A DNA stretch of 64,000 bases from Patescibacteria group bacterium (GTDB lineage Bacteria > Patescibacteriota > Patescibacteriia > Patescibacteriales > UBA12075): the NCBI GenBank assembly GCA_018897195.1, contig JAHILH010000001.1, positions 220,565 through 284,564 on the forward strand, given 5' to 3'. Both the position numbers and the translations under genes were made by a program. This document shows positions 1-64,000 of this stretch, one piece after another (within the stretch, counting starts at the first letter, position 1; each line of letters opens with the position of its first letter). The notes under the pieces are model-generated. The model was not told the origin of the DNA. It was given only the letters and a program-made list of their open reading frames with translations, and did not search any database.

Positions 1-122
1 TTGATAAATAAATATAGCCAATAAATAAAAAATAGCAAGCTACCGATTAGATATGTGTATTTATAAGCAATCATATTTTTTTGTCATATCGAACGAAGTG
101 AGATATCGCTTCGACTTTATTA

Positions 123-1241
123 TTACAACAAACCATCTTTAAGCGATTTCTCCGCTTCGCTACGAAATGACAAATAAAAATCCTCAGGTATATTCAATTC
201 CTTGGCTGAATATTTTTTTAAAACGTTTTCGATGTAACTATAAATCGGAACATGAACAGATCCGCCTAGTCCACAAAGAGATGATTCTTTGGTGCTGTTT
301 AAAATTACAAAAAACAAAGACCAGTCAATTTCTTTTCTTTTTAAAAATTCATTCAGGCGGTAAGTGCCTTCGCGACATGGCACACATTGTCCGCATGATT
401 CCCGAAAAAAGAAATTAACCCATTGTTTTAATAACTTCATGGGTTCATGTTTTATTAAGCTATGAACTGTTATTGATGCCGAGCCACTGGCTATTCTATT
501 CAATTGACTGCTGTTTAGGATCTCACCACTAGCATCGCCACCAACCTGGACAAAGAAATCGTATTTATGACCATTTTTATCTAAATCAAGCAGATGTTTA
601 TTGACCTCGATTAAAACCTGGTTGATGGTCCAATCGGCTGGAAAAGAAAAAACACCTTTATTGCGGACGTCACCATTGATAGTGTAAAAGCGCTTTCCCT
701 TGTATTGATTATGCATAACCAGGCTAATGTCGTAAAAAGTTTCAACGTTATTAACTAGTGTCGGACAGTCCCACAGACCGTTTGTAACCGGAAAAGGCGG
801 TCGAAGTCGTGGTTCAGCCACCTTGCCTTCCATGATATTCAAGAGAGCTGACTCTTCGCCACCAATATAGCCAGCTTTTTCTGGTTTGTGAAAAATCTCG
901 ATGTCGTCGTTATGAATTATCGTACGCAAAACTTGTCCAAACTTGCGATACAAACGCGTATTTAGATATAAATAACCTTTGACAGTAATTCGTTTGCCTT
1001 TCTGGCTGTATTTGAGATAAGTCATCGCAGTGCGCACACCATCAACAACTCTCTCGGGATAATTTTCGAGGATGTATTCATCCTTATGAACACCAGGCTC
1101 CCCTTCACTCCCATTGCAAATCACATATTTTTGAGATCCTTCCGCTAAATCCACCATCTCAATCTTTTTCCAAGTCGGAAAACCAGCCCCGCCACGGCCG
1201 GTTATATTTGCCTCCTTAATTTTATTCAATGCCTCCTTCAC
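123..1241 (-). CDS. NuoF-like NADH dehydrogenase flavoprotein (complex I 51-kDa subunit family), stand-alone
   Basis: 372-aa ORF with a GRGGAGFPTWKK FMN/NADH-site motif, GSEGEPG, and SCGQCVPCREG plus SLCGLG Fe-S cysteines. The start codon is GTG (cac at 1239-1241). No nuoE or nuoG neighbours. Confidence 0.8.
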   Translation of the reverse strand: MKEALNKIKEANITGRGGAGFPTWKKIEMVDLAEGSQKYVICNGSEGEPGVHKDEYILENYPERVVDGVRTAMTYLKYSQKGKRITVKGYLYLNTRLYRKFGQVLRTIIHNDDIEIFHKPEKAGYIGGEESALLNIMEGKVAEPRLRPPFPVTNGLWDCPTLVNNVETFYDISLVMHNQYKGKRFYTINGDVRNKGVFSFPADWTINQVLIEVNKHLLDLDKNGHKYDFFVQVGGDASGEILNSSQLNRIASGSASITVHSLIKHEPMKLLKQWVNFFFRESCGQCVPCREGTYRLNEFLKRKEIDWSLFFVILNSTKESSLCGLGGSVHVPIYSYIENVLKKYSAKELNIPEDFYLSFRSEAEKSLKDGLL

Positions 1242-1254
1242 AAAATAAATTTTC

Positions 1255-1367
1255 GAATTTTCAAATTTCCAATTTTCGAAACAATTTTCAATAACTTAAT
1301 TTTCAAACAAAACATTAATAAAATTAATTCCTTGTTTTGAAAATTGAAAATTGGAAATTGAAAATTC
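1255..1367. repeat. Long AT-rich inverted repeat (potential ~110-nt hairpin) between gap and the nuoF-like gene
   Basis: gaattttcaaatttccaattttc (1255-1277) is the reverse complement of gaaaattggaaattgaaaattc (1346-1367) apart from a one-base indel. Further inner pairing ttttcaaac / gttttgaaaa. Confidence 0.6.
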
Positions 1368-1393
1368 TTTATAGTACTACTAAAATTAAAATA

Positions 1394-2410
1394 CTAGAGC
1401 CCCTTCTTTTGCATATACTCAACTAAGTCAACTAACCTGTTGGAATAACCCCACTCATTATCATACCAAGCCACAACTTTCAACATATTACCACCAACAA
1501 CCTTAGTCAATTTCGCATCGACAATAGAAGATGCCGGATTGCCAATGAAATCAGAAGAAACCAATTCTTCATCAGTCACTTCCAAGATTCCACCCAAGCG
1601 GGCTGTCTTGCTCGCTTTCTTCAAAGCCGCATTCACCGTCTTCTCATCAACTTTTTTCTTGGTCAAAAATACAATATCACTAACAGACACAACCGGAGTC
1701 GGCACGCGCATTGAGAAGCCATCAAACTTGCCAGCGATTCCCGGAATCACCTCACCAGTTGCAATCGCAGCCCCAGTAGTCGTCGGCACCATATTCATCC
1801 CCGCCGCGCGCGATCGACGCAAATCCTTATGCGGACCGTCAACTAGATTCTGATCAGCAGTATAAGAATGTATCGTAGTCATCATCGCCTTCTCAACACC
1901 AAATTCTTTCTTAATAACCGCCACAACTGGCGCCAAACAATTGGTAGTGCAAGAAGCATTAGAAATCACGCTATCTTTTTTGGTTAATTTATCTTCATTA
2001 ACACCCAAAACAATAGTTTTAATACCCTTGCCCTGTGCCGGAGCTGAAATAATAACTTTTTTCGCACCTGCCTTCAAATGAAGACCAGCACTTTCTTTAG
2101 ATCGAAATCGACCAGTAGATTCAATAACCACATCAACATTCATCTTACCCCAAGGCAATTTTTCCGGTTCCTTTTCAGCGAACACTTTATACTTCACACC
2201 ATTAACCAACAATCCATCCGCAACCGCCTTCACCTCACCATCAAAATCACCATAACAAGTGTCATGAAGCAACAAGTGCGCCAAAGTATTGATGTCAGTC
2301 AAATCATTGATAGCCACCACATTAATATTACCCCCCTTCAACAAAAAAGCCTTAAAAACAGCTCTTCCAATTCGGCCAAAACCATTAATGGCCACATTTA
2401 CTTTTTTCAT
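1394..2410 (-). CDS. gap: Type I glyceraldehyde-3-phosphate dehydrogenase
   Basis: 338 aa. NGFGRIGR Rossmann motif and SNASCTTNCLAP catalytic-cysteine motif, with full-length GAPDH collinearity. Confidence 0.95.
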   Translation of the reverse strand: MKKVNVAINGFGRIGRAVFKAFLLKGGNINVVAINDLTDINTLAHLLLHDTCYGDFDGEVKAVADGLLVNGVKYKVFAEKEPEKLPWGKMNVDVVIESTGRFRSKESAGLHLKAGAKKVIISAPAQGKGIKTIVLGVNEDKLTKKDSVISNASCTTNCLAPVVAVIKKEFGVEKAMMTTIHSYTADQNLVDGPHKDLRRSRAAGMNMVPTTTGAAIATGEVIPGIAGKFDGFSMRVPTPVVSVSDIVFLTKKKVDEKTVNAALKKASKTARLGGILEVTDEELVSSDFIGNPASSIVDAKLTKVVGGNMLKVVAWYDNEWGYSNRLVDLVEYMQKKGL

Positions 2411-2564
2411 AGATATTAGGGATTTATAGTTTTACACAGCAAACATATATATCCGATTAAGTTTATAATTCTGGTTAAATTATAGCATAATTTATTAAAA
2501 AACAAAAAACTGGGTTATTTAATCCAGTTTAAACATGATAAATTTAAGAAAAACGTAATTTATT

Positions 2565-2828
2565 TTATGGGCAGGTATAATATTCGATAACTTGTTGGAC
2601 ATACACTTCACACCCTCCAATAAAAGACGGTGAATTTCCACCACAGGATGTTGCTTCATTTTTTTTCGCCCACTCATACCCCGCGAAGTGCCCTGTTCCA
2701 TCCCTATATGGATTTTTTGGATAGTAGCATACCGTGCAATTACCTTCTTCACAATAAGTTATATCCTTCGTCTTTGAGCATCCTGCGAGCATTGTGACCA
2801 AAATAATTATTATAAAAAAATTTTTCAT
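2565..2828 (-). CDS. Small cysteine-rich lipoprotein, unknown function
   Basis: The track ORF is 2565..2879. The likely true start is MKNFF at 2828, because 2841-2874 is a perfect hairpin. Lipobox LAGC after a hydrophobic signal. Eight Cys, with a GYEWAKKN...CGGNSPSFIGGC motif. Confidence 0.6.
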   Translation of the reverse strand: MKNFFIIIILVTMLAGCSKTKDITYCEEGNCTVCYYPKNPYRDGTGHFAGYEWAKKNEATSCGGNSPSFIGGCEVYVQQVIEYYTCP

Positions 2829-2840
2829 AAAATGATTTGC

Positions 2841-2874
2841 ACCGCTAGAGTCTCCCAAATGAGACTCTAGCGGT
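2841..2874. repeat. Perfect 14-bp-stem hairpin (accgctagagtctc / gagactctagcggt, 6-nt loop)
   Basis: Read directly: 2841-2854 pairs perfectly with 2861-2874. It lies 110 nt downstream of the OLD gene stop and 13 nt upstream of the lipoprotein start codon. No clean T-run follows it on the minus strand. Confidence 0.7.
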
Positions 2875-2984
2875 ACCAAAAGGAAGAGAGGTTTTAATAT
2901 TTTAGATTAAGAGACTTTTATGTGTTAAAATTCCAATTTGCGAGATACTTCTGAGGCAAAGATTTGAACCCCTATTACCTGAAA

Positions 2985-4817
2985 TTAGTTGCTTAATTTT
3001 TTTTCAATTTCCTCGAATAATTTTTGGATATTATCATTTGTAGTTTTATCCAATTCAACGTCCGTACCATTTTGGCAACATTCCAGAAAATTCTTAGCAA
3101 GCAAAACTTTATCTTGTTTTGTGGTTTTGACATACTCTGAATTTGCCCCCGTGTAGATATTATTCTCATCACCAAGAACATATTTTTTAAAGTCTGTTGG
3201 CGAAAAAATATCTTCAACACTTCCTGTCTTGCTTATAATTGTGAGGATTACATCTTTTGTTATTAGCCAGTTATTTATAAGATTTTTTTCGCCATCTTTT
3301 TTACCCTTGTCATTGTCATAAAGATAAACAACCTTTCCGCCCCATCCATGTATAATGGTGCCAACAATTGGCATATTTCCGGAGCCACCACCAAAAATAA
3401 AGTTCACACTATTATTTTTAAAAATTTTTTTGAAAGCGTTTAGATAATAAACATCCGAAGGACCTTCAACTACAACGTTGTTTACTTTATCTAGCGCAGA
3501 TATTCCAGCATTTAACTCTAACCCAATAGCCGTTAAAATTGGCGTCAAAGTTTCTTTATCCGCTAAAGCGTGAATTTTATTTTCAATATGTGTTCCTAGT
3601 TCATTGGTGCGGTGGACCAATCGTACCCTGTTCAACTTCTCAGCTTCCAATAAATATGGGGAATGTGTGGAAAAAATTAACTGAACCTCTTGTGCAGAAG
3701 CTTCAAGTTTGCCTAAAATATCTTCTTGCGCCTTGGCGTGTAAAAATAATCCTGGCTCGTCAATTAAAATAATATTTGGTACGTTTTCATTTGCCCTAGC
3801 TGAAACTTTTATATAAAATGCAAGATGCCATTGTCGCCCCTTACTTCGCAGAGTTGGCTCATAAGGGTAGCCATCCTCCTTTATCCAAAAGTAGAGATTT
3901 TCTGAATCCCAAGTGATGCTTAAATTTGAAATATCCTGCGTCCAAAATTTCTCGAAATCATTATTAAGCTTAATGTTTATGTCATCTTTGTGTTTTTCTT
4001 TTACTCTTGCGTCAGCACCCTTTATTGTGGTTATTTTTAAATCGCTAATAATTGACAAATCTTTAATCCATTCGCTACTCTCTAATTCTGTAAATGGAAT
4101 TTTGTTTGGAAATATATCTTCAAATGAATTAAACAGAATAAAATTTGGTATATATTTTTTTAACTCTTCTAAAAAATTTATTTCGTAGGACAAATTTTTC
4201 TCAAGATCATTTATCTCTGTTTCTATTTCTGTCAGTAGTTCTAAAAAATTATCGCGGTCATTTTCGTCAATATGAGATATGTTTGGCGCAGCGGCCTCCT
4301 TGAAGCTAATAAAGAGTGTTTTTTCGTTAGTAAAATTTAAAAATTCAAAATCAAACAAATCACCACCTAGTGCCTCATAGCCCAAGCGGATTGTTTTTAT
4401 CTTGCTCCATTTATCCATTATTGTTTTTTTAGTTTTCTCTATTTCTTCGTGGCTAAAAATTTCTTTTTGCGAGGTGCATTGACCAAAAGAATAGTTATCT
4501 GGGAAAGTTTTTATTAATTCAATTTCAACATCACTTGCAACCTTGAGCGGATTTTTTATTTCCTGAAGAATTTCATTGATGTCATTTTTTTCTATTATAA
4601 AAGAGATTGAAATTTCTGGCGTGCTGTCTGGAGATTTTATTGGTTTCGCAGATTCTCTTATTTTATTATTTGTGTCAAAATCCTCTAATGCTTCAAGAAT
4701 AGTCGTTTTACCAGATTCATTTTTTCCTGCGAGAATAGTAATCGTATCTGTTAAGTAACAATCACCGCTATCAGTAATGGACTTGAAATTTTTAATTCTA
4801 AATTTTTTTAACATCAT
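2985..4817 (-). CDS. OLD-family ATP-dependent nuclease (ABC-type ATPase plus C-terminal Toprim), stand-alone class-1-like
   Basis: 610 aa. N-terminal FRIKNFKSI...GKNESGKTT Walker A, a long coiled-coil insertion, ILIDEPGLFLH Walker B and FSTHSP H-loop. C-terminal Toprim with VVVEGPSD (Glu) and YDNDKGKKD (DxD). No adjacent helicase. Confidence 0.8.
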   Translation of the reverse strand: MMLKKFRIKNFKSITDSGDCYLTDTITILAGKNESGKTTILEALEDFDTNNKIRESAKPIKSPDSTPEISISFIIEKNDINEILQEIKNPLKVASDVEIELIKTFPDNYSFGQCTSQKEIFSHEEIEKTKKTIMDKWSKIKTIRLGYEALGGDLFDFEFLNFTNEKTLFISFKEAAAPNISHIDENDRDNFLELLTEIETEINDLEKNLSYEINFLEELKKYIPNFILFNSFEDIFPNKIPFTELESSEWIKDLSIISDLKITTIKGADARVKEKHKDDINIKLNNDFEKFWTQDISNLSITWDSENLYFWIKEDGYPYEPTLRSKGRQWHLAFYIKVSARANENVPNIILIDEPGLFLHAKAQEDILGKLEASAQEVQLIFSTHSPYLLEAEKLNRVRLVHRTNELGTHIENKIHALADKETLTPILTAIGLELNAGISALDKVNNVVVEGPSDVYYLNAFKKIFKNNSVNFIFGGGSGNMPIVGTIIHGWGGKVVYLYDNDKGKKDGEKNLINNWLITKDVILTIISKTGSVEDIFSPTDFKKYVLGDENNIYTGANSEYVKTTKQDKVLLAKNFLECCQNGTDVELDKTTNDNIQKLFEEIEKKLSN

Positions 4818-4995
4818 AGAGCTTGTGTTAATTTTTTTATAATTAAGTAAAAAAACGGGTCATATCCAATTGTTTATAAATAGTGAAATTATAACAATAG
4901 TATATATTAATAACTTTACATTAGCAATAAAATTACCGTTATGCAAGAAATGGTGGCAAAAATTGTAAAAATGCCAATTTTCGGATAAGCGAAAA

Positions 4996-5029
4996 CAAAA
5001 AAAATAGAGACACATTACTGCGTCTCTAT
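4996..5029 (-). terminator. Rho-independent terminator after the sigma4/HARE-HTH gene
   Basis: On the minus strand, stem atagagac/gtctctat (5004-5011 / 5022-5029) is followed by a T8 run (A-run 4996-5004 on plus). Confidence 0.75.
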
Positions 5030-5047
5030 TTCTATATAAAATGTATA

Positions 5048-6343
5048 TTACTTCTTCAAAGCGTAACCGTTATCAACTCTTTCAAACTTATCTCGATTCA
5101 TCAAAGCTAGAATAATTGTAGCCTTTTTGACGATTCTTTTCTCCAGAACTCTATCAATAATCTCATCACGGGTCAAAGGTGATTCTTTTTCAAGAACTTC
5201 TTCAATCACGTCTATAACATTTCCTTTCTTAAATCCCCAATCTTTCAGTCCGTACAAGCCACGGCCTACTAAAACGTATTTCTTATCCAATATCAATTCA
5301 TTATGAACTGTCGCTGCATTTGCTGACTTAAAATCAAATTTAATTTCATTGATAATATCGGCAATCTTAGAAAAATGGATTGGTTCTTTATAATTTTTCA
5401 AAACTAAGTAAATCTTATCATTGATAGTCTTTGGCTTAATTTCTCTCCAGTTGTGAACACCCCAATGACCAAATTCATTTTGGGCAATTTTTCGAGATGA
5501 TCTCAAAACTGAATATAAAACTTTGTTGTTGTTAATTATGTCATGTGACTCTTTAAAAAACCTAGACTTCAGAACCTTGGCAGTATTCAAACTGTTTTCC
5601 CTTTTCAATTTTTCTTCGTGTTCTTTAAATTTCTCTAAGCTTTTTGTTAAGTCAATCAAATCATCAGTATTGTGTACCTTTTCAGATTCAGCAATCTTGT
5701 TGTGAATTTCTTCAGCTAATTCCTCAAGATAATTAATCTTTTGGTATTTTAATTTGTATAATTCTTTGAAATGTTTGGAATTCAAAACTTCCTCAAACTC
5801 TTGGTGTAGTAATTTGGTAATCAAGAAATTGATATAGTTCTTGTGAATTTCTTCATCAGCAATATCAAGATTGATAGATGATAATGAATAACCCACTAAA
5901 ACCTCCATCAAAAACTCTTTTTCCATCATACCACCATGTTCCTCTAACAATTGGAAAATGATTTTTTTCAAACTGGAAATATAATTATCCAAGTTTTTTA
6001 AACTCTGCAATCTTTTGATACTAGATGTTTCGATCTGTCTAATTCTCTCACGAGTTAAATTATGAACAGTACCGATCTTTTCTAGAGTTTCTTTTTCGGC
6101 ATTACGAAGACCGTAACGTCGCAACAACACATCCCTCTCCCTTTCAGAAAGTTCTTTGAACAGATTGTTGATAATCTCAATTGTATCTAGATTGTCGATA
6201 ACCTCAGCTTTTTGCTTGTCGATTATTTGATCTAGGATAGATAATCCTTCCATATATTTTTGCATTCTCAAGGCACGGGGAGCTTGCAAAGTTAAATAAA
6301 TAAAATAAAAAATTTCAAAATGTAAGAGTTGACTTTTAAACAA
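5048..6343 (-). CDS. Sigma-70 region-4 domain protein with coiled-coil linker and C-terminal HARE-HTH / winged-helix modules
   Basis: RDVLLRRYGL...[29 protein letters not shown] is sigma region 4. C-terminal HFSKIADIINE...YVLVGRGLYGLKDWG resembles the RNAP delta (RpoE) N-terminal HARE-HTH. The first ~26 codons look non-coding, so the likely start is at 6265 (MQKYMEG) or 6253. Confidence 0.65.
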   Translation of the reverse strand: MFKSQLLHFEIFYFIYLTLQAPRALRMQKYMEGLSILDQIIDKQKAEVIDNLDTIEIINNLFKELSERERDVLLRRYGLRNAEKETLEKIGTVHNLTRERIRQIETSSIKRLQSLKNLDNYISSLKKIIFQLLEEHGGMMEKEFLMEVLVGYSLSSINLDIADEEIHKNYINFLITKLLHQEFEEVLNSKHFKELYKLKYQKINYLEELAEEIHNKIAESEKVHNTDDLIDLTKSLEKFKEHEEKLKRENSLNTAKVLKSRFFKESHDIINNNKVLYSVLRSSRKIAQNEFGHWGVHNWREIKPKTINDKIYLVLKNYKEPIHFSKIADIINEIKFDFKSANAATVHNELILDKKYVLVGRGLYGLKDWGFKKGNVIDVIEEVLEKESPLTRDEIIDRVLEKRIVKKATIILALMNRDKFERVDNGYALKK

Positions 6344-6361
6344 CTTTCATAAGTTTCCAAT

Positions 6362-6390
6362 AATATAGCATAAAATTTTGGATTAGTCAA
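6362..6390 (-). promoter_or_regulatory. Candidate sigma-70-type promoter for the sigma4/HARE-HTH gene
   Basis: Minus strand reads TTGACT (6385-6390), 17 nt, TATATT (6362-6367). Confidence 0.35.
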
Positions 6391-6458
6391 GTGTATTTAG
6401 CTCATTTTGCCAGCTAAACAAATTTGGCGAAAAATAAGCTAATTTTAGCAATAAATTT

Positions 6459-7394
6459 TTAGAATCCAAGGTACTGAATTTCCTCATGCAATTGAATTTT
6501 GTATTTGTCGCGAACTTTTTGTTTGACAAAACTAATCAAGGTTATTACATCTTTGGCGCTTGCATCACCAGTGTTGACGATGAAATTGGCGTGCTCTAGG
6601 CTAATTTTGGCACCGCCAATCTTCTTGCCACGTAAATCAAGCTGATCAATCACCCATCCGGCGGCAATTTTGTTATTTTTAATTATGCCCTTCTCCGTGG
6701 CAGTCTCGTATAGGTCTATATTCTCTGCCTTGATAAAATCAGCGTCAAAGTTTTTAAAAACAGAACCGGCGCTAGGTAGTCTTGGCTGTGTCTTGCCTCG
6801 GTGTTCAATATATTTGCCAACTAATTCCTGTATCTCACCTTGTTCGCCCTTTTTTAATTTTAAAAATATTTTCCAGATAATATATTTTCTTTCCTCTTCC
6901 TTGAAGATGCTATCACGATAGGCAAATAGACAATCTTTACTGCTTAATATCTCCATTTTATTTTTTTCTAGGTTAAAAACTTCTACTATTTCTACAGTAT
7001 CAGCAATTTGTCCGCCAAAAGCACCGGCATTGCCGCGAACGGCGCCTCCAATTGAACCCGGAATACCAGCCGCCCACTCTAGGCCAGACAAGGATTCTTT
7101 GGTGGCCATAGTCACAGCTTTGGAAAGGCTAGCGCCAGCTCCACATTCCAATCTGTCACCGCGCATAATTAAATCATTATTTTGCAGGCGAATAACTACT
7201 CCATCAAAAACGTCATCATTAAATAAAACATTGCTACCACCTGCCAAGATTAACCATTTTAATTTTTCCGCCTCAATCCAGGCAAAAACATCTTTTAATT
7301 CCGTATCGTCGCCCACCTCAACATAAAAACGAGCAATGCCACCGATTTTAAAAGTAGTGTAATTATTTAATTTTATATTTTCTTGAATGTTCAT
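6459..7394 (-). CDS. murB: UDP-N-acetylenolpyruvoylglucosamine reductase
   Basis: 311 aa. N-terminal NYTTFKIGG, FAD-binding GGGSN-like (AGGSNVLF) motif and full MurB collinearity. Confidence 0.9.
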   Translation of the reverse strand: MNIQENIKLNNYTTFKIGGIARFYVEVGDDTELKDVFAWIEAEKLKWLILAGGSNVLFNDDVFDGVVIRLQNNDLIMRGDRLECGAGASLSKAVTMATKESLSGLEWAAGIPGSIGGAVRGNAGAFGGQIADTVEIVEVFNLEKNKMEILSSKDCLFAYRDSIFKEEERKYIIWKIFLKLKKGEQGEIQELVGKYIEHRGKTQPRLPSAGSVFKNFDADFIKAENIDLYETATEKGIIKNNKIAAGWVIDQLDLRGKKIGGAKISLEHANFIVNTGDASAKDVITLISFVKQKVRDKYKIQLHEEIQYLGF

Positions 7395-7410
7395 AATGTT
7401 ATTTTTTCTC

Positions 7411-7581
7411 CGTCATCCCCGCGAAGGCGGGGATCCAGGTACCTAGTATCTTATTTTCAGTATAAGGATAATTAAAATTTAAAATGTATTTATTATTATC
7501 AATATTTTTATTAAGACGAGTTTCTATAGTTATGTACCCAAGGTCAGTGGCGCCTGGATCCCCGCCTTCGCGGGGATGACG
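7411..7581. mobile_element. MITE-like non-coding element, copy 1 (171 bp, 29-bp perfect terminal inverted repeats)
   Basis: cgtcatccccgcgaaggcggggatccagg (7411-7439) is the exact reverse complement of 7553-7581. Each arm holds a local hairpin ccccgc-gaag-gcgggg. It is homologous along its whole length to 43989-44160. Confidence 0.75.
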
Positions 7582-7590
7582 CCATTGGTG

Positions 7591-8142
7591 TCATTTTCTA
7601 AAACTGAACTCACAGCCACAATATGTTTGTCTGTATAAATTTAATTCCTTGGTAAGCTGGCATGATTTTTTAAAACCATCACCCTTTTTAAAATCTTCCT
7701 CTAAATATTTAATGCCGTATTTATTAGCCAACTCTAAACCTATACGATTGATGCGCTCAGCGTCTTTGTGTGGACTAGTGGTTAGTGTTGTCCCAAAATA
7801 ATCAAAGCCCAACTCTTTTGCCTTTTGTGCTACCGCCTCTAGACGATCATGGTAACAAACGGTACAGCGCTTCCCCTTCTCTGGCTCTTTTTCTAATCCC
7901 TTTACCATTTCCAACCATGTTGTATGATCATAATCAGCGATAATCATTTCATATTTATATTTTTCCGCAATTCGCTTCGCCTCCTCTAGGCGTTTGTCAT
8001 ATTCGGCGCTTGGCCAAATATTTGGATTGTAAAAATATAAAACAATTTGCGCAAAATCATTTTTCAAAACGTCAATTATGTAGGCACCGCAGCCCACACA
8101 GCAAATCTGCATTAATATTCTAGGCTTTTCTGGTTCGGGCAT
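7591..8142 (-). CDS. queH: Epoxyqueuosine reductase QueH (DUF208)
   Basis: 183 aa. N-terminal ICCVGCGAY cysteine motif and C-terminal YRQTYCGCEFS motif, both typical of QueH. Confidence 0.8.
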   Translation of the reverse strand: MPEPEKPRILMQICCVGCGAYIIDVLKNDFAQIVLYFYNPNIWPSAEYDKRLEEAKRIAEKYKYEMIIADYDHTTWLEMVKGLEKEPEKGKRCTVCYHDRLEAVAQKAKELGFDYFGTTLTTSPHKDAERINRIGLELANKYGIKYLEEDFKKGDGFKKSCQLTKELNLYRQTYCGCEFSFRK

Positions 8143-8473
8143 AAAAATAAATTACAAAGAATAAAGAACCGGTGGCCCCGGCGTAAAAATCATATAAAGA
8201 AACTGACCTTGTGGGTAAAAATGATTGCACGACTTCACCAAGCGCGGCATATAAAAAACCTAGCGCGATGCTGATAAAATAAATGACGCGGTTTTTATAT
8301 TCATCTATGAACGCATAAATTAATAAAAAAGAAAAAACACCAAACATTAGAAAGTGCGCTATCTTGTCGATTCCGATGTAATTATCAACAATGTCGCTCG
8401 TAATCGGCGCCATTGGTATTGTTAATAATAAAAAGACGAAAATCGTCCATATGATAAGGAGGTGTTTCTTCAT
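8120..8473 (-). CDS. VanZ-like membrane protein
   Basis: 117 aa with 4 TM segments and a DKIAHFLMFGVFSFL motif. Overlaps the queH start by 23 nt. Confidence 0.6.
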   Translation of the reverse strand: MKKHLLIIWTIFVFLLLTIPMAPITSDIVDNYIGIDKIAHFLMFGVFSFLLIYAFIDEYKNRVIYFISIALGFLYAALGEVVQSFLPTRSVSLYDFYAGATGSLFFVIYFYARTRKA

Positions 8474-9504
8474 AAAGAATTTTTAATAACTTTCTTATCA
8501 ATATATCGAAAAAATAAAACTAATGACAACATGAATAATACCAGAAAACCAATTGTCAGAACTTTGCCCAGACTTTGCAAAAAGAGTGCGCTTATTCCAA
8601 ACATGGTTGAAATTAAATAATAAAACAAAACAGTTTTGACTGGTGATAGACCTAAGTCTATCAGGCGAAAGTGCAAATGTTTTCGGTCGGCAAATTTAAA
8701 AGGATTTTTACCTTCGCGTAAGCGTCGAATAATTATCCAGAGAACATCCATAATCGGGATGCCCATCACTAATAAAGCAATGGCTATTTTGCCACCAGAG
8801 ATGATTGCCAAAACTCCCAACGCGTATCCAAGAAATAAGGAAGCCCCTTCGCCCAGAAAGATCTTCGCTGGATGCCAATTCAAAAGTAAAAAACCAAAAC
8901 TAGCCGCCGATAAAATTAAAGATGCGAAGCCGATGTCCGGTTGGTAGTATTTTGTCGTCATCGTAAAGAGGAAAATAATAAACGCGCCAATGCCCACCAC
9001 GCCTGAAACTAAACCATCAACACCATCCAAAAGCTTGGTGGTGTACATCATGCCCATTAACCAAATGAAAAGAAAAATATTGGAAAGTAATTTATTGAAA
9101 TATAAATAACCACCAAAGGGATTACTCATTTTACTAATCTCAATACCGCCAAGCAGAACTAAAATAATGGCCAGAACAGGAAAGATAAATTGCGTACCCG
9201 CCTTCATGCGATATTTGTCATCAAGAAAGCCACCAATCATTAGAATAATCCCACCAGCAAAAAAACCTAACCAATGATGAATATTTAGATTGCCGGCCAA
9301 AATCTTATCTTGATTCAAGAATAACATCATAAAGAAAACCAAAAAAATCCCCAAGCCCCCCATAAGTGGTACGGGGTTGGGATGTTTTTTCCGATCCTCA
9401 TCTGGCTTATCAACAAAATTAAATTTCAGGGCAATTTTCCTGATCATTAAAACTGTAATAAAAGACAAAAAAGTGGTAATAATAAAGTAAAAAATATACT
9501 GCAT
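8470..9504 (-). CDS. Polyprenyl-phosphate N-acetylhexosamine-1-phosphate transferase (glycosyltransferase family 4, WecA/MraY family)
   Basis: 344 aa, polytopic. Has the DKPDEDRKKHPNPVPLMGGLGIF motif typical of WecA/TagO-type enzymes. Confidence 0.8.
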   Translation of the reverse strand: MQYIFYFIITTFLSFITVLMIRKIALKFNFVDKPDEDRKKHPNPVPLMGGLGIFLVFFMMLFLNQDKILAGNLNIHHWLGFFAGGIILMIGGFLDDKYRMKAGTQFIFPVLAIILVLLGGIEISKMSNPFGGYLYFNKLLSNIFLFIWLMGMMYTTKLLDGVDGLVSGVVGIGAFIIFLFTMTTKYYQPDIGFASLILSAASFGFLLLNWHPAKIFLGEGASLFLGYALGVLAIISGGKIAIALLVMGIPIMDVLWIIIRRLREGKNPFKFADRKHLHFRLIDLGLSPVKTVLFYYLISTMFGISALFLQSLGKVLTIGFLVLFMLSLVLFFRYIDKKVIKNSL

Positions 9505-9525
9505 TTGTTTTTATAAACTCATTTT

Positions 9526-12270
9526 TTATAAGGCCACGCCCTTTTCAACTTCAATCTTAGCAGATTCATCCAAAACTACAACATCTCGCCTTTTAAGTTC
9601 TCCGGCGAGGATTTTATTGGCAATTGCATCCTCGACTCTTTGCTGTATAACACGACGCAATGGACGAGCGCCAAACTTCGGGTCATAACCCTCTTGGGCG
9701 AGTTTCATGACGCCACCTTGTTGCACGCGAAAGCCAATTCCCTTTTCATGCAGCATTGATTCAATTTGTTTTAACATAATATGAGCAATCTGTACTATAT
9801 TTTGCATGCTAAGTGGTTCAAAAACAATCACGCCGTCAAAACGATTGATAAATTCTGGACGCATAACCTTATTTAGATGTTCATCAATTAAGACTCTTCT
9901 AATCTCTTCAATGTCGATGCCGTTAAAAATTGAATCTTGGATATAGGACGCGCCGGCATTAGAGGTGGCAATAATAATACTGTTGGTAAAATCAATTGTG
10001 CGACCCTGTCCATCAGTTAAACGACCATCATCTAGTACTTGTAAAAATAAATTCAAAATATCAGGATGCGCTTTTTCCAATTCGTCTAAAAGAATTAGAG
10101 AGAATGGTAATTTGCGCACTTTTTCCGTGAGGTAGCCGTTGACACCGTCAGTGTTGCCAATCATTTTATCCACTGAATCAGGATGTTGGTATTCGCTCAT
10201 GTCAATTCTAATCATGTACGCCTCATCACCAAAATAAACATCGGCAATTGTTTTGGCTAACTCAGTCTTGCCTACGCCCGTCGGTCCCAGGAATAAGAAA
10301 TTAGCAATCGGCCTTTTATTTTCGCGTAGTTCGGTGCGGGCACGACGTAAACTAGCTGACACCTTTTCAATTGCCTCATTTTGACCAATCATTCGTTCGT
10401 GCATTTTTTCTTCTAGGTGTAATAATTCTTTACCTTCACTGATAGTGATTTTGGTTAATGGAATTTTGGTTATTTCCGATACGGTGCGGGCCACATCATT
10501 TTCCACAATTTTTGTTATGCCCTCCCTAACTTGCCCAGTGTTAACCGCGGTCATATTAAGAATATTAATCGCCTTTTCTGGTAAATAGCTATCATGAATA
10601 TAGCGCTGAGATAGACTAATTGCTTTTTCAATAGCACCATAAGAAAAATAGACCTTATTATGAGACTCAATGGCACCAATTTTACTTTCGACAATTTGAA
10701 TTGCCTGATCACCTTCCGGTTCTTCGATAATAATTTTCTTCATTGCGCGACCCAGTGTCTTGCGTTCAATGTACTTGGTATAATTGTCACTTCCAGCCGT
10801 AGCTAAACAGTAAATATTGCGTCTTTCAATTTCATTGGCCAAAACTTCTGACAAATCCAAGCTGCCACCTTCGCCACTACTAATTCCAATCAGGTGTTCT
10901 ATGTCATAAACACATAAAACGATATTGCCTGAACTAATTACCTCATCAAGGATTGACAACATTCTCCCCTCGGCCTGCGCTGGCGTTGCCCCACTGATAA
11001 TTCGCGAAGCATCGATCTCAACCAGGCGCATGTCACGCATAAACGATGGCACATCTTCACGCACCATCCGCTCAGCCACACCTCCGACAATGGTTTTCTT
11101 ACCCACGCCGGTGGCACCGACTAAAATAACACCGTTATTACCGCCTTCAAAAGTTGAAAAAATATTATCCAATTCCTCTTCACGCGCAACGCAAAATTCC
11201 AAACGACCATACGCGGAGACCAGTGTTAAGTCATAGCCAAAGCTATCTAAAATAGGCGTTGCAATTGCGGTGTAGGATCGATTCATACTCGTCTTAGGCT
11301 TTAGATGAGCCTTCTTTTGATAGATATTATAATTTTCAATCATTTTTTCATTAATATGAAACCATAATACTACATTAAAAATCTTCTCAGCTGTAATCTC
11401 AAACTCCAAAAACAATTCCTTTAAATACTCGTCCTTACTTATCAATGCTGTTAAAAGATTGCTGACAGAAACATGTTTTTGTCTAAATGAAATCGCCTCC
11501 AAGTAAGCACTAATCAAAACTTCTTTTGTTTCATTGGATAAATCACAGGATTGCGCATCTGATTCTATTTTGAGTAAATAGTTTTTTATTTTTTCAATCA
11601 AGTTGTTAAGGTTTGTGTCTAGTCGTGATAAAATTGCCACAACTTCATTATCACTCAGCGCAGCAAAAAATAAATGCACGGGATTAACCTCGGCATTGCC
11701 AAGTTTGATTGCCAGTAAAAAAGCATCTTCAATTACCTTAAAAATCTTTTCATCAAAACCGTGTGAGACCTCAACTCTAATTTCGCTTCCAGATTTTACC
11801 AACTCAGCCCAATTGTCTGGTAATCGTCTAGTATTAGTTCGGTCTTCGTATTCGGTTTTTTCAATACGTCTACGCTTACGTGATTCCTCGCTAACTCGAA
11901 AAAAGATAAACATCCCAGCAATAACACCAATCCAGAAAATCAAAATCAAGGGGTGTTGCTTATTCCAAAAGAAATAATCAGTAAGAGTTTGTGTATTTAG
12001 TGAAACAAAATAAAGCCAGATTGCTAAAGTTGCGACTCCAGTCAAAAAAACAACATATGCAATCAAGTTTAGGAAGAAATTTAATTTACGTCGCGCAAAA
12101 TCTAATTGGATAACTGCTTTACTTAGTCCGAGTTTCCAATAATAAAATTTACCAAAACTAAAAAATCCCAAGCCCATGCCCATACAACTTGAGCATGCGA
12201 AGCCGAGTTTATTCTTGCCCGAGCCATTGCAAACGGGACAGACGATAAATTGTTCTTCTTTATTGGGCAT
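9526..12270 (-). CDS. Clp/Hsp100-family AAA+ ATPase with N-terminal zinc ribbon and transmembrane anchor
   Basis: 914 aa. CPVCNGSG...CSSCMG zinc ribbon, about 3 hydrophobic helices, Clp_N-like repeats, NBD1 (GATGVGKK; Walker B reads VYDIEH) and NBD2 (GPTGVGKTELAK; LLDELEKAH; RPEFINR). Confidence 0.8.
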   Translation of the reverse strand: MPNKEEQFIVCPVCNGSGKNKLGFACSSCMGMGLGFFSFGKFYYWKLGLSKAVIQLDFARRKLNFFLNLIAYVVFLTGVATLAIWLYFVSLNTQTLTDYFFWNKQHPLILIFWIGVIAGMFIFFRVSEESRKRRRIEKTEYEDRTNTRRLPDNWAELVKSGSEIRVEVSHGFDEKIFKVIEDAFLLAIKLGNAEVNPVHLFFAALSDNEVVAILSRLDTNLNNLIEKIKNYLLKIESDAQSCDLSNETKEVLISAYLEAISFRQKHVSVSNLLTALISKDEYLKELFLEFEITAEKIFNVVLWFHINEKMIENYNIYQKKAHLKPKTSMNRSYTAIATPILDSFGYDLTLVSAYGRLEFCVAREEELDNIFSTFEGGNNGVILVGATGVGKKTIVGGVAERMVREDVPSFMRDMRLVEIDASRIISGATPAQAEGRMLSILDEVISSGNIVLCVYDIEHLIGISSGEGGSLDLSEVLANEIERRNIYCLATAGSDNYTKYIERKTLGRAMKKIIIEEPEGDQAIQIVESKIGAIESHNKVYFSYGAIEKAISLSQRYIHDSYLPEKAINILNMTAVNTGQVREGITKIVENDVARTVSEITKIPLTKITISEGKELLHLEEKMHERMIGQNEAIEKVSASLRRARTELRENKRPIANFLFLGPTGVGKTELAKTIADVYFGDEAYMIRIDMSEYQHPDSVDKMIGNTDGVNGYLTEKVRKLPFSLILLDELEKAHPDILNLFLQVLDDGRLTDGQGRTIDFTNSIIIATSNAGASYIQDSIFNGIDIEEIRRVLIDEHLNKVMRPEFINRFDGVIVFEPLSMQNIVQIAHIMLKQIESMLHEKGIGFRVQQGGVMKLAQEGYDPKFGARPLRRVIQQRVEDAIANKILAGELKRRDVVVLDESAKIEVEKGVAL

Positions 12271-12658
12271 TAGTAAATATTAGAGAAATATTGGGATAAA
12301 TTTGATAAACAATTTCATAAAAAACAAAAAACGGTAAAGCCACCCAAAGCAGGATAAAAACAAAAGACACTAAAGTATAAAAAAGCATAAACAAAGAGCG
12401 AAAAATAATTTGCACCATGCGCATAAATACGCTAATTAGGCGCCCTGATATGTCTGTTTGCCCATACATCGGTCGAAAAATATTCTTGATCCAGATAAAT
12501 ACACCAAGAGATCTTTGTTTATCACGCAAAAAATTAAGATTTTTCTTGACTATCATTAATAACCCAAGGCTATACCACCAAAGGGGAAAATACAAAATAC
12601 TCTGCAAAAATTCTAAAATTATTTTGCCACTGTATAGTAAAGTGTCATTATTTTTCAT
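12260..12658 (-). CDS. Small polytopic membrane protein, unknown function
   Basis: 132 aa and hydrophobic. Overlaps the Clp start by 11 nt, so it is probably co-transcribed. Confidence 0.5.
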   Translation of the reverse strand: MKNNDTLLYSGKIILEFLQSILYFPLWWYSLGLLMIVKKNLNFLRDKQRSLGVFIWIKNIFRPMYGQTDISGRLISVFMRMVQIIFRSLFMLFYTLVSFVFILLWVALPFFVFYEIVYQIYPNISLIFTNAQ

Positions 12659-12753
12659 ATTACCAATATTATAACATATTTTGACTAATTATAAAAAACA
12701 TTTTATTAAATAAAAATAGCTAAAATTAGCTAAGTTAAAAAATGGTAAAATAC

Positions 12754-12782
12754 TTGACAGAAGTTATCCACCCTGATATACT
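12754..12782 (+). promoter_or_regulatory. Sigma-70-type promoter upstream of rpmA
   Basis: TTGACA (12754-12759), 17 nt, TATACT (12777-12782). Implies a leader of about 145 nt. Confidence 0.6.
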
Positions 12783-12932
12783 ATAATCATAAATAATTAC
12801 ACAAAGTCTTTGTGAAAATACAAAGGTCTTTTTATTTTAATATAATGTAAATCTATTATTTATGAGCACCGACCCGTCCTTTACCGGGAATTTGCAAGTA
12901 ATATTTAAGAATTCATTAGTTAGACCAATCAT

Positions 12933-13211
12933 ATGGCACATAAAAAAGCTGGTGGCTCCAGTCGTAACGGCCGCGATTCCGCAGGTAAACGCCTAGGTAC
13001 AAAACTTTCCGGTGGACAATTTGCAAAAGCTGGTTCAATCATTGTTAGACAAAGAGGCACCAAGATTCATCCAGGTACAAATGTTCAAATAGGAAAAGAT
13101 GACACTTTATTTTCTCTTGTTCAAGGTATTGTTAAATTTTCAACTAAAAAAGTTCGTAAATTCAATAACCAATTGAAGAGCACAAAATTTGTCAGCGTTG
13201 AAGCTATCTAA
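12933..13211 (+). CDS. rpmA: 50S ribosomal protein L27
   Basis: 92 aa with [22 protein letters not shown], the canonical L27 N-terminus. Confidence 0.95.
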
Positions 13212-13229
13212 AATTTTTTCAGATAAAAA

Positions 13230-13257
13230 AGCAGTTCGATATGAACTGCTTTTTTTG
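13230..13257 (+). terminator. Rho-independent terminator of rpmA
   Basis: agcagttc-gata-tgaactgct stem followed by T7. Confidence 0.8.
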
Positions 13258-13261
13258 TGGT

Positions 13262-13294
13262 AAAAAAATACCCCACGCGTTATTTTGCGTGGGG
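13262..13294 (-). terminator. Rho-independent terminator of the 13305-14345 gene
   Basis: Stem ccccacgc / gcgtgggg (13271-13278 / 13287-13294), with a T-run on the minus strand (A-run 13262-13270). Confidence 0.8.
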
Positions 13295-13304
13295 GTTGAT
13301 TCTT

Positions 13305-14345
13305 TTAGACAATAATTAAAATATTCTTTTCCTTGATTGCCAAATTTAACTTCTCAAAGTTTTGAGGATTTTCTACGCTATTCTTTTCAGCAAGACACTG
13401 ACGAACAGATGACTCGACGCTTGCCCGCCATCTTCTTTTTTTGTCGGCGACAAACAATCCATCAGGGCCTTGAAAAAAAGTTGGGTAATTACCGTCTAAA
13501 TTCATCTTGCCATAAACATAGAATTTAATTCCCTCGACATTAAAAGTTGCCACAACATCAGCACTTCCAGTTTTATCTAGGCAGAATTTTTTATTAGCCC
13601 GTGTAATAGAATTAAGGCGCTCCTGCTTGGTTTGGAAAACAACGGGCGCGACAACCGGCGGTAATTCAACCACTGCATCCTTTTGCACATCGTCTTTACT
13701 TCCTGACTTGTGCGACATGCACATGGCCACTTGCTCGCTTGTTTCGATTTTTTCACCTTTAATTGTCGGAACATTCTGGAGTCTGTTTCGGAACAATATC
13801 TGTGCAAGTCCACCAATGGTAAAACACACCGTTATTGCCAACAGAGCAATTAATCCAGGCTTACGCCTCACTGGGTTATTGTTTACTCCTTCTGTCTCAG
13901 TAGAAATTGTCTCCGGCGTCGTAAGAACTGTTGACTCTAGACGAGGTTTGTAAATCTCAATCCAAGCACCCTGGGCATCAACACCATCTTTATCATAACG
14001 ACTATTAGCAACTTCGAGGTTGCTATCGGGAAGTTTTTCAAATGAAACAACGCCCCTCAATACACCAATGACTGCCTGACCACGTTCCTCTGCCAACTCT
14101 TTGTTTTTTTTAATACTGCCGACTTTGTTCGTCCGAACATAAATCCGAACAAAACGCCCATCGGGCAAAGTGTTGAGCCGAATAATCTCGTGCCCCATTT
14201 TACCGGTCAGATCTGCCTTCCCAAGGGGAAATTCCCCTAAATCAATATGCTCCTCAATTTCCCACTTACCGTTATCAAGCGCTAAAACACTTGATGCTAA
14301 ACACAGCGACATTGCCATAAATAAAAAGAACATTTTCATCTTCAT
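13305..14345 (-). CDS. Orphan single-pass membrane protein with signal peptide
   Basis: 346 aa. N-terminal signal (MKMKMFFLFMAMSLCLASSVLA) and a central TM helix (GLIALLAITVCFTIGGLAQILF). Strong SD (AGGAGG 7 nt before the ATG). No family recognised. Confidence 0.55.
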   Translation of the reverse strand: MKMKMFFLFMAMSLCLASSVLALDNGKWEIEEHIDLGEFPLGKADLTGKMGHEIIRLNTLPDGRFVRIYVRTNKVGSIKKNKELAEERGQAVIGVLRGVVSFEKLPDSNLEVANSRYDKDGVDAQGAWIEIYKPRLESTVLTTPETISTETEGVNNNPVRRKPGLIALLAITVCFTIGGLAQILFRNRLQNVPTIKGEKIETSEQVAMCMSHKSGSKDDVQKDAVVELPPVVAPVVFQTKQERLNSITRANKKFCLDKTGSADVVATFNVEGIKFYVYGKMNLDGNYPTFFQGPDGLFVADKKRRWRASVESSVRQCLAEKNSVENPQNFEKLNLAIKEKNILIIV

Positions 14346-14404
14346 CGTGTTACCTCCTTCTTTGTTGTTTGTAGACGCACTTTTGCGCGTCCGATGAATT
14401 GAAT

Positions 14405-14433
14405 ATATTAGTATATTTATCTGATTTTGTCAA
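14405..14433 (-). promoter_or_regulatory. Sigma-70-type promoter of the 13305-14345 gene
   Basis: Minus strand reads TTGACA (14428-14433), 17 nt, TAATAT (14405-14410). A 7-bp hairpin (gacgcgc-aaaa-gtgcgtc) follows in the 5' UTR. Confidence 0.6.
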
Positions 14434-14526
14434 TACTGGTTCTCGATTTTAAAAAAATGTTAAAAAAATTAGCTAAAAATACAAAAAACCTCGCTTATTA
14501 AACGAGATTTTAATTATTTGAAGATT

Positions 14527-15267
14527 TTATTTAAATAATATTTGCAGGATTAAAACCAAGACAGAACCTACGAGAAAACTTGGTAAATATTTTAACTTCT
14601 TCCCCTTTTGGCTCATAACCTCTGGTAGTAATTCCCAAAATGAAATATAGAGCATGACACCAGCGGTGGCGCTGATAATAAGACCGAGTAAAAAACCAGA
14701 GATGTTTTTAAAGAAATAATAAGTTAATAAAAAACCGGCAATAGTTGGAATGACGGTTAAAAAAGTTAGTAAAAATGATTTAAATTTTTTTCCAGTTGAG
14801 TAATAAAGTGGCGCAGCCACACAGATTGCTTCTGGAATATCATGAATAGCAATAGCGAGAGCAATTAAGATAGAGAAATTAAAACCTGGTAGAGCGCCGA
14901 TGCCGATAGCGATACCTTCTGGTAGATTGTGAATAAAAATACCGAGAAAGATAAAAAGAGCCAATCTTTTTAATTTTTCTGCCCGACTTTCAAGCCCAGA
15001 TCGAGAATGGTGATAGTGTGGAATTAATTTATTCAATATATGCATCACAAGGCCTCCAAATAGAACACCGACTATAAGTAGCGCTGGGGAAACTTTTTTG
15101 TAACTTTCCGGTAGTAATTGTAAAGCTGACACAAAAACCATCACACCAGCTGCAAATGACAACATGTGGTGAATTTGATTAGCGTTATACTTCTTAAAGA
15201 CGCCTAATAAAGAGCCAATCAGAGGGCCAACAAGAGAAATTATTATAATCACTAATACATTAGTCAT
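14527..15267 (-). CDS. ZIP-family divalent metal (zinc) transporter
   Basis: 246 aa, polytopic, with HNLPEGIAIG and HDIPEA signature motifs. Confidence 0.8.
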   Translation of the reverse strand: MTNVLVIIIISLVGPLIGSLLGVFKKYNANQIHHMLSFAAGVMVFVSALQLLPESYKKVSPALLIVGVLFGGLVMHILNKLIPHYHHSRSGLESRAEKLKRLALFIFLGIFIHNLPEGIAIGIGALPGFNFSILIALAIAIHDIPEAICVAAPLYYSTGKKFKSFLLTFLTVIPTIAGFLLTYYFFKNISGFLLGLIISATAGVMLYISFWELLPEVMSQKGKKLKYLPSFLVGSVLVLILQILFK

Positions 15268-15300
15268 GTCTATATTCTACCCTATTTGTTTATTTTACAC

Positions 15301-15326
15301 AAAAACAAAAGAGGCTAATAGCCTCT
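15301..15326 (-). terminator. Rho-independent terminator of the 15354-16145 gene
   Basis: agaggc-taata-gcctct stem flanked by a T-rich run on the minus strand. Confidence 0.6.
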
Positions 15327-15353
15327 TTTGTAATCTTTTACTTATTTCTATAA

Positions 15354-16145
15354 TTATATTTGTGCTTCTACATCAACACTACCACCATCTTCTAGGTTCA
15401 AAACTTCTTCAGTTTCTGGTGTTTCAGTTGCTTCTACAACTGCCGGTGTTGTTGAGGCATCTGTAGCTGTTATTGTTGACGCTTCCGCCTTAACACATTG
15501 TTTCAATTTTTCAGTATAACTCTTCCAAGACTCATTTCTAACAGCAGCTGTTATTTTATTGCTATTCTTTACAGCCTCTTGGTAAGTTGTTGCACAAGCT
15601 TTGTTTGCTTCGATTTGATTTTCGCCATCTAGCGCGTTGATTTGACAAAGATTGCGAGCATCTAAAGCTGTAAGGATTGTTTGTGAGTAAGCAGTGAAGG
15701 CTTCTTTCAAGGCCGCATCCTTAGCATTGATCGCTTCTTTAACACATGGAACAGCACCAGCTTGCACTTTCTTCATTTCTTTCACTTGTTTCTTCTCTTG
15801 CACTTTAGCTTCTTTTCTGATCCCGAACAAAGATGTACCGATTTTTTTAATTTCTTTAAAATTATTCATTTCAGCCAAATTGGGAATTTTTTCCAATTCT
15901 CCTGCAACATCTTCTTTCTTAGTTTCTTTCTTTTCTGCGCTTGCCATTGATTTACCCTCAGCGCCCTTTCTAATACCCCATAACGCTGTGCCTTTTTTTA
16001 CGATTTGTCCGAAGTTTTTAATTTCTGAAGGGTGAGAAATTTTTTCTAAGCCATCAGCCTTAACAGCTACTGCTAATCCCAAGATTAAGGAAAAAGCAAC
16101 CACTAAAGATAGAGTTTTTTTCATAGTTTTTTTATCCAGCCGCAA
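15354..16145 (-). CDS. Secreted protein with an internal ~50-aa tandem duplication, unknown function
   Basis: Likely start is MKKTLSL at 16124, with a signal peptide. LEKISHPSEIKNFGQIVKKGTALWGIRKGAEG and LEKIPNLAEMNNFKEIKKIGTSLFGIRKEAKV are tandem repeats. Acidic C-terminal tail. Confidence 0.5.
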   Translation of the reverse strand: MRLDKKTMKKTLSLVVAFSLILGLAVAVKADGLEKISHPSEIKNFGQIVKKGTALWGIRKGAEGKSMASAEKKETKKEDVAGELEKIPNLAEMNNFKEIKKIGTSLFGIRKEAKVQEKKQVKEMKKVQAGAVPCVKEAINAKDAALKEAFTAYSQTILTALDARNLCQINALDGENQIEANKACATTYQEAVKNSNKITAAVRNESWKSYTEKLKQCVKAEASTITATDASTTPAVVEATETPETEEVLNLEDGGSVDVEAQI

Positions 16146-16248
16146 TTCATCATGTCGACTACAGATGGATTTATTTAATTATAAAAGAGAGAACATAGAG
16201 ATGCCTCAATGTATTAAATATAGCATTTTTTTGATTCTCTGGCAATGC

Positions 16249-17880
16249 TTATTTATTCAGCCTCTTATCAATAATTGCTTCTGCCACCAACATCCCATCA
16301 ATTGCCGCCGAGATGATTCCGCCAGCATAACCAGCACCTTCACCAGCTGGATAAATGCCTTTTATATTAGACTGTAAGGATTCATCACGAAAAATGCGCA
16401 CTGGTGATGAGCTCCGAGTTTCTACTCCAGTCAGAATAGCATCGGGATGAGAGAAGCCTTTTATTTTTCTTTCCATTTCAGGCAAAGCCTTGCGAATACT
16501 GTTTAAAACGTAATCTGGTAAACAACTACTCAGTGAAGTGAGTCGCACACCTGGTTGATAGGTCGGAGTAACGCTCTTGGTGTCAGTTGATGGTTTATTT
16601 CTCATAAAATCACCTACTAATTGGGCTGGAGCGCGGTAATTGCCACCGCCGACTGAAAAAGCTTTTTCCTCCCATTTGCGCTGAAATTCAACACCAGCCA
16701 AGGGATGGTCAGACTTAAAATCACTGGGTAAAACGTTTACCAATAAAGCGCTATTGGAATTATCACTGTCGCGTGCGTTTTCGCTCATACCATTGGTAAC
16801 CAATCTTCCATCTTCGGAAGCGGCTGCAACAACATAGCCACCTGGACACATGCAAAAAGTATAAACAGAACGGCTTTCGGTTACATGCTCGACTAACTTA
16901 TAGCGAGCGGCTGGTAATTTGGGGTGATTATAAAAGTTGCCATATTGTGATTTGTTAATCATTTCCGATTGATGCTCAATACGCAGACCGATTGCAAACG
17001 GCTTTGCGGTCATTGTTAGATTTTTTTCATGAAGCATTTCGTAGGTGTCGCGCGCCGAGTGACCCACAGCCACCACTAACTCATCGACGCTTATTTTTTC
17101 ATTTTCATTAAATATGGCTGTGACAATTTTATCATCAACAATTTCAATATCAGTTAAGCAAGTCTCAAAGCGCACTTCACCGCCTAATTTAATTATTTTC
17201 TCACGAATATTTTTAACAATTTTGCGCAATTTGTCAGTGCCAATATGTGCCTGAGCATCAATGGCAATTTCCGGTGATGCGCCCGCATTAATTAATTCAT
17301 CAAAAATATACTTCTTACGTGGATTATCAACCATGGTGTATAATTTTCCATCAGAGAATGTCCCTGCCCCGCCTTCACCAAATTGAATATTTGATTGTGT
17401 ATTTAATTTTCCTTCTTTAAAAAATTGATTGACATCTTTTATCCGCGCTTCAACATCTTTACCCCGCTCCACCACCAAAGGTTTTAAACCGGCCTGGGCT
17501 AAAAGCAAGGCAGCAAATAAACCACTCGGTCCAGAACCAATAATGACCGGTCTCTGGCTTTTTATGTCTTGAGATATGATTTTTAATTCATAAATATAAG
17601 GCATTTGTAATCGAATGCGGTGGCGCTTTATCTTATCTTTATGCGTTTCTACAATTTTAAGCAAATAATCTTCAGGATTTTTCAACTCAACATCTACGGA
17701 AAAAACAAAGAGAATTTTACGTTTGTTGCGTGAATCAATTGCCCGTTTAACAATGGTGTATTTTAATAATTCCGCCTCTTTAATTTCTAAAAGCTCCGCA
17801 ATGCGCAACCCCAAAACACTTTCATCCTCTTCAAGACCAAGTGTTAGTTCTTCAACTCTGATTAATTTATCATTTTTCAT
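16249..17880 (-). CDS. FAD-dependent oxidoreductase (COG2509-like)
   Basis: 543 aa. Has the VIIGSGPSGLFAALLLAQAGLKPLVVERG dinucleotide-binding motif after an N-terminal ~90-aa domain, as in COG2509 proteins. Confidence 0.7.
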   Translation of the reverse strand: MKNDKLIRVEELTLGLEEDESVLGLRIAELLEIKEAELLKYTIVKRAIDSRNKRKILFVFSVDVELKNPEDYLLKIVETHKDKIKRHRIRLQMPYIYELKIISQDIKSQRPVIIGSGPSGLFAALLLAQAGLKPLVVERGKDVEARIKDVNQFFKEGKLNTQSNIQFGEGGAGTFSDGKLYTMVDNPRKKYIFDELINAGASPEIAIDAQAHIGTDKLRKIVKNIREKIIKLGGEVRFETCLTDIEIVDDKIVTAIFNENEKISVDELVVAVGHSARDTYEMLHEKNLTMTAKPFAIGLRIEHQSEMINKSQYGNFYNHPKLPAARYKLVEHVTESRSVYTFCMCPGGYVVAAASEDGRLVTNGMSENARDSDNSNSALLVNVLPSDFKSDHPLAGVEFQRKWEEKAFSVGGGNYRAPAQLVGDFMRNKPSTDTKSVTPTYQPGVRLTSLSSCLPDYVLNSIRKALPEMERKIKGFSHPDAILTGVETRSSSPVRIFRDESLQSNIKGIYPAGEGAGYAGGIISAAIDGMLVAEAIIDKRLNK

Positions 17881-17882
17881 AA

Positions 17883-18803
17883 TTACATTTTAAAAACATA
17901 TTGAATAATAAGTCCTGCGATAACACTAATTCCATAAAGAAGGCCCATGATTTTGAGCACGTCTTTTTTGTTTTTTTCTTCACGAAATAAAACCAAAATA
18001 CCAAGACCGCCACTAGCACTAAGGCCGGCAATAACGGAACCGAATGTAATTGCGTGACTCATGTACATTTGTGTAATGGTGACCGAGGCAATACAATTTG
18101 GAATCAAGCCGATTAGCGCTGTTAAAAATGGCTGCCAAAAACTCTGACCAAGGAATAATTTTTCAAAAGTTGCTTGGCCAACTTGGAAGATGATTAGATT
18201 TAACAATAGCGATGCTCCGAAAATATAGGAAAAAATCTTCGCCGTGTGCTTAATCGGGTGCCAAATAATTTCCCTGGGATTAAATTTTTTCGATTCTGAG
18301 CTAGGACTATGTCCGCAACAGGCAATCTCATCAACAACAGAGTCATGATTATGGTGCGAGTCATCGTGCCCGTGTGTATAAGCCTCGATATGTTCTAGAG
18401 TGAATTTATTTTTCTTTCTAAAAAAGAAATCAACTGTGTAGCCCGCTATTATTGCCACGGCTATCTTGGTTAAAATTAGTGGCAAAATAATTCCAATCTT
18501 GTCTGGCTGAGATAAGATAACTGGAATCGCCTCATCAGACGTTGATAGAAAAACAGCCAACAAGGTACCAATTGTTACCAATCTCTGTGAATATAAAGCT
18601 GCCCCAACCACGGAAAAGCCACACTGAGGAAAACCTCCAGCAAGGGCACCAATTGCCGGACCGGCAGCACCAGCACCCTGAACTTTTTTTCTGATCAAAT
18701 TGCCAAATTTATATTCAACCAACTCAATACCGATATACACGATTAGGAGTAAGGGGATCATGCTCACCGAGTCAAGTAAAACATCTAAAAATAGTTCGTA
18801 CAT
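17883..18803 (-). CDS. Polytopic membrane protein, putative metal-ion permease (ArsP_2 / 10-TM exporter-like)
   Basis: 306 aa, about 8-10 TM segments, with a central His-rich loop HGHDDSHHNHDS. The family assignment is from memory of the N-terminal pattern only. Confidence 0.4.
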   Translation of the reverse strand: MYELFLDVLLDSVSMIPLLLIVYIGIELVEYKFGNLIRKKVQGAGAAGPAIGALAGGFPQCGFSVVGAALYSQRLVTIGTLLAVFLSTSDEAIPVILSQPDKIGIILPLILTKIAVAIIAGYTVDFFFRKKNKFTLEHIEAYTHGHDDSHHNHDSVVDEIACCGHSPSSESKKFNPREIIWHPIKHTAKIFSYIFGASLLLNLIIFQVGQATFEKLFLGQSFWQPFLTALIGLIPNCIASVTITQMYMSHAITFGSVIAGLSASGGLGILVLFREEKNKKDVLKIMGLLYGISVIAGLIIQYVFKM

Positions 18804-18918
18804 ATAATTTATTTATATAGGAATAATAATTAACTCAAGGTAATTATATCCTTCTTGGGCATTATAGTCAACTAAAAAAGAGTCCGTTATGAACTCTTTT
18901 CTCGCTCAAGGAGGTTAA

Positions 18919-19656
18919 TTATTTCACCTCATAAACCAAGGTTACATCAACCTTAATTTCATTTTGACCAGTTTGAACGGTTGGGCTTGTCAAGGCATCT
19001 CCGCCCCCGCCCATACCTAATTCCATCTTGGTATTAGAGTACATTGGATACACAATCGGATTAGCATTTTCGGTCACAGTTTTGACTGCCCCCAATGTCA
19101 TTCCCGCTTGATCCGCAATCATCTGCGCTTTTTCCTTGGCTTTTTGAATTGCCAATTCCCGTGCTTGATTTTTTAAGGCATATTCATCGTCAATAGTAAA
19201 ATTGATATTACCGATTTGATTAGCGCCCTGTTCGGTTGTCTTTGCAATTACATCACCAATAATATTTAAATCTCGGATTTTTAAAGTTAAAGTTTGAGTC
19301 ACCTCGTAACCAATTAACTCCTGCCCTTTATTATTAGTCCAATTATATATAGGGTTCAAGTTGTAGTCACTGGTTTTAATATCCTTGTCATCAATTTTCA
19401 ATTTTTTCAATTCAGCAATAATGCTATTCATTTTTGCAGTGCTGTCCTTCGTCGCCTCCGCCGCCGTCTTCTTCGCCCCCGTCTTCAAACCCACGTTAAT
19501 ATTAGCAATATCCGCCTTGGCATAGACAGTGCCTGAACCGACCACAGAAAAACGGTCTTGATTATTAATTTTATTCGTGGTTATTAACGACACAATGACA
19601 ATTGCACCAACTACTAAAATCACCAAAGTAGCTAGAAAGGTATGAGTTTTTTGCAT
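18919..19656 (-). CDS. SIMPL-domain (DUF541) periplasmic/secreted protein
   Basis: 245 aa with an N-terminal TM/signal and a SIMPL-like pattern: VVGSGTVYAKADIANINVGL ... GYEVTQTLTLKIRD ... IKVDVTLVYEV. Confidence 0.7.
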   Translation of the reverse strand: MQKTHTFLATLVILVVGAIVIVSLITTNKINNQDRFSVVGSGTVYAKADIANINVGLKTGAKKTAAEATKDSTAKMNSIIAELKKLKIDDKDIKTSDYNLNPIYNWTNNKGQELIGYEVTQTLTLKIRDLNIIGDVIAKTTEQGANQIGNINFTIDDEYALKNQARELAIQKAKEKAQMIADQAGMTLGAVKTVTENANPIVYPMYSNTKMELGMGGGGDALTSPTVQTGQNEIKVDVTLVYEVK

Positions 19657-19764
19657 AAAATTATTTTTTAATAATAAAGATTATGCATTTATTGTACCAT
19701 ATTTTGGCAAAATGAAAAAGAGAGAAGATTTTTCTCCGCTCTTTTTATTTCATTCTAACGATTG

Positions 19765-20496
19765 TTATTTTTCTCCGTCCCACTCCGCATAAAATTCTTT
19801 CAGATACAGCTCCATAAATTTATGCCGCGCAACTGCAATCTTTTTAGCTGTTTTGGTGTTGATTAGATTTTTCAAAAGCAATAGCTTTTCATAGAAATGA
19901 TTTATAGTCGGACTATTGTTTTTCTTATACGCTTTAAATGAGTTATGCATTTCTGGCTTGATATCCGGATTATACATTTCTCGACCAGTGTGTCCGCCAT
20001 AAGCGAAAGTTCTCGCTATTCCTATAGCACCGATCGCGTCGAGTCTGTCAGCGTCTTGGACAATTTCACCCTCCAGTGTCTTCATTGTGGTTTTGACACC
20101 AGCGCCCTTAAAAGACAAATCTTTTATTATTGCTGCAACATGTTCAACAATATCTTTATCAACTTTTAATTCTTGCAGCCACTCAGATGTTAGCCTAGGT
20201 CCTACACTATCATCACCGTCGGTAAATTTCCAATCAGCAATATCGTGAAGCAAGGCCGCCAATTCTATCACAAATAAATCCCCTTTTTCTTTATTGCCTA
20301 TCTCTTTGGCAAGCGTCCAGACTCGATAAATATGCCACCAGTCATGCCCTGACCCTTCGCCCGATAATTTCTTTTCAATATATTCTCTAGTTTTTTCGAT
20401 TATTTGTTTTTTGTTCATAAGTTTATTCCACGTCTTTATGTTGTTCTGGATATCTTCCCAATACTTCGACATGGGCAACATTAATATCTTTGTCAT
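19765..20496 (-). CDS. HD-domain phosphohydrolase
   Basis: Has GHDWWHIYRV ... LAALLHDIADWKF (the H...HD metal site) ... DADRLDAIG. A more plausible start is MNKKQ at 20418. Confidence 0.8.
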   Translation of the reverse strand: MTKILMLPMSKYWEDIQNNIKTWNKLMNKKQIIEKTREYIEKKLSGEGSGHDWWHIYRVWTLAKEIGNKEKGDLFVIELAALLHDIADWKFTDGDDSVGPRLTSEWLQELKVDKDIVEHVAAIIKDLSFKGAGVKTTMKTLEGEIVQDADRLDAIGAIGIARTFAYGGHTGREMYNPDIKPEMHNSFKAYKKNNSPTINHFYEKLLLLKNLINTKTAKKIAVARHKFMELYLKEFYAEWDGEK

Positions 20497-20730
20497 TTAT
20501 TGGATATTCCGTGGCGATACACACATCGCTATTTTTAAATTCGTTTGTCTGAGATTTGTGAATAATTTTCATATGAATAATTTTATATCAAAAATTGATT
20601 GTTGTAATTTAAGAATATTCTATTTTGGTATAGGTGTCAATTAATATATTTAAATTAAATACACAATATTCTATCAGTCGCCCTAGCTCCTTCCAGAATG
20701 ACAATATTTAAAAATAAAAAAAGAACGAGG

Positions 20731-20759
20731 TTGACAATTTTGAAAAATAATGCTAAAGT
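20731..20759 (+). promoter_or_regulatory. Sigma-70-type promoter of the PRTase-like gene
   Basis: TTGACA (20731-20736), 17 nt, TAAAGT (20754-20759). SD GAGGGGG at 20803-20809. Confidence 0.5.
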
Positions 20760-20814
20760 CTGGGAAATAATTCCGTACATTTAAATATTAATCTAAGCAT
20801 ACGAGGGGGCAAAA

Positions 20815-21621
20815 ATGGATAACCAATTTATGGATATTTTTAAACTGGATAAGGAAGGACTGAAAAATCTTAGGCCGGAAGATGTGATGCGGAAAATTTC
20901 GATTGAGGAATTTTTCCATATTCTCAAAACTCTTAACAACTTATGGTTTTACGACCGTGAGGCCTTAAAAAATGGAAAGGTCGGATATCATGCAATTTTA
21001 AAATCAGAGCTTTGTAGTGATGGATTTGTAAATCTAAAAGGAGTTCTTAAACAATATCCAAACATACGCAAAATTATGGCGTATCAGCTCAAATGGATGA
21101 TTTTGGAACGGGTAGATAAAGGTATGAAAATGCCCACCCATCTTGCCGGAGTACCAGATGCTGCCACCGAACTCGGCGAGGATCTTGCAGAAATTCTGGG
21201 CATAAAATTGGCTCGAGTTGCAAAGACCACAGAGGGACACATTGTTTTCCTCACTAAATTAAATAAAAATGAATCCCTCCTTCTTGTTGAGGATATCTGC
21301 TCAAAAGCGACTGGTATCACAGAAACAATAAACGACGCCACTGAGTGTGGCATGGTGGACGCTAGTGCCATTATCAAGGTGGAGATTGTACTCCTTAACC
21401 GTGGCGGTCTTAAGTCATTTATTGTTGATGGATACGAATATGAGGTCCTTTCTGCGTTTGAGCACCGCATAAGAGAATACATGCCACCTGGCGCGACCGA
21501 CGATCTCAGAAATAAATATCCAGATACGCCACCCTGTCCGCTATGCGCGCTCGGTGTACCAAGGGATAAACCCAAAAAAACAGAGGAAAGCTGGACACGC
21601 ATAACAACAGCGCAGCTCTGA
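20815..21621 (+). CDS. Type I phosphoribosyltransferase-like protein (PyrE-like core) with Cys-containing C-terminal extension
   Basis: 268 aa. YHAILKSELCSDGFVN parallels the OPRTase HFxLxSGxHS motif. LLLVEDICSKATGITE is a PRPP-binding-loop pattern. The C-terminus carries PPCPLCALG. One of the few plus-strand genes. Confidence 0.5.
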   Translation: MDNQFMDIFKLDKEGLKNLRPEDVMRKISIEEFFHILKTLNNLWFYDREALKNGKVGYHAILKSELCSDGFVNLKGVLKQYPNIRKIMAYQLKWMILERVDKGMKMPTHLAGVPDAATELGEDLAEILGIKLARVAKTTEGHIVFLTKLNKNESLLLVEDICSKATGITETINDATECGMVDASAIIKVEIVLLNRGGLKSFIVDGYEYEVLSAFEHRIREYMPPGATDDLRNKYPDTPPCPLCALGVPRDKPKKTEESWTRITTAQL

Positions 21622-21704
21622 ATTGTTCAAAAATAACAAAATAAAGCCAACAAACAAAATATTAATTTTGCAAGTTGGCTTTTTTATTTGCGAATTTAAA
21701 ATAA

Positions 21705-22403
21705 TTACATTTTTTGCTCTTCCTTTATTTCCGCCATCACTTTCTTCTCTGACTTGTAAAATTTCATTAAGGTTAAAATTAACAAACTGCCCAAGATAAT
21801 TCCAGCTACATTTAACAAGAGAACATTTAAAGCATTTTCAAAAGCCGGCATTTCATTCTGAGATAAAGCAAGTCCAACCACTGTTAACGGCGGAATCAAG
21901 GTGACAGTAATAGCCACACCTGGCAAATTACTGTTAAGCTCTTTTTTGGCCCAAGTAAAGCTAGCGGCAACACCAGCAATAGCTGCAATAGCGAAAACAG
22001 AAATTGACGGGTGCATAGCGGTTACGATTTCCGAAGACAATAAATTGAATTCAATACTTTTACCCAATACGAAAGCGATTAGTACTGCTAGAAAAAAAGA
22101 AGACAACAAAATACGAATTGATCTAATTAAAACTTTGATATTTAAAATTACCGCCCCAAGGGATATTGCTAAAATCGGTGATAAAAGTGGCGTCACGAGC
22201 ATGCCCCCAATAACAAGAACAATACTATTAATTATCACTCCCCAACTCACGATTATACTGGAAAGAAAAACTAAAAAATAAAAATCACTTCTAGGTGCTG
22301 ATGATTCAATAATATTAGCACAAAGCTCGTTTCTTTCTGCATTGCTTACTTCAAAAAGATGTACAATAGAATGGTTATTACTATTTCGAAATGGATTAAA
22401 CAT
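21705..22403 (-). CDS. Polytopic membrane protein, DUF389-like
   Basis: 232 aa, about 6 TM segments, with a TPLLSPILAISLGAV motif reminiscent of DUF389. Confidence 0.4.
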   Translation of the reverse strand: MFNPFRNSNNHSIVHLFEVSNAERNELCANIIESSAPRSDFYFLVFLSSIIVSWGVIINSIVLVIGGMLVTPLLSPILAISLGAVILNIKVLIRSIRILLSSFFLAVLIAFVLGKSIEFNLLSSEIVTAMHPSISVFAIAAIAGVAASFTWAKKELNSNLPGVAITVTLIPPLTVVGLALSQNEMPAFENALNVLLLNVAGIILGSLLILTLMKFYKSEKKVMAEIKEEQKM

Positions 22404-22509
22404 AAAAAATACTTAAAAAAAATAAACTACATTTTACCTTATTTAGGATTAATAATTAAATAAACTCCTCGAATTTAATTATAACACAACATCATCATTT
22501 TTAAAAATT

Positions 22510-22540
22510 AAAAAAATAGGGACCACATCTCTGTAGTCCC
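22510..22540 (-). terminator. Rho-independent terminator of the histidine kinase operon
   Basis: gggac-N12-gtccc stem followed by T7 on the minus strand. A small tccc-tgcg-ggga hairpin precedes it. Confidence 0.65.
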
Positions 22541-22561
22541 CGGTTATTCCCCGCAGGGATT

Positions 22562-24055
22562 TTATTTGTTTTTCTCATCCTCTAATACTTTTTTTATAAT
22601 TATTGATAAATCTGACATCTTTACTGGTTTTAGAATAAATTCTTTAACACCTAGTCCTCTAGCTACCTCCGGTGACATAATTGAACTATAGCCAGTGCAC
22701 ATGATAATCGGAATATCTGGTCGAATGTTTATAATTTTATCCGCCAATTGCGCCCCAGTTAACTCTGGCATTGTTTGGTCAGTTAAAATTAAATCAAAGG
22801 AATCTGGACTGTCTTCAAAAATTTTCAAAGCTTCAAGACTGCTAGTGGTACTAATTACATCATACCCTAATAATCTTAAACCCATTGCACAAACATCGGC
22901 AATTTGCGGTTCATCATCAACTAGGAGAATTTTTTCACTACCAAGAATAATCAACTCATCTACTTTTTGGCACTTTACTTCCTCTCCACACCAGAGAGGT
23001 ATAAAAACATTAAACGTAGAACCTTTTCCCAATTCAGAATCAACCGTCACGAAGCCGCCATAGGTAGCCACTATTCCGTGGACGATGGCCAAGCCCATAC
23101 CGGTTCCTTTGCCAGCACCCCTAGTGGTAAAATAGGGATCAAAGATTCTTTCCTTTACTCTTGAATCCATACCAACACCAGTGTCGGAAATTGACAACTG
23201 CATATACGCGCCGGGCTTTGCATCTTCGTTTTTTAGAACCTGATCTTCACTGATAACGACTTTTTTCAAAACTACTGTTAATGCGCCGCCCAATTGCTCC
23301 ATTGCGTGAAAAGCATTTGTGCATAAATTTGTTACAACTTGATGTATTTGCGTCGCATCAGCTAAAACATAGTTTTGTTCATTGTCTATTTCCTGCACGA
23401 TTTTAATCGTCGTTGGTAACGAAGATCGCATCATTTTTAATATTTCCTTAATACAAGTCGATAATTGCAATGGCATAAACTCAGCTTTATGTTGGCGGCT
23501 AAAACAAAGAATTTGATTGATAAGTAGCTTTGCTCTTTTAGCCGCTGCTACAACATGGCTTAAGTTTTTTTCTTGTTCAGAATCTTTTGGTGCCAATGCG
23601 ATCGTTAACTCTGTATACCCAAAAATAATACTCAGAATATTATTAAAGTCATGTGCAATTCCTCCCGCCAATGTGCCAATAGCTTCCATTTTTTGTGCTT
23701 GATTCAATCTATCTTGAAGCTTTACACGCTCAATTTCAGTCAACTCGCTCTTATTTTTCTCCGTGTGCAACTCCTGGATTTGGCGAATCATCTGCTTGTT
23801 CAAGTCAATAATCTTAGCTTCGGCCATATCCCTGTTTCGAAATATGATTTTAAATTTCCCATGAACAAAAAATATGCCAATCATGAGAATTACCCAAAAA
23901 ATAAAACACCAAGTCTGATTTTGATTAATTTTGTAGCCCTGCGCCAAGATAATTAATGTTAAAAAAACGGCAACAAGGATTAAAACTCTTTGCACTTGAA
24001 TAAAATCGCCCTGAGCCTTATGCCCAAACAAATCCTTCAAATATTTTATTTTCAT
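22562..24055 (-). CDS. Hybrid sensor histidine kinase (2 TM, coiled coil, HisKA, HATPase_c, C-terminal REC)
   Basis: 497 aa. GGIAHDFNNILSIIFGY is the H-box, with N/G1/G2 boxes (DTGVGM, GTGMGLAIV). The receiver domain has LLVDDEP...DLILTDQTMP. SD GGAGG lies 6 nt upstream. Confidence 0.9.
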   Translation of the reverse strand: MKIKYLKDLFGHKAQGDFIQVQRVLILVAVFLTLIILAQGYKINQNQTWCFIFWVILMIGIFFVHGKFKIIFRNRDMAEAKIIDLNKQMIRQIQELHTEKNKSELTEIERVKLQDRLNQAQKMEAIGTLAGGIAHDFNNILSIIFGYTELTIALAPKDSEQEKNLSHVVAAAKRAKLLINQILCFSRQHKAEFMPLQLSTCIKEILKMMRSSLPTTIKIVQEIDNEQNYVLADATQIHQVVTNLCTNAFHAMEQLGGALTVVLKKVVISEDQVLKNEDAKPGAYMQLSISDTGVGMDSRVKERIFDPYFTTRGAGKGTGMGLAIVHGIVATYGGFVTVDSELGKGSTFNVFIPLWCGEEVKCQKVDELIILGSEKILLVDDEPQIADVCAMGLRLLGYDVISTTSSLEALKIFEDSPDSFDLILTDQTMPELTGAQLADKIINIRPDIPIIMCTGYSSIMSPEVARGLGVKEFILKPVKMSDLSIIIKKVLEDEKNK

Positions 24056-24435
24056 GACTTGCCTCCACTTTGAATTGCGTCGCTATTGCCGCTCAGGACT
24101 ATGCGACCCTGATTTACAAGATTCTGCTTGGCTTCCATAACCATGGAAAGATTCCAAAAAACTTCTGGATAATTTCTTTTCAACATTACTAAGCAATAAA
24201 CCGCATAAGCCCCCTTGGTACCTGTTTTTTGAATTTTATATGCACGCTGATTCCAAGTGTCAATTTTTTCAATACAGTACCCTTCGTTTATAGCTTGTGC
24301 CTGAGCAGAGCTTGGCGTTTCGCAAAGAATTGCCAACTCCATTAATCGCTGGTTGTTTAATGCAAAATGCGCTTTAGCGATTAGGGTATTCGCATCATGT
24401 GGCCTCGGTTTCCATTTTCGTTTCTCATTGGTCAT
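24052..24435 (-). CDS. Hypothetical protein translationally coupled to the hybrid histidine kinase
   Basis: 127 aa. Its stop overlaps the kinase start (ATGA). SD AAGGAGAGG upstream. No family recognised. Confidence 0.5.
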   Translation of the reverse strand: MTNEKRKWKPRPHDANTLIAKAHFALNNQRLMELAILCETPSSAQAQAINEGYCIEKIDTWNQRAYKIQKTGTKGAYAVYCLVMLKRNYPEVFWNLSMVMEAKQNLVNQGRIVLSGNSDAIQSGGKS

Positions 24436-24594
24436 GCCAGCCTCTCCTTGTGCTAGATTTTAACAATACCTCAATTAATCGCGATAATGATTTTTTATTA
24501 AATTGTCAAGGTTCGTTTTGTGGTTATTTACATTGCAACCTTAAATCTTTCACCCCCTTTTGTCAAACTAGTTTTTATTTGTTAAAATAATACT

Positions 24595-25170
24595 ATGTTA
24601 ACTTTAGCACAAATATATTTGAGTTTAATTAAATTTCAATATATAATTCTATTTCCAGTAGTTGTTATAGAAGGCCCGATTATTTCGGTTATTGGCGGCT
24701 TTTTGATCGCCCAGGGTTTAATGAATTTTTATCTAACCTATGCGATTATCATCATCGGCGATTTAGCCGGAGACTGTCTTTATTACTCTCTAGGAAGATG
24801 GGGGCGAGATTTTGGCCTAAGGCTTTTGCGATTAACGCCGCGTCGGTTGGAAAAGCTGGAACATCATTTCGACAATCATGGTGGCAAAACAATTCTATTA
24901 AGCAAACTTGCTCATGGCATTGGCACTACTTTTTTATTTGCGGCTGGCGCAGCCAAAATGCCTTTTGGAAAATATTTATACTACAATGGATTAGGCACAA
25001 TCCCCAAGTCTCTCATTTTAATTATTATTGGTTATTTATTTGGAAAATCATTTGTCCGCATTGGAACATATTTTGACTACTATGCGCTTTTCACAATATT
25101 TTTAGGAATTGTTTTATTGACTGTTTATGTTATGCTAGCCAAGAAGATTCAAAAAAAAGAAGATATATAA
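24595..25170 (+). CDS. DedA/VTT-family membrane protein
   Basis: 191 aa with GDLAGDCLYYSLGRWGR and LSKLAHGIG motifs typical of DedA. Confidence 0.75.
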   Translation: MLTLAQIYLSLIKFQYIILFPVVVIEGPIISVIGGFLIAQGLMNFYLTYAIIIIGDLAGDCLYYSLGRWGRDFGLRLLRLTPRRLEKLEHHFDNHGGKTILLSKLAHGIGTTFLFAAGAAKMPFGKYLYYNGLGTIPKSLILIIIGYLFGKSFVRIGTYFDYYALFTIFLGIVLLTVYVMLAKKIQKKEDI

Positions 25171-25181
25171 AATTTGCAGTT

Positions 25182-25985
25182 TTATTTAATTTCAACAAAG
25201 GCCTCTATAGCACCGGCTACCTCTGGGAAATTATTTAAAACTAAAATATGATCAGCTTCATCCAAGAGAATTAACTTGGATTTTTTTATTTTTTGCGACA
25301 TGCTAATTGCACCAGCCACAGGAAAAATTGAATCTTTTTTGCCATGCACAATCAAAGTTGGTTGATTGATTTGATTAACAATTGCCTCATAGTCCACTTC
25401 ATATGATTGTCGACTTCCAAAAAGATAGACCCGTAAACTAGTATTACTAACATCGGCAACCATACGTGGAATATTCCAGTCGCCAGTATTTTTGAAACGA
25501 TTATAATCAATATGCTCTCCGCTTGACGGATTAAAAGGCAAAATTTTTAACAAGCCAACTAAATTAAATAATGGTCTAATAACTTTTGCAATTGGAATTC
25601 GATTCGGTGCGTAGTTAGGACTAAGAAAAATAACTTTCTCGACCATGCCCATATGTTGAGCCATAAATTCAAGTGCAACTAAGACGCCAAAAGAATGACT
25701 GACTAAAATGAAAGATTCTATTTTTAGATAAGAAAGTAAATCAAAAATATCTTCTGCAAATTTACTAATAGCATAATCTTCCAGATTAGGAAATTTAGCT
25801 GATTTACCATGTCCGCGCAAATCGAAAGTTAAAATATTAAATTTATTACTAAACTTTTCTTCATACAACTTCCAGGCTGACGAACTACCAGAGATTCCGT
25901 GCACAAAAAACAAGGTTGGACGATCCGACTTAAATTCATTCATTTTATAATATATTTTTTTGGGAGAATAAATATATTCAGTCAT
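25182..25985 (-). CDS. Alpha/beta-fold hydrolase
   Basis: 267 aa with an FVHGISGSSSAW oxyanion region, a VSHSFG nucleophile elbow and a C-terminal DH. Confidence 0.8.
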   Translation of the reverse strand: MTEYIYSPKKIYYKMNEFKSDRPTLFFVHGISGSSSAWKLYEEKFSNKFNILTFDLRGHGKSAKFPNLEDYAISKFAEDIFDLLSYLKIESFILVSHSFGVLVALEFMAQHMGMVEKVIFLSPNYAPNRIPIAKVIRPLFNLVGLLKILPFNPSSGEHIDYNRFKNTGDWNIPRMVADVSNTSLRVYLFGSRQSYEVDYEAIVNQINQPTLIVHGKKDSIFPVAGAISMSQKIKKSKLILLDEADHILVLNNFPEVAGAIEAFVEIK

Positions 25986-25987
25986 AT

Positions 25988-27172
25988 TTAAAGTATTGAG
26001 TAATATAAATCCAAAAGCTTATCAACACTACGATTGATGTCATATTCACGACTAAGTTGAAGACTCTTTTTTGACATGATTTTCAAAAGCTCATCATCAT
26101 TTAATAAGCGAACTGCATTTCGCGCTAGATCATTGTAATCCTCAGCCTTAAACAAAAAACCATTACCGTCAACCAAAAAAACCGATGCGCTATCCTTGGC
26201 ATCTGCAATCAAAAGAGGCATGCCACAAGCCATCGCTTCAAGCACCACCATGCCCTCCAATTCCGCCAAGGAGGTAAGAACAAAAACATCTGCCGCACTA
26301 TAGGCCAAAACCAAATCTTCATCACTCACCTTGCCGCAAAAAGTAATATATTCATCAAGATTAAGACTGGTCGCCAATTTCTTCATTGCTTCCTCTTGAT
26401 GACCAGATCCAGCCAAAATAATATGCGTTTTTGGTGCTGCCGCAATAATATTCGGCACCGCCTTAATCAAGGTGTCGATGGATTTTTCAGGATGAAAACG
26501 TCCAACAAATAATAAATGCTTATTAGTCTTATCTAAGTTATATTTTTTAAAAAATTCATCCGCATTGGTTTTTTTAAAATGAGAAGTATCAACGCCGTTG
26601 GAAATAACCGCTGTCTGTATCTCGCTATTCAAATCAGGAAATAATCTTTTTGCAAACTCTGTTGGATAAATAATCGCTTCCGCTTGGTGATACAACCAAT
26701 ACATGAATTTATAAAAAGCTCGATTCAAGGTGCCTTTAGGCATCATTTTTGGCAAATGTAGAAAAACATTTTCCGGTTGTGAATGTGAATGCGTTACCAC
26801 TTTAATTCCCAAAGACTTTGCCGCTTTGGTCGCCACAATTGAAGATGGTGTTGGAATGATATTATGCAAAATATCGATTTTTTCTTCGATTAAAATTTTC
26901 TTAATCTGCCCCTCGGTTGGAAAAGAAATATATAATTGTTTCTCCGTCTTTGGTAATAAAATAGCTGGGAAGCGATAAGCCTTAATGCCATTGTAGTGGT
27001 CACGATAACCGTTATTATTTGGCGACTTAGCAGCAATAAAGATCACCTTATGTCCGCGACTTTTCAACAGTTCTGCAAAGCGCAGAGCGGAAACAAAAGA
27101 ACCGGCTACATAGTCGGTAATCGGATCGCAAACAATGGCGATATTTAATTTTCTTTGATTTTCTGAGTCCAT
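25988..27172 (-). CDS. Glycosyltransferase family 4 (GT-B, group 1)
   Basis: 394 aa with a GT1 C-terminal pattern: LLFVGRFHPEKSID ... LTSLAELEGMVVLEAMACGMPLL. Confidence 0.8.
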   Translation of the reverse strand: MDSENQRKLNIAIVCDPITDYVAGSFVSALRFAELLKSRGHKVIFIAAKSPNNNGYRDHYNGIKAYRFPAILLPKTEKQLYISFPTEGQIKKILIEEKIDILHNIIPTPSSIVATKAAKSLGIKVVTHSHSQPENVFLHLPKMMPKGTLNRAFYKFMYWLYHQAEAIIYPTEFAKRLFPDLNSEIQTAVISNGVDTSHFKKTNADEFFKKYNLDKTNKHLLFVGRFHPEKSIDTLIKAVPNIIAAAPKTHIILAGSGHQEEAMKKLATSLNLDEYITFCGKVSDEDLVLAYSAADVFVLTSLAELEGMVVLEAMACGMPLLIADAKDSASVFLVDGNGFLFKAEDYNDLARNAVRLLNDDELLKIMSKKSLQLSREYDINRSVDKLLDLYYSIL

Positions 27173-27319
27173 ACTGTTGAAACATTAGCTAAGAACATCA
27201 TACACCTGAATAACAAAAAAATCAAGATTATGTCTTAATCTTAATTTTAACAAACTTTTACTTTATTGTAATTCATTAAATTTATATAATTTATTTAAAT
27301 AATATAAATTTGTAATTTT

Positions 27320-28375
27320 TTAATTACCCATCATTCCATCCATTTTCTCATGACACTTTTGGCACTTTCCGCCTTTATCCATCCGAGCAATATTATAACC
27401 TTTTCTCTCAATCACCATCTTACCACAATGTTTGCAATAAGTATTTTCCAAATTTTTTTCCAAAACATTCCCCACATATACATATTTCAAACCCTCTTCT
27501 TTGCCAATATCATAGGCGCGTTTAATTTTAACAATGGACGTGTCTGGTAAATTTTGCAATTTCCAAGAAATCGCGCCAGAAAAAGCGCTGACATGCCACG
27601 GCACAAAATCACCTAATTCTTTTTTAATAAATCTTGCTACTTGTCGTAGCATTTCTTCATCATCAGATAAAGTGGGGATTACTAATGTTGTAATTTCTAA
27701 CCAAATTCCACGCCTAACCAATTTTTTACAATTCTCTAAAATCGGCTTCAGGTGTGCCCCGCAATTATTACGGTAAAATTCATCATTGAAGGACTTAATG
27801 TCAATATTTATCGCATCTAAATATGGAATAATTAAATCCAAGGCCTGATCTGACATAAACCCATTGGACACCCAAACATTTTTCAATCCGGCCTTTCGCG
27901 CTAGCTTCATTGTATCCAAGGCATATTCCAAAAATATCGTCGGCTCATTATAGGTATAGGCAATCGATTTACAGTCATTCACCTGCGCTTGTCGGACCAC
28001 TTCCTCAGGGCTTAATTGATAACCCCAATCAATTTCATTATATTTATCAACTGATCCCTTCAGTCCATAAATCTGTGAAATATTAAAATTCTGACAGTTG
28101 GCACAGCGAAAATTACAACCCAAGGTCCCCAAAGAAAATGCCTTGCTGTCTGGTAGAAAATGAAACAATGGCTTCTTTTCGATCGGGTCAATATTGACTG
28201 CTATGATTTTGCCAAAAACCAAAAGAGATAATTTTCCCTTCTGGTTTTTTCTCACTCCGCAAATTCCTACCTGCCCCTCACTAATTATGCAAAAATGATG
28301 GCAATTTTGACATTGCACCTTTTCTTCGTCAATTTTTTTATAATTTAGACATTCTTGCATAATTATTTCATTCAT
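27320..28375 (-). CDS. AmmeMemoRadiSam-system-type radical SAM enzyme (PflA-like activase family)
   Basis: 351 aa. N-terminal CQNCHHFC...GICGVR, radical SAM CNFRCANCQN (CX3CX2C) and a C-terminal CKHCG...CQKCH zinc ribbon. Confidence 0.75.
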   Translation of the reverse strand: MNEIIMQECLNYKKIDEEKVQCQNCHHFCIISEGQVGICGVRKNQKGKLSLLVFGKIIAVNIDPIEKKPLFHFLPDSKAFSLGTLGCNFRCANCQNFNISQIYGLKGSVDKYNEIDWGYQLSPEEVVRQAQVNDCKSIAYTYNEPTIFLEYALDTMKLARKAGLKNVWVSNGFMSDQALDLIIPYLDAINIDIKSFNDEFYRNNCGAHLKPILENCKKLVRRGIWLEITTLVIPTLSDDEEMLRQVARFIKKELGDFVPWHVSAFSGAISWKLQNLPDTSIVKIKRAYDIGKEEGLKYVYVGNVLEKNLENTYCKHCGKMVIERKGYNIARMDKGGKCQKCHEKMDGMMGN

Positions 28376-28433
28376 TAAGATTATATAACATACACATTAT
28401 AACTACATTAAGTATTAATATAATCTACTATAG

Positions 28434-28462
28434 AAAAAAAAATACGGCCATCGCTGACCGTA
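28434..28462 (-). terminator. Rho-independent terminator after the polyferredoxin gene
   Basis: tacgg-N10-ccgta stem followed by T9 on the minus strand. Confidence 0.65.
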
Positions 28463-28485
28463 TTTTAAGATATATTTATGGGATT

Positions 28486-29625
28486 TTATTTATTCGCAAA
28501 GTAATCACTAATCACCGCTCGAAAATCTTCAGTCTCCAAAACAGCACCTTCGGCATTTTTCAAATCATATTGGATACCGATATTTTTTAACATCAAAGAA
28601 GAATCAATATCTTTCGGTAAATTCAATTCATTAACAAACACTTCAAGAGGCACTTTGGAATCTTCAACTACTTTTTTAAGTGTATTACTACCACGAATAT
28701 TCGCCACATCAATTACACCTTTTGTGTTTACAATATTTGAAGGTGCCATTGTTTCCCAAAACGGTGTCACAACCACAATCGCCAAAGGCACAAGAAAGCT
28801 AAGCACTGCGATAATTCCAAATGTTTTTTTGCTCAACAACTTATTAAAAACCCGTGCACTCAAGCTATCACTAGGGCAATCACTAACGCAATTCAAGCAA
28901 CTAATGCAGTCAGCTGACTTAATTGCTTCCGCCGTTTGAATATCCAGATTGGCCGGACACACCTTATCGCAATTGCCACAGGACGTGCAAGTTGACGACT
29001 CGCGCTTAATTTTAAACGGACTAATTTTTTTAACGATACCCAAGAAGGCACCCATCGGACAAGCGTATCGACACCACCAACTTTTTGAAAACAAAGCTGA
29101 TACCAATACTATGCCCAAGATGGCATAAGCAGCCACCTTTTCCTCGAATTCATTACCAAAATGCATCAAGGCATTGTATGGGTCATAGTCTCGGAAAAAT
29201 AAATCACCCACTCTATATGAATAATAAACAATAAAAGCTAATACAAGATATTTCAAATAGCGTGCATATTTATCAATACTCCTTGGTAATTCAATATCTT
29301 TCTTAATCCCCAACTTGCGACCAATCGCTCGCAACCATTCCTGCAAAGCGCCCAGTGGGCAAAAATAGGAACAAAAGACACGGCCAAACAGCACAGTCGT
29401 CAAAAGTGTAATTCCCATCAAAAGAAAAGCGCTTGTCCATATTCTTTTTAAATAATCACCGGTTTCTATTTTTGTCAAAAAACTTTCCACAGCCCCAAAT
29501 GGACAATAAGCATCGATAGAAGCAGCCTTTTCAATGCCATATTTTAAATGACTCAATGAAAGGAAGATGAGTAAGGCGAAAACTGAAACCTGTACAATAA
29601 AACGAAATGTAAATATTTTTTTCAT
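28486..29625 (-). CDS. Membrane-bound polyferredoxin (NapH/NosR/MauN-like 4Fe-4S protein) with C-terminal soluble domain
   Basis: 379 aa. CPFGAVE, CSYFCPLGALQEW and CRYACPMGAF membrane CxxCP motifs, plus two ferredoxin motifs, CTSCGNCDKVCP and CISCLNCVSDCP. Confidence 0.75.
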   Translation of the reverse strand: MKKIFTFRFIVQVSVFALLIFLSLSHLKYGIEKAASIDAYCPFGAVESFLTKIETGDYLKRIWTSAFLLMGITLLTTVLFGRVFCSYFCPLGALQEWLRAIGRKLGIKKDIELPRSIDKYARYLKYLVLAFIVYYSYRVGDLFFRDYDPYNALMHFGNEFEEKVAAYAILGIVLVSALFSKSWWCRYACPMGAFLGIVKKISPFKIKRESSTCTSCGNCDKVCPANLDIQTAEAIKSADCISCLNCVSDCPSDSLSARVFNKLLSKKTFGIIAVLSFLVPLAIVVVTPFWETMAPSNIVNTKGVIDVANIRGSNTLKKVVEDSKVPLEVFVNELNLPKDIDSSLMLKNIGIQYDLKNAEGAVLETEDFRAVISDYFANK

Positions 29626-29630
29626 ATTTT

Positions 29631-30596
29631 TTAACCGCGTTTAAGATAGACTTTAACAAAGCTACTCTTTAACTCTCCGGCTTTTTTTGATAATTCCTCA
29701 GTTTTATTATTATTGGCCAAGTCTAGAAGACTATCAAGATTGGCTCTAATTGCTTTTATCTCGTCATCATTCGCTGTTTCCTCTACCGCTTTTAATTTCT
29801 CGTCAATCTCCGGATAAACGTCAATTACCCCTTGAGCATCTTTGGCGTCAGCCGCTGCAATAGCTTTTTCCATGGCATCATGAAAATCAACCAAGGCCAC
29901 AGCTAACATTGAGAAATTATTACGCTTTAACATGTCTTGAAAAATCGGTCGCACATCTTCTAGCTCTTTATGCAAAGCCAACAAATCGCCATTATAGATT
30001 TTATCTTTAGCATTGACTATTTTCTCTGAGATATTTTTAATATCATCGTTAAATTGAGAGTCTTTACGAATAACATAGGGATGATAAACACTGTATTTAT
30101 CACTATACTTCTTATACTCAATTACTAATTTTTCATAATTATCAATACTTTCCGGTCGTAAATCTTTACCAGTATTAAAAAGCGTCTGCTTGTAATAATT
30201 ATTCATCCGGTTGTAATCTTCTAAGAAAAATTTCTTGGTGAAAAAATTACTATAATAAGCGCCAATAGTTGGCAACATCACTAAAACAACCACAAAGAAA
30301 TAAATAATTTTTTTTCCTAAAGCTGAAGGAAATTTTACCACCGTGCTAAAATTAATTATTTTATAAAGCGCACAAAAACCGGTTATCGCTGTGAATAAAG
30401 TGACCCCGCCGACAATATAGAGAACCAGAGACAGCGTGCCACTAACCCAAAAAAAGGCTAGTAATAAAAAAAGTTCGCCCAATGCGACCCGGATTAAGCG
30501 ATCTAAGAGATTTTCATTTTGCAGTTTTTGCATAAAAAATAATATTAATAATAATGTTAAACTATGTTCTATCATTACTACGTAAGTAAATAACAT
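29631..30596 (-). CDS. DUF2892 (YgaP-like) membrane domain fused to a ~200-aa helical soluble domain
   Basis: DRLIRVALG...ITGFCALYKI matches the DUF2892 pattern. The likely start is MQKLQ at 30533. There are 5 nt between its stop and the polyferredoxin start. Confidence 0.55.
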   Translation of the reverse strand: MLFTYVVMIEHSLTLLLILFFMQKLQNENLLDRLIRVALGELFLLLAFFWVSGTLSLVLYIVGGVTLFTAITGFCALYKIINFSTVVKFPSALGKKIIYFFVVVLVMLPTIGAYYSNFFTKKFFLEDYNRMNNYYKQTLFNTGKDLRPESIDNYEKLVIEYKKYSDKYSVYHPYVIRKDSQFNDDIKNISEKIVNAKDKIYNGDLLALHKELEDVRPIFQDMLKRNNFSMLAVALVDFHDAMEKAIAAADAKDAQGVIDVYPEIDEKLKAVEETANDDEIKAIRANLDSLLDLANNNKTEELSKKAGELKSSFVKVYLKRG

Positions 30597-30605
30597 TTTC
30601 TTTCA

Positions 30606-30636
30606 AATAAAAAAACCGCAGGGCGAACCATGCGGT
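30606..30636 (-). terminator. Rho-independent terminator of the 30657-31172 gene
   Basis: accgca-N10-tgcggt stem (30615-30620 / 30631-30636) followed by T8 on the minus strand. Confidence 0.75.
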
Positions 30637-30656
30637 GTTAAACGTTTGTAAAAAAC

Positions 30657-31172
30657 TTACTCAGTCCTTTTTTCTTTTGCTTTTTCAAAGAAGGCGAGGC
30701 ACTCTTTTTCGTCGGCAATTAAATCCTTGAAGGCGAACGCATCAATGCCTTCTATAAGAATTGTCACCTTCTCTTCGCCGTGAACGAGCTTATTGATATT
30801 GCCGTAATCGCAATCTCCTTCATACATGACGTCTTTACACTCAAGCCCATTTTTTAGGGCATAGGCAACTATTGGTGAGCTTGGCTTTTCGAAGAGGTAT
30901 TTACCGTTAGGCAATATAATTCGTGTTGCCTGACCCCGTTTTACCTTGGCCAATATTTGACAAACAGCCTCAATAGATTTATCGCTGACTTCTTGTTTTG
31001 GCGGAAATTCACCAGGGGTTGCAAATGCTTTCCGCATCAGAACGATTGATAACAATTCGGCCACTTCTCGCCCGTAGCATTTTTCTACGTAGTCAAAGGC
31101 TCCGGTGCCTTCAATCTCGAACATTCTGGCTGCCTCATTCAAGTCAGACAACGTCAAGTTTTTTTTACTCAT
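30657..31172 (-). CDS. Hypothetical cytoplasmic protein (171 aa)
   Basis: The track ORF starts at GTG 31181, but AAGGAG sits 8 nt before the ATG at 31172, which is the preferred start. No family recognised. Confidence 0.55.
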   Translation of the reverse strand: MSKKNLTLSDLNEAARMFEIEGTGAFDYVEKCYGREVAELLSIVLMRKAFATPGEFPPKQEVSDKSIEAVCQILAKVKRGQATRIILPNGKYLFEKPSSPIVAYALKNGLECKDVMYEGDCDYGNINKLVHGEEKVTILIEGIDAFAFKDLIADEKECLAFFEKAKEKRTE

Positions 31173-31249
31173 TTGATTCACTCCTTATGTTGTGTTTGAT
31201 AAAAAAGACAAACAAATATATGCTTAAAAAGAACTGCGTTTAATACTCC

Positions 31250-31278
31250 AAGTTAGCACAAAAACCTAAGCTTGTCAA
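31250..31278 (-). promoter_or_regulatory. Sigma-70-type promoter (extended -10) of the 171-aa gene
   Basis: Minus strand reads TTGACA (31273-31278), 17 nt ending TGc, TAACTT (31250-31255). The 21-nt motif shared with the response-regulator promoter follows. Confidence 0.55.
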
Positions 31279-31344
31279 ACATATGCTTAATATAAAAACA
31301 ACCCGCATGTATTACGGGCTGTTTTAAACGTTTTGGAATAAATC

Positions 31345-31467
31345 TTAATTCTTCTTTCTCTTTGCCGCTTTTTCTTCAAGCATAACACGCTTGATTTCTA
31401 ATCTTTTTGCTGTTTTGTGTGAGTGCGATTTTTTACCTTTTCCCACGCCAGTGTCTCTTTTTGCCAT
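31345..31467 (-). CDS. Small ORF missing from the track: 40-aa lysine/arginine-rich peptide
   Basis: Hand translation gives MAKRDTGVGKGKKSHSHKTAKRLEIKRVMLEEKAAKRKKN*. It is too short for the ORF track. A hairpin plus T-run (31292-31321) follows on the minus strand. No obvious SD. Confidence 0.35.
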   Translation of the reverse strand: MAKRDTGVGKGKKSHSHKTAKRLEIKRVMLEEKAAKRKKN

Positions 31468-31594
31468 GTTTTTTTCATTAGGAGCTACTCATTTATTAAA
31501 TATATGGAGCAAATCCTTATTACAAATTTATAATAATCTTAATATGTATAATACTTTAACACAAATGTATAAATATTTCAAGGGCTGGCAGTTA

Positions 31595-31623
31595 TTGACA
31601 AATACGAGAATAATTGCTTAAAT
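31595..31623 (+). promoter_or_regulatory. Candidate promoter of the 91-aa gene
   Basis: TTGACA (31595-31600), 17 nt, TTAAAT (31618-31623). Confidence 0.4.
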
Positions 31624-31681
31624 ATGTAAATCATGTTCACGGCAAACTACAGATAAACAATATTTAAACGGAGAAAAAAAC

Positions 31682-31957
31682 ATGGACAACAACAAAAGAA
31701 TGCTTGTGTTGGAGATTGGTCAATCCGTGAAAATCGGTGAAAAAACCTTCCTAATGGCATCCATGTCTCGGAAGGGAGACGACATTGTTTGTGAACTAAA
31801 AAATGGCCCAACAGTGTCCATTTCCCAGAGAAATATGCCCGAACATTTGGCTGAGATAAAAAAGGTGCATCACAGAAAACCACCCCGTATTCTCGGCACA
31901 GTAATCGACGAAGCTGCCAGGGTGGTTACAAAAAAACAACCAATGAATAGGAGATAA
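31682..31957 (+). CDS. Small protein (91 aa) with faint CsrA-like N-terminal pattern and basic C-terminal tail
   Basis: GGAG lies 8 nt upstream and the gene has its own terminator. MLVLEIGQSVKIGE...KGDDIV...GPTVSISQRNM resembles CsrA [16 protein letters not shown]...[22 protein letters not shown] by eye only. Confidence 0.5.
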   Translation: MDNNKRMLVLEIGQSVKIGEKTFLMASMSRKGDDIVCELKNGPTVSISQRNMPEHLAEIKKVHHRKPPRILGTVIDEAARVVTKKQPMNRR

Positions 31958-31980
31958 AAAAAATTCTCAGTAAAAGACAA

Positions 31981-32008
31981 AACCCAAGACGCGCGCTTGG
32001 GTTTTTTA
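31981..32008 (+). terminator. Rho-independent terminator of the 91-aa gene
   Basis: aacccaag-acgcgcg-cttgggtt stem followed by a T-run. Confidence 0.8.
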
Positions 32009-32021
32009 ATTTTTGAAATTT

Positions 32022-32059
32022 AAAAAAAATAGGGCTACTTAATATTTCATAAGTAGCCC
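32022..32059 (-). terminator. Rho-independent terminator of the 72-aa gene
   Basis: gggctactta-N8-taagtagccc 10-bp stem followed by T8 on the minus strand. Confidence 0.8.
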
Positions 32060-32103
32060 ATTGGTAAGCATAATTTATCCCAAGTTAATACATTTTATTT
32101 TTG

Positions 32104-32322
32104 TCACACACTTATAACTTTGCCGCCTGGCCCACTAACTGTTATCATGGCCATAAAGAGCAACCCCTTTCGTTCAGTGGCAATTGCAGCTCTTGGGCCA
32201 TCGAAACCAGCCTTGGTTAATTGATTTCTGATTTCATCAACTGAACGAGTTGAGTGTGCAATTTTTTTTACAATCTCAGTCGCCTCTTCAACAGAAAGCC
32301 GGCTAATATCATTTGCGACCAT
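32104..32322 (-). CDS. Hypothetical small protein (72 aa)
   Basis: AAGGAG lies 7 nt before the ATG, with a dedicated terminator. No family recognised. Confidence 0.5.
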   Translation of the reverse strand: MVANDISRLSVEEATEIVKKIAHSTRSVDEIRNQLTKAGFDGPRAAIATERKGLLFMAMITVSGPGGKVISV

Positions 32323-32499
32323 TGTTACTCTCCTTTCATTATAAAAGGTTTATAAAAAGAACCGTTATTATTATAATAATTTACATACACTACCTTGTTT
32401 TTTACAGTTTGTCAAGTAAGTGCCTAGTAGGCATAATTATATAAATAAAAAAATAGCTAAATATAGCTATTTTTTTATGTGAACTAATTTTACGTTACT

Positions 32500-33570
32500 T
32501 TATTCCTCGCTAGTTGTGCTTGCAATATCTTCGTCATCTTCCTTTTCAGTAGAGCTATCCTTATCGCGCCCATTACCTTTTTTCTCACCTTCCCCATTCT
32601 CAAGTTTCTTGCCTTTTTCCATTTTAAACTCCTTTTTCTCTTCTTTTTCAATCTTGTTCTCTACTTTTTCCAATGCCTTTTCAGCTTGCATGGCATGCTG
32701 CCTAGCTTGCACCCAATGTTCTTTTGAAATAGATGAGCTAGCTTTATCCATAAAAGAATTAAATTTTATCAATTCGGTTGTTGAGGCTAATCCGTTTTGT
32801 GATGCCTCTTGTAGTTGCTTTCGCGCCTGAAGCATGGCCGCCTCGGCTTCTTTTTTAAATTCCTCAGACTTGCCGATTCGATCCTCATTATCCTCCATCT
32901 CACTCTTAATTTTCTCAATTTTTTCTTTCCACGTTTTTCGCGCTTCGGTACTTGTGGCGTTTACCGCCATTGAGTCTAAATTATTTTCCAAATCAGTTTT
33001 AGCTTTCTCAATTTTATTTTGCAATTCTTTGGCTAGAGCATTTACATTCTTACCATGACTTCTTTCCCCTTCAATAATACTAGCTGTTTGAGATGCGTGT
33101 TTTGTTAGATTAGCCAAAGCAATTTCTAAACCCTTGGGATCAATTCCTTTTTCGCTTAACATTTTTTGAACTTCCTCAACTCTATCATTTGCATACTTGG
33201 CATGAAGCTTGGCTTTAGCAGTATTATTAAAAGTAACTGCCTCCCTAACTTCTTCTGTCAATATTTTGACTGGATACAAGGCATCACTGGGAAGACTTGT
33301 TTGAGAAGCAGCTGCGACTCCACCTCCGGTTGTAATAAGCGCGATTAAAACAATAATAAATGCTGGCATAGATTTAAAGTTTAGTTTATTAAAATTTATA
33401 AATTTATTTAGGGACTCCATATTAAATAGACGTTGAACTTCTTTTTTCATTACAGGATTATTTGTCATGAAAATATTTAGTTCACCTCTAAAATCAACCA
33501 AGAATTGCTTATTCATATCTTCAGTTCTTAGCTTCTTTATTTTTCTGATTGTAAATACTTCCTTAAACAT
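32500..33570 (-). CDS. Putative anti-sigma factor / DUF5667-like single-pass membrane protein
   Basis: 356 aa. Overlaps the ECF sigma stop by 8 nt. One TM helix, then LPSDALYPVKILTEEVREAV (a DUF5667-like motif) and a long coiled-coil, Glu/Lys-rich ectodomain. Confidence 0.6.
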   Translation of the reverse strand: MFKEVFTIRKIKKLRTEDMNKQFLVDFRGELNIFMTNNPVMKKEVQRLFNMESLNKFINFNKLNFKSMPAFIIVLIALITTGGGVAAASQTSLPSDALYPVKILTEEVREAVTFNNTAKAKLHAKYANDRVEEVQKMLSEKGIDPKGLEIALANLTKHASQTASIIEGERSHGKNVNALAKELQNKIEKAKTDLENNLDSMAVNATSTEARKTWKEKIEKIKSEMEDNEDRIGKSEEFKKEAEAAMLQARKQLQEASQNGLASTTELIKFNSFMDKASSSISKEHWVQARQHAMQAEKALEKVENKIEKEEKKEFKMEKGKKLENGEGEKKGNGRDKDSSTEKEDDEDIASTTSEE

Positions 33571-34060
33571 ATAATTGGTTTCTTATTTTTTTTAATCCTC
33601 GATGACATATGACGCGAATATTGTTTGGATTTTTATCCATCATTGTAGCAATTTCCTTAACACTTAAATCGTCAATATATCTCATATACACAATTTCACG
33701 TTCATTGTCTGTTTCAAGACTTTCAATAGCTGCTTTAATTTTTTTCACCTCTATCTTATCTGACGTACTATCAGCCAAATCATTACTTGATGGCTCATTT
33801 GCCCCCAAGTCATCCAAGGCAATATCAGATCGACTTTTCTTCCGGTAAAAATCAATAATGAGATTCCTGGCCACCATATAAACAAATGCTCGAAGATTTT
33901 CAATTTTTTGTTCATTGACTAAGGACTTCCAAGTTCGCAAAAAAGTCTCTTGAAAAATATCCTGCGCCTCCTTGTTATTAGACACGCGAAAACTAATATG
34001 GCGCATAACCTGCTCACCATATTTATCATAAATCTCTAAAAACATTTTTTCTTCGTCCAT
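33563..34060 (-). CDS. ECF-type RNA polymerase sigma factor
   Basis: 165 aa with region 2 (AQDIFQETFLRTWKSL...DFYRKK) and region 4 (REIVYMRYIDDLSVKEIATMMDKNPNNIRVICHRGLKKIR). Confidence 0.9.
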   Translation of the reverse strand: MDEEKMFLEIYDKYGEQVMRHISFRVSNNKEAQDIFQETFLRTWKSLVNEQKIENLRAFVYMVARNLIIDFYRKKSRSDIALDDLGANEPSSNDLADSTSDKIEVKKIKAAIESLETDNEREIVYMRYIDDLSVKEIATMMDKNPNNIRVICHRGLKKIRNQLYV

Positions 34061-34208
34061 ATCTATTTAGACGAATATAATCGTCTTTCATTACAAGATT
34101 ATTTTTATTTTATCATTAAAAGTTAAAATAAACAATAAAATTAGCAAAAAATAAGATAATAAAAAAGCGTGCTTTATAGGCAACGCTTTTGTTTAAATTT
34201 AACCTCTT

Positions 34209-34553
34209 TTACCTCTCAATCAAATTCTTTAAGGCCTCAGTTTGGACTGGTTTTGAAAAGATGGCCAAAAAAATATTTTGATCATCTTTATTTATCCTTT
34301 CGGGACTAGCGGTTATCATTATTACGGGAATTTTAATCCCTTTTTCTTGAATTGCTTTTGCGAACTCAACTCCATCCATTTGCGGTCTGCGATAATCCGT
34401 GAGAATATAATCAAAATCGGGATTACCAACTAGGTGCACCAGCGCCTCCAGGGAACAATCGGCAATTGTCACCATGTGGCCGGCATCTTCTAGGACAGGC
34501 TTTAGAAACCCGCGAATCACGGGACTGTCATCGACTAATAAAATTTTTTTCAT
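34209..34553 (-). CDS. Single-domain (CheY-like) response regulator receiver protein
   Basis: The track ORF runs to 34580. The preferred start is MKKILLVDDSP at 34553, with GGGAGG 6 nt upstream. It has the DD...D...K receiver pattern and no output domain. Confidence 0.85.
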   Translation of the reverse strand: MKKILLVDDSPVIRGFLKPVLEDAGHMVTIADCSLEALVHLVGNPDFDYILTDYRRPQMDGVEFAKAIQEKGIKIPVIMITASPERINKDDQNIFLAIFSKPVQTEALKNLIER

Positions 34554-34619
34554 TACTGGCCTCCCTTGTTTATATAACAAGATATAAAGTTTTATTCTTA
34601 AAAAGAACTACGTCATAGA

Positions 34620-34647
34620 AGATTAACACATTTTAAGTCCATGTCAA
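34620..34647 (-). promoter_or_regulatory. Sigma-70-type promoter (extended -10) of the response-regulator gene
   Basis: Minus strand reads TTGACA (34642-34647), 16 nt ending TGt, TAATCT (34620-34625). The shared 21-nt motif (34593-34613) follows. Confidence 0.55.
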
Positions 34648-34740
34648 TGTATTAACAATTTAATTTATAATAAATATTAGATATAAAAAAACTTACCTAA
34701 AATTAGATAAGTTTTTTTAAATTATTCATATTCCAATTGT

Positions 34741-35181
34741 TTAGTTATTTGGTTGATATATTTTTCCGTCCTTAAAATTTCTAATAACCAACTCTGTCCC
34801 CTTAAATAATCTTTTCGGCAAATCATTCAAGCTCACCCAGCGCCATTCTTTGCATTTGTCCGGCTCCATAAGTTTCGGATCACCGCCATTGTACACAGCC
34901 TTGATACCAATATTAAGATAATGTTTATTGTCAGTTATAATATAACGCAATTCGTCAGCCACGGAAATCAATTCAAATTCACTCACATCAAGATCAACTT
35001 CCTCTTTTACCTCCCTCTTTGCCGTTTCAAAAATAGTCTCCCCAAACTCCAAATGCCCACCCGGAAAACTCCACTCACCCTCACCATGCGCCCCTTGTCG
35101 CAAACCAAGCAACACCTCGCCTTTGCTATTTTGAATTAACACACCAACGCCAACACGCGGTCTTATTTTTTCTGTTGTCAT
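34741..35181 (-). CDS. NUDIX hydrolase
   Basis: 146 aa with the Nudix box GGHLEFGETIFETAKREVKEEVDL. Confidence 0.9.
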   Translation of the reverse strand: MTTEKIRPRVGVGVLIQNSKGEVLLGLRQGAHGEGEWSFPGGHLEFGETIFETAKREVKEEVDLDVSEFELISVADELRYIITDNKHYLNIGIKAVYNGGDPKLMEPDKCKEWRWVSLNDLPKRLFKGTELVIRNFKDGKIYQPNN

Positions 35182-35262
35182 ATTTTTAACGACTAATTTA
35201 TTACTTTAATATTATATATCCGTATTATATCACAATTTCAAATTATTCAACATTTGTTAAAT

Positions 35263-35297
35263 AAAAAAGAGGGCTTCGCGAAATGCGGGTGCCCTCT
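35263..35297 (-). terminator. Rho-independent terminator of the 81-aa gene
   Basis: agagggc-N16-gccctct stem followed by T5-6 on the minus strand. Confidence 0.6.
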
Positions 35298-35340
35298 GAA
35301 TGTGTCCCATTAATTTGATGATGTAATTTACGTCGTATCA

Positions 35341-35586
35341 CTATATTGACGTTATATCCTCTCCGGAAACTAAACCATTGGCTTCAGCCAAGTAATAAAC
35401 AGTTTTATGTTTTTCAGTTTTCTTATATCCAACCACTTGCCTGTTTTGCACCACTCTCGAGAGCGTGAATGATAGTTTAAGCTTAGCTCGCGCATCTTCT
35501 ATTGAATCTGCACTAACATAACCTTTTACCCGACTAGGCGTTAAGCCATTGCTTTTTTGATGATTTTTCCAAAGAAAAAATAACAT
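35341..35586 (-). CDS. Hypothetical small protein (81 aa)
   Basis: AAGGAG lies 7 nt before the ATG, with its own terminator. No family recognised. Confidence 0.45.
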   Translation of the reverse strand: MLFFLWKNHQKSNGLTPSRVKGYVSADSIEDARAKLKLSFTLSRVVQNRQVVGYKKTEKHKTVYYLAEANGLVSGEDITSI

Positions 35587-35689
35587 CTTTTATCTCCTTG
35601 ATATGTTTGTTTATGAGTAATATAAGTTCGATTACTATTTATTAAATACGTAACAAAAAAATATAGCAGAACGCTATACTTTTGTTAAG

Positions 35690-35761
35690 CTCCCAGGACA
35701 GGATTCGAACCTGTGACCAATTGATTAACAGTCAACTGCGCTACCGCTGCGCTACCTGGGA
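35690..35761 (-). tRNA. tRNA-Asn (anticodon GTT)
   Basis: Hand-folded cloverleaf: acceptor TCCCAGG/CCTGGGA, D-arm GCGC-AGCGGTA-GCGC, anticodon arm GTTGA-CTGTTAA-TCAAT, T-arm ACAGG-TTCGAAT-CCTGT, discriminator G. 72 nt. CCA is not encoded. Confidence 0.9.
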
Positions 35762-35909
35762 ATGTTTATTCTTTTTTTTCTTTATTATAAAAACCAACGG
35801 CTTTTTGTATAGTCTGGAATTCATTTTCCTCGACTGCAAAAAAATAAAACTGAAAGATTTTCAGCTTATTTATATAATACCAAATTTTTAAAATATGTCA
35901 ATTCCTTTG

Positions 35910-36365
35910 CTAAATTGCTAAGATTTCAGTCTTTTTATTGTTTTTTACCGTGAACTCGCGGCTGTCTTCGCTTACATTTTTTATACTAATGTTTATTGTA
36001 TTTTTAGGCAAAACATCAGCTATTTTTTCAGGCCATTCTATTACCGTAACCGTCTTTTCCGCTCCAAAATACTCTGATGCGCCGATATTGGTTAAATCGC
36101 GACCTGATTCTAAGCGGTAGGCGTCGATGTGGACAAATTTATTGACCGTGGGGGTATTTGCGTGATAAACCTTCATAACGACGAAGGTGGGGCTGTTGAC
36201 GTTCTGTTTGACCCCTAGGGCTTTGCCTAAGCCTCTGGTAAACGTGGTTTTGCCAGCGCCGAGGTCTCCGGATAAGAGGATTACTTCGCCGCCTTTTAGT
36301 TTATCAGCTATTTTTCTGGCAAACAGAATAGTTGCCCCCTCGCCTTTTAGGATTATTTTTTTCAT
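35910..36365 (-). CDS. tsaE: tRNA threonylcarbamoyladenosine (t6A) biosynthesis ATPase TsaE
   Basis: 151 aa with the GDLGAGKTTFTRGLGKALGV P-loop and the TsaE/YjeE pattern SPTF...H.D.YR. Confidence 0.85.
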   Translation of the reverse strand: MKKIILKGEGATILFARKIADKLKGGEVILLSGDLGAGKTTFTRGLGKALGVKQNVNSPTFVVMKVYHANTPTVNKFVHIDAYRLESGRDLTNIGASEYFGAEKTVTVIEWPEKIADVLPKNTINISIKNVSEDSREFTVKNNKKTEILAI

Positions 36366-36405
36366 GTCTATTATTCAGACCAAATTCTTAACACGGGTAT
36401 CAGCT

Positions 36406-36441
36406 TCGAAAACCACCTCACCCCGACCCTCTCCTGGCCAG
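36406..36441. repeat. GC-rich hairpin repeat, family B, copy 1 (cctcaccccgaccctctcc-tggcca-ggagagggaga)
   Basis: Stem ccctctcc/ggagaggg. It lies 15 nt downstream of the rpoD stop. The same sequence family is at 41452, 42504, 55135 and 55186. Confidence 0.75.
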
Positions 36442-36455
36442 GAGAGGGAGATATA

Positions 36456-37898
36456 TTAGTAATCTCTTAGCTTTTGAATACCATCATGCTTTTGAACTTT
36501 TTCCAAAGCCTTGGCTTCGATCTGACGGATACGTTCTCTGGTAACGTCGAACTCTCGACCGACTTCTTCCAGGGTATGTGCCACGCCGTCGGTTAGACCG
36601 AAACGCATTTCGATAATCTTTTGCTCTCTTGGGGAGAGTTGTTGAATTACCTCTTTTACATAATCTTTCAAAAGTTGCAAAGCAGCCGAACGATCTGGAG
36701 TTACTGAGCGAACGTCCTCGATGAAGTTTTCCAAAGTGGAATCTTCGTCGTCGTCGCCGACGGATGTTTCTAGGGAAATTGTATCTTGGGAAATCTTGAT
36801 GATGTGACGAACCTTGTCGATGTCTTCGTGCATTTCGGCGGAAATTTCTTCTGGCAATGGTTCACGTCCTAGGTCTTGGATTAATTGTCTTTCAATCTGG
36901 GTAAACTTATTAATTGTTTCAACCATGTGCACTGGAATACGAATAGTTCGAGATTGATCAGCCAGGGCACGCGTAATCGCTTGACGAATCCACCAAGTCG
37001 CGTAAGTTGAGAACTTGTAACCCTTGCGATAATCAAATTTCTCAACCGCTCTAAACAAACCAATATTACCTTCTTGAATCAAATCTAATAAACTCAAGCC
37101 CTTGGCGCCGGTAAACTTCTTGGCAATCGAAACTACCAAACGAAGATTGGCTTGAATTAATTTGTGCTCCGCTCTACGGTCACCACGTTCTTTTCTCTTC
37201 GCCAATTCAACCTCATCCTCAGTCTTTAATAACGGTACACGACCAATTTCCTTCAAATACATTTGAATTGAGTCAGAGCTCAACTTGGACAAATCAGCGA
37301 TATCGCGACCAAGTACATTGCTACCCTCAAAGACACGTTCTTTTTTCTTGGGCGCATCACCATCTTTCTTGGCTACAAAATTATCCGTATCCAAAAAGCT
37401 TGTCTCCAAAATCTTGCCAGTATCTTCAATAATACGTACGCCATTTCTTTGTAATTTCTCTAGAAACAATTCATAATCATAAATATATTCTTCAACCTCG
37501 GGAAAAACATAAAGCAGCTCGGTCTCGGTTACAAAATCACGAGAACGACCTTTGTTGATCAAGCTATTTACCCTCGCCTCCTCAGGTGGCATTACTTCCT
37601 TTTTTGGTTCTTCAACTTTTGGTACTGGTTTTGGAGCTGGCTTCGGAGCCGGAGCCTCTTTCTCTTTTTTAGCAGACGATTTATGCTCAACGTGTTTCTT
37701 AGCAGGCGTTGTTTTTTTCTCAACCGCTTTTTTTTGTGTTACCACAATTTTTTTAACAACATGATTCTTTACTGGTGCTTTTTTTGGCAATTCTTTCTTA
37801 TCTACCTTTTGCTGCTCCTTTCCCTTACCAACAAGCTTAGCTGCGGTTTTGGCAGTTTTCTTGATAATATCTTTCATTGTTGTTTTTAGTTTAGGCAT
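36456..37898 (-). CDS. rpoD: Primary RNA polymerase sigma factor RpoD with Lys/Pro-rich N-terminal extension
   Basis: 480 aa with [40 protein letters not shown] (region 2), then regions 3 and 4 ([23 protein letters not shown]). Confidence 0.95.
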
Positions 37899-37928
37899 AA
37901 AAATTCGTTTACTATATATGATTATTTT

Positions 37929-39773
37929 TTAATTTTCAGATAAATACTTGAGCTCATTCATTAAGCCATTAATTTCATCTTCGCTATCAATATCTGTGTT
38001 GGCTTCTAATTGCACTATCATTCTTTCAATTTCTTTCATTTTGTTTTTTCTGTGGATAGCTTTTAAGTCCTTCAACATCCCAATTAAGCCCTCTTTGGCA
38101 TTTTCATCATCTAAACCAGTAAATTCTTTATCAATTAAAAGAACCAGTTTTTCCGCTAATTTTAACTGGTTTTCTATTTCTATTTGATTTTTTGCCTCCT
38201 TATCGCTAAGTAGCCAATTCCTAAATTCAAAATACTCAAATTCACTAGAAGTTTCTTGATTATTTATATTGTTATTATAGTAGAATATTAATTTTTTGTA
38301 AATAGCTTTATTTTCCTGTCCGGAAAGATGCTCAATTGGGAGATTATTTATTAAATATTCAAATAAATATGGAAATTTAAAAGCAAAGGACAGAAGTAAC
38401 TGACTTAACTGATCTTCTCTAGTCCTAGACACATTTTCTAGTTTTCGCACCTCAACTTGATTTCGATCTTGATACTGATTACCCTCGCTATTTTTAAGAA
38501 TTTTTGACAATTCTTCACGAACAACAGATTCGTCACTATTGGTAATCTGACTAAACTTAGAAATCCAAAAATCACGCTCTATCTTGTTGGGCAAAATCGC
38601 AATTATCGGCAGCAACTTTTCTTGCGCTTTTTTTATATTCTCAATCTTGGAAATATTCAAACCAGTGAAGGTTTGGTCAAAATAATATTGCATCATCTGC
38701 TTCGCATTCTTTAAAGCACCGACCCAACCATCCAAATCATTCTTGATACACTCATCCGGATCCTTTCCATTAGGCACTTCAATTATTTTAATATTCATCC
38801 CCTCGCGCAATGTCTCGCGAATCCCGCGGTCAGCCGCCATAATCCCAGCCTTGTCCATATCAAAAGCCAGCGCAATGTTATTTGAAAATCTTTTTAACAA
38901 ATTAAGCTGTTCCTTGGTCAAAGCTGTGCCTGAAGACGCAACCACGTTACGAAAACCATTCTGATGCGCCGTAATAACATCCATTTGCCCTTCAACTAAA
39001 ATCGCATAGTCCTGATTCTTTACGGTCACCTTGGCCTTATCCAAACCAAATAAAACCTTACTCTTGTCGTAAACGTCAGTCTGGGGGCTATTAATATACT
39101 TCCCCATTTTTTCTGTCGCTTCTTTCTCTGGGGACACACGCGCGGTAAACGCAACCGTGTTGGCATTCACATCATTAATCGGAAACATAATACGACCACG
39201 AAAGCGATTATAATATCGCCCGGTCTCTTCTTTTTTTACCGACATACCAGATGCAAAAATTTCTTCATCTTTGAAGCCTCGTTCTTTTAATATATTTATC
39301 AAGTCATCCCAAGAATCCTGACTATAACCAACTTGCCATTCTTCAATTGTGTCCTCAGTCAAACCACGTTTCTCCAAATAATCACGCGCCTTCTCCGCTG
39401 CCTTACTGTCCATCAATACCTTGTGATAATATTTTCGAGAAATATCCAAAATATCCAAAATTCGATTCCGTTTCGAATAGGTCTTCGGATCTTCCTGCTT
39501 CAAAGTCACTCCCGCTTTTGGCGCCAAAAGACGCAAAGCCTCAATAAAAGTAATTCCCTCAATCTCCTGCACAAACGAAAAAACATCCCCACCCTTGGAA
39601 CAACCAAAGCAATGAAAAATCTGCTTTTCAGGAGACACCATGAAAGATGGCGACTTTTCTTGATGAAAAGGACAGCGCGCCCGAAAATTCCCCCCAGCCG
39701 CCTGGAGTTGGATATAATCGCGAATAACGTCCACGATATCAAGTCTGGATTTTATTTCTTCTGATGGTTGCAT
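37929..39773 (-). CDS. dnaG: DNA primase
   Basis: 614 aa with a zinc-finger CPFHQEKSPSFMVSPEKQIFHCFGCSKGGD and a Toprim core (LVEGQMDVI...DKAG). Confidence 0.95.
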   Translation of the reverse strand: MQPSEEIKSRLDIVDVIRDYIQLQAAGGNFRARCPFHQEKSPSFMVSPEKQIFHCFGCSKGGDVFSFVQEIEGITFIEALRLLAPKAGVTLKQEDPKTYSKRNRILDILDISRKYYHKVLMDSKAAEKARDYLEKRGLTEDTIEEWQVGYSQDSWDDLINILKERGFKDEEIFASGMSVKKEETGRYYNRFRGRIMFPINDVNANTVAFTARVSPEKEATEKMGKYINSPQTDVYDKSKVLFGLDKAKVTVKNQDYAILVEGQMDVITAHQNGFRNVVASSGTALTKEQLNLLKRFSNNIALAFDMDKAGIMAADRGIRETLREGMNIKIIEVPNGKDPDECIKNDLDGWVGALKNAKQMMQYYFDQTFTGLNISKIENIKKAQEKLLPIIAILPNKIERDFWISKFSQITNSDESVVREELSKILKNSEGNQYQDRNQVEVRKLENVSRTREDQLSQLLLSFAFKFPYLFEYLINNLPIEHLSGQENKAIYKKLIFYYNNNINNQETSSEFEYFEFRNWLLSDKEAKNQIEIENQLKLAEKLVLLIDKEFTGLDDENAKEGLIGMLKDLKAIHRKNKMKEIERMIVQLEANTDIDSEDEINGLMNELKYLSEN

Positions 39774-39823
39774 ATATTAATCAATTTACAGCATTATATA
39801 AAACTTAACAACAGGCCAACTAT

Positions 39824-40264
39824 TTACGAAAATAATCGCCCTAACCAGCCCTTCTTTTCCGCAACTTTAAAATTCTTCTCATAAGTACCGTTTCCAATCA
39901 CATTGTCATTATCCCCATCACGAACATTTACTTGTGCGTTTTGCTCTGCACCCCGGACACCACCGATTACAATCTCTTTCAAGCGCTCAATCTCATCAGC
40001 AACCACCGGTCCATCATGTTCGGCATTGTGCATATGAGCAGAGCCGGCATAGCTGGCTTGTTTTTGGTCTAAGTGAATATCGAAAATTACTTTCTCACCT
40101 TCTCGCTTGACATACATGTGCAATCTCGGATAATGGTCACGCCCCAAACGACGCACGAAGCTTTCTTTGCCCATTTTACGGTCAACGATAAAACCATAGC
40201 CGGCGTTGCGGAGGAAATGTTCGGGGTGACCATTGATTTGATTTTGATGGACGATTAATTTCAT
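39824..40264 (-). CDS. Conserved hypothetical protein (146 aa)
   Basis: Intact ORF immediately downstream of dnaG. HYPRLHMYVKR...HLDQKQASYAGSAHMH motifs. No family name recalled. Confidence 0.5.
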   Translation of the reverse strand: MKLIVHQNQINGHPEHFLRNAGYGFIVDRKMGKESFVRRLGRDHYPRLHMYVKREGEKVIFDIHLDQKQASYAGSAHMHNAEHDGPVVADEIERLKEIVIGGVRGAEQNAQVNVRDGDNDNVIGNGTYEKNFKVAEKKGWLGRLFS

Positions 40265-40326
40265 TTAATTTACGTTTAATTTGATTAATGATATAATTAA
40301 AATAGTTTAATAATTAACTTAAAGTT

Positions 40327-40524
40327 ATGTTTCAATCTCTAACACCAGAAATGAGCGCATTATTACTTATTCTCATTATCTGGGAAGCAAGCTGGAAAGG
40401 CATGGCGCTTTGGAAAGCAAGCAAGAATGACCAATTGAATTGGTTTGTTGCAATTTTTCTACTCAACACTGTTGGCATTTTACCGATTGTGTATATTAAG
40501 TTTTTTCAAAAGAAAGCAATTTAA
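40327..40524 (+). CDS. DUF5652-like small membrane protein
   Basis: 65 aa with 2 TM segments and an ALWKASKNDQLNWFVAIFLLNTVGILPIVYI pattern. Confidence 0.55.
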   Translation: MFQSLTPEMSALLLILIIWEASWKGMALWKASKNDQLNWFVAIFLLNTVGILPIVYIKFFQKKAI

Positions 40525-41399
40525 GTTTTTGCTTTGCTTTTGACGTTCAGCTTGCCTAAAACAAAAGTCAGGGTTAGACCGATTGGCCAGGCGGCTTTCA
40601 ATAACAGGTATTGCCAATACGGATGCCATTTTTTAAAATATTTCAACATTGAATTTCGAAAATACAATTGTTTTTTGATTGTGCCCACTTGCTTAAAACT
40701 CTGACCAACATAATCAATACATTTTGCCGCTGGTGTATACCAGACCTCGCCCTTATTCGAGCCGTTGTGCCCATTATAAACTTTTTTACAATAATCCACC
40801 TCGTCAAACCACAAGAAATATCTTTCATCCATCCAAAATAATGGTTTATTGTCACTCAACATGTTTACCATAAAAAATCCACCTCGAATCGAATCAACTT
40901 TCGCTGCCTTACTATAATCAAAATCAACGCACAAATATTTATCCAGTGCATGCGAAAAAATATGTGGAATTTTCAAAACTACCGCTAACTGATTCCACGC
41001 TGTTGGGAAGCGACGAACATGTGGCATCGTTTCTCCCGTCTCAGTCACCAAATGACATCCGGCCACACTGGCTTGCGGATTGGCGCGCATCCAATCAAGC
41101 ATGTTTTTGAGCGTATCCGGAAAAACGCGCATGTCTGGATTGAGCAAAAGAATAAAATCACCCGTCGCCATATTTATTCCCAAATTACAACCACGCGCAA
41201 AGCCCGCATTGTAAGAATTCTCCACCACTTCAACTAAAGAAAACTCAGTCTCGACCATCTTGACGGTATCATCGGCTGAATCATTATCAACCACAATTAC
41301 CTCATAACTAAAATCACCCTCACTTTGAAAAAGAGCTTTTAAGTTGTCTCGCAATTTATCGCGGACATTCCAGGAGACGATGACGATGCTTAAATCCAT
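40521..41399 (-). CDS. Glycosyltransferase family 2
   Basis: 292 aa with LSIVIVSWNVRD...VVDNDSADDT...NAGFARGCN and a DxD-like LLNPD. Confidence 0.85.
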   Translation of the reverse strand: MDLSIVIVSWNVRDKLRDNLKALFQSEGDFSYEVIVVDNDSADDTVKMVETEFSLVEVVENSYNAGFARGCNLGINMATGDFILLLNPDMRVFPDTLKNMLDWMRANPQASVAGCHLVTETGETMPHVRRFPTAWNQLAVVLKIPHIFSHALDKYLCVDFDYSKAAKVDSIRGGFFMVNMLSDNKPLFWMDERYFLWFDEVDYCKKVYNGHNGSNKGEVWYTPAAKCIDYVGQSFKQVGTIKKQLYFRNSMLKYFKKWHPYWQYLLLKAAWPIGLTLTFVLGKLNVKSKAKT

Positions 41400-41451
41400 A
41401 TATTTTAATGCTATTTATAATTTAATATATTCATTTTGCCACGAAAAACTA

Positions 41452-41487
41452 CCTCACCCCGACCCTCTCCTGGCAAGGAGAGGGAGA
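41452..41487. repeat. GC-rich hairpin repeat, family B, copy 2
   Basis: cctcaccccgaccctctcctggcaaggagagggaga, 6 nt downstream of the stop of the 41493-42464 gene. Confidence 0.75.
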
Positions 41488-41492
41488 ATAGA

Positions 41493-42464
41493 CTAGTAAA
41501 CTTTGGCTAGGCGGCACTTCATTCGCATTTCTATTAAATGCAACAATAAATATTGTTCGAATAAAATAATGTACGCCAAGAGCTTTATTTGATTCCAAAC
41601 AACTACCAGCTTTTCACGGCCACTAATGACACGCCAGTATTTCCAATAAATAATTTGCTGATTTACAAATGACCAAATCCGCACTTGCTTAGATTTATTT
41701 TTGCGATTTTTAATAATATCCAAATTGCTTTCTCCGATTGCGCTCGCCGTGCGGTCATGATAGACAATCGCCTCAGTGACATATCTTGATTTAAGACCAG
41801 CTAAATGCAAGCGGTATACCAAATCACAATCTTCTTTGTACATAAACATTAGTTCGTCAAAATATTTTCCATTCTCGGCAATTTGTTGTAGTGCGGAAAT
41901 GCGATATAAGCCACAGGCGCCACTCGGACCCAGTATGTCTACATTTTCAAATTGTCCTTTATCTTCTTGAGCTTGACCAATATCTACAAAACGCAAACCT
42001 GGTAATAATCCGATACCACAAGTATCAATTAATTCGTAATTTTGTCCGCCCCGGCGGATTGAATTTTGAATTTCGGAGAAGTCCCACTTCAAAATTTTTG
42101 GACTAACCGATCCAAGACTTGAATCTGCGTCCAGGACCGACACCATTTTTTCCAAGGCTGTTTCAGTTAATTTCACATCAGGATTAATGACCAAGAAATA
42201 ATCAGCCCCGAATTCAATCGCTCGCTTAATTATTTTATTATAAGCGCGCCCGAAGCCAAGATTTTCCTTATTCCACCAAAAATCAAAATTTAGATCGGCA
42301 ACATTATCCATGTATTTCTTATTCTCATTTTCTTCCATTTCACTGTTATCAGCTACTAATAATTTAAAATCGGTAAAGGTTTGCTTTTTTAAACTATCAA
42401 AAAAATCGGGCAAGTATTTTACCGTTGAATTGTTATATGTAATTGTACCGATTATTAATTTCAT
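41493..42464 (-). CDS. Glycosyltransferase family 2 (rhamnosyltransferase-like)
   Basis: 323 aa with VADNSE...NLGFGRAYN...LVINPD...EDCDLVYRL motifs. Confidence 0.8.
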   Translation of the reverse strand: MKLIIGTITYNNSTVKYLPDFFDSLKKQTFTDFKLLVADNSEMEENENKKYMDNVADLNFDFWWNKENLGFGRAYNKIIKRAIEFGADYFLVINPDVKLTETALEKMVSVLDADSSLGSVSPKILKWDFSEIQNSIRRGGQNYELIDTCGIGLLPGLRFVDIGQAQEDKGQFENVDILGPSGACGLYRISALQQIAENGKYFDELMFMYKEDCDLVYRLHLAGLKSRYVTEAIVYHDRTASAIGESNLDIIKNRKNKSKQVRIWSFVNQQIIYWKYWRVISGREKLVVVWNQIKLLAYIILFEQYLLLHLIEMRMKCRLAKVY

Positions 42465-42503
42465 AAATTTATAACTCCCTATATAATTTTCATAGCCCTT
42501 CTA

Positions 42504-42538
42504 CCTCATCCTAACCTTCTCCTATCCAGGAGAAGGAA
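42504..42538. repeat. GC-rich hairpin repeat, family B, copy 3 (diverged, with compensatory stem changes)
   Basis: cctcatcctaaccttctcctatccaggagaaggaa. The stem is ccttctcc/ggagaagg where the other copies have ccctctcc/ggagaggg. It lies 10 nt after the aminopeptidase stop. Confidence 0.7.
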
Positions 42539-42547
42539 CCAAAAAAT

Positions 42548-43960
42548 CTAGTTCTCAAAAAAAGCCTTATATGCTAAATAGGTTGAATAAATATCCGCCT
42601 TTGAGGCAATCTCCATCGGCGCGTGCATATTAAATAGAGGCACACCGATATCGATAATCTCCAGATTGCGAGATGCCATGAACATGGCAATAGTGCCACC
42701 ACCACCTTCGTCAACCTTGCCCAATCCAGCTGATTGCCAAATAACACCCGCTGCATTCAAAATGGTCCGAATCTTTTGCACATACTCCGCATTTGCCTCA
42801 GATGTTGAGCTCTTACCCCTGTGACCCGTGTGTCGTTCTAAGGCAACACCAAAACCCAAACGTGCGGCATTGAGTGGATCATGTACGTCTTTGTAATCGG
42901 GATCATAACCAGCGGTTACGTCACTAGACAAGGCCATGCTACGAGAAAAAAGTTCATGCACTTCACTAAAACCCTTTGGTTTGCCAACCAAGCCTAATAA
43001 TTTAGAAATGGTTACTTCGAAATAATTAGAAATGGCGCCAGTCAAACCCTCTGAACCAACTTCTTCCTTATCCACCCAATAAATAATCTGCGTTTGATTT
43101 ACAGATTTTGCGGTCAACAAGGAGTCAAAAGAGCCATACGCACAAACACGGTCATCTTGGCCGTAAGCAGCCACCATGGAGCGGTCAAAGCCCAAATCGC
43201 GTGCCTTGGCTGATGGCACAGCTTCAATCTCCGCACTATAGAAATCTTCCTCAATCATGCCATATTTAATGTTCAAATGCTCAAGGATTGCCAATTTCAC
43301 CCGCTCCTTAATATCTTTATCAACAACAGGAATTGAGCCAATTAAAATATTTAATTCCTCTGCCACGATTCCTTTATCTAGTGTCTTTTCCATTTGACGA
43401 CGAGCCAAGTGTGGCAACAAATCAGTAATCATAAAAATAGGATCATTGTCGTCCTCACCAATCACAAAAGAAACCTGTTTACCATTTTTTAAAACAACAA
43501 AACCGTGCAAAGATAATTGGATAGTCGGCCAATGATATTTCTTGATTCCGCCGTAATAATGCGTTTTTAAAAAAGCCAATTTCTCATCCTCATAGAGCGG
43601 CATAACCTTGGCGTCCAAACGCGGTGAGTCAATGTGCGACATCACCAAACGAAAACCCTCGTCAAATAGCTTCTTGCCAATCACGCCAGCAATCAAGCCC
43701 TTGCCGCGATTTACAGAGTAAAATTTATCACCCGCTTTCAAACTCTTTAATTCCCCAACACTCTTAAAACCTTTTTTCTTTAAAATCTCCACACCAACCG
43801 AGACTGCCTCGCGCTCCGTCTTCGCCTTATTCAAAAAATCCTTATACCCCTCCGAAAAAGCCAAAGCCTTCTTCTGCTCCGCCTCACCCCAAACATCCCA
43901 ACAATTCCGCTTCGCGAAAGTCAATTCTTTTTCTATTTTTTTGTAATCTTTTTTCGGCAT
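42548..43960 (-). CDS. M18-family aminopeptidase
   Basis: 470 aa with SHIDSPRLDAK, HYYGGIKKYHW and C-terminal metal-ligand regions typical of M18 aminopeptidases. Confidence 0.75.
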   Translation of the reverse strand: MPKKDYKKIEKELTFAKRNCWDVWGEAEQKKALAFSEGYKDFLNKAKTEREAVSVGVEILKKKGFKSVGELKSLKAGDKFYSVNRGKGLIAGVIGKKLFDEGFRLVMSHIDSPRLDAKVMPLYEDEKLAFLKTHYYGGIKKYHWPTIQLSLHGFVVLKNGKQVSFVIGEDDNDPIFMITDLLPHLARRQMEKTLDKGIVAEELNILIGSIPVVDKDIKERVKLAILEHLNIKYGMIEEDFYSAEIEAVPSAKARDLGFDRSMVAAYGQDDRVCAYGSFDSLLTAKSVNQTQIIYWVDKEEVGSEGLTGAISNYFEVTISKLLGLVGKPKGFSEVHELFSRSMALSSDVTAGYDPDYKDVHDPLNAARLGFGVALERHTGHRGKSSTSEANAEYVQKIRTILNAAGVIWQSAGLGKVDEGGGGTIAMFMASRNLEIIDIGVPLFNMHAPMEIASKADIYSTYLAYKAFFEN

Positions 43961-43988
43961 ATATTTGTAAAATTATCAATAATAACTA

Positions 43989-44160
43989 CCGTCATCCCCA
44001 CGAAGGCGGGGATCCAGGTACCTCGCAGATTGTTTTTAGAATAAGTAGAATTAAAATTTACGAAGTTTTATTTGTTATCAATTTATGTATTAAGATTAGT
44101 CTCTATGATTACGCATCCATTGTCTGTGGCGCCTGGATTCCCGCCTTCGCGGGAATGACG
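43989..44160. mobile_element. MITE-like non-coding element, copy 2 (172 bp)
   Basis: Termini cgtcatccccacgaaggcggggatccagg (43989-44017) and cctggattcccgccttcgcgggaatgacg (44132-44160). Its internal blocks align with copy 1 (attaaaattta, tatcaat, attaaga, tctat), in the same orientation. Confidence 0.75.
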
Positions 44161-44167
44161 AATGTAT

Positions 44168-44893
44168 TTAAATAACCATCCCATACTGCAATTTCTCTTT
44201 TGCCAAAATTTGCGCCTCGAGCAAACTATCAAAAGTCCCGGCATCAAGCCAAGCGCCATTCACTATGGCTGTTTCCAATTCACCTAATTGCAGATAATAA
44301 TTATGCAAATCAGTAATCTCAATCTCGCCACGATGACTTGGTTTTACATTTTTTGCTGCTTCTATAACACGGTTATCATATATATATAGTCCGGTAATCG
44401 CGTAATCACTCTTTGGTTTTTCAGGCTTTTCTTCAATGGAAATGGCTTTCATGTTTTCGTCAAATTCAACTACACCAAAACGCTTGGAATCATCAACTTT
44501 TTTAGCAAAAATTTTACCCCCCTTTTTAAAATTTCTTATGTCATTGCTAAAATCATCTTCAAAAATATTATCTCCCAAAATCATCGTTACATCATCATTC
44601 CCAATAAACTTCTCACCAATTATAAAAGCATCAGCTAGACCACGAGGACTATCCTGCACTTCATAGGTAAAATCGACTCCGAATTCACGGCCACTGCCCA
44701 GTAAATTCAAAAAGTTACCAGCTCGCTCTGGCGCAATGATAATCATAATCTCCGTAATTCCAGCCTTAATCAAGGTGTTTAACGGATAATAAATCATCGG
44801 CTTATTATAAACCGGCAATAACTGTTTTGAGGTAATTTTCGTACACGGTCTTAATCGTGTTGCATTCCCTCCTGCAAGTATAATTCCTTTCAT
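44168..44893 (-). CDS. rfbA: Glucose-1-phosphate thymidylyltransferase (short form)
   Basis: MKGIILAGGNATRLRPCTKITSKQLLPVYNKPMIYYPL. The track ORF extends to 44914, but the start at 44893 is preferred. Confidence 0.85.
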   Translation of the reverse strand: MKGIILAGGNATRLRPCTKITSKQLLPVYNKPMIYYPLNTLIKAGITEIMIIIAPERAGNFLNLLGSGREFGVDFTYEVQDSPRGLADAFIIGEKFIGNDDVTMILGDNIFEDDFSNDIRNFKKGGKIFAKKVDDSKRFGVVEFDENMKAISIEEKPEKPKSDYAITGLYIYDNRVIEAAKNVKPSHRGEIEITDLHNYYLQLGELETAIVNGAWLDAGTFDSLLEAQILAKEKLQYGMVI

Positions 44894-44945
44894 AGTTTTT
44901 CCTCGCCACACCATAGCTTTTTAGCGACGGCGGGTATTTTAAATA

Positions 44946-45806
44946 TTATAATTGACTTAAATATTCTTTTAGCGCATCTTGATAGCTGCGCATTTTTTCG
45001 AATTTTGTATTTACTAAAACTGAACAAGTCGGTCGTTTCGCTGGTCTAGGAAATTTATCAGACGTCACGGCGTTAACCCGAATATTAATATCTGCCATTT
45101 TATACAATTCCAAAACTGACTCATACCAAGTACAAGCGCCTTCATTTACAAAATGATAAATGCCGAAGGTACTGTCACTTTCCAAAAGCTTTTTTGTCCA
45201 CAAGGCTAAATCTGGAGAATAAGTAAAGCAACTCCTTTCTTCATTCACCACGTCAATCGATTCTCTTTCTCGGCCCAATTTCAACATCACATCAAAAAAA
45301 CTCGGTTTCGCTACCTCGCTCTCACCCTTTGGTCCAAATAATTTTGAAAGTCTAACAATGAAATATTTCAAACCCTGATCGGAAAACCGAAGAACGTTTT
45401 TTTCACCAGCCAATTTCGTTTCACCATATTTATTTATCGGATTAGTCTGTGCATCTTCCCTAAACTCTTCAGTCACCTCACCATTAAAAACATAATCACT
45501 AGAATAATGAATCAAGGTTGCGCCGACCTCCAGAGCCGCCTCAGCCAAAAAACCTGGCGCATCGCCATTAATAGTCTGTGCTGCTTGCAGCTCTGCTTCA
45601 TCTGCTTCACATTTATCAACTGCATTATAGGCCGCGGCATTAATTATTACATTCGGCTCCAAGTCTGTAATTTTTTTCATAACTTGCTCCCGATTCGCAA
45701 TATCAATCTCATCACGATCCCAAGAATATACATCATACTTTGCAAAAACTTTTTTCAATTGCCCGCCCAAATTACCCTGAGCACCAACTAGTAATATTTT
45801 ATTCAT
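44946..45806 (-). CDS. rfbD: dTDP-4-dehydrorhamnose reductase
   Basis: 286 aa with the GAQGNLG Rossmann motif, YSSDYVF and a YGETKLAGE catalytic YxxxK. Confidence 0.85.
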   Translation of the reverse strand: MNKILLVGAQGNLGGQLKKVFAKYDVYSWDRDEIDIANREQVMKKITDLEPNVIINAAAYNAVDKCEADEAELQAAQTINGDAPGFLAEAALEVGATLIHYSSDYVFNGEVTEEFREDAQTNPINKYGETKLAGEKNVLRFSDQGLKYFIVRLSKLFGPKGESEVAKPSFFDVMLKLGRERESIDVVNEERSCFTYSPDLALWTKKLLESDSTFGIYHFVNEGACTWYESVLELYKMADINIRVNAVTSDKFPRPAKRPTCSVLVNTKFEKMRSYQDALKEYLSQL

Positions 45807-46512
45807 ATTGTTTTATTAAATTAATAATATAATCTCTTGCCAATATTTGCTCTTTAAAAGAATTTTCCAACTCAATACTAATTAAGTCTGGTAAATATTT
45901 AAAATATTTTTTTAAATAATCAAACTCATTTAATTTTTCAAACTTATGCCAACCAAAAACTCTTACCTCTTCACCGTTTAAATAATTTGTTAATATATCT
46001 GGATAATCCCTAATGGCGGAGATATGGCAACACCCGATTTTTCTTGATTTCAAAATTTCTGGAAATTGATCATAGCTCCTAGATTCCTGAATAACACCGT
46101 AATCTTCCCAGTGTGAAAAATCAGGACATACGCCGGCAAACAGATTAAGGGCATTCCTAAAATCATCGTCAATATGATAATGATTTTCAATATAGATCAT
46201 GTCGACGTATTTACTGTTTTTGTAATAATCAGCCACGGCTTTATGGGAATGAATATTAAAAACTTGCGTTTTATATCTTTCAACGAAATAATCAAGCTCC
46301 CACTGCTCCATATCGTCACGTAGATGAACGTGTGGAATATTTTCCAGATTTGTTCCTTCTAATAACTGATACAACTCCTTTCGTTCTTCAGGTTTTAAAA
46401 ATGTCGGGAACAAAGCTAACTCTTTTATTCCCAAATCATCTATTTTTCGAATTTTTTCTCGCCAATCAGACCCAGGCGTCGTAGTTAATCCAAATAATAT
46501 TTTTTTACTCAT
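45799..46512 (-). CDS. Hypothetical protein embedded in the rfb operon (possibly a TIM-barrel sugar isomerase/epimerase-like fold)
   Basis: 237 aa. There are 2 nt between the rfbB stop and its start, and it overlaps the rfbD start by 8 nt. Rich in conserved-looking His/Asp/Glu. The fold guess is weak. Confidence 0.4.
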   Translation of the reverse strand: MSKKILFGLTTTPGSDWREKIRKIDDLGIKELALFPTFLKPEERKELYQLLEGTNLENIPHVHLRDDMEQWELDYFVERYKTQVFNIHSHKAVADYYKNSKYVDMIYIENHYHIDDDFRNALNLFAGVCPDFSHWEDYGVIQESRSYDQFPEILKSRKIGCCHISAIRDYPDILTNYLNGEEVRVFGWHKFEKLNEFDYLKKYFKYLPDLISIELENSFKEQILARDYIINLIKQYE

Positions 46513-46514
46513 TT

Positions 46515-47486
46515 TTAATTCTTATTTTTTAATTTCTTCCACCAATTTTCAGCACCTTTGTACCACTCAACCGTCTTACGTAAACCTTCTTCAAAGTCAA
46601 TCAACGGCTCCCAGCCTAATTCTTTTTTTGCTTTAGAAAAATTAATTGCATAGCGTAAATCATGGCCCTTGCGATCAGTCACATACTCAATCATGTCATG
46701 CTCATGGCCCATAATATCCAATATTTTTTTAGTAATATCAATATTTGCAATTTCACCATCACCGCCGAGGCAATAAGTCTCACCAATACGACCTTTTTTA
46801 ATAATCGCCTCCACGCCGGCATTATGATCATCAACATGAATCCAATCGCGAACATTTTTACCTTCACCATAAACAGTTACTTTCTTGCCCTCAATTAAAT
46901 TTGTTACGAATAAGGGGATTAATTTTTCCGGATATTGATATGGTCCGTAATTATTAGAACAATTAGAAATTGTAATAGGCAATTTGTGAGTATGGTAATA
47001 AGCGCGCACTAAGTGATCAGAGGACGCTTTTGATGAGCTATAAGGACTGCGCGGATCATATGGTGTATTTTCATGGAAAGGCTCATCGTCCATGCTCAAA
47101 GCACCAAAAACTTCATCAGTGGAAATATGATGGAAACGTATATTTCCGTTATTTTTTGCCGCCTCTAACAAAACATGCGTACCGAGAACATTGGTGCGAA
47201 TAAAATCAGCACTATTCTCAATGGAACGATCCACGTGAGACTCAGCTGCAAAGTGTACAATCACATCAACGTCCACAACTAATTTATTAACTAAATCCGC
47301 GTCGCAGATATCACCCTGCACAAAATCATAGCGCGGATTATTTTCCAAATCGCGCAAGTTTTCAATGTTGCCGGCATATGTCAATAAATCAAGATTAACA
47401 ATACTGTCTTCTGGATTATTGTTTAACCAATACCTGATAAAATTTGAACCAATAAAGCCGGCTCCGCCAGTTACTAAAATTTTCAT
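46515..47486 (-). CDS. rfbB: dTDP-glucose 4,6-dehydratase
   Basis: 323 aa with MKILVTGGAGFIGSNF, STDEVFG and YSSSKASSDHL (YxxxK). Confidence 0.9.
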   Translation of the reverse strand: MKILVTGGAGFIGSNFIRYWLNNNPEDSIVNLDLLTYAGNIENLRDLENNPRYDFVQGDICDADLVNKLVVDVDVIVHFAAESHVDRSIENSADFIRTNVLGTHVLLEAAKNNGNIRFHHISTDEVFGALSMDDEPFHENTPYDPRSPYSSSKASSDHLVRAYYHTHKLPITISNCSNNYGPYQYPEKLIPLFVTNLIEGKKVTVYGEGKNVRDWIHVDDHNAGVEAIIKKGRIGETYCLGGDGEIANIDITKKILDIMGHEHDMIEYVTDRKGHDLRYAINFSKAKKELGWEPLIDFEEGLRKTVEWYKGAENWWKKLKNKN

Positions 47487-47531
47487 ATAAGAATAATTAT
47501 ATATATTTTAACTAAATATTAATGACCCAAG

Positions 47532-49979
47532 CTACAGCTTCACGCCTGAATAAGCAATCGCTCTAACAAGATTCCAATCCATCATGGAAGATGGGTTATA
47601 TTTATAAATTTTTTGAAATTTTTTCAACGCTACTTTTTCGTAGCTCATGTTTCGATGACGCACTCGTAAGCCGTAGGCAATCAAGTTCAAGGCAGCCTGG
47701 TCCTTCTTGTTGGCAATCACCGCCTTACGTTTATATATCTTTACAAAAGACTGTCGCGCATTATCCAGTGCAACTTTACTTACCGCCTCCGGCAATTCGC
47801 CATTCGTCATATTAAAGACATCAAACCATTCTGATTTAGTCACCGGAAACTTACCATAAACCTGCCAATAGGTTTCAATCACGCTCATTCTCTCGCCAGC
47901 TCCCACATTACTCACCCACTCCGAGCCAGTGCGAATAAAACTCGTAATTAAATCCTGGGAGAATTTATTAATATTTTTGCCGGCAAAAAGTTTTATAATT
48001 TTCTTATCAGGCGTGCTTGTGCTATTACTAACAAAAGTTATTCCCAAAATCTTATCACTCCGCAACACAAGATCTTTTTCCAGATCAAGATCGCCCTCAC
48101 CGCCAACTTCACCTTTCTCAATATTCAAACCCTTAACTTCTTCCTGAATAATCAGTGGGATAATTACAGGCGGCACAATAAACACCGGTACACTTGAGGG
48201 GGGAATATAACCTGATGATGACGTAATTTTCTTAAGCACAGTGTCTGACACAGCCACACCCTCGTAACCAGCCTCAGTAATTAAATTAAATGTCAAAGTC
48301 AGCGTGCCATCACTCAGCTTAGAAACATCGAGACCGGAGACAACACTGGTGGCCGTCGCCACAAGACCATTTCCACTAATCGCCGGGGTCTTAACATTAC
48401 CATCATCAACTGTGTAGTAGTAAGTCGCTCCAAGCTCAACGGCCACATAGGTAAAAGAGAGGCTCTTTTGATTACTACGATCAATTAAAGATTGGTCAAT
48501 ATCAGCGCTGTAGCCGAATGGAGTTTTTGTATCAATCCTAAATAACGATGATGACGCAAATAGCGCATCGTTGCCCGCAATATCAGTAAGAACAGAGTCT
48601 AATACGACGTAATAATCTTCGTCAATTCCATTATCGATACCATTGCCATCGACTCCATAATATCTGAAATTCATAACATAGGAACTATTATTATCAATCC
48701 AACCAAAATTCAAAAGCTCCCAATCCTGACTGTCACTAAATTCGCCTATTTGGCTATCATTATCTACAAACATTTCTTCACCAAAATCAACCGTTACCGT
48801 TTGGAGTAGATCACCTCTATGAATAAGATAATTATCAATAGAAATCGCAGCTAGTGGCGCTTTTGTATCAATATTTAGGTAGCCTATCGTGCTTGTGCTT
48901 TCTGGGTTACCTACCAAATCGATTGCCCCGGTACTTTTTATAACCACCCCAATCTGCTCCTCATCCACATCTACCAATCTAAACGATTGCATCCAAACAT
49001 CATTAGCATTATCATCTGTGCCCCAATGTCCATTAGATGTTGTTGAAATAAAACTAGTTGTCGGACCAAAAGAAATAACTGGATCAACACCAGTATCCAT
49101 TATCTCATTATAAGTAACCGTAACATCAAAAGTAGGAATCTGTTCCGTAACTGTGCCGTTTGTTACATTAGCATGCCCAACTGGATTTGTCGTATCCTTA
49201 ATTATCTCCGAAGTTGTGGATATCTTAGTGTTTCCATATTCATCCTCAGCCCGAACATAAAATGTAAACGCATTAATGCCACTAGTTGCCGTATCTGGAA
49301 GATTAACAAATCCGATAATATCACCAATTGTGGTCACACCACTTTCGCAAGTAGACCAATCATTTCCATTAATTCTGCACTCGATATTAACGACGTTTAA
49401 ATCACTAGCATGCGGATCAAATTCTATCACGCGGTTAGCGTTGACAACATCTCCAGACGCTGGTGCAGAAATGCTTATATCTGGGCCAATGGTATCAATA
49501 AATAAATAAAGAATATCACTTTGCGCTCCATCTACCCACACTGGGTCAATTTCCGTCCCCTCGTTATGCCAGATTAAATAAGTCAACGATGATGTTCCAT
49601 CGGTTAGTTGTCCATGATTTAATGTAAAATCATATTGTTTGGCAGTATCTTCAGTATTTAAAGTTATCGCCTGATGCCCAGCGAAAGTGCTTTCATCACA
49701 GCCTACATCTATATCACAAATTTGTCCTTCATCGCTATACAATTCAAGAACATCCCCCGCACTACTACTAGCCAAAGTAACAGACACTAAAAATCCAGCC
49801 TTCTCTTCCAGATAATTCACGGCAAAATCATCATAAAAATCACCAACAACAGTTGGCGCATTTGAACTTTCTGCTAAAACTACTAAATTATTAAACGGTA
49901 ACGCTAATAGAGAAATAACTACTAAAATAAAAATCACGCTTTGGGATTTCTTAAAAAATTTTTTCATACACGAATACAA
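47532..49979 (-). CDS. Large surface protein with repeated Ig-like modules, a hydrophobic Pro-rich segment and a ~200-aa C-terminal domain
   Basis: The likely start is MKKFF at 49967, with a signal peptide. Recurrent DT(x)xP module boundaries (IDTIGPD, KDTTNPV, IDTKAPL, IDTKTPF). Hydrophobic segment VPVFIVPPVIIPLII. Confidence 0.55.
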   Translation of the reverse strand: MYSCMKKFFKKSQSVIFILVVISLLALPFNNLVVLAESSNAPTVVGDFYDDFAVNYLEEKAGFLVSVTLASSSAGDVLELYSDEGQICDIDVGCDESTFAGHQAITLNTEDTAKQYDFTLNHGQLTDGTSSLTYLIWHNEGTEIDPVWVDGAQSDILYLFIDTIGPDISISAPASGDVVNANRVIEFDPHASDLNVVNIECRINGNDWSTCESGVTTIGDIIGFVNLPDTATSGINAFTFYVRAEDEYGNTKISTTSEIIKDTTNPVGHANVTNGTVTEQIPTFDVTVTYNEIMDTGVDPVISFGPTTSFISTTSNGHWGTDDNANDVWMQSFRLVDVDEEQIGVVIKSTGAIDLVGNPESTSTIGYLNIDTKAPLAAISIDNYLIHRGDLLQTVTVDFGEEMFVDNDSQIGEFSDSQDWELLNFGWIDNNSSYVMNFRYYGVDGNGIDNGIDEDYYVVLDSVLTDIAGNDALFASSSLFRIDTKTPFGYSADIDQSLIDRSNQKSLSFTYVAVELGATYYYTVDDGNVKTPAISGNGLVATATSVVSGLDVSKLSDGTLTLTFNLITEAGYEGVAVSDTVLKKITSSSGYIPPSSVPVFIVPPVIIPLIIQEEVKGLNIEKGEVGGEGDLDLEKDLVLRSDKILGITFVSNSTSTPDKKIIKLFAGKNINKFSQDLITSFIRTGSEWVSNVGAGERMSVIETYWQVYGKFPVTKSEWFDVFNMTNGELPEAVSKVALDNARQSFVKIYKRKAVIANKKDQAALNLIAYGLRVRHRNMSYEKVALKKFQKIYKYNPSSMMDWNLVRAIAYSGVKL

Positions 49980-50039
49980 TATTTATTAAAAATTTCAGAA
50001 TCTTTTAAGTTTTGTTTTTAGAAAAAATTTTTATTTTAT

Positions 50040-50438
50040 TTATTTGATTTTTATTTTATTCAAGACTTCTTGGATCTCATCATCACCATATCGTCCACCA
50101 CTCCACAAAAGCAATCCATCATTTTCCAATCTTGGAATAATATGAAAATGAAGATGGGAGACAACTTGACCAGCAACCGGATCATTGTTCTCTTGTATAT
50201 TATAACCAGTGATATTGAAATTTTCTTTCAAGCTCTGACCGATTTTTTTTACTACAGTTATAACACGACAAAGATCGTCATTGGTCACCTCCTCCATATT
50301 CGCATAATGATTTTTGGGGATGACTAAAACATGTCCATAATTAACGGGGGCGACATCCAAAAAGGCTAAGACAAAATCATCTTCATAGACTTTGTACGAC
50401 GGGATTTCACTTGAGACAATTTTACAAAAAATACACAT
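50040..50438 (-). CDS. HIT-family (histidine triad) protein, paralog 1
   Basis: 132 aa with N-terminal CIFCKI and the HLHFHIIP triad. Confidence 0.9.
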   Translation of the reverse strand: MCIFCKIVSSEIPSYKVYEDDFVLAFLDVAPVNYGHVLVIPKNHYANMEEVTNDDLCRVITVVKKIGQSLKENFNITGYNIQENNDPVAGQVVSHLHFHIIPRLENDGLLLWSGGRYGDDEIQEVLNKIKIK

Positions 50439-50470
50439 ACATTTTGTAGACGCTAGTGATTAAACCACTG

Positions 50471-50516
50471 GACAACTAAAATTATTTAATAATGTTATTC
50501 GATAATTTTAGTTGTC
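50471..50516. repeat. Perfect 15-bp inverted repeat between the two HIT genes
   Basis: gacaactaaaattat (50471-50485) is the exact reverse complement of ataattttagttgtc (50502-50516), with a 16-nt loop. No T-run follows on the minus strand. Confidence 0.75.
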
Positions 50517-50543
50517 GAGCCGCCAAGATACCTAGTTGTCTTA

Positions 50544-50951
50544 TTATGCTAAATTTGCCTTTATTTTACTCAAACAAGCCTCTGCTTCTTTTTCACCATA
50601 TCCGCTTGAAGGCCATCTTTCTAATCCATCACCCTCATCTCTTGGTACTAAATGAAAATGCACATGAGGCACGTGTTGGTTTGCAGCACTCTTATTATCC
50701 AAAAACACACTATAACCCTTCACGCCCAAGCCAGCCAAAATCGCCTTACCAACCTTCTTCACAACAATAGCCATCGCCGCCATATCTTCATCAGTTAAAT
50801 CTTCAACATCGGAAACATGATTTTTTGGTGCGATAATTGTATGCCCAGGACTAATCGGCAATATGTCAAAAAAGGCCACCACCTTATCATCTTCATAAAC
50901 TTTATAACCAGGAATATCCTCGTTAACGATTTTGCAAAAAATACAATCCAT
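50544..50951 (-). CDS. HIT-family (histidine triad) protein, paralog 2
   Basis: 135 aa with N-terminal CIFCKI and the HVHFHLVP triad. Confidence 0.9.
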   Translation of the reverse strand: MDCIFCKIVNEDIPGYKVYEDDKVVAFFDILPISPGHTIIAPKNHVSDVEDLTDEDMAAMAIVVKKVGKAILAGLGVKGYSVFLDNKSAANQHVPHVHFHLVPRDEGDGLERWPSSGYGEKEAEACLSKIKANLA

Positions 50952-51026
50952 TTTTTTTAATATGAATTATTAATTACCCTCCCTAGGTGGAAAATTACTA
51001 ATTCACAGTAATTAAATTATTTTAAA

Positions 51027-51476
51027 TTAAATCTTATATGGTGACTCCCCATCTGTCTCCCAACGAATCTCATCAACCTCGGCGTCTTGCTTTTGGATTC
51101 CTTTATACAGTCTATCTGGAAGATTTATAGAATAAGCGTCAGTCTCAGAAATGCACTTATAACCATGCACTACTCCCGGTGGCACAATCACCATTGTTGG
51201 ATTATTTTCACCGACTTCCATTTTGATATGCTCACCCTTGGTTGTGGATTCCTCACGGCGATCCCAGAGATACAAATCATAACTTCCAGGCCCAACAAAG
51301 ACAAAACAATCAGATTGATAACGATGTTCGTGGGGACCACGCGCCACGCCTGGTTTAGTTACGCTGATATACGCCATAGCCGGATTGTAATCAGCCTCGT
51401 CATGACGATAAAACTCCGCCAACCACCCGCGAGCGTCTTCATATTTATTAATCTTCTTAATAACTACTCCGTTCAT
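51027..51476 (-). CDS. Cupin-fold dTDP-4-dehydrorhamnose 3,5-epimerase-like protein (short)
   Basis: 149 aa with EDARGWLAEFYR, ARGPHEH and PPGVVHGY, which are RmlC-like motifs. Shorter than canonical RfbC. Confidence 0.6.
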   Translation of the reverse strand: MNGVVIKKINKYEDARGWLAEFYRHDEADYNPAMAYISVTKPGVARGPHEHRYQSDCFVFVGPGSYDLYLWDRREESTTKGEHIKMEVGENNPTMVIVPPGVVHGYKCISETDAYSINLPDRLYKGIQKQDAEVDEIRWETDGESPYKI

Positions 51477-51480
51477 AATT

Positions 51481-52503
51481 TTATTTACCTAACTCCTTAA
51501 ACGTCGGCATGCCAGTTGTTGGACTGGTTGGCACATAAATTGTGCCTTGGCGATCCTTTAGGGTATTAATATATTGATAATACAAATAATTAGTGGTTAA
51601 ACTCTCATTGATAATCTTTTGTGCATCACGTTGACCTTCAGCTTCGATTATTTTTCGCTCCTTTTCTTTCTTTTCTGTTTGCAACAAGAAATCATATTTC
51701 TGAGTGCTTTGTTCGGCTTGTAATTTTTCCTGAATTGATTTAGCTAGATTCTCAGGTAAACGCACATCACGCAAAAGCATATCTTCCAAGACAATTCCTC
51801 TTGTGTCTAATTCCGTCTGAACTTGATCTTTAATCTTTTGTGCTGCCTCCTCTCTCTTGCTTGAATACATTTCCTTGGCCTCGTAACCGGCTACAATATT
51901 TCGAATTGCCGTACGGATAATTGGGCGGATAATTTTTTCATTATAGTTTATCCCTAATTCTCTATAAACATCTGATGCCTTACTCTCGTCAAGATGATAA
52001 AGAGCGGTCAAATCCAATCCGACGCTCAAACCTTCTTTAGTCAAAGCAGTAATTGAATCATCACCCATTTTATTACCCTCACCTGAAACAATACTCATGG
52101 TATACTCTTCAGTTCGAATGCTCATTTTCTCAACACGTGCCAGCGGAATCACCAAATGAAAACCTGATTTTAATTCATTGTCACGCACCTTGCCAAACAA
52201 GGAATAAACACCAGTCTCGCCCGCATCAACCACCACGATTGAAGCAAAGAAAAGCCAAAGGCCAAAAATGGCAATTATTCCAGTCACTACACCTCTTTTT
52301 ACATTGTCCATATTTTTAAGTTTATCCATGTCGATTGCACCAGACATGGGATTATTTAATTTTTTTCTTGAAATGAGATAATTTATACCAAAAATGACTC
52401 CAGCGACAACCAACAAAAAAATCCCAAATTTACCAAAAATTGGGAAAATAAAAAACATTAAAAACAACAAAAATGGTAAATTTTTCAATAAATCTTTATT
52501 CAT
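51481..52503 (-). CDS. SPFH/Band-7 (prohibitin/HflC-like) membrane protein
   Basis: 340 aa with N-terminal TM helices and an SPFH core (GETGVYSLFGKV...ITALTKEGLSVGLDLTALYHL...), followed by a coiled coil. Confidence 0.8.
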   Translation of the reverse strand: MNKDLLKNLPFLLFLMFFIFPIFGKFGIFLLVVAGVIFGINYLISRKKLNNPMSGAIDMDKLKNMDNVKRGVVTGIIAIFGLWLFFASIVVVDAGETGVYSLFGKVRDNELKSGFHLVIPLARVEKMSIRTEEYTMSIVSGEGNKMGDDSITALTKEGLSVGLDLTALYHLDESKASDVYRELGINYNEKIIRPIIRTAIRNIVAGYEAKEMYSSKREEAAQKIKDQVQTELDTRGIVLEDMLLRDVRLPENLAKSIQEKLQAEQSTQKYDFLLQTEKKEKERKIIEAEGQRDAQKIINESLTTNYLYYQYINTLKDRQGTIYVPTSPTTGMPTFKELGK

Positions 52504-52506
52504 ATA

Positions 52507-52710
52507 TTATATCTGCTTCTTCTTGGGAAGCATCAATAATATAATAGCAATAATCATCCAAAGAATCAACACTTTAGAGATGTTAATATATGCCAAGACC
52601 ACCCGTGGCCAAACCGCTTCCAAAATAGCGAAAATAAGCAAAGAAGCGGTTAAAACGTAGAATAATTCTAAAAAAATAGTTTTCGTTTTGGTATTAAGTG
52701 ATAATGTCAT
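52507..52710 (-). CDS. Small membrane protein (67 aa)
   Basis: Two hydrophobic helices. Tightly packed between flanking genes (3-nt gaps). Confidence 0.4.
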   Translation of the reverse strand: MTLSLNTKTKTIFLELFYVLTASLLIFAILEAVWPRVVLAYINISKVLILWMIIAIILLMLPKKKQI

Positions 52711-52712
52711 AA

Positions 52713-54179
52713 TTATTTAAAAATATTTTTTATTCGACTAATAATTGACCAGCCTGTCAAGTCAATCCGCATTTCATTTATTGTAATGCCATCATCAACA
52801 TCATCATATCCTTTTAGACCAGGAATTGAGACCAAGAAGCTATATTTTCCTTTTTCACGATAAGCATAACGTAAATCCACGGATACATCCACCTCTTTCC
52901 AGTCGTCATTCGCAGTCGGCGACTGATAGCGCGCCAAGACGTATTCAATACCATCATTTTTTACATCAACATTGGTGTCCATTTTTTTAATACTCGGATT
53001 AAGCAAGGCGTCAGCTGTAAAGCTAAACACACCATTGCCGTTCAAATAAATTCCGTCTTTTTCCAAAACAATTTTAGTTGACTTATCTACGCTCAACTCC
53101 TTGATCACAGCCGCTTCAAATTGTTTATAGGTTTCCGTCAGTGGCAATTCATTTTCACCCACCTTGATTATTTGTAAGGAACTAGGGTAAGTTGTTTTAC
53201 TTTGAATTTTTTTACTATCAGTAAAAATGGTCAAATTTCTTTTGCCGGCCTCGTGCAGTCTAATTCCATTTATAAAAGCAAGCTTATTTTGTTTTGTGCT
53301 AATTTTCTTAGTCACAATATCATCGTTAACTTTCACTTCAATTTTATAAACCCCAGTGCCCAGGTCCGGCATCTCAAAACTCATTTTTTGCACCGCATTT
53401 TCTTTACCATCGTCGGTACTATTCCCATCATCATTTATCTGGCGAGTTTCAATTAAGTCATTATCGTAAAAAAGTCGCACCTCAATCGGATCTTGATCCC
53501 TGTTTTTATTCAGATCAATAAATTCAAAATTATAATCCAAGTTTTCATTATCAATATAAGTATAAAACTGATACGCCCCACGCATCGCCTTGTCAATCAC
53601 TAAATTTCCAGGCATTGCCTTATAGTCATTGAGTAAATACTCAGTTTTCAAATCATAATTGAAAACCGCCACCTTGCTTAAATCAATTTTTCCTGGATCA
53701 TCCAGCGCAGACAAAAATTCATTCACGCTCGCAAATTTCTTTTCTTTTTGCAATAACTGCAAATCACCGTCATTAATTCTATCCCACACTAAGGCAATTG
53801 AGTCGATTAATTTATTCTCTACTGGTTGTAGATTATAACGCCAAGAAACCTTGTCCACCAATGGACCAACCTCAATAATCGGATTCATTAAATTATCTGT
53901 GCCTATATTCTTATACCTCAAATGCAAAACCGCCGACTCGAAACTCCGCGGAGTGTGCAAAGTAAAATAAACCGGGTCGCCCAGAATGGTATTCGGATAT
54001 TGAATATTATTCACCCGCTCCTTCGGCGTCAATGCGCCAATAAACTCATCGGTCTTATCAAAACGATAAATATAGGAAATCCTTCCAAAAGGCACAATCC
54101 CCAAATACAAAAGCACGGCAATGACAGCCGTCAATAAAGACCAGAGAAGTATTCGGATTTTTAGTTTGAATTTATCCAT
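52713..54179 (-). CDS. N-terminally membrane-anchored hypothetical protein (488 aa)
   Basis: A single N-terminal TM helix (ILLWSLLTAVIAVLLYLGIV) and a large extracytoplasmic beta-rich region. No family recognised. Confidence 0.5.
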   Translation of the reverse strand: MDKFKLKIRILLWSLLTAVIAVLLYLGIVPFGRISYIYRFDKTDEFIGALTPKERVNNIQYPNTILGDPVYFTLHTPRSFESAVLHLRYKNIGTDNLMNPIIEVGPLVDKVSWRYNLQPVENKLIDSIALVWDRINDGDLQLLQKEKKFASVNEFLSALDDPGKIDLSKVAVFNYDLKTEYLLNDYKAMPGNLVIDKAMRGAYQFYTYIDNENLDYNFEFIDLNKNRDQDPIEVRLFYDNDLIETRQINDDGNSTDDGKENAVQKMSFEMPDLGTGVYKIEVKVNDDIVTKKISTKQNKLAFINGIRLHEAGKRNLTIFTDSKKIQSKTTYPSSLQIIKVGENELPLTETYKQFEAAVIKELSVDKSTKIVLEKDGIYLNGNGVFSFTADALLNPSIKKMDTNVDVKNDGIEYVLARYQSPTANDDWKEVDVSVDLRYAYREKGKYSFLVSIPGLKGYDDVDDGITINEMRIDLTGWSIISRIKNIFK

Positions 54180-54201
54180 TTATCATAATTACTTCCATTA
54201 A

Positions 54202-54627
54202 TTATTTCATTTCTCCAATCCATTTCAAATACTCGCCATCAATTCTTTTGGCCAACTGCGCGATCTCATTGGAAATCTTTCTCACCTTTATCGTCTTGTA
54301 CTCAAGACGGACTGCTTTCGTAAAGCGATGAACGCCATCGAGAATAATCCATTTCCCCTGATGTTTATAAATTTCAATCGGGTATTTTAATTCAGCCAAC
54401 TCAACCTGTTTGGCATGCGTAATTTCTTTTTCAAAATTAGCAATTAACATTCTTGGGGATAAATTCCAATCATCAGTTCCCTCCTGTTCTAAATATGGAA
54501 TATCTAAATTATATTCAATTTCGGATATATTTATCTCTTCCACGGGAATATTCATAGCCCACAATTTTGGCTCATCGATTTTAAATCCGACGTTTAATAT
54601 TTTAGGTATTGGCATAATAAATATCAT
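54202..54627 (-). CDS. ParB/sulfiredoxin-fold (ParB-like nuclease N-terminal domain) protein
   Basis: 141 aa. IPVEEINISEI followed by WIILDGVHRFTKAV (the DGxHR motif). The start may be the M at residue 5. Confidence 0.45.
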   Translation of the reverse strand: MIFIMPIPKILNVGFKIDEPKLWAMNIPVEEINISEIEYNLDIPYLEQEGTDDWNLSPRMLIANFEKEITHAKQVELAELKYPIEIYKHQGKWIILDGVHRFTKAVRLEYKTIKVRKISNEIAQLAKRIDGEYLKWIGEMK

Positions 54628-54672
54628 TAATAATATTTATTATAGCTTATTTAACATTAATTTTCAACCAAC

Positions 54673-54700
54673 AAAAAAACTCCACCAAAGGGAGTTTTTT
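54673..54700. terminator. Bidirectional-looking rho-independent terminator after hpf
   Basis: A7-actcc-accaaag-ggagt-T6. Confidence 0.7.
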
Positions 54701-54716
54701 AATTAAGATTCAAATT

Positions 54717-55076
54717 TTATTCCTCACCCATCACATCCTCAACTAACACCTCTTCCACCTGTCGATTATTATCAATTCTCTTTTCCTTGTACTTCTTGAT
54801 CGCCATGGTCAAATGATCTTTGACGTTGTCGATTGATCGGTATAGGTCCTCTTCTGTCTTCTCAACGCGTAGTAACTCGCCGGGAAGGTTTAGGTTTACT
54901 TCAGTGCGAAAGATTTCGCCCTTGTTGTGATGATTAGATGTCATCCCTACTTCGACGTCACAGTTCAAGACTTTGATACTGCCCAAATTTTTTTCGAGCA
55001 TGTCCATTTTTTCTTGAACATAATCCTTGATTGCGTCGGTCAATTCGATTTTTGTGGATTTAATGTTTATTTTCAT
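54717..55076 (-). CDS. hpf: Ribosome hibernation promoting factor (short HPF/RaiA family)
   Basis: 119 aa with a MKINIKSTKIELTDAIKDYVQEKM... pattern typical of HPF. Confidence 0.85.
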   Translation of the reverse strand: MKINIKSTKIELTDAIKDYVQEKMDMLEKNLGSIKVLNCDVEVGMTSNHHNKGEIFRTEVNLNLPGELLRVEKTEEDLYRSIDNVKDHLTMAIKKYKEKRIDNNRQVEEVLVEDVMGEE

Positions 55077-55134
55077 ACTTTTATTATAGTACTTAATTAT
55101 TAAAAATTGATTAAAAATTGATTACAATTTAATT

Positions 55135-55168
55135 TCCCTCGCCTTTGCAGGAGAGGGTTAGGGTGAGG
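55135..55168. repeat. GC-rich hairpin repeat, family B, copy 4 (inverted orientation, degenerate)
   Basis: tccctcgcctttgcaggagagggttagggtgagg. Its reverse complement is cctcaccctaaccctctcctgcaaaggcgaggga. Confidence 0.6.
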
Positions 55169-55185
55169 TAGAAACTTTATTAATG

Positions 55186-55226
55186 CTCCCTCACCCCGAC
55201 CCTCTCCCGGCGGGGAGAGGGAGAAG
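55186..55226. repeat. GC-rich hairpin repeat, family B, copy 5
   Basis: ctccctcaccccgaccctctcccggcggggagagggagaag, 5 nt downstream of the rseP stop. It forms a larger palindrome with copy 4. Confidence 0.75.
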
Positions 55227-55230
55227 TATA

Positions 55231-56358
55231 TTATTTAAAAACTTTCAAAACATCTTTCAAGGTGACCACCGCCATTAACAACAATAAGAGAACCATACCG
55301 ACAGTATTCACAGCATTTTCCAATTCCCTTTTTACTGGACCGCCTTTAATTTTTTCAATAATCAAGAATAAAACACGACCACCATCTAGCGCTGGGAACG
55401 GCAAAGCATTAATAATGGCTAAATTCACTGATAATAATGCGGTTAAGTTTACTAAATAACCAAAACCCATACGGGCGGCTTGGCCGACATACTTTGCAAT
55501 CATAACTGGTCCACCCACTTCTGTGCCAGCGCCTTGACCCATGACCAAGCTTTTGATAACAAGGAAAAAGGCTAGCACCATTTTTATTAACAATAAAATC
55601 GTGAAGGATATTCCCTTCCAAATTGCTAAATACCAAGGGTAACGAACAACGCCCACGTCAGTAATGCCAATACCGATACCGCCCTTGCCTGTTTCTACTA
55701 ACTTCTTCGGTGTAATTTTTTTATCCAGTACTTCATTATTTCTCTTAATTTTATAAGTTAATTCCTTGTCAATGTTTTGATCAACAAAAAGAATTAAATC
55801 CGCCGTCGACCCAAACTCAACATCGTTAATACTGACAATAATATCATTAGGCTTTAAATCTGCCACGCTGGCCGCACTGTCTTTCAAAATTTGGTCAATA
55901 ATTATTTCGTGATTTGTAACAATCGCCTTGGGATCAACGCCATCTAATGACTGTGGCAATCCAAAGGCAAAACCGATGGAATACAAGAACATAGCTAAAA
56001 GCACATTCATGGTTACGCCCGCTAAAAGAATCATTGCCCTTTCCCAGATTTTCTTATTAGCAAAATGATTGGGATCACCGCCCGCATCTTCGTCTTCAAG
56101 TAGGTTCACAAAACCACCAAACAGCATCCAATTGACTGAATAAATAGTGTCCGCCGCATCGATTATTTCTCGTTTTCCCCAAACCTTTTTCCAAGTACCA
56201 TCAGTGCTCTTGTAAATACACCACACTCGTGAAGGCAGGCCGAGACCGAATTCCACGGGCTTTAAGCCACGATTCTTGGCTGCCCAAAAATGGCCGAACT
56301 CATGCGCCAAGACTAGTACTGACAGAACTAAGATAAATACTATTATTGTTAGAAACAT
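55231..56358 (-). CDS. rseP: Site-2 (M50) regulated intramembrane protease RseP
   Basis: 375 aa with HEFGHFWAAK (HExxH), a central PDZ-like region and a C-terminal LPFPALDGG motif. Confidence 0.9.
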   Translation of the reverse strand: MFLTIIVFILVLSVLVLAHEFGHFWAAKNRGLKPVEFGLGLPSRVWCIYKSTDGTWKKVWGKREIIDAADTIYSVNWMLFGGFVNLLEDEDAGGDPNHFANKKIWERAMILLAGVTMNVLLAMFLYSIGFAFGLPQSLDGVDPKAIVTNHEIIIDQILKDSAASVADLKPNDIIVSINDVEFGSTADLILFVDQNIDKELTYKIKRNNEVLDKKITPKKLVETGKGGIGIGITDVGVVRYPWYLAIWKGISFTILLLIKMVLAFFLVIKSLVMGQGAGTEVGGPVMIAKYVGQAARMGFGYLVNLTALLSVNLAIINALPFPALDGGRVLFLIIEKIKGGPVKRELENAVNTVGMVLLLLLMAVVTLKDVLKVFK

Positions 56359-56385
56359 AGATTATTTTTATTTACTTGTGTTTAA

Positions 56386-56940
56386 TTAAATTGTCATCAC
56401 CTCTACCTCTTTTTTATCCCGAAGTGCCTTCAACTCTTCATTTTTCTCATGCACTTCCTTGTCTAAGTCGCCGATGAAAATAAAACGATTATCTTCGGAA
56501 ATTTCTTTATCCTTTTCTGCCTTTTCAATCTTGCTTTTTACTTCTTCTCGAATCTTGCGGAATTTAATACGGCTTTCTTCGTGTTTTTCATTTAATTTCT
56601 TTACTAAGTCCTTGCGGTTTTCTTCCGTCATTCTTGGCACTGTTATGCGTAATTGCATGCCTTCATTTACCACTCCAACGCCCAAATTTGCCTCTACAAT
56701 AGCCTTTTCAATGGCCTTTGACACGCTTTTGTCCCAAGGAGCCACCACGATACTCTGAGCATCCGCAACGGTAATAGAGGCCATGCTGTTCAGGCCAGCT
56801 CTAGATCCGTATGCCTCAACCTGGACACCGTCAAGAATTGCCGGATTGGCGCGACCGGTTCGTAAAGTCGCGATTTCTTTTTTAAAGAAATCAATCACAT
56901 TTTCAAATTCTTCCTCGTGTTCTTGAATATATTTATTCAT
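56386..56940 (-). CDS. frr: Ribosome recycling factor
   Basis: 184 aa, collinear with RRF (...LRTGRANPAILDGVQVEAYG...LRITVPRMTEENRKDLVK...). Confidence 0.95.
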   Translation of the reverse strand: MNKYIQEHEEEFENVIDFFKKEIATLRTGRANPAILDGVQVEAYGSRAGLNSMASITVADAQSIVVAPWDKSVSKAIEKAIVEANLGVGVVNEGMQLRITVPRMTEENRKDLVKKLNEKHEESRIKFRKIREEVKSKIEKAEKDKEISEDNRFIFIGDLDKEVHEKNEELKALRDKKEVEVMTI

Positions 56941-57020
56941 ACTTTTTTCTTAATATTAAAAATTAAATTATTATAATCCATCACTCAAAATTCAAAATTT
57001 GAAATTCAAGATTTTCGACA

Positions 57021-58094
57021 TTATTTATTTAAATTAACTACTCCCAAATAAATCACGCTTGGATTTTTTTGGTCAATCAACAATCTCCAGCCAGCGCGAC
57101 TAGTCGGCAAGGGCAAAGTTTTCCAACTCTTGCCACCATCAAGCGATTTGTAAAAAGTCGAATTGGTAGTGTAGTAGATTTCATCAGTATTAGCATAGTT
57201 AACGGCTATGGCATTAATTGTCGCTCGATCTTCTGCAGAAATTAATTCTAGCTTTGTCCAAGTAGCGCCATTATCAGTTGATTTTAACAATCCATAATAA
57301 GTGGCTAAATATAAAGTGCGCCCGTTCTCATTATCAATCACTAAAAAATCTCTAATATCATACTTTAGCTCATTATCCTTCAAGGCATTATCAATCTCAA
57401 CCATGCGTGACCAATTCTGACCAGCATCATTGGTCCTATAAACACCTTTTTTATAGGTGACTACAAACATTTCACGACTATCCTTGTTATTAATAATCAA
57501 CTTAGACACTCTGTCTTCAAAACGATTAACCACCTGCCAAGCATTGCCACCATCATCACTTTTAATTAAATCACCGCGCGAAATAACGGCATAAATAATA
57601 GCACTATTAATCGGATCGACGGCGACGCGATTTACCATTGATACTTGATCATTATCTTGATAAATTTGTGACCAAGTACGATTACAATCAGTAGATTTCA
57701 AAATCTTATTTGCCCTAGTTACGAAAATATTACATTTGTTTTTCGGGTCTACAGCGAGAAACTCGATTGTTCCCTGGCCCAACCCTCTATCAAGTAACCA
57801 AGAAACACCCGCGTCGTAAGTATACAAAAGACCATTATCAATACTACCAAAATAAAGCGCCTTATTGTCGTTCGGATCCATTGTTATTGAAGATACATTT
57901 AAACTGTTAAAATTTGAAGCCTTGCCGCCTGCCGTTGCAATAATTGAAGCATTGGCCCAAGTCTCACCCTTATTCACTGACTTAAAAACACCGCCAAGAT
58001 TCTTGGCCGCTGTGCCTGACCCACCAGTATTGATGGTAATACAACCGGTAAGTACAAACATTAAAATTGGTAAGAAATATAAGTATTTTTTCAT
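57021..58094 (-). CDS. BNR/Asp-box repeat beta-propeller lipoprotein (Ycf48/sialidase-like fold)
   Basis: 357 aa with lipobox LTGC and seven SxDxGxTW-type boxes (NKGETW, YDAGVSW, TDCNRTW, DDGGNAW, NDAGQNW, TDNGATW, LDGGKSW). Confidence 0.75.
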   Translation of the reverse strand: MKKYLYFLPILMFVLTGCITINTGGSGTAAKNLGGVFKSVNKGETWANASIIATAGGKASNFNSLNVSSITMDPNDNKALYFGSIDNGLLYTYDAGVSWLLDRGLGQGTIEFLAVDPKNKCNIFVTRANKILKSTDCNRTWSQIYQDNDQVSMVNRVAVDPINSAIIYAVISRGDLIKSDDGGNAWQVVNRFEDRVSKLIINNKDSREMFVVTYKKGVYRTNDAGQNWSRMVEIDNALKDNELKYDIRDFLVIDNENGRTLYLATYYGLLKSTDNGATWTKLELISAEDRATINAIAVNYANTDEIYYTTNSTFYKSLDGGKSWKTLPLPTSRAGWRLLIDQKNPSVIYLGVVNLNK

Positions 58095-58098
58095 ATAT

Positions 58099-59148
58099 TT
58101 AAACTTGCACCGCTACACTTTCGATAACGGTTTTAAAATTAACATTCGCGACTAAATAATTTTTCGCTATTTTAATATTTTTTAACAACTTAATTATATC
58201 TGCACTTGTTCGTGCCATCATAAATTTCTTAATCTGAGTCTCAAATTCGCCATTTTGGATTAAGAAATTATTACTATATTTAAAAAGGAAGCAATCACGC
58301 GCCACACCTTCCCAAATTTCCAAAATTTTCTTTGCCTCACGCACATCGTCCTGGTCTACTTTCTTAGTGCCAATAAAATCGCTCACCGCTTGCAACCTTT
58401 CGTTGATATCCTGATCAATAAAATTCAAAAATAATTCAATTTGATTAATATATTTATTATAATATCCCTTATCCTGTAATAACTTCATCGCTAAGGCCGG
58501 GCGCCCCAAACTCATGCGCGAAATTATTTTCGCTTCATCACGTTTTGCCTTGCCGACATTTAGCAAATGGTCGTAAATCGTATCCACGGGCACGGGCCAA
58601 AAATTCATCACCTTTGCGCGCGATTTGATCGTCAAAGGAATCGCATCCAGGTCATTAGTAATCAATATAATGATAACATTTTTTTTCGGTTCTTCCAAAG
58701 TTTTCAAAAGCGCATTCGCCGCCTTTTCGCCCAGCATATCCGCGTCCTTGATGATGCCGATTTTAAACGAATTCAAAAACGAGCTCATATTTAAAACATT
58801 GATCAAATCACGGACTTGCTCCACAGAAATATTTTTCTTTTCAATATCTTTCTTCACGATATGACAATCACCATGCGCAATCTCGTGTCCCATATCCAAC
58901 GCCGAAAAAAACTTGCAAGATTCACACTCGCAATCGTCAGCCCCATCAGTAGCCTGGCACAATAAAGACTTGGCAAAGTAATTCGCCACGGTAGTCTTGC
59001 CCAAATCCTCTGGTCCATTAAATATAAAAGTCCCAGTCAATTGACTAGCTTTTTCATTATGTTTATTGGCTAATAATCGCTCCAAATACTCAGTTACGTG
59101 AGCATTGCCGACATGCGGCCATTTTAGCTTTGATTTCTTAATTTCCAT
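58099..59148 (-). CDS. holB: DNA polymerase III delta-prime subunit
   Basis: 349 aa with an AAA+ clamp-loader N-terminus: GTFIFNGPEDLGKTTVANYFAKSLLC, a Cys cluster and KTLEEP. Confidence 0.8.
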   Translation of the reverse strand: MEIKKSKLKWPHVGNAHVTEYLERLLANKHNEKASQLTGTFIFNGPEDLGKTTVANYFAKSLLCQATDGADDCECESCKFFSALDMGHEIAHGDCHIVKKDIEKKNISVEQVRDLINVLNMSSFLNSFKIGIIKDADMLGEKAANALLKTLEEPKKNVIIILITNDLDAIPLTIKSRAKVMNFWPVPVDTIYDHLLNVGKAKRDEAKIISRMSLGRPALAMKLLQDKGYYNKYINQIELFLNFIDQDINERLQAVSDFIGTKKVDQDDVREAKKILEIWEGVARDCFLFKYSNNFLIQNGEFETQIKKFMMARTSADIIKLLKNIKIAKNYLVANVNFKTVIESVAVQV

Positions 59149-59188
59149 GAGTTTATTTTAGCATTATAGGGAGGATTAATCAATTTAG

Positions 59189-59971
59189 CTAAATATTATA
59201 ATCAAATTTCAATTCCAGGCCAAATTTTTCCCTAAAATATTCCACAACCTCATCGTCTGACTTAATATTTAATTTATTTACCCCTATAAACAAATCAAAA
59301 TACTTATCCCTAAACTCATCCAATTCCTGATCCTTGTTTTTCATTTCGCCAACCGGTTTAATCTCCACAAATCCATTTTTCGAATAAATCCTCGTTACAT
59401 TTTTTATTGTTTCTGGAAATTTAAAATAGCCCTTAAGGTCACCGCTACTTGGCATCAGTCCGGCAACGAAGCATATTGGCAATTCTTTGGCTTTTTCAAA
59501 TTCAAAACCAGTCGGGTGATAATGACCAAAATATTCTTCACTAAAAATAATACCACTATTCCTTGATTTATTACCAATACTTATCGAAATCAATTCATCA
59601 GAGTGCTTAACGATTGAGATTTCAAATGAGTTATTCAGTTTCGCAAAACTACTCAAAATTAAATGCAATTCACTTGGCAAAAAATTCTCTTTACTAAAAA
59701 ATAGATTGATTTTTTCATCTGTGTAATTAGCATTTTTTGGCAACATCTCAATCACCTCATCAACGGTCGATACGGTTATTGGCTTATTGATTGAATTTTC
59801 CGGTATTTGTAAAAACCAATCATAAAAAGCCACTTTTTCTGCGTCAGAATAACTTACTTTTAATTTACTTTCTATTGTAGCAACCTTTTCATTGGTCACA
59901 ATAGACTTATCAATAACATTTTCTGTTTTATTTAGATCAATTTTATCGTTTTGTGGCCGTTCGTCGTGCAT
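59189..59971 (-). CDS. Hypothetical protein with possible JAB/MPN (RadC-like) metalloprotease motif
   Basis: 260 aa. GHYHPTG resembles the JAB HNHPSG motif, and a downstream PSSGD resembles PSxxD, but the spacing is about 22 aa instead of 7-10. Confidence 0.35.
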   Translation of the reverse strand: MHDERPQNDKIDLNKTENVIDKSIVTNEKVATIESKLKVSYSDAEKVAFYDWFLQIPENSINKPITVSTVDEVIEMLPKNANYTDEKINLFFSKENFLPSELHLILSSFAKLNNSFEISIVKHSDELISISIGNKSRNSGIIFSEEYFGHYHPTGFEFEKAKELPICFVAGLMPSSGDLKGYFKFPETIKNVTRIYSKNGFVEIKPVGEMKNKDQELDEFRDKYFDLFIGVNKLNIKSDDEVVEYFREKFGLELKFDYNI

Positions 59972-60000
59972 ACTATATAATTTTTAAATAGATAAAATAA

Positions 60001-63000
60001 TTATCGCATCACCACCGCATCCCCAACCTTGTTCCTAATTTCCGTCAACAAAAAAGTCGAATTCGCCACGCGGAAATCGGTTTCGATAACTTTCTTTTCT
60101 CCATTTAGACCAATTTCGAAGATGACTTTATTTTCACCTTTGTATTTCGTAAACAAATCACGCAAACGTTCTAGGACGCCGGCGTCGATGGTTTTGTTGA
60201 AAATTAAGCGCAGGTCTTGATTAATGACGTGACTGCTACTTTTGGCTTTGTTGCCATATTCAGCTGAGTTGAATTTTGCTACCACTTCACGGATATTGCG
60301 TAGCGAAACAGCCGCGGCTGTATTGGCGAGGATTTTTATTTCGTTATCTTTGTCGGATTTTTTACCTTGGATAATTACAGCCTTGCCTTCTGTCCAGATT
60401 GAGAAAGTAGTTTTGTATAAATTTGGAAATACCAAAACTTCAGCACCGCCAGAATCGTCCTCTATTTTAACGAACAACATTGACTTACTGGTTTTGGTGA
60501 TAATTTTTTGAATCTTGGTAATAATACCAGCTACTGTCATTTGATCTTCATCCTTAAACTCAGGCACTCTTTTAAGAGGAACAATAATTCCTTCTAATTC
60601 TTTACGATAATCAGAAAAAGGATGATCAGAGACGTATAGACCTAGTAATTCTTTTTCCCAGCGCAACATTTCCTGCTTATTGATGGCTGGGGCGCTGTTT
60701 AAACGAATCATACTACGCACGCCAACATCCAAGACGTCGGCGAAGAGACTGGTTTGTTTGCTGTTTTGGTTTTTCAACATTTCCTTGTTGTAGGACAACA
60801 TATTGTCGACATTCGCCAAGAGCATGCCGCGTTCGCCAAAATCATCGAGGGCGCCCGTCTTTACCAAGCTCTCTAGGGATTTTTTATTTAAATCTTTGTC
60901 GGTCACACGTTCAAGTAAATCCGTAATATCTTTATATGGACCGTTGATTTTTCGTTCGTCAATCAAGACCGAAGCGATGTGAGAGCCCATATTCTTGACG
61001 GCGCCGAGTCCGAAGCGAATCATGTCGCCAGACTTGCGCTTGCCCACTAATTCCCCATTTTCAAAATTTGATTTCACCACCGTAAATTTTTCAAATGATT
61101 GATTGACGTCAGGACGGCTCACAATAATACCCATTCTTTGTGCTTCTTCAATTTCCACAGCCAAACGTTCAATATGTTGTTGATCAGCCGTCAAAAGCGC
61201 CGCCATAAACTCAGTTGGATAATGCGCCTTGAGGTAAGCGGTTTGATAACCGATCATGGCATAACACGCCGCATGCGAACGATTAAAACCATAGCCAGCG
61301 AAAGGCTCGATAAATGAAAAAATCTTTTCCGCCAAACCCTCTGACATACCATTGGTTTCAACGCAGCCTTTGATAAATTTTTCTTTTTGCTCGGCTAATA
61401 ATTTTACAATTTTCTTACCCATCGCCTTACGCAAGACATCGGCGCCAGCCATGGTAAAGCCAGCCAAATCGCGAGCCATCTGCATGACTTGCTCTTGGTA
61501 AATCGCGACACCTTTAGTTTTTTTCAAAATCGGTTCTAATTTTGGATGCAGATAGGTCAAAGTCTTGCCATGTTTGCCGGCAATATAATCAGGAATCCAC
61601 TCCATTGGACCTGGTCGATACAGTGCGACCATGGCAATAATATCTTCAAACTCAGTGGGACGCAATTCACGCAAATAGCGCTTCATGCCACTAGATTCAA
61701 ATTGGAAGACACCAGTTGTTTCGCCATCGGCAAATAGTTTGTAAGTCTTCACATCATCAAGAGGGATTTTTTCAATATCAATCTCAACATTGGCTGTGCC
61801 TTTAATAATACGGATCGCCGATTCAATGATGGTCAAGTTTTTTAAACCCAAAAAGTCCATTTTCAATAAACCCAAATCCTCAACCGGATGTAAGGAATAT
61901 TGCGACACGATACTACGATCGGTTGAAGATGCATATTGCACGGGCACATTTTCTACCAAGGGGTCCTTGGTAATCAAAACACCACAAGCGTGCGTCGAGG
62001 AATGACGGGAAACGCCTTCGAGTCGACGCGCATAGTCAATAATATTTTTGGCCTGCGGATCAGACTTATACATTTGTTTAAATTCATCCACGTCTCGTAA
62101 AGCCTCATCCAGTTTCGTAAACATCGGAATCGCCTTGGCCAGTTTATCCATATAGTCATAAGGCGCACCCAAAACACGACCAACGTCCTTGACCGCCGCG
62201 CGGGCCGCCATAGTTCCAAAGGTAATAATCTGTGCCACATGATCTTTGCCATACTTATTTTCCACATATTCCAAAACCTCACCACGGCGAGTATCAGCAA
62301 AATCAAGATCAATATCAGGCATTGAAACACGGTCAGGATTTAAAAATCTCTCAAATAACAAATCATATTCCAACGGATCAAGATTGGTAATACCAGTTAA
62401 ATAACAAATCAAAGACCCAGCCGCGGATCCACGTCCTGGTCCAACCACAATCCCCTGGTTTTTGGCCCAGTTTACAAAATCAGCCACAATCAAAAAGTAT
62501 GATGGCCAACCCATACGTTCCACCACGGACAATTCATAATCCATTCGTTCGCGTATCGCATCACTAACTTCGTTATATTTTTTGTCATATCGCTTACCCA
62601 AACCATCCTCGCACAATCTTCGCAAATAACTAGCTTGATCAAATCCTTCAGGCACGTCAAAATGTGGCAATTGCACCTTGCCCAATTCTATCTCCACATT
62701 ACACATATCAGCAATTTTCACCGTATTCTCGATTGCATCCGGCGTGTCCTTGAAATCCTCGATCATATCCGCGGTAGAGCGGAATGAAAAATCATTTCCC
62801 AACTGACACATTCGATTTGTATCCTCTTTTTTCTTTTTGCCCTGCATGCACAACAAAATATCCTGCGCCTCATCATCTTCTTTACGCAAGTAGTGCGAAT
62901 CATTCGTTGCAACCAGGGGAATATTTAATTCCCGCGAAATCTTGATTAATTCCTGATTTACCAAATCTTGCCCTTCAAGGTCGGGATGATGTTGCAATTC

Positions 63001-63519
63001 AAAATAAAAATTATCCTGTCCAAAAAGTGTATTATATTCCAAGGCTCGCTCGCGTGCTTTTTCCAAATTGCCAGACCGAATCAAAGTTGGAATCTCACCA
63101 CCAATACAAGCCGTACAAGCAATTATACCCTCATGATATTTTTCCAAAACTTCCCAGTCGATACGCGGTTTGTAATAATATCCTTCAAGATGAGCAATCG
63201 AGGTCAATTTTAATAAATTTTTATAACCTTGATTATTTTTCGCCAATAAAATCAAATGAAAATTTCGCTTCTCATCTGTCCGCGTAATTTTGTCGTGTCG
63301 CGACCGCGGTGCTAAATAGGCCTCCACTCCAATAATTGGTTTGATTCCCGCTTTTTTGCATTTTTGATAAAACTCAATTACTCCATACATTACACCGTGA
63401 TCCGTAATCGCTACCGCTGGAGATCCTTCTTTTTTGACAAAATCAACCAACTCATCAAGTTTGGTTAAACCGTCGAGTAGTGAATAATGAGTATGGACAT
63501 GGAGGTGGACAAATTTCAT
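60001..63519 (-). CDS. dnaE: DNA polymerase III alpha subunit
   Basis: 1172 aa with an N-terminal PHP domain (FVHLHVHTHYSLLDG), polymerase core, HhH and OB regions. Confidence 0.97.
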   Translation of the reverse strand: MKFVHLHVHTHYSLLDGLTKLDELVDFVKKEGSPAVAITDHGVMYGVIEFYQKCKKAGIKPIIGVEAYLAPRSRHDKITRTDEKRNFHLILLAKNNQGYKNLLKLTSIAHLEGYYYKPRIDWEVLEKYHEGIIACTACIGGEIPTLIRSGNLEKARERALEYNTLFGQDNFYFELQHHPDLEGQDLVNQELIKISRELNIPLVATNDSHYLRKEDDEAQDILLCMQGKKKKEDTNRMCQLGNDFSFRSTADMIEDFKDTPDAIENTVKIADMCNVEIELGKVQLPHFDVPEGFDQASYLRRLCEDGLGKRYDKKYNEVSDAIRERMDYELSVVERMGWPSYFLIVADFVNWAKNQGIVVGPGRGSAAGSLICYLTGITNLDPLEYDLLFERFLNPDRVSMPDIDLDFADTRRGEVLEYVENKYGKDHVAQIITFGTMAARAAVKDVGRVLGAPYDYMDKLAKAIPMFTKLDEALRDVDEFKQMYKSDPQAKNIIDYARRLEGVSRHSSTHACGVLITKDPLVENVPVQYASSTDRSIVSQYSLHPVEDLGLLKMDFLGLKNLTIIESAIRIIKGTANVEIDIEKIPLDDVKTYKLFADGETTGVFQFESSGMKRYLRELRPTEFEDIIAMVALYRPGPMEWIPDYIAGKHGKTLTYLHPKLEPILKKTKGVAIYQEQVMQMARDLAGFTMAGADVLRKAMGKKIVKLLAEQKEKFIKGCVETNGMSEGLAEKIFSFIEPFAGYGFNRSHAACYAMIGYQTAYLKAHYPTEFMAALLTADQQHIERLAVEIEEAQRMGIIVSRPDVNQSFEKFTVVKSNFENGELVGKRKSGDMIRFGLGAVKNMGSHIASVLIDERKINGPYKDITDLLERVTDKDLNKKSLESLVKTGALDDFGERGMLLANVDNMLSYNKEMLKNQNSKQTSLFADVLDVGVRSMIRLNSAPAINKQEMLRWEKELLGLYVSDHPFSDYRKELEGIIVPLKRVPEFKDEDQMTVAGIITKIQKIITKTSKSMLFVKIEDDSGGAEVLVFPNLYKTTFSIWTEGKAVIIQGKKSDKDNEIKILANTAAAVSLRNIREVVAKFNSAEYGNKAKSSSHVINQDLRLIFNKTIDAGVLERLRDLFTKYKGENKVIFEIGLNGEKKVIETDFRVANSTFLLTEIRNKVGDAVVMR

Positions 63520-63526
63520 AAGGTAT

Positions 63527-64000
63527 TTAATTAATTATTTGATACATTTTTTTAATCTGTTTAGGCCAGTTAAACTCCGCAATCGCTCTCTCTCTGCCCT
63601 GCGTACCTAGTTTTTGGCAAAGCTCTTTATTCGTCGCCAAGGTAATAATCGCCTCTTTGATATTTTCCATATTTTCTGAATCAACCAAAACACCTGAATA
63701 AGCACCACGGATGGCATCGGCTACGCCACCACTATTACCACCAATTACAGGTTTGCCGGCTAAATTCGCCTCCAGGTAAACGATACCAAAGCCCTCGAAG
63801 TCGCCATCGATATTGCGTGACGGCATAATAAATATATCACAAAGCGCCAACCAAGCCCATTTGTCCTCATCGGACAGATTATCTAAATACAAAATATCTG
63901 ATCCTACTTTTTGACAACTCTTTATATAATCTTCATCAGGACCCTTGCCTGCTAAAACATATTTCGCATTCGGTACGACCTTGTTTACCTCACTCATCAC
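63527..64000 (-). CDS. Glycosyltransferase family 4 (GT-B), C-terminal part; the 5' end lies beyond the window
   Basis: EGFGIVYLEANLAGKPVIGGNSGGVADAI is the GT1 E-x7-E region. The ORF runs off the window edge. Confidence 0.75.
   Translation of the reverse strand: MMSEVNKVVPNAKYVLAGKGPDEDYIKSCQKVGSDILYLDNLSDEDKWAWLALCDIFIMPSRNIDGDFEGFGIVYLEANLAGKPVIGGNSGGVADAIRGAYSGVLVDSENMENIKEAIITLATNKELCQKLGTQGRERAIAEFNWPKQIKKMYQIIN

Follow-up and report, generated by a model that had tools for sequence, protein, structure and literature searches.

A stand-alone OLD-family nuclease gene in a Patescibacteria genome, nested in a clade linked to type II restriction-modification operons

The 64-kb stretch of Patescibacteria DNA analyzed here (the window) carries an intact gene for an OLD-family protein, a predicted nuclease that joins an ABC-type ATPase to a Toprim domain. 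The gene stands alone; in its clade, OLD genes usually come last in type II restriction-modification (R-M) operons carried by mobile cassettes. We are confident of the OLD identity, the horizontal acquisition, and the orphan status of the gene taken jointly. Its stand-alone arrangement is a derived, orphaned state rather than a minimal ancestral system. The locus comprises the following features.

2985..4817, minus strand: OLD-family nuclease gene, predicted by Pfam, PADLOC, a family profile, AF2, and Foldseek
OLD motifs, 609-aa numbering: Walker A K36; signature R323-S324-G326; Walker B D352-E353; H-loop H384
OLD C-terminal motifs, 609-aa numbering: Toprim E450 and D500-x-D502; conserved K569
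2510..4991, no strand: insert relative to the empty-site relative L017, ~2.48 kb, holding the OLD and lipoprotein genes and a hairpin
4992..5002, minus strand: left 11-nt junction motif TTTTTTGTTTT, from comparison with L017
2499..2509, minus strand: right 11-nt junction motif TTTTTTGTTTT, where homology to the empty site of L017 restarts
5048..6343, minus strand: gene with sigma70 region 4 (Sigma70_r4, 6.7e-12) and two HARE-HTH stretches (1.3e-7), hereafter sigma4/HARE-HTH
2565..2828, minus strand: Cys-rich lipoprotein gene, 87 aa, MKNFF...LAGC lipobox, 7 Cys
5000..5033, minus strand: intrinsic terminator of the sigma4/HARE-HTH gene, 15 bp then T-run, -18.9 kcal/mol, z=-5.3
2839..2876, minus strand: hairpin 3' of OLD, perfect 16 bp, -31.3 kcal/mol, z=-7.3
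4818..4989, minus strand: insert-specific region 5' of OLD with sigma-70-like sites, the presumed OLD promoter

The three open reading frames of the original prediction (2565-2879, 2985-4817, and 5048-6343, all on the minus strand) are as it described them. The OLD protein has 610 residues if translation begins at the ATG at 4817 and 609 if it begins at the second ATG at 4814, as the public database copy does. The full OLD architecture ascribed to it is borne out: an ABC ATPase into which helices are inserted, together with a Toprim domain, with all catalytic residues intact. PADLOC gives Old as the top model (3.8e-27), followed by AriA (1.5e-21), PtuA (7e-20), and AriAB (2.9e-19). Profile support for the Toprim/ABC assignment comes from Pfam for the ATPase half (AAA_15, 4e-20; AAA_21, 1e-13) and from the family profile described below, which extends into the Toprim half, but not from Pfam for the Toprim half, where OLD-like_TOPRIM (E=0.012, 16.6 bits) falls below its gathering cutoff of 23.2. 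A profile of 79 OLD family members matches the Class 1 OLD of T. scotoductus (TsOLD, 6p74) at 9e-22, whereas the single window sequence reaches only E=1e-6. The profile alignment spans Walker B to the Toprim E-G and DxD motifs and sets E450 and D500-N-D502 of the window protein, which reads VVVEGPSD (containing E450) and D-N-D, against the VEG and D-E-D of TsOLD. Residues K36, D352/E353, H384, E450, D500, and D502, like the signature R323/S324/G326, are invariant or nearly so among the 79 members, and all are kept in the window protein. An AF2 model, of moderate quality as a whole (pLDDT 68.5), places the helical insertion at ~122-221 (helices 122-145, 161-181, and 184-221; pLDDT 85-96), between Walker A and the signature/Walker B half. 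The best Foldseek matches of this model are retron-Eco8 OLD, GajA, and TsOLD, with low TM-scores of 0.23-0.28 to known OLD structures.

Comparison with L017, in which sigma4/HARE-HTH is 90% identical, bears on how the gene came to lie where it does. There, sigma4/HARE-HTH directly adjoins GAPDH, so the OLD and lipoprotein genes of the window together form an insert of ~2.5 kb; homology between the two sequences stops at ~4990 and restarts at 2509. The insert has a GC content of 0.325 compared with 0.370 for the window, and its left junction is the T-tail of the sigma4/HARE-HTH terminator, which is kept in L017 and in L019. Because an empty site exists in this close relative, OLD is not a universally conserved core gene of the lineage, and its description as island-like stands. 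The same slot holds the N-terminus of Avs4 (PADLOC 7.9e-33) in L019, a 93% relative, which marks it as a defense hotspot, and a TraG/HerA-like gene with DUF8128 in L018. The locus of the window was recovered in identical form in two further independently assembled contigs, L001 (ENA) and L002 (Logan). The 11-nt repeat at the two junctions is rich in T and may reflect chance or microhomology.

That OLD forms its own transcription unit, as had been proposed, is supported by the two strong hairpins that flank it (5000-5033 and 2839-2876). The hairpin 3' of OLD is without a clean T-run, is unique in the window, and lies upstream of the lipoprotein ATG; it is probably a terminator or an mRNA-stabilizing stem. 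On the 5' side, sigma-70-like sites are present at 4927-4899 (TTGCTA-17-TATACT) and 4831-4802 (TTAACA-18-AAAAAT), consensus matches that are no commoner than in shuffled sequence. The first ~30 nt of this upstream region (4989-4958) are common to L019.

OLD homologs that are 65-81% identical are scattered over CPR lineages and beyond, with examples from Parcubacteria, Saccharibacteria, Moranbacteria, Jacksonbacteria, Sungbacteria, Shapirobacteria, and Elusimicrobia as well as from a 1.9-Mb contig. Similarity at the DNA level between the window and other OLD loci ends exactly at the ends of the open reading frame (blastn, 4818 to ~2995). The GC content of OLD is 0.32-0.39 throughout, and that of the host flanks is 0.35-0.55. 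At about 43 of the 50 informative clade loci, OLD is the last gene of a C-protein-controlled type II R-M operon, mostly with a gap of -4 to +10 nt before its start. The partner restriction nucleases come from at least 10 unrelated families (NgoPII, MvaI/BcnI, TdeIII, HinP1I, Tsp45I, HindIII, MutH-like, DpnI, HNH, and GmrSD_N-HNH, with four further REBASE-type enzymes), and the methylases are of N6/N4, Dam, EcoRI-type, and C5 kinds. Where checked, these cassettes have near-perfect inverted repeats at both sides and serine recombinases beside them.

The window OLD is nested within this R-M-linked clade in the tree, but the partners are gone. A tblastn search with all proteins neighboring OLD elsewhere, R-M proteins included, found no relative in the 64-kb window, and a blastn search with the cassette inverted repeat found no match there. 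No inverted repeats were found at the OLD locus, and no remnants of R-M genes, recombinases, or inverted repeats were found in the window. Directly upstream of OLD, no cassette of C-protein HTH, methyltransferase, and restriction enzyme was found, and the upstream 172 nt are unique. Nonetheless, the gene is under purifying selection, with a dN/dS of 0.06-0.09 that is approximate because dS is saturated, and it keeps 171 of the 175 clade-invariant positions, the four changes being conservative and none catalytic. On its branch, unique substitutions exceed those of the sister branches by a factor of 2-4 (Tajima test, P 8e-3 to 1e-19), and this faster protein evolution could reflect relaxed constraint after partner loss.

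Class 1 OLDs are defined as single genes away from other defense genes (PMC10568477). No UvrD-like helicase, RT/ncRNA, or separate Toprim partner adjoins the window OLD, which makes it Class 1 by context and hence not non-canonical. Thus, the original prediction was right that the gene is alone, without GajB, AriB, or RT, but its proposal of a minimal or non-canonical system does not hold, given this published class and the nesting in an R-M-linked clade. This isolation (neither a helicase nor an RT nor an AriB-like gene lies near OLD) is shared with P2 Old, TsOLD (6P74), VcOLD, and YbjD/OldB, and TsOLD is the best solved-structure match of the family profile. The window protein is longer than TsOLD (610 versus 528 aa) and ~13% identical to it in the Foldseek alignment. 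The window OLD has no other defense genes beside it, but its closest relatives are embedded in R-M operons, an arrangement that the Class 1 definition does not cover. In that respect they resemble, by gene context, cases in a 2019 Supplementary Table S3 in which OLD lies directly downstream of methyltransferase and restriction genes. Those cases are scattered across Firmicutes and Proteobacteria and were listed without analysis, whereas the clade considered here is tight (60-81% identity), follows many type II R-M families, and sits behind a C-protein gene, in some cassettes with inverted repeats.

GajA of Gabija (Class 2) has the same two-domain architecture, and the family profile matches its ATPase C-terminal half and Toprim domain, more weakly (1.7e-10) than it matches TsOLD. 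Gabija membership was rejected: the genes downstream of OLD are the 87-aa lipoprotein gene and then GAPDH, and no GajB/UvrD-like helicase was found beside the window OLD or among the annotated neighbor clusters of other loci. Retron Class 3 membership was likewise rejected, with no RT among the neighbors and no Rfam retron RNA; the only Rfam hit in the window is a tRNA-Asn at 35.7 kb. The ATPase half also matches models of AriA of PARIS (Class 4) and of PtuA of Septu and retrons, and PARIS is similar in concept as a second-line system tied to restriction. Unlike these systems, the window OLD fuses ATPase and Toprim domains and has no AriB, PtuB/HNH, or RT, and the matches cover the ATPase only. 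PARIS membership was rejected because there is no AriB-like open reading frame and the PADLOC Old model outscores AriAB.

We propose that OLD was acquired horizontally into a variable defense-gene slot that lies upstream of GAPDH and starts in the T-tail of the terminator of sigma4/HARE-HTH. In the clade from which it descends, OLD would normally be co-transcribed at the end of type II R-M cassettes that are under C-protein control and ride on inverted-repeat-bounded mobile units associated with serine recombinases. Only the OLD open reading frame would have arrived or survived in the window genome, where it would have gained its own upstream region, with the strong hairpin downstream. It would now most likely be an autonomous Class 1-type defense nuclease. 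We infer that the gene is expressed and that the protein is a homodimer in which the ATPase controls a two-metal Toprim active site, with an insertion of dimerization type. The Toprim domain may nick or degrade invading DNA, or possibly act on tRNA, as reported for P2 Old. The single-gene OLDs P2 Old, VcOLD, and YbjD are able to defend (PMC10568477, PMC12392090, PMC13261556), and on balance we lean toward an autonomous anti-phage function. Because the clade almost always travels with R-M, however, the window OLD may need a partner that is missing.

The neighbors at the locus are sigma4/HARE-HTH, MurB, the lipoprotein, GAPDH, and a NuoF-like gene, and the first of these and the lipoprotein had been hinted at as possible partners of OLD. 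The sigma4/HARE-HTH gene, with a probable start at ~6265 (homologs begin near residue 27), has more than 2,400 homologs of smoothly graded identity, and its MurB-side synteny is conserved whether OLD is present or absent. It is a core gene of the lineage, passed on vertically, and borders the hotspot outside the OLD unit. The lipoprotein gene, with a probable start at the ATG at 2828 downstream of the hairpin, lies inside the insert but is linked to OLD at no other locus found; it has only three relatives in 5.8 billion proteins, and the contexts of all three are unrelated. The lipoprotein is a near-orphan and not a partner of OLD. That the three genes form a modification-sensing defense system is scarcely credible, although they adjoin on one strand, some restriction enzymes carry HARE-HTH domains, and MzaA of the MZA system matches the sigma4 part (PADLOC 3.5e-8, NCBIfam 1.1e-15). 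The MzaA match is limited to generic sigma region 4, a terminator parts sigma4/HARE-HTH from OLD, and neither neighbor is present at any of ~90 other OLD loci. The three-gene synteny was found only in L001 and L002, where OLD and neighbors are identical, and is absent from all other OLD loci and from the relatives of either neighbor; these synteny data contradict the three-gene system. Also very unlikely is a housekeeping function of OLD in DNA repair, replication, or the cell cycle, of the kind suggested for Cran1, an archaeal OLD. The Toprim/ABC architecture is common to repair proteins, with profile matches to Rad50, RecF, and SMC, and an essential archaeal OLD is known (cited in PMC13261556), but the gene is missing from close relatives, its distribution is patchy and horizontal with foreign GC, its relatives share mobile cassettes with R-M, and a sister genome has Avs4 in this slot.

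The loss of every partner and of the inverted repeats, together with the long terminal branch, could instead mark OLD as functionally dead or in decay, the remains of a mobile R-M-OLD cassette that illegitimate recombination left in place and that have yet to degrade. We consider this improbable in light of the low dN/dS, the retained catalytic and clade-invariant positions, an unbroken frame of 1,830 nt with ~22% divergence from the closest relatives, and the identical locus in two further assemblies. Somewhat less improbable, but still unlikely, is that OLD remains an R-M accessory in trans. Invading DNA would be cut by R-M systems encoded in other parts of the ~0.57-Mb genome, OLD would degrade the restricted fragments or back up R-M under inhibition, and the locus would be half a system. 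The prevalence of R-M operons in the clade favors this possibility, as do gene-order shuffles that leave OLD within the operon (MTase-OLD-HNH in L012 and L034). Because the partner types are so many and unrelated, any cooperation between OLD and R-M must be generic, through DNA ends or restriction failure, and could work in trans. Guard logic also has precedents, with PARIS sensing anti-restriction and P2 Old sensing RecBCD inhibition (PMC11464382, PMC13261556). Against it, no relative of the OLD-linked R-M genes lies in the 64-kb window, 10 of the largest other open reading frames there are housekeeping genes or have no Pfam match, a few other clade members (L011, L049/L051, L062, L063, and L068) are also free of R-M, and more distant plasmid homologs stand alone.

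Overall, the orphaned OLD of the window adds a CPR example to the small and poorly understood set of single-gene OLD nucleases, and a streamlined Parcubacteria lineage proves to have a defense-gene hotspot whose slot differs among related genomes, being vacant or filled by OLD or by Avs4. Of greater use is a lead from outside the window, the attachment of one tight OLD clade to at least ten unrelated type II R-M systems on mobile cassettes. Tentatively, and as a joint reading that we rate as possible rather than probable, the clade represents an undescribed context class in which OLD is a generic third component of type II R-M operons. C-protein-controlled operons with a wide range of unrelated specificities may have it translationally coupled at their 3' ends, and it may move among CPR bacteria in an inverted-repeat-bounded cassette. 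This component could finish off restricted DNA, as a surrogate for the RecBCD exonuclease in reduced genomes, or could serve as a guard triggered by a block to restriction. The clade also contains matched natural controls (OLD accompanied by R-M, OLD accompanied only by a methylase, and OLD by itself) and yields a hypothesis for stand-alone OLDs, that of generic cooperation with restriction. If this reading is true, the window OLD would be a natural experiment, a module uncoupled from its partners yet kept under selection alone.

By family, the protein encoded at 2985-4817(-) is an OLD nuclease. The assignment of ATPase and Toprim domains in the original prediction is borne out by PADLOC, by the family alignment and by a profile match to a structurally characterized homologue. 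The top PADLOC model is "Old" (3.8e-27), with AriA, PtuA, AbiLi and GajA ranking behind it, and Pfam places AAA_15 and AAA_21 across residues 1-390, with only a sub-threshold match to OLD-like_TOPRIM. An exhaustive search at E<=1e-30 returned homologues in 499 cluster representatives, mostly full-length proteins of ~600 aa. An alignment of 79 sequences drawn from these representatives shows little or no variation at K36 of Walker A, R323/S324/G326, D352/E353 of Walker B, H384, the Toprim residues E450 and D500/D502, and K569 (609-aa numbering), and the window protein has every one of these residues. The best match of the 79-sequence profile is the Class 1 OLD of T. scotoductus (6p74, 9e-22), with an alignment that runs unbroken from Walker B to the Toprim E-G and DxD motifs; GajA is next at about 1e-10. 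The AF2 model of the window protein is of moderate quality (pLDDT 68.5), yet the helical insertion at 122-221 is confidently predicted. Its top Foldseek matches are the retron-Eco8 OLD, GajA and TsOLD, all with low TM-scores; the fold search confirms the OLD/ABC-SMC fold class and does not tell the OLD classes apart.

The three ORFs originally proposed, at 2565-2879(-), 2985-4817(-) and 5048-6343(-), are present in the sequence, and the two hairpins around the OLD gene are real, with stabilities far above those of shuffled controls. The features of the locus are as follows.

2565-2828 (-), lipoprotein gene from its likeliest start, ATG 2828; 87 aa, LAGC lipobox, 7 Cys
2876-2839 (-), hairpin with a perfect 16-bp stem, -31.3 kcal/mol, z=-7.3, no clean T-run; the only one of its kind in the window
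2985-4817 (-), OLD nuclease ORF
5033-5000 (-), hairpin with a classical stem and T-run, z=-5.3 against shuffles
5048-6343 (-), sigma4/HARE-HTH gene

The likeliest start of the lipoprotein gene is immediately beyond the downstream hairpin. For the OLD gene, two adjacent ATGs are possible starts; the public copies use 4814, and in an exact-sequence look-up the 610-aa form had no match, the database copy (P0001) beginning at the second ATG. The annotated TTG start of the sigma4/HARE-HTH gene is probably ~26 codons too far upstream. A 51-aa ORF between the genes (4860-5015) extends over the edge of the insert into the terminator; it has no support and is regarded as spurious.

Comparison with related loci shows the OLD gene to lie in an insertion. 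In L017, a locus whose sigma4/HARE-HTH protein is 90% identical to that of the window, the gene order is MurB, sigma4/HARE-HTH, GAPDH, with 146 nt separating the last two. Homology between the window and L017 ends at ~4990, just past the T-tail of the terminator, and restarts at 2509, which indicates an insert of ~2.48 kb comprising the OLD gene, its hairpin and the gene for the lipoprotein. Both junctions (5002-4992 and 2509-2499) carry the motif TTTTTTGTTTT, which is compatible with target duplication or microhomology but is T-rich and therefore a weak sign of either. L019, the nearest relative (93%), begins its slot with the same ~30 nt as the insert of the window. A different gene comes next (L019:2501-3163), the first 221 residues of which match the N terminus of Avs4 (PADLOC 7.9e-33), an antiviral STAND NTPase, before the gene runs off the contig end. 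The same slot in L018, a 72% relative, holds a DUF8128 protein and a TrwB/TraG/HerA-like ATPase (7449-10885; PADLOC mad8 2.8e-15, HerA 4.7e-9), a further variant of the hotspot that possibly belongs to a conjugative or defense element. Because the contents differ among L017, L018, L019 and the window, the slot 3' of the sigma4/HARE-HTH core gene is a variable, defense-enriched hotspot.

The two flanking genes might act with the OLD nuclease, the HARE-HTH protein as a sensor of DNA modification and the Cys-rich lipoprotein as a partner, but on the evidence of synteny both roles are rejected. The protein with a sigma70 region 4 and two HARE-HTH modules has >2,400 homologues, with identity falling smoothly (93, 90, 72, 66...) through Falkowbacteria and Parcubacteria; it is ~400 aa long and 58-93% identical among the 120 best matches, and its MurB-side synteny is the same with or without the OLD gene. 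The window already has a separate, normal RpoD (36456-37898) adjoining DnaG, which makes the sigma4/HARE-HTH protein an additional transcription-type protein typical of the lineage; the HARE-HTH portion is similar to the delta subunit of RNA polymerase (TIGR04567, 1.9e-6). A match to MzaA was rejected because it spans no more than the generic sigma region 4. For the lipoprotein, a search of 5.8 billion proteins gave just three relatives, none of which adjoins OLD or GAPDH. This near-orphan family of small secreted proteins (window 2565-2828(-); L022:118-390; L023:1175-1525) shares the core NPY..G.GH.AGYEWA..N...SC.G.S.SF..GCEE; one relative is a lipoprotein as in the window, and another has a different N terminus. 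Elsewhere in the window, two large ORFs, 47532-49979(-) (815 aa) and 52713-54179(-) (488 aa), lack any Pfam hit at E<=1e-5. Overall, the observation of a stand-alone OLD island is confirmed, and its reading as a possible minimal or non-canonical defense locus is supported in part, as it stands for the identity of the nuclease and falls for the neighbors as partners.

The OLD gene itself has a scattered distribution. Full-length homologues with 65-81% identity are found in Parcubacteria, Saccharibacteria, Moranbacteria, Jacksonbacteria, Sungbacteria and Shapirobacteria, and in the same range in Elusimicrobia and on one 1.9-Mb contig. At the DNA level, similarity of the window to any other OLD locus is limited to the ORF (4818 to about 2995), and the OLD genes stay AT-rich, with a GC content of 0.32-0.39 within flanks of 0.35-0.55. 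A phage origin is not supported: a scan of viral contigs found no OLD relatives, and annotated phage genomes gave only two weak partial matches.

A scan of the genome collection with a single-sequence query gave only 9 loci, and the locus statistics come from a metagenome scan with an alignment query. Neighboring genes were clustered and annotated at 16 OLD loci and then at 80 more from metagenomes. Within the clade whose OLD proteins are >=59% identical to that of the window, type II restriction-modification (R-M) genes precede OLD on the same strand at ~43 of the 50 distinct loci that are informative, their ends lying -4 to +46 nt ahead of its start. The first gene of the operon usually encodes a C-protein-like HTH of 64-70 aa. 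The nucleases are of NgoPII, MvaI/BcnI, TdeIII, HinP1I, Tsp45I, HindIII, MutH-like, DpnI, HNH and GmrSD_N-HNH types, along with four other REBASE-type restriction enzymes, and the methylases are N6/N4, Dam/D12, EcoRI-type and C5. The order can vary (methyltransferase, OLD, HNH in L012 and L034), with OLD still within the operon. Among more distant OLD members, at 42-51% identity and, on plasmids of Lactococcus and Bacillus, at 32-36%, most have no R-M link.

Inverted repeats enclose the whole HTH-methyltransferase-restriction enzyme-OLD cassette at two loci.

L003:5185-5412 and 9853-10080, inverted repeats of 228 nt, 99% identical
L013:5595-5787 and 9851-10043, inverted repeats of 193 nt, 100% identical

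The L013 cassette reads HTH-NgoPII-M.C5-OLD. The right arm of the repeat begins ~25 nt past the OLD stop codon, and the GC-rich repeat sequence is found again, at 76-98% identity to the copy in L029, at loci with other R-M cargo. It matched no Rfam family. A recurrent "~200-aa protein family" beside OLD was rejected as spurious ORFs (~80-200 aa) arising from this conserved non-coding repeat. Large serine recombinases and tRNA genes adjoin the cassettes, and L003 and L004 carry an identical cassette in different flanks, which suggests that the cassette is a mobile or invertible unit.

Several loci depart from the usual composition. In five (L025:506-1579, L027, L026, L008 and L029), the gene immediately before OLD encodes a Dam/D12-type methyltransferase and shares 4 nt with the OLD start. 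No restriction enzyme is recognizable between the two, and these may be two-gene methylase-OLD arrangements with OLD as the sole nuclease. At L010:6441-7964, the place between the C-protein HTH and OLD that methyltransferase and restriction enzyme fill elsewhere is taken by a glycosyltransferase-like protein of 436 aa (EryCIII-like_C / UDPGT), directly before OLD; this protein might modify DNA in another way. Directly upstream of OLD at L055:2873-4948, an N6/N4 DNA methylase is fused to an HhH-GPD base-excision glycosylase domain in a protein of 691 aa.

In a neighbor-joining tree, the window OLD is nested deep in the R-M-linked clade, which implies that its solitary state is derived. Remnants of cassette genes, recombinases or the inverted repeat were sought across the window, and none was found. 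The gene is intact, with pairwise dN/dS against relatives of 0.06-0.09 at saturated dS, and its protein departs from the clade at four of 175 invariant positions (S38T, Y287F, L488I and K564T), none catalytic. Unique amino acid changes are 2-4 times more numerous on its branch than on the R-M-linked sister branches (Tajima relative-rate P 8e-3 to 1e-19). The excess may come from selection that was relaxed or redirected once the gene was uncoupled, or just from a longer separate history.

The window OLD has complete ATPase and Toprim motifs, was horizontally acquired, lies in a defense hotspot and is under purifying selection. From the family (PMC10568477, PMC7049728, PMC12392090, PMC13261556), we infer that it would form a homodimer through the helical insertion, that a phage cue would switch it on, and that its ATPase would control a two-metal Toprim site that nicks invading DNA or degrades it 5'-3'. 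The target could alternatively be tRNA, the cleavage of which is reported for P2 Old. Because the R-M partners are so diverse, any cooperation of OLD with them must be generic; OLD could destroy linear restriction products or back up restriction when it is blocked.

The published context-based scheme distinguishes single genes (Class 1) from those with GajB (Class 2), with a retron (Class 3) and in PARIS (Class 4) (PMC10568477, PMC12392090), and under it the window locus is Class 1. OLD beside R-M has precedent: Table S3 of Schiltz et al. 2019 lists, as "species-specific operons," OLD genes that follow R-M systems of type III, including Firmicute OLDs, and of type II. In a non-exhaustive literature search, neither a single conserved OLD clade attached to many type II R-M cassettes nor an R-M-OLD unit bounded by inverted repeats was found described. 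The window locus is an ordinary-looking, well-documented new single-gene OLD nuclease within a CPR defense hotspot, and the greater novelty lies outside the window, in the R-M-coupled OLD cassettes of related genomes.

Follow-up and report, generated by a model that had tools for sequence, protein, structure and literature searches.

The 171-bp element at positions 7411–7581 was probably a head-to-head (HH) dimer of CGTC-1 REP sequences, which correspond to the NTS and to the Ssn-related motif (SRM), arranged around a 113-nt spacer. Accordingly read, its two arms are putative sites of an Ssn nuclease. As judged from its sequence, the unit resembled an isolated dRS3-RS-dRS3 (NIME-type) unit and also a REPIN. 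The 171-bp composite is best classified as a new Parcubacteria family of a known repeat class, and not as a transposon relic. The evidence was obtained from the window, i.e., the whole stretch of 64,000 nucleotides of DNA that was analyzed, and from the comparison of its two copies with related loci in genomes, metagenomes, and viral contigs.

Structure of the element and its two copies

The GC content of the window was 37%, and 57 of the 61 ORFs of at least 90 aa were located on the minus strand. Together with a GC skew that was negative throughout, this strand bias indicates that the window represents one replichore arm, whose genes run in the direction of replication. Both copies of the element were intergenic and were located between minus-strand genes, namely, between queH and murB and between an RmlA-like gene and an M18 aminopeptidase gene.

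In copy 1, arm A (7411–7439, plus strand) had the sequence CGTCATCCCCGCGAAGGCGGGGATCCAGG, and its exact reverse complement formed arm B (7553–7581, minus strand), which carried the arm-A motif on the minus strand and faced the queH stop codon. The two 29-nt arms were 100% complementary and 113 nt apart. The core between them (7440–7552) was AT-rich, with a GC content of 0.25, and was the counterpart of the RS-like spacer in dRS3-RS-dRS3. Taken separately, each arm formed a hairpin with a stem of 8 bp (ATCCCCGC/GCGGGGAT) and a GAAG loop. Thus, the perfect 29-bp terminal inverted repeats, the AT-rich core, and the local hairpins with a GAAG loop that had been described in an earlier, sequence-only reading of the window were all reproduced. 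The queH gene (7591–8142, minus strand) was located upstream of the element and ended 9 nt from it, and the murB gene (6459–7394, minus strand) was located downstream and started 16 nt from it. Both genes were supported by ORFs and precomputed Pfam data, and the ORF coordinates agreed with the distances of 9 and 16 nt read earlier. The 9-nt flank from the queH stop codon to arm B (7582–7590, minus strand) and the 16-nt flank from arm A to the murB ATG (7395–7410, minus strand) were both missing in the empty alleles described below. Moreover, a GGAG Shine-Dalgarno-like sequence in the 16-nt flank spanned the element junction (ACG/GAG, with the junction at the slash).

Copy 2 was located at 43990–44160 in the same orientation as copy 1. 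The orientation had been read correctly, but the start that had been given, 43989, was one base off. Its arm A (43990–44018, plus strand) was a degenerate form of the motif, in which one stem pair is lost through a G>A change, and its arm B (44132–44160, minus strand) followed a core (44019–44131) with a GC content of 0.29 and 73.5% identity to the copy-1 core. The two arms showed 1 and 2 mismatches to the 29-mer. The upstream gene, encoding an RmlA-like nucleotidyltransferase (44168–44914, minus strand), had its stop codon 7 nt from arm B, and the downstream M18 aminopeptidase gene (42548–43960, minus strand) had its start codon 29 nt from arm A. When both copies were aligned with 10-nt flanks, the column identity was 87%. 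The GC contents of the arms (0.66–0.72) and cores (0.25–0.29) formed a marked contrast. Allowing up to 3 mismatches, the 29-mer was matched exactly 4 times in the window against 0.00 expected from 100 shuffles, and no further CGTC hairpins were found in the 64 kb, which held just two isolated units and no arrays.

Several additional observations were made around the two copies. On the minus strand of copy 1, one frame was open across the entire element (7405–7590, 63 codons, HQWRHPREGGDPG...AFAGMTEKK), and the junk peptide VIPAKAGI noted earlier was a correct translation, reading VIPAKAGIQ. A conserved ORF across the element was considered and rejected, as stops interrupted the copy-1 open frame in copy 2. 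Two independent Logan assemblies with the identical murB gene (L002 and L003) both broke 27 nt inside the arm, starting with TGGATCCCCGCC..., which is what a repeated arm in the respective samples would produce. Furthermore, a second, unrelated family of GC-rich palindromes (CCTCACCCCGACCCTCTCC-loop-GGAGAGGGAG, with a 12–13-bp stem and no CGTC tag) was located at several gene ends of the window (approximately 36416–36458, 41450–41488, and 42503–42540, and at 55134–55165 and 55185–55225), and it adjoined a copy of the 171-bp family in the metagenome contig L126 (6063–6170).

Identity of the arms

CGTC-1 REPs are defined by an unpaired CGTC tag, an 8-bp stem starting with AT, a 4-nt loop, and a CCA-type tail (PMC3733652). 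All of these features were found in the arm, the layout of which was CGTC-ATCCCCGC-GAAG-GCGGGGAT-CCA. CGTC-1 REPs are mainly HH dimers with the tags outward and a conserved spacer of usually 20–100 bp, and the class includes Neisseria dRS3 and Rickettsia RPE-6, while RPE-4 corresponds to CGTC-4 (PMC3733652). The 171-bp unit was likewise an HH dimer with a conserved spacer.

The arms were also compared with the degenerate SRM motif HGTCWYN(0-2)YYVSBRHN(0-5)WNVSBRGN(0-2)RNCYNB, for which 0.09 matches per window are expected by chance. Three of the four window arms matched it exactly, at 7411–7438 (+), 7554–7581 (−), and 44133–44160 (−), and the fourth, at 43990–44017 in arm A of copy 2, deviated by no more than one G>A substitution in the stem. 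The Neisseria NTS consensus CGTCATTCCCGCGMAVGCGGGAATCYRG was found with 0 mismatches at 44133–44160. The copy-1 arms differed from it by 2 mismatches, which made up one compensatory pair (T>C, A>G); one mismatch is tolerated in the consensus search of the source paper (PMC11893778). Arm B of copy 2 also showed no mismatch to the dRS3 consensus ATTCCC-N8-GGGAAT (PMC1797815). With regard to NIMEs, the inverted repeat ATTCCCGCGAAGGCGGGAAT was contained in the 44132–44160 arm, and the remaining arms carried its C/G variant; the RS-like sequence of 113 nt was within the NIME range of 50–150 bp, and the two isolated units in 64 kb did not form the arrays of NIMEs. From these matches, the arms can be equated with complete CGTC-1 REPs, i.e., with Neisseria dRS3/NTS and the Ssn-related motif, and not with IS-type terminal repeats. 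At the protein level, nothing was found in a Pfam search of the translated arms, and the NCBIfam/Pfam domain models of Rickettsia palindromic elements gave no match in any stop-free translation with E up to 10.

Distribution of the arms and the partner nuclease

The arm was searched for in one genome per species using the 29-mer with three degenerate positions, and at least 120 stretches were matched. More than 10 phyla were represented, and the 29-mer usually formed head-to-head dimers around short spacers of unrelated sequence. The matches listed included Alpha-, Beta-, and Gammaproteobacteria, Dehalococcoidia, Nitrospirae, Gemmatimonadetes, Planctomycetota, Bacteroidota, Ignavibacteria, and two CPR genomes. 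The earlier mention of similar GC-rich palindromes in other bacteria was correct, but their assignment specifically to AT-rich bacteria was unsupported, as the hosts were mostly GC-rich Proteobacteria. Among the matches listed, the pairs were arranged as 55 HH, 20 TT, and 26 HT, with a modal gap of 30–36 nt. The spacing in the window (113 nt between the arms, or 119 nt between the hairpin bodies) belonged to the upper tail of the listed dimer spacings, and a gap as large as that of the window unit was found in 5 of the 55 HH pairs among the matches listed.

Outside the 171-bp family, the arms occurred as single units, as dimers with unrelated spacers, or as flanks of a GIY-YIG nuclease gene. 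In Azospirillum lipoferum, for example, arms identical at 29/29 positions were located around an unrelated 27-nt spacer, and in N. gonorrhoeae, a dRS3-type dimer had a 51-nt spacer. An autonomous element between distant arm pairs was also considered and rejected, as the pair at L034 enclosed carB and that at L051 enclosed housekeeping genes. In IMG/VR, the exact arm was present in 15 contigs classed as viral. Complete REP-GIY-YIG-REP units were observed in two of these 15 contigs (L161, 3388–3769; L165, 8600–8980), which makes them possible vehicles for transfer between phyla.

Among the matches listed, all 3 HH pairs with a gap of more than 152 nt (338–346 nt; L118 from Peribacteria, L109, and L111) enclosed a GIY-YIG gene of approximately 95 aa, and at one more locus, L079, the GIY-YIG gene was flanked by HH dimers on both sides. 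When homologs were sampled by protein similarity alone, the GIY-YIG gene was enclosed by REPs in 9–10 of 14 cases. The REP type varied with the host, with CGTC-1 in Azospirillum and Aeromonas, ATCCTCGGGCTTGACCCGAGGAT in Rhizobiaceae, and other REP stems in Novosphingobium and Sphingobium. On plasmid AZO_p3 of Azospirillum lipoferum 4B (L141, 255106–256196), an Ssn-type GIY-YIG gene was observed between sufB and sufC, inside a conserved operon, with an HH REP dimer on each side.

The link between GIY-YIG genes and REPs, which was reached here independently from the repeats, was already published in 2025 as the Ssn family (PMC11893778). In N. meningitidis, the 28-nt NTS is recognized by SsnA exclusively in its single-stranded form, and the DNA is cleaved a few nucleotides upstream of it; SsnA modulates natural transformation, and its gene has the architecture NTS-ssnA-NTS (PMC11893778). 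By tblastn, neither the 64-kb window nor approximately 100 kb of related Parcubacteria contigs yielded a homolog of Ssn (GIY-YIG domain cd10448), and none of the best 120 matches listed came from the source contig.

Family copies, orientation, and empty sites

When metagenomes were scanned with the inner arm-core junctions as anchors, three further copies were found at unrelated sites in L124, L125, and L126. With the two in the window and that in L130 at the orthologous queH–murB site, the family comprised 6 copies. Every copy was flanked by genes of one direction and had the same orientation with respect to transcription, with the GTGGCGCC side 3–9 nt after the upstream stop codon and the GGTACCT side 5–29 nt before the next start. 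The orientation was uniform at five independent sites (two-sided p about 0.06), which is suggestive of an orientation bias, and this uniformity is not accounted for by a symmetric pair of nuclease sites. No target-site duplication was found at any of the 6 copies, and the flanks shared no direct repeat.

Empty sites were found in relatives for both window positions. At the queH–murB site, the closest relative of the window, L127 (MraY 93.6% and MurB 87.5% identical), was empty, and its compact TAA-T-ATG junction (4027–4033) was identical to that of the distant L139 (909–915). The junction in L140 was TAA-AATT-ATG, so that the stop-start distance in these three was 1–4 nt, and L128/L129 carried an unrelated 57-nt spacer in place of the unit. 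At the rmlA–pepM18 site, L131/L132, in which the aminopeptidase was 94% identical, had an unrelated 53-nt spacer and no unit. Compared with the empty allele, the filled queH–murB allele was longer by approximately 196 nt, i.e., the unit with its 9-nt and 16-nt flanks. The spacer with the element was shared by the window (7395–7590) and the more distant L130 (2472–2664), with flanks of similar length (9 nt and 14–16 nt).

Because close relatives have empty sites, it was concluded that the 171-bp unit has been both acquired and lost within this group, with no target-site duplication. Moreover, since the unit was present or absent among close relatives, it was not a fixed ancient regulatory region. 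The alternative considered in the sequence-only reading, that orthologous spacers in relatives hold the same sequence, applied to L130 but not to L127, L128/L129, L139, or L140. The presence of the element in the window and L130 but not in the sister L127 implies repeated gain at one site or allele replacement. The sliding-window identity showed no recombination tract and gave no support to an allele transfer between the lineages of the window and L130.

Other variants were observed near these sites. In L135, in which the aminopeptidase was 84% identical, a different CGTC-type HH dimer was located at 2834 to approximately 2990, 11 nt upstream of the aminopeptidase gene; its arms (CGTCATCCTCGGGCTTGACCCGGGGATCCAGG) were of a 9-bp stem/5-nt loop type, and its core was AT-rich. 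In L125 (approximately 2005–2030) and L126 (approximately 7350–7375), the loop of the stop-codon-side arm was replaced by an insert of approximately 28 nt (CGTCATCCCCG-TCCCCAATCAAGCTGAGGATAAACCTCCGG-CGGGGATCCAGG), which lengthened the unit to 195–196 bp; a nested insertion and a REP variant with a long loop are both possible.

The element had first been called MITE-like, and the description as a dispersed repeat without genes was appropriate. A classical MITE in the strict sense, i.e., a deleted derivative of a DDE-type IS that is moved by cut-and-paste through a transposase encoded elsewhere in the genome, was in line with the perfect inverted termini, with the two window copies and four others elsewhere, and with the empty sites in relatives. 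However, the absence of target-site duplications at 6/6 copies in practice refutes a MITE, and the arms were self-contained REP/NTS hairpins that occur in many phyla, singly or with unrelated spacers, unlike IS ends. As had been stated earlier for the window, no transposase was found: no transposase, integrase, or HUH domain was detected by Pfam in the 61 window ORFs of at least 90 aa, approximately 14 of which had no Pfam match at all. This result was based on five Pfam batches, precomputed Pfam data near the element, and close homologues elsewhere in the window. No transposase-coding parent element was found in the window. In addition, the kilobase-spaced arm pairs enclosed housekeeping genes such as carB, and the sole gene found between such arms was that of the GIY-YIG nuclease, of which the core held no remnant. 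A classical MITE was consequently judged highly improbable.

Constraint on the arms and the core

Arm positions 7 and 22 covaried in the 130 exact matches listed, with TA in 89, CG in 38, CA in 2, and TG in 1 (chi-square p = 4e-26). In copy 2 and L124, the T..A variant was present in one arm only, which kept the hairpin of that arm and broke the long inter-arm stem. Therefore, the selected structure was the local 8-bp arm hairpin and not the long inter-arm stem. At the orthologous site in L130, which was located via MurB and thus independently of the element, the arms were identical at 57/58 positions and the core at 85/114 (p = 3e-5). This demonstrated that the arms, not the core, were under strong constraint.

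Selection of a local hairpin is also in line with a strict REPIN, in which a REP doublet is mobilised in trans by a RAYT (HUH Y1, IS200/IS605 type) through recognition of a single-stranded hairpin. The inverted REP pair with a spacer, the lack of target-site duplications, and the uniform orientation relative to the leading strand were likewise consistent with such a REPIN. However, the tag was CGTC and not GTAG, and no Y1_Tnp domain was found by Pfam in the window ORFs. CGTC repeats, moreover, are reported not to flank RAYT or IS200 genes (PMC3733652), and the gene between such repeats encodes a GIY-YIG nuclease (PMC11893778). Mobilisation by a RAYT was accordingly regarded as quite unlikely.

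The core identity among copies was 71–83%, and the identity at third codon positions of the flanking genes was only 46–48%. The core identities were star-like, and the orthologous L130 core was no closer than the paralogs. No core homologs were found among plasmids or outside the 171-bp family, and the core was specific to a few Candidatus Parcubacteria. RNAalifold on the six copies returned the terminal stem only, with no core covariation, so that a structured core RNA was rejected. The core as a decayed ssn gene was also rejected; an HMM built from 15 Ssn homologs gave approximately 0 bits against six frames of the six copies. The conservation of the core is not accounted for by the nuclease-site model, and the core may itself have a function or be constrained.

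Transcription and RNA structure

As the element occupied the spacer between queH and murB, it had been proposed that a murB promoter lies inside the element or that murB is expressed by read-through. On the transcribed strand, promoter-like sites within the element did not exceed chance, and for this reason read-through from queH appears more likely than an internal promoter.

The element might instead act as a host cis-acting RNA, that is, as a hairpin between the cistrons that protects the message upstream of it or uncouples and tunes queH–murB translation, with its DNA properties being secondary. REPs near stop codons affect expression in E. coli. Furthermore, the placement of all copies in one orientation between co-directional genes, 3–9 nt after a stop codon and 5–29 nt before a start codon, the very stable predicted RNA stem (−78.7 kcal/mol, z = −9.7), and a core conservation that exceeded the synonymous-site level were in favor of this role. 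However, relatives do well without the unit and keep the coupled TAA-T-ATG junction, and the compensatory change in the arms saves the local hairpin and sacrifices the long stem. The core lacked covariation and a conserved fold, and the same arms occur in very different contexts in other phyla. An RNA role as the primary function was thus considered unlikely.

In Rfam at gathering thresholds, only a tRNA was found in the window, and the element had no match. Under permissive settings, the element gave matches to Wolbachia WsnRNA46 (RF02625; 39.5 bits) and Francisella FtrB (RF02748; 27.4 bits), which could point to a related small RNA gene. However, these scores were well under the gathering thresholds of 65.3 and 66, respectively, and the aligned columns consisted of the arm sequences GTCATCC..GGATCCAG only. 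Plant miRNA hairpin models, which also aligned to the arms only, scored equally. With no promoter, no terminator, and no conserved core structure, a small RNA gene was deemed exceedingly improbable.

An intrinsic transcription terminator between queH and murB was suggested by the GC-rich hairpin directly after the stop codon. Nevertheless, no T-run followed the stem on either strand, 0 terminator-like sites were obtained in the scan, and the murB start was located 16 nt downstream with no promoter-like site between. The probability of a terminator was considered close to nil.

Proposed function and its implications

By analogy with SsnA of Neisseria (PMC11893778), each arm would fold into a hairpin when single-stranded, and a cognate Ssn nuclease would bind this hairpin and make its cut a few nucleotides to the 5' side of the CGTC tag. 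Since one arm is on the plus strand and the other on the minus strand, cleavage would be expected immediately beyond either end of the unit, on opposite strands. Such sites could mark single-stranded DNA, incoming or replicative, for cleavage, through which recombination would be modulated. In the host, the unit is probably transcribed in the queH–murB message by read-through, in which its hairpins would form a passive intercistronic structure. The translational coupling through TAA-T-ATG in empty alleles would then be replaced by the GGAG ribosome-binding site at the junction.

For the spread of the unit, an Ssn-linked or recombination-mediated process on single-stranded DNA was favored over cut-and-paste transposition. 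In a more specific version, the family would be a non-autonomous derivative of NTS-ssn-NTS units that is still spreading in Parcubacteria by Ssn-driven, strand-specific single-strand insertion, and the asymmetric conserved core and the fixed orientation, with the unit always 3–9 nt downstream of a stop codon on the side of the leading-strand gene, would reflect that insertion mechanism. This combined proposal was held to be unlikely. If true, it would be the first evidence of Ssn units as transposon-like replicators with MITE-like offspring, and such replication would take place in ultra-small bacteria, for which a dependence on the uptake of DNA is assumed.

The interpretation as a dimer of putative Ssn sites assigns an oddity of the window to a family for which the partner enzyme became known as late as 2025. 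It also extends this repeat family to bacteria of the Candidate Phyla Radiation, whose genomes are roughly 0.6 Mb and in which intergenic bases are costly. In the literature searched, no descriptions of REPs or MITEs in Patescibacteria were found. Moreover, a natural experiment is provided by one operon junction with and without the unit, i.e., TAA-T-ATG versus a spacer of 196 nt that brings a new ribosome-binding site. Should a cognate Ssn be encoded in Parcubacteria, the repeats could bear on their handling of incoming single-stranded DNA.

Comparison with known repeat systems

As in the NTS/SRM and Ssn family (Chenal et al. 2025, PMC11893778), the motif in the window consisted of an unpaired 5' tag, a hairpin, and a C after the palindrome. 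Unlike in that family, the motif pair enclosed a conserved non-coding 113-nt core and not an ssn gene, and the host was a Parcubacterium with approximately 37% GC, in which nuclease cleavage is predicted and an effect on transformation is possible.

With CGTC-1 REPs (Di Nocera et al. 2013, PMC3733652), the unit shared the tag, stem, loop, tail, HH homodimer, and conserved spacer. Its spacer of 113–119 nt was longer than the usual 20–100 bp, and the phylum of its host was outside the five phyla listed in that study. RPE-6 and RPE-4 belong to the same REP superfamily and yield similar junk peptides on translation; RPEs are often in frame inside genes, whereas both window copies were intergenic.

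The NIME arrangement dRS3-RS-dRS3, described as Neisseria-specific, has 20-bp dRS3-type inverted repeats around a 50–150-bp repeat sequence of lower GC content (PMC1797815), and its profile of GC peaks and troughs was reproduced here by the arms (0.66–0.72) and core (0.25–0.29). However, the window units were isolated, whereas NIMEs are found in arrays, and the sequence of the RS core was unrelated.

Finally, the likeness to the REPIN-RAYT system included an inverted REP doublet as the repeated unit, the lack of target-site duplications, and hairpin recognition on single strands. The differences were in the tag, CGTC versus GTAG, and in the partner enzyme, GIY-YIG versus HUH Y1. In both systems, the partner is a single-copy gene flanked by its own repeats, which in the case of the CGTC repeats is the nuclease gene.

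Follow-up and report, generated by a model that had tools for sequence, protein, structure and literature searches.

Start signals with and without a Shine–Dalgarno sequence appear to coexist as two expression designs in a Parcubacteria genome

Why do a few genes of a nearly Shine–Dalgarno (SD)-free genome carry strong SD sequences, and are these imports or a second way of starting translation? The question is raised by the window, i.e. the whole stretch of 64,000 nucleotides analysed here. The source organism is a tiny-genome Parcubacteria (CPR/Patescibacteria) MAG. Two proteins of the window are labelled 'Candidatus Parcubacteria bacterium' by NCBI, a protein identical to one of the window's is present in GCA_018895855.1, and the nearest relatives of rpoD are from Falkowbacteria and Moraniibacteriota MAGs. 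Start signals were surveyed in 73 genes, covering the window and ~17 kb past its ends. The total sample was ~80 kb of one genome, plus fragments of relatives.

An earlier note had listed nine genes with strong, well-spaced SDs, and all nine were confirmed. Each has a purine-rich motif complementary to CCUCC located 5–8 nt upstream of the ATG. A canonical SD with this spacing was found in nine of the 73 genes, all at 13.3–35.6 kb (Table 1). The duplex energies of the nine, scored against ACCUCCUUA as the assumed anti-SD, ranged from -6.6 to -13.0 kcal/mol. Some SDs were extended to GGAGGT or GGGGGTGA, matching the canonical tail CACCUCC. Energies of ≤ -8 kcal/mol were reached by 9 of 73 starts, whereas random positions reached them in 1.4% of cases (binomial p = 7e-7); this set differs from the listed class by including 41493 and leaving out 31682. 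The note had raised bimodality as a check; most of the 73 starts had energies around a main mode (0 to +2), and a tail stood apart from it.

The starts of 30657 and the REC gene were shifted from the longest-ORF start. For REC, the Pfam domain spans residues 4–112, the alternative start fits the domain boundary, and the SD lies at this start. Other candidates were rejected as SDs: the GGAG of murB and rfbC lies 14–17 nt upstream, and the SD-like matches at 41493 (GGGAG), murB and 51027 are attributed to chance for their poor spacing, the one at 41493 also being missing in orthologues.

Table 1. SD genes of the window, their start signals and the SD-less contrast block (spacers in nt, SD energies in kcal/mol)
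Feature	Position	Strand	Description
13305 gene	13305..14345	-	SD-class; 346 aa, secreted/membrane orphan, signal peptide and one TM segment
13305 structured leader	14346..14398	-	5' UUCAUC paired with GAUGAA (start codon) around GC hairpin
13305 SD AAGGAGG	14353..14359	-	spacer 7; -13.0
13305 promoter TTGACA-N17-TAATAT	14405..14433	-	
20815 promoter TTGACA-N17-(TGc)TAAAGT	20731..20759	+	conserved in L104, L105, L106
20815 SD GAGGGGG	20803..20809	+	spacer 5; -10.9
20815 gene	20815..21621	+	SD-class; 268 aa; small family without Pfam model
Hybrid histidine kinase	22562..24055	-	SD-class; HisKA-HATPase-REC (Pfam)
Kinase SD GGAGG	24062..24066	-	spacer 6; -9.3; within 3' end of 24052
24052 gene	24052..24435	-	SD-class; 127-aa orphan, conserved kinase promoter on one side, kinase on the other
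24052 SD AAGGAGAGG	24441..24449	-	spacer 5
Two TTGACA promoters	24481..24566	-	
Distal promoter TTGACAAAAGG..TTTAAGGT	24538-24566	-	orthologous to L104 and L105 kinase promoters
30657 gene	30657..31172	-	SD-class; 171-aa orphan
30657 SD AAGGAG	31181..31186	-	spacer 8; gene start 31172
30657 promoter TTGACA-N17-(TGc)TAACTT	31250..31278	-	
31682 promoter TTGACA-N17-(TGc)TTAAAT	31595..31623	+	
31682 SD GGAG	31670..31673	+	spacer 8; weakest of nine, -6.6
31682 gene	31682..31957	+	SD-class; 91-aa orphan; then terminator at 31979-32005
32104 gene	32104..32322	-	SD-class; 72-aa orphan
32104 SD AAAGGAG	32330..32336	-	spacer 7
32104 promoter TTGACA-N17-TAGTGT	32387..32415	-	
REC gene	34209..34553	-	SD-class; single-domain response regulator; true start ATG at 34553
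REC SD AAGGGAGG	34560..34567	-	spacer 6; -11.3
REC promoter TTGACA-N16-(TGt)TAATCT	34620..34647	-	
35341 gene	35341..35586	-	SD-class; 81-aa orphan directly downstream of tRNA-Asn
35341 SD AAGGAG	35594..35599	-	spacer 7
Contrast block, 26 core/accessory genes	36456..63519	-	start regions all SD-less, AU-rich

The nine SD genes cluster within one run of 25 genes among the 73 surveyed (p about 1e-3). Their G+C was higher, as the earlier note had seen by eye (0.410 vs. 0.375, p = 0.004). Codon usage was atypical (p = 6e-4), and the difference in GC3, which the note had also suggested comparing, was not significant. None of the nine had T at position -1, vs. 45 of 64 other genes (p = 7e-5). Avoidance of SD-like motifs within genes was not specific. 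Among the proteins, 13305 had no family in Pfam, NCBIfam, PHROG or PADLOC, and 30657 matched only itself among 5.8 billion proteins. The 20815 family comprises 136 representative clusters among 1.84 billion proteins, with a weak phosphoribosyltransferase-like match to PDB 2wns (E = 0.036).

The housekeeping genes named in the earlier note indeed had no usable SD. Start regions without SD were AU-rich, G-depleted and unstructured (24% G+C): at -11 to -4, A made up 0.47–0.66 and G ≤ 0.12, T at -1 was 0.70, and the median SD energy was about 0. When 60 nt were folded, the start regions of native genes gave -4.3 kcal/mol and those of SD genes -6.3, compared with -9.2 in gene-internal windows. The contrast block includes rpoD, dnaG, glycosyltransferases, rfb genes, frr, rseP, hpf, holB and dnaE. 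That the SD class is exactly the set of unknown or regulatory genes was overstated; it is a subset only. An SD is missing from at least nine genes that have no significant Pfam family (12260, 15354, 39824, 45799, 47532, 52507, 52713, 54202 and 59189), and also from the ECF sigma factor with its DUF5667 partner and from a sigma-region-4 protein.

The note's -10-like hexamers 2–9 nt before the ATG, a hint of leaderless transcripts, were a weak signal with mild enrichment (~2.0 per position vs. 1.2 farther upstream), and this point was overstated too. Five genes had the box at a distance of 6 and five at 2, with a background of ~1.2 per position and no sharp peak. A few genes are leaderless candidates (14527, 24595, 12260 and 54202). 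The SIMPL and ArsP genes in the related species L104 and L105 had -10 boxes ~35–40 nt upstream.

Promoters separated the two groups as well. The earlier note had seen TTGACA promoters for six SD genes; all SD transcription units but one (seven of eight) begin with an exact TTGACA-N16/17-(TGn)TAnnnT promoter, the exception being 35341 with TTAACA only. This compares with two of 31 native first genes (p = 2e-5), and eight of the 12 TTGACA sites in intergenic DNA precede an SD gene. Leader lengths were predicted, measured from the predicted promoters, and came to roughly 40–70 nt in the SD units with a TTGACA promoter. However, rpmA and an HD gene combine a TTGACA promoter and a long predicted leader with an SD-less start, which shows that long leaders can occur without one. 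A TTGACA promoter also drives tRNA-Asn. The 5' ends of three leaders share a pyrimidine motif. The 13305 leader is predicted to fold (z = -4.6), and the same fold recurs in its L105 orthologue (z = -5.8), where the hairpin carries a single compensatory change. Of three leader sets tested, two had no conserved structure.

The whole 13–36 kb region is syntenic in three relatives (L104, L105 and L106). Core genes of L104 and L105 were 67–93% identical to those of the window and never had an SD. Orthologues of the SD families were 33–60% identical, with a median of 55 vs. 83 for core genes (p = 8e-5). Despite this divergence, SD and TTGACA promoter were kept in all species compared: six of six for the kinase, four of four for 20815, three of three for 30657 and two of two for 13305. 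The kept SDs differ in sequence between species, and orthologous starts and SDs align. The six kinase copies (window, L104, L105, L106, L107 and L108) had SD energies of -8.4 to -12.1 kcal/mol, and a stretch related to the distal kinase promoter, ..GACAAAAAGG..TTTAAGGT, was found in L106. Orthologues of 20815 (55–60% identity) retained the SD. Both SD and promoter were retained in syntenic distant homologues of 30657 in L104 and L105 (33–38% identity) and in the L105 orthologue of 13305 (55%); L104 has only a remnant of 13305. Since SD and promoter were kept across species despite the sequence turnover, the SDs of these conserved families are maintained by selection and not relics of fresh transfer. 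The earlier note's alternative of acquisition from an SD-using donor is thus not supported, as recent simple transfer, for the SD genes with homologues in related species (kinase, 20815, 30657 and 13305).

The other five (24052, 31682, 32104, REC and 35341) had no orthologue in the syntenic relatives; the stand-alone REC gene and four small orphans are species-specific, and relatives lack 24052 between kinase and promoter. REC matched only the receiver domains of the kinases and one gene of L025 (27–33% identity). SDs were found on 0–13% of genes in relatives vs. 32–65% in Firmicutes control loci. In 20 distant CPR loci, TTGACA-N16-18-TAnnnT occurred at six of 15 SD genes vs. one of 213 others (p = 2e-7). 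Class membership varies among lineages, as L093 has strong SDs on a Lon protease and a Na/Pi transporter.

Accidental G-rich hexamers near mis-called starts of an AT-rich genome are a very improbable explanation. Chance matches do exist (see 41493, murB and 51027), and two starts needed a shift, but the binomial excess, the 5–8 nt of every spacer, the domain boundary at the REC start, the aligned orthologous starts and SDs and the independent assembly of the contigs in several samples all speak against it, and the conservation data have effectively refuted it already. It is also quite unlikely that the SD genes were recently taken from SD-using donors along with the donors' promoters and SDs, signals that would not (yet) be under host selection. 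Higher G+C, atypical codon usage, orphan status and the five genes without orthologues would fit such relics, as would tRNA-Asn at the region edge and the serine recombinases that are the SD genes of L043. The kinase's nearest named homologues are from Desulfobacterota (46–55% identity), and it may plausibly have been acquired from outside long ago, but the CPR kinases form a clade of their own. Moreover, four families are syntenic in two to six species with SD and promoter kept, and a perfect TTGACA in seven of eight units is more uniform than expected of imported promoters. No viral, PHROG or PADLOC relatives were found. A recently integrated genomic island is not supported: the composition is atypical, but neither the region nor its flanks have an integrase, there is no tRNA-derived (att-like) repeat, the 3' end of tRNA-Asn is not repeated, and the region is syntenic in relatives.

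A dedicated regulon, in which the SD genes are a co-regulated set, seems unlikely. The anti-SD could be masked or unused and freed only in a particular ribosome state (cf. bS21-lacking Flavobacterium ribosomes), or a factor could act on -35-dependent promoters. This reading draws on the uniform promoter class and SD shared by non-homologous genes here and in distant CPR loci, the common pyrimidine motif, the conserved 13305 fold sequestering the start codon, a hybrid kinase and a receiver among the members, and the precedent in Bacteroidia (PMC9976891, PMC13000453). Yet rpmA and tRNA-Asn are also under TTGACA promoters, which may therefore be merely strong sigma-70 promoters; two of three leader sets lack conserved structure, and the member proteins are heterogeneous. 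Of the earlier note's idea of two initiation modes with an SD regulon, the two designs are well supported, whereas a regulon is at most suggested by the shared promoter class.

In Flavobacterium johnsoniae (Bacteroidia), ribosomes are SD-blind, their anti-SD being sequestered by bS21/bS18/bS6, and rpsU retains an SD (PMC7797042, PMC9976891, PMC13000453). The lineage studied here is likewise nearly SD-free, with starts probably chosen via upstream adenines and low structure and a tiny, functionally meaningful minority of genes with strong SDs. It belongs to a different phylum (CPR) and works alike without being a member. Instead of a ribosomal-protein autoregulatory gene such as rpsU, the SD minority (~12% of local genes) comprises fast-evolving accessory and signalling genes that share a special class of promoter; no bS21/rpsU was found by tblastn in the window and the related sequences examined, and the window also lacks the genes for bS18 and bS6. 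Within the same radiation, CCTCCT is missing from about half of the 16S genes of Parcubacteria (Tsurumaki et al. 2022, PMC9297842), which weighs against the present reading and likewise implies that most genes can do without SD pairing; that study dealt with rRNA alone and described neither an SD class at the gene level nor a tie to promoters. Neither the window nor 14 related loci contain rRNA. From the conserved SDs we infer that this lineage, unlike part of Parcubacteria, has kept a usable canonical anti-SD on its ribosome.

GeneMarkS-2 described genomes with mixed start signals, including SD plus leaderless promoters, non-SD ribosome-binding sites, and native vs. atypical genes (bioRxiv 10.1101/193490). 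The present genome similarly needs more than one start-region model, with compositionally atypical genes as their own class. Leaderless-plus-SD genomes in the GeneMarkS-2 study reportedly have SDs on operon-internal genes and leaderless first genes. Here, in contrast, SDs lie on first genes with long predicted leaders, and operon-internal genes have none. Where mRNA structure is locally absent, initiation can proceed without an SD (Scharff et al. 2011, PMC3121790), which fits the weak folding of native start regions relative to internal windows. That principle is general and not two-class, and leaves the conserved SD-plus-promoter cassette unexplained.

We favour, with moderate confidence, the reading that two gene-expression designs coexist in this Parcubacteria genome, both under maintaining selection. 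The coexistence as such is well supported. Motifs, spacing, enrichment and cross-species conservation under SD turnover were observed directly; SD, -1 base, promoter type, predicted leader length, codon usage and evolutionary rate all differ between minority and majority. The larger design would cover ~88% of genes, among them every informational and cell-envelope gene. Without an SD, it would use AU-rich (24% G+C), nearly G-free, unstructured start regions with A at -11 to -4 and U at -1, and its genes would have short leaders or sit in tightly packed operons. The smaller one (~12% of local genes, all within 13.3–35.6 kb) would combine a consensus -35 TTGACA, a 16–17 bp spacer and a weak, often TG-extended -10 (TAnnnT, mostly TA[A/G]nnT) with a leader of roughly 40–70 nt and a canonical SD 5–8 nt from the ATG, never with U at -1. 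Its putative members are fast-evolving accessory genes: the hybrid kinase, the stand-alone receiver, the secreted/membrane protein and small orphans. SD pairing would recruit 30S subunits to these longer, G+C-richer, partly structured leaders; core genes would rely instead on structure-free, A-rich start regions and translational coupling. As the SD cassette sits on a small gene set and is kept in related species, two initiation designs seem to run in parallel in this lineage.

ORF calling gave 67 non-overlapping frames in the window, and for each of them the 40 nt ahead of the start were inspected. For scoring Shine-Dalgarno (SD) sequences, positions -20 to -3 were hybridised to the canonical 16S tail ACCUCCUUA, which may not be that of the host. 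The sample covered some 80 kb together with fragments of relatives. In the first window scan, seven starts had a duplex energy of ≤-8 kcal/mol with this canonical tail (random positions: 1.4%). Two starts were shifted from the longest ORF to the SD-preceded ATG: that of 30657 (genes are named by window coordinate) to 31172, and that of the stand-alone receiver REC to 34553, in agreement with the receiver-domain boundary. After these shifts, all nine SD genes of the earlier note were recovered and no others, with SD cores 5-8 nt from the ATG.

With 11 genes past both window ends added, 73 starts were scored and 9 reached ≤-8 kcal/mol (binomial p = 7e-7, window plus flanks); this set takes in a badly spaced motif at 41493 and leaves out 31682 (-6.6). 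The proposed bimodality was seen in part: with the canonical tail, the 73 starts formed a main mode at 0 to +2, with the SD tail apart from it. The remaining SD-like matches (murB, 41493 and 51027) were badly spaced, and the 41493 motif was missing from the 41493 orthologues. The start of 20815 is duplicated, and the public gene call begins at the second ATG. SD-like pentamers within coding sequence were depleted compared with synonymous shuffles (z = -3.4), but internal SD avoidance was rejected as a specific signal because many unrelated pentamers showed depletion just as strong, and depletion did not track duplex energy (rho 0.02).

The majority class has a positional signature of its own beyond the absence of an SD. 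At positions -11 to -4 of the 64 non-SD starts, the A fraction was 0.47-0.66, compared with 0.36 in intergenic DNA, and G was ≤0.12 (mostly 0.02-0.09). T at -1 had a frequency of 0.70 in the non-SD starts and occurred in none of the nine SD genes (p = 7e-5). The 60-nt start regions of non-SD genes had 24% G+C and a folding energy of -4.3 kcal/mol (internal windows: -9.2), and those of SD genes were intermediate (32% G+C, -6.3 kcal/mol). The hint of leaderless housekeeping genes looks weak: the distances of -10-like hexamers to the start showed no clear peak. A generic promoter scan was non-discriminating in this AT-rich DNA (82 found versus 69 expected).

Eight of the 12 intergenic TTGACA hexamers were upstream of SD genes; the others belonged to rpmA, tRNA-Asn and an HD-domain gene, except for one at the window edge. 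Consensus promoters had been claimed for most SD genes, and TTGACA-N16/17-TAnnnT was indeed predicted in seven of eight SD transcription units, often TG-extended. These predicted promoters end 45-102 nt (mostly 55-77 nt) ahead of the ATG, and such a promoter preceded just 2 of the 31 native first genes (p = 2e-5 versus SD units). The higher G+C noted by eye held for overall composition (0.410 versus 0.375, p = 0.004), but the GC3 difference was non-significant. Synonymous codon usage was atypical in SD genes (p = 6e-4), and all nine fell within one run of 25 genes out of 73 (p about 1e-3).

The SD genes encode a hybrid histidine kinase, the stand-alone receiver and seven proteins without a family; one protein of the class carries a signal peptide plus a TM segment. 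The SD class had been equated with exactly the unknown or regulatory genes. The association was strong (Fisher p = 1.4e-5) but one-directional, since an SD is also lacking from nine or more genes with no significant Pfam assignment, from the ECF sigma gene with its DUF5667 partner and from the gene of a sigma-region-4 protein. An all-against-all BLAST of 32 SD-class proteins joined only orthologue pairs, the kinase and receiver domains and one weak paralogue pair from the distant locus L092, so a common protein family was rejected. A link to the ECF sigma factor was also rejected, as the GTAAT-N16-CGTC motif was present at the sigma gene itself and at none of the SD genes.

Two proteins from the kinase search, P0003 and P0004, lie on contigs (L105 and L103/L104) that show synteny to window 12.9-35.2 kb. 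Part of this region is also spanned by contig L106. Core genes of the syntenic relatives were 67-93% identical to the window and had an SD in none of the species. SD-gene orthologues were only 33-60% identical (median 55 versus 83 for core genes, p = 8e-5), and they retained an SD of differing sequence. The kinase SDs of six species were GTGGAGGC, GGGAGGAG, CAGGAGGG, GGAGGAGG, AAGGAGGAG and TGGGGGAT; those of the 20815 family were GAGGGGG, GAGGGA, AAGGAGGGGG and GAGGGG; and those of the 30657 family were AAGGAG, GAGGA and GGAGGA. The predicted TTGACA-N17 promoters were orthologous across relatives. The 13305 orthologue in L105 shares predicted promoter, leader hairpin and SD, and the short remnant in L104 indicates that the gene decayed there. 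The same variable slots hold species-specific SD genes in the relatives (L104 815, 12852 and 14092; L105 6372).

An SD preceded 15 of the 228 ATG-start genes in 20 more distantly related CPR loci. A TTGACA-N16-18-TAnnnT site was present in 6 of these 15 and in 1 of the 213 others (p = 2e-7). The distant SD genes examined were mostly small orphans or recombinases, with Lon and a Na/Pi transporter in locus L093. The L092 trio shares a G.V..VH.D.F.L motif by eye, BLAST joins only 490 and 784 (33% identity, E = 5e-4), and the three may be a small paralogous family.

The fold z of the 13305 leader was -4.6 in the window and -5.8 for its orthologue; one C-G to U-A change is compensatory, and the leader looks like a candidate translational control element. 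A conserved fold was sought in the leaders of 20815 and 30657 and none was found; most single leaders folded no better than shuffles. At the position of the shared leader motif, the 30657-family leaders of L104 and L105 carry TGCTCCTTT and TGTTCCTT, a pyrimidine tract resembling an anti-SD. One further exact copy of the motif, the fourth, is coding, within 13305. At the position of 24052, relatives have only a leader of roughly 75-85 nt, and the final codons of 24052 provide the kinase SD; it would be a gene that was inserted or one that arose anew in the kinase 5' UTR. The ECF-type site, nearly identical in L104 and close to the sigma ATG, suggests that the sigma/DUF5667 operon may be autoregulated and almost leaderless.

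Coordinates and characteristics of features in the window and in related loci
Feature	Location (strand)	Observation
13305 leader	window 14346-14398 (-); L105 21441-21512	5' UUCAUC pairs with GAUGAA (start codon) around GC hairpin; SD in loop
ACGyAGTTCTTTTTA(AG)	window 31225-31234, 32353-32362, 34599-34608 (-)	near leader 5' ends of 30657, 32104 and REC
24052 ORF (127 aa, 24052-24435, own SD)	window 24052-24566 (-)	between promoter conserved in relatives and kinase
ECF-type promoter-like site GTAAT-N16-CGTC	window 34070-34094 (-)	ends about 10 nt ahead of ECF sigma ATG at 34060
20815 duplicated start	window 20815-20832 (+)	ATGGATAACCAATTTATGGATA; SD spacing right for first ATG only
13305 orthologue remnant	L104 19649-19750	34 codons, 79% identity; between 15354-like gene and rpmA
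L092 trio	L092 490-1346 (-)	three adjoining small genes (78-89 aa), each with strong SD
Group I intron	L043 11226-11446	distant Patescibacteria MAG; Rfam, 107 bits; right after rpoD, beside SD-bearing serine-recombinase genes
OLD/GajA/PtuA-like ATPase (defence-type) and adjoining unusual 431-aa protein	window 2985-4817 and 5048-6343 (-)	both without SD; 431-aa protein: sigma-70 region 4 and HARE-HTH/delta-like domains only, weak MzaA match
146-aa protein (HLDQKQASYAG..HMHNAEHDG)	window 39824-40264 (-)	immediately upstream of dnaG-rpoD; no Pfam family
HIT-domain paralogues	window 50040-50951 (-)	two, side by side

CPR bacteria account for much of bacterial diversity, and their ribosomes are reduced; to our knowledge, their translation start has barely been described. 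Window proteins recur with identical sequence in MAG GCA_018895855.1 and several independent assemblies. Two carry the NCBI label Candidatus Parcubacteria, and the closest relatives of rpoD are in Falkowbacteria- and Moraniibacteriota-labelled MAGs. The 39824 protein matched only related CPR and metagenome contigs (14 metagenome relatives); in E. coli, rpsU holds the operon position upstream of dnaG-rpoD. With the same crude pipeline, SDs were found on 0-13% of genes in related CPR loci and on 32-65% in Firmicutes loci. For the window and 14 related loci, Rfam matches were limited to tRNAs and a single group I intron, with zero 16S, and searches for a prfB frameshift site and for bS21 (tblastn) gave nothing useful. 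Some SDs reach GGAGGT or GGGGGTGA, complementary to CACCUCC. We found no paper on gene-level SD usage in Parcubacteria. According to Tsurumaki et al. 2022 (PMC9297842), CCTCCT is missing from roughly half of the 16S genes of Parcubacteria.

At the level of sequence comparison, the motifs, their spacing and enrichment, and their conservation across species with sequence turnover show that the SDs of these genes are under selection. This would imply a usable canonical anti-SD in the lineage. A spurious SD class, arising as an artefact, is very improbable. The earlier note had also considered transfer from an SD-using donor. The nearest named homologues of the kinase are from Desulfobacterota (46-55% identity), and the CPR copies group in a clade of their own (catalytic core 62-69% identical), consistent with acquisition long ago and vertical descent since. 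For 30657, no homologues were detectable beyond the syntenic relatives, and the 20815 family is small (136 clusters in 1.84 billion representatives). Viral-contig scans with 30657, 20815 and 13305 gave zero relatives, and the seven orphan SD proteins had zero families in PHROGs, PADLOC and NCBIfam. There is therefore no support for a phage or defence origin. No integrase or att repeat was found with the SD genes, and the tRNA att repeat search was negative. That the SD genes are relics of a recent transfer is quite improbable.

Most likely, the genome runs two start designs. A-rich, structure-free start regions would serve core genes, and a cassette of -35 consensus promoter, long leader and SD would serve fast-evolving accessory and signalling genes. 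The predicted leaders of the latter, roughly 40-70 nt long, would be richer in G+C and, for 13305 at least, structured around the start codon. That the cassette also defines a co-regulated regulon seems rather unlikely; one possible route would be control over whether the anti-SD is accessible, as in Flavobacterium (PMC9976891, PMC13000453). We regard a wider proposal as unlikely: that SD-poor Parcubacteria keep the anti-SD for one purpose, a conserved -35- and SD-dependent programme of fast-evolving accessory genes (phosphorelay, surface and small proteins, possibly host interaction) switched by ribosome state or a dedicated factor. If true, this programme would be the CPR counterpart of specialised-ribosome regulation in Flavobacterium, differing in that a whole gene class is governed.

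Gene callers whose training rests on the majority class put SD-class starts in the wrong place, as in 20815, and the strong promoter-plus-RBS cassettes could serve as ready-made parts in future CPR genetics. At this locus, an SD-poor Parcubacterium selectively maintains textbook SDs on a recognisable set of fast-evolving genes, and these SDs go with a promoter class of their own. This set would be a concrete answer to the persistence of the anti-SD in a lineage with so little use for it, and it predicts that lineages lacking the anti-SD should also have lost these SDs.
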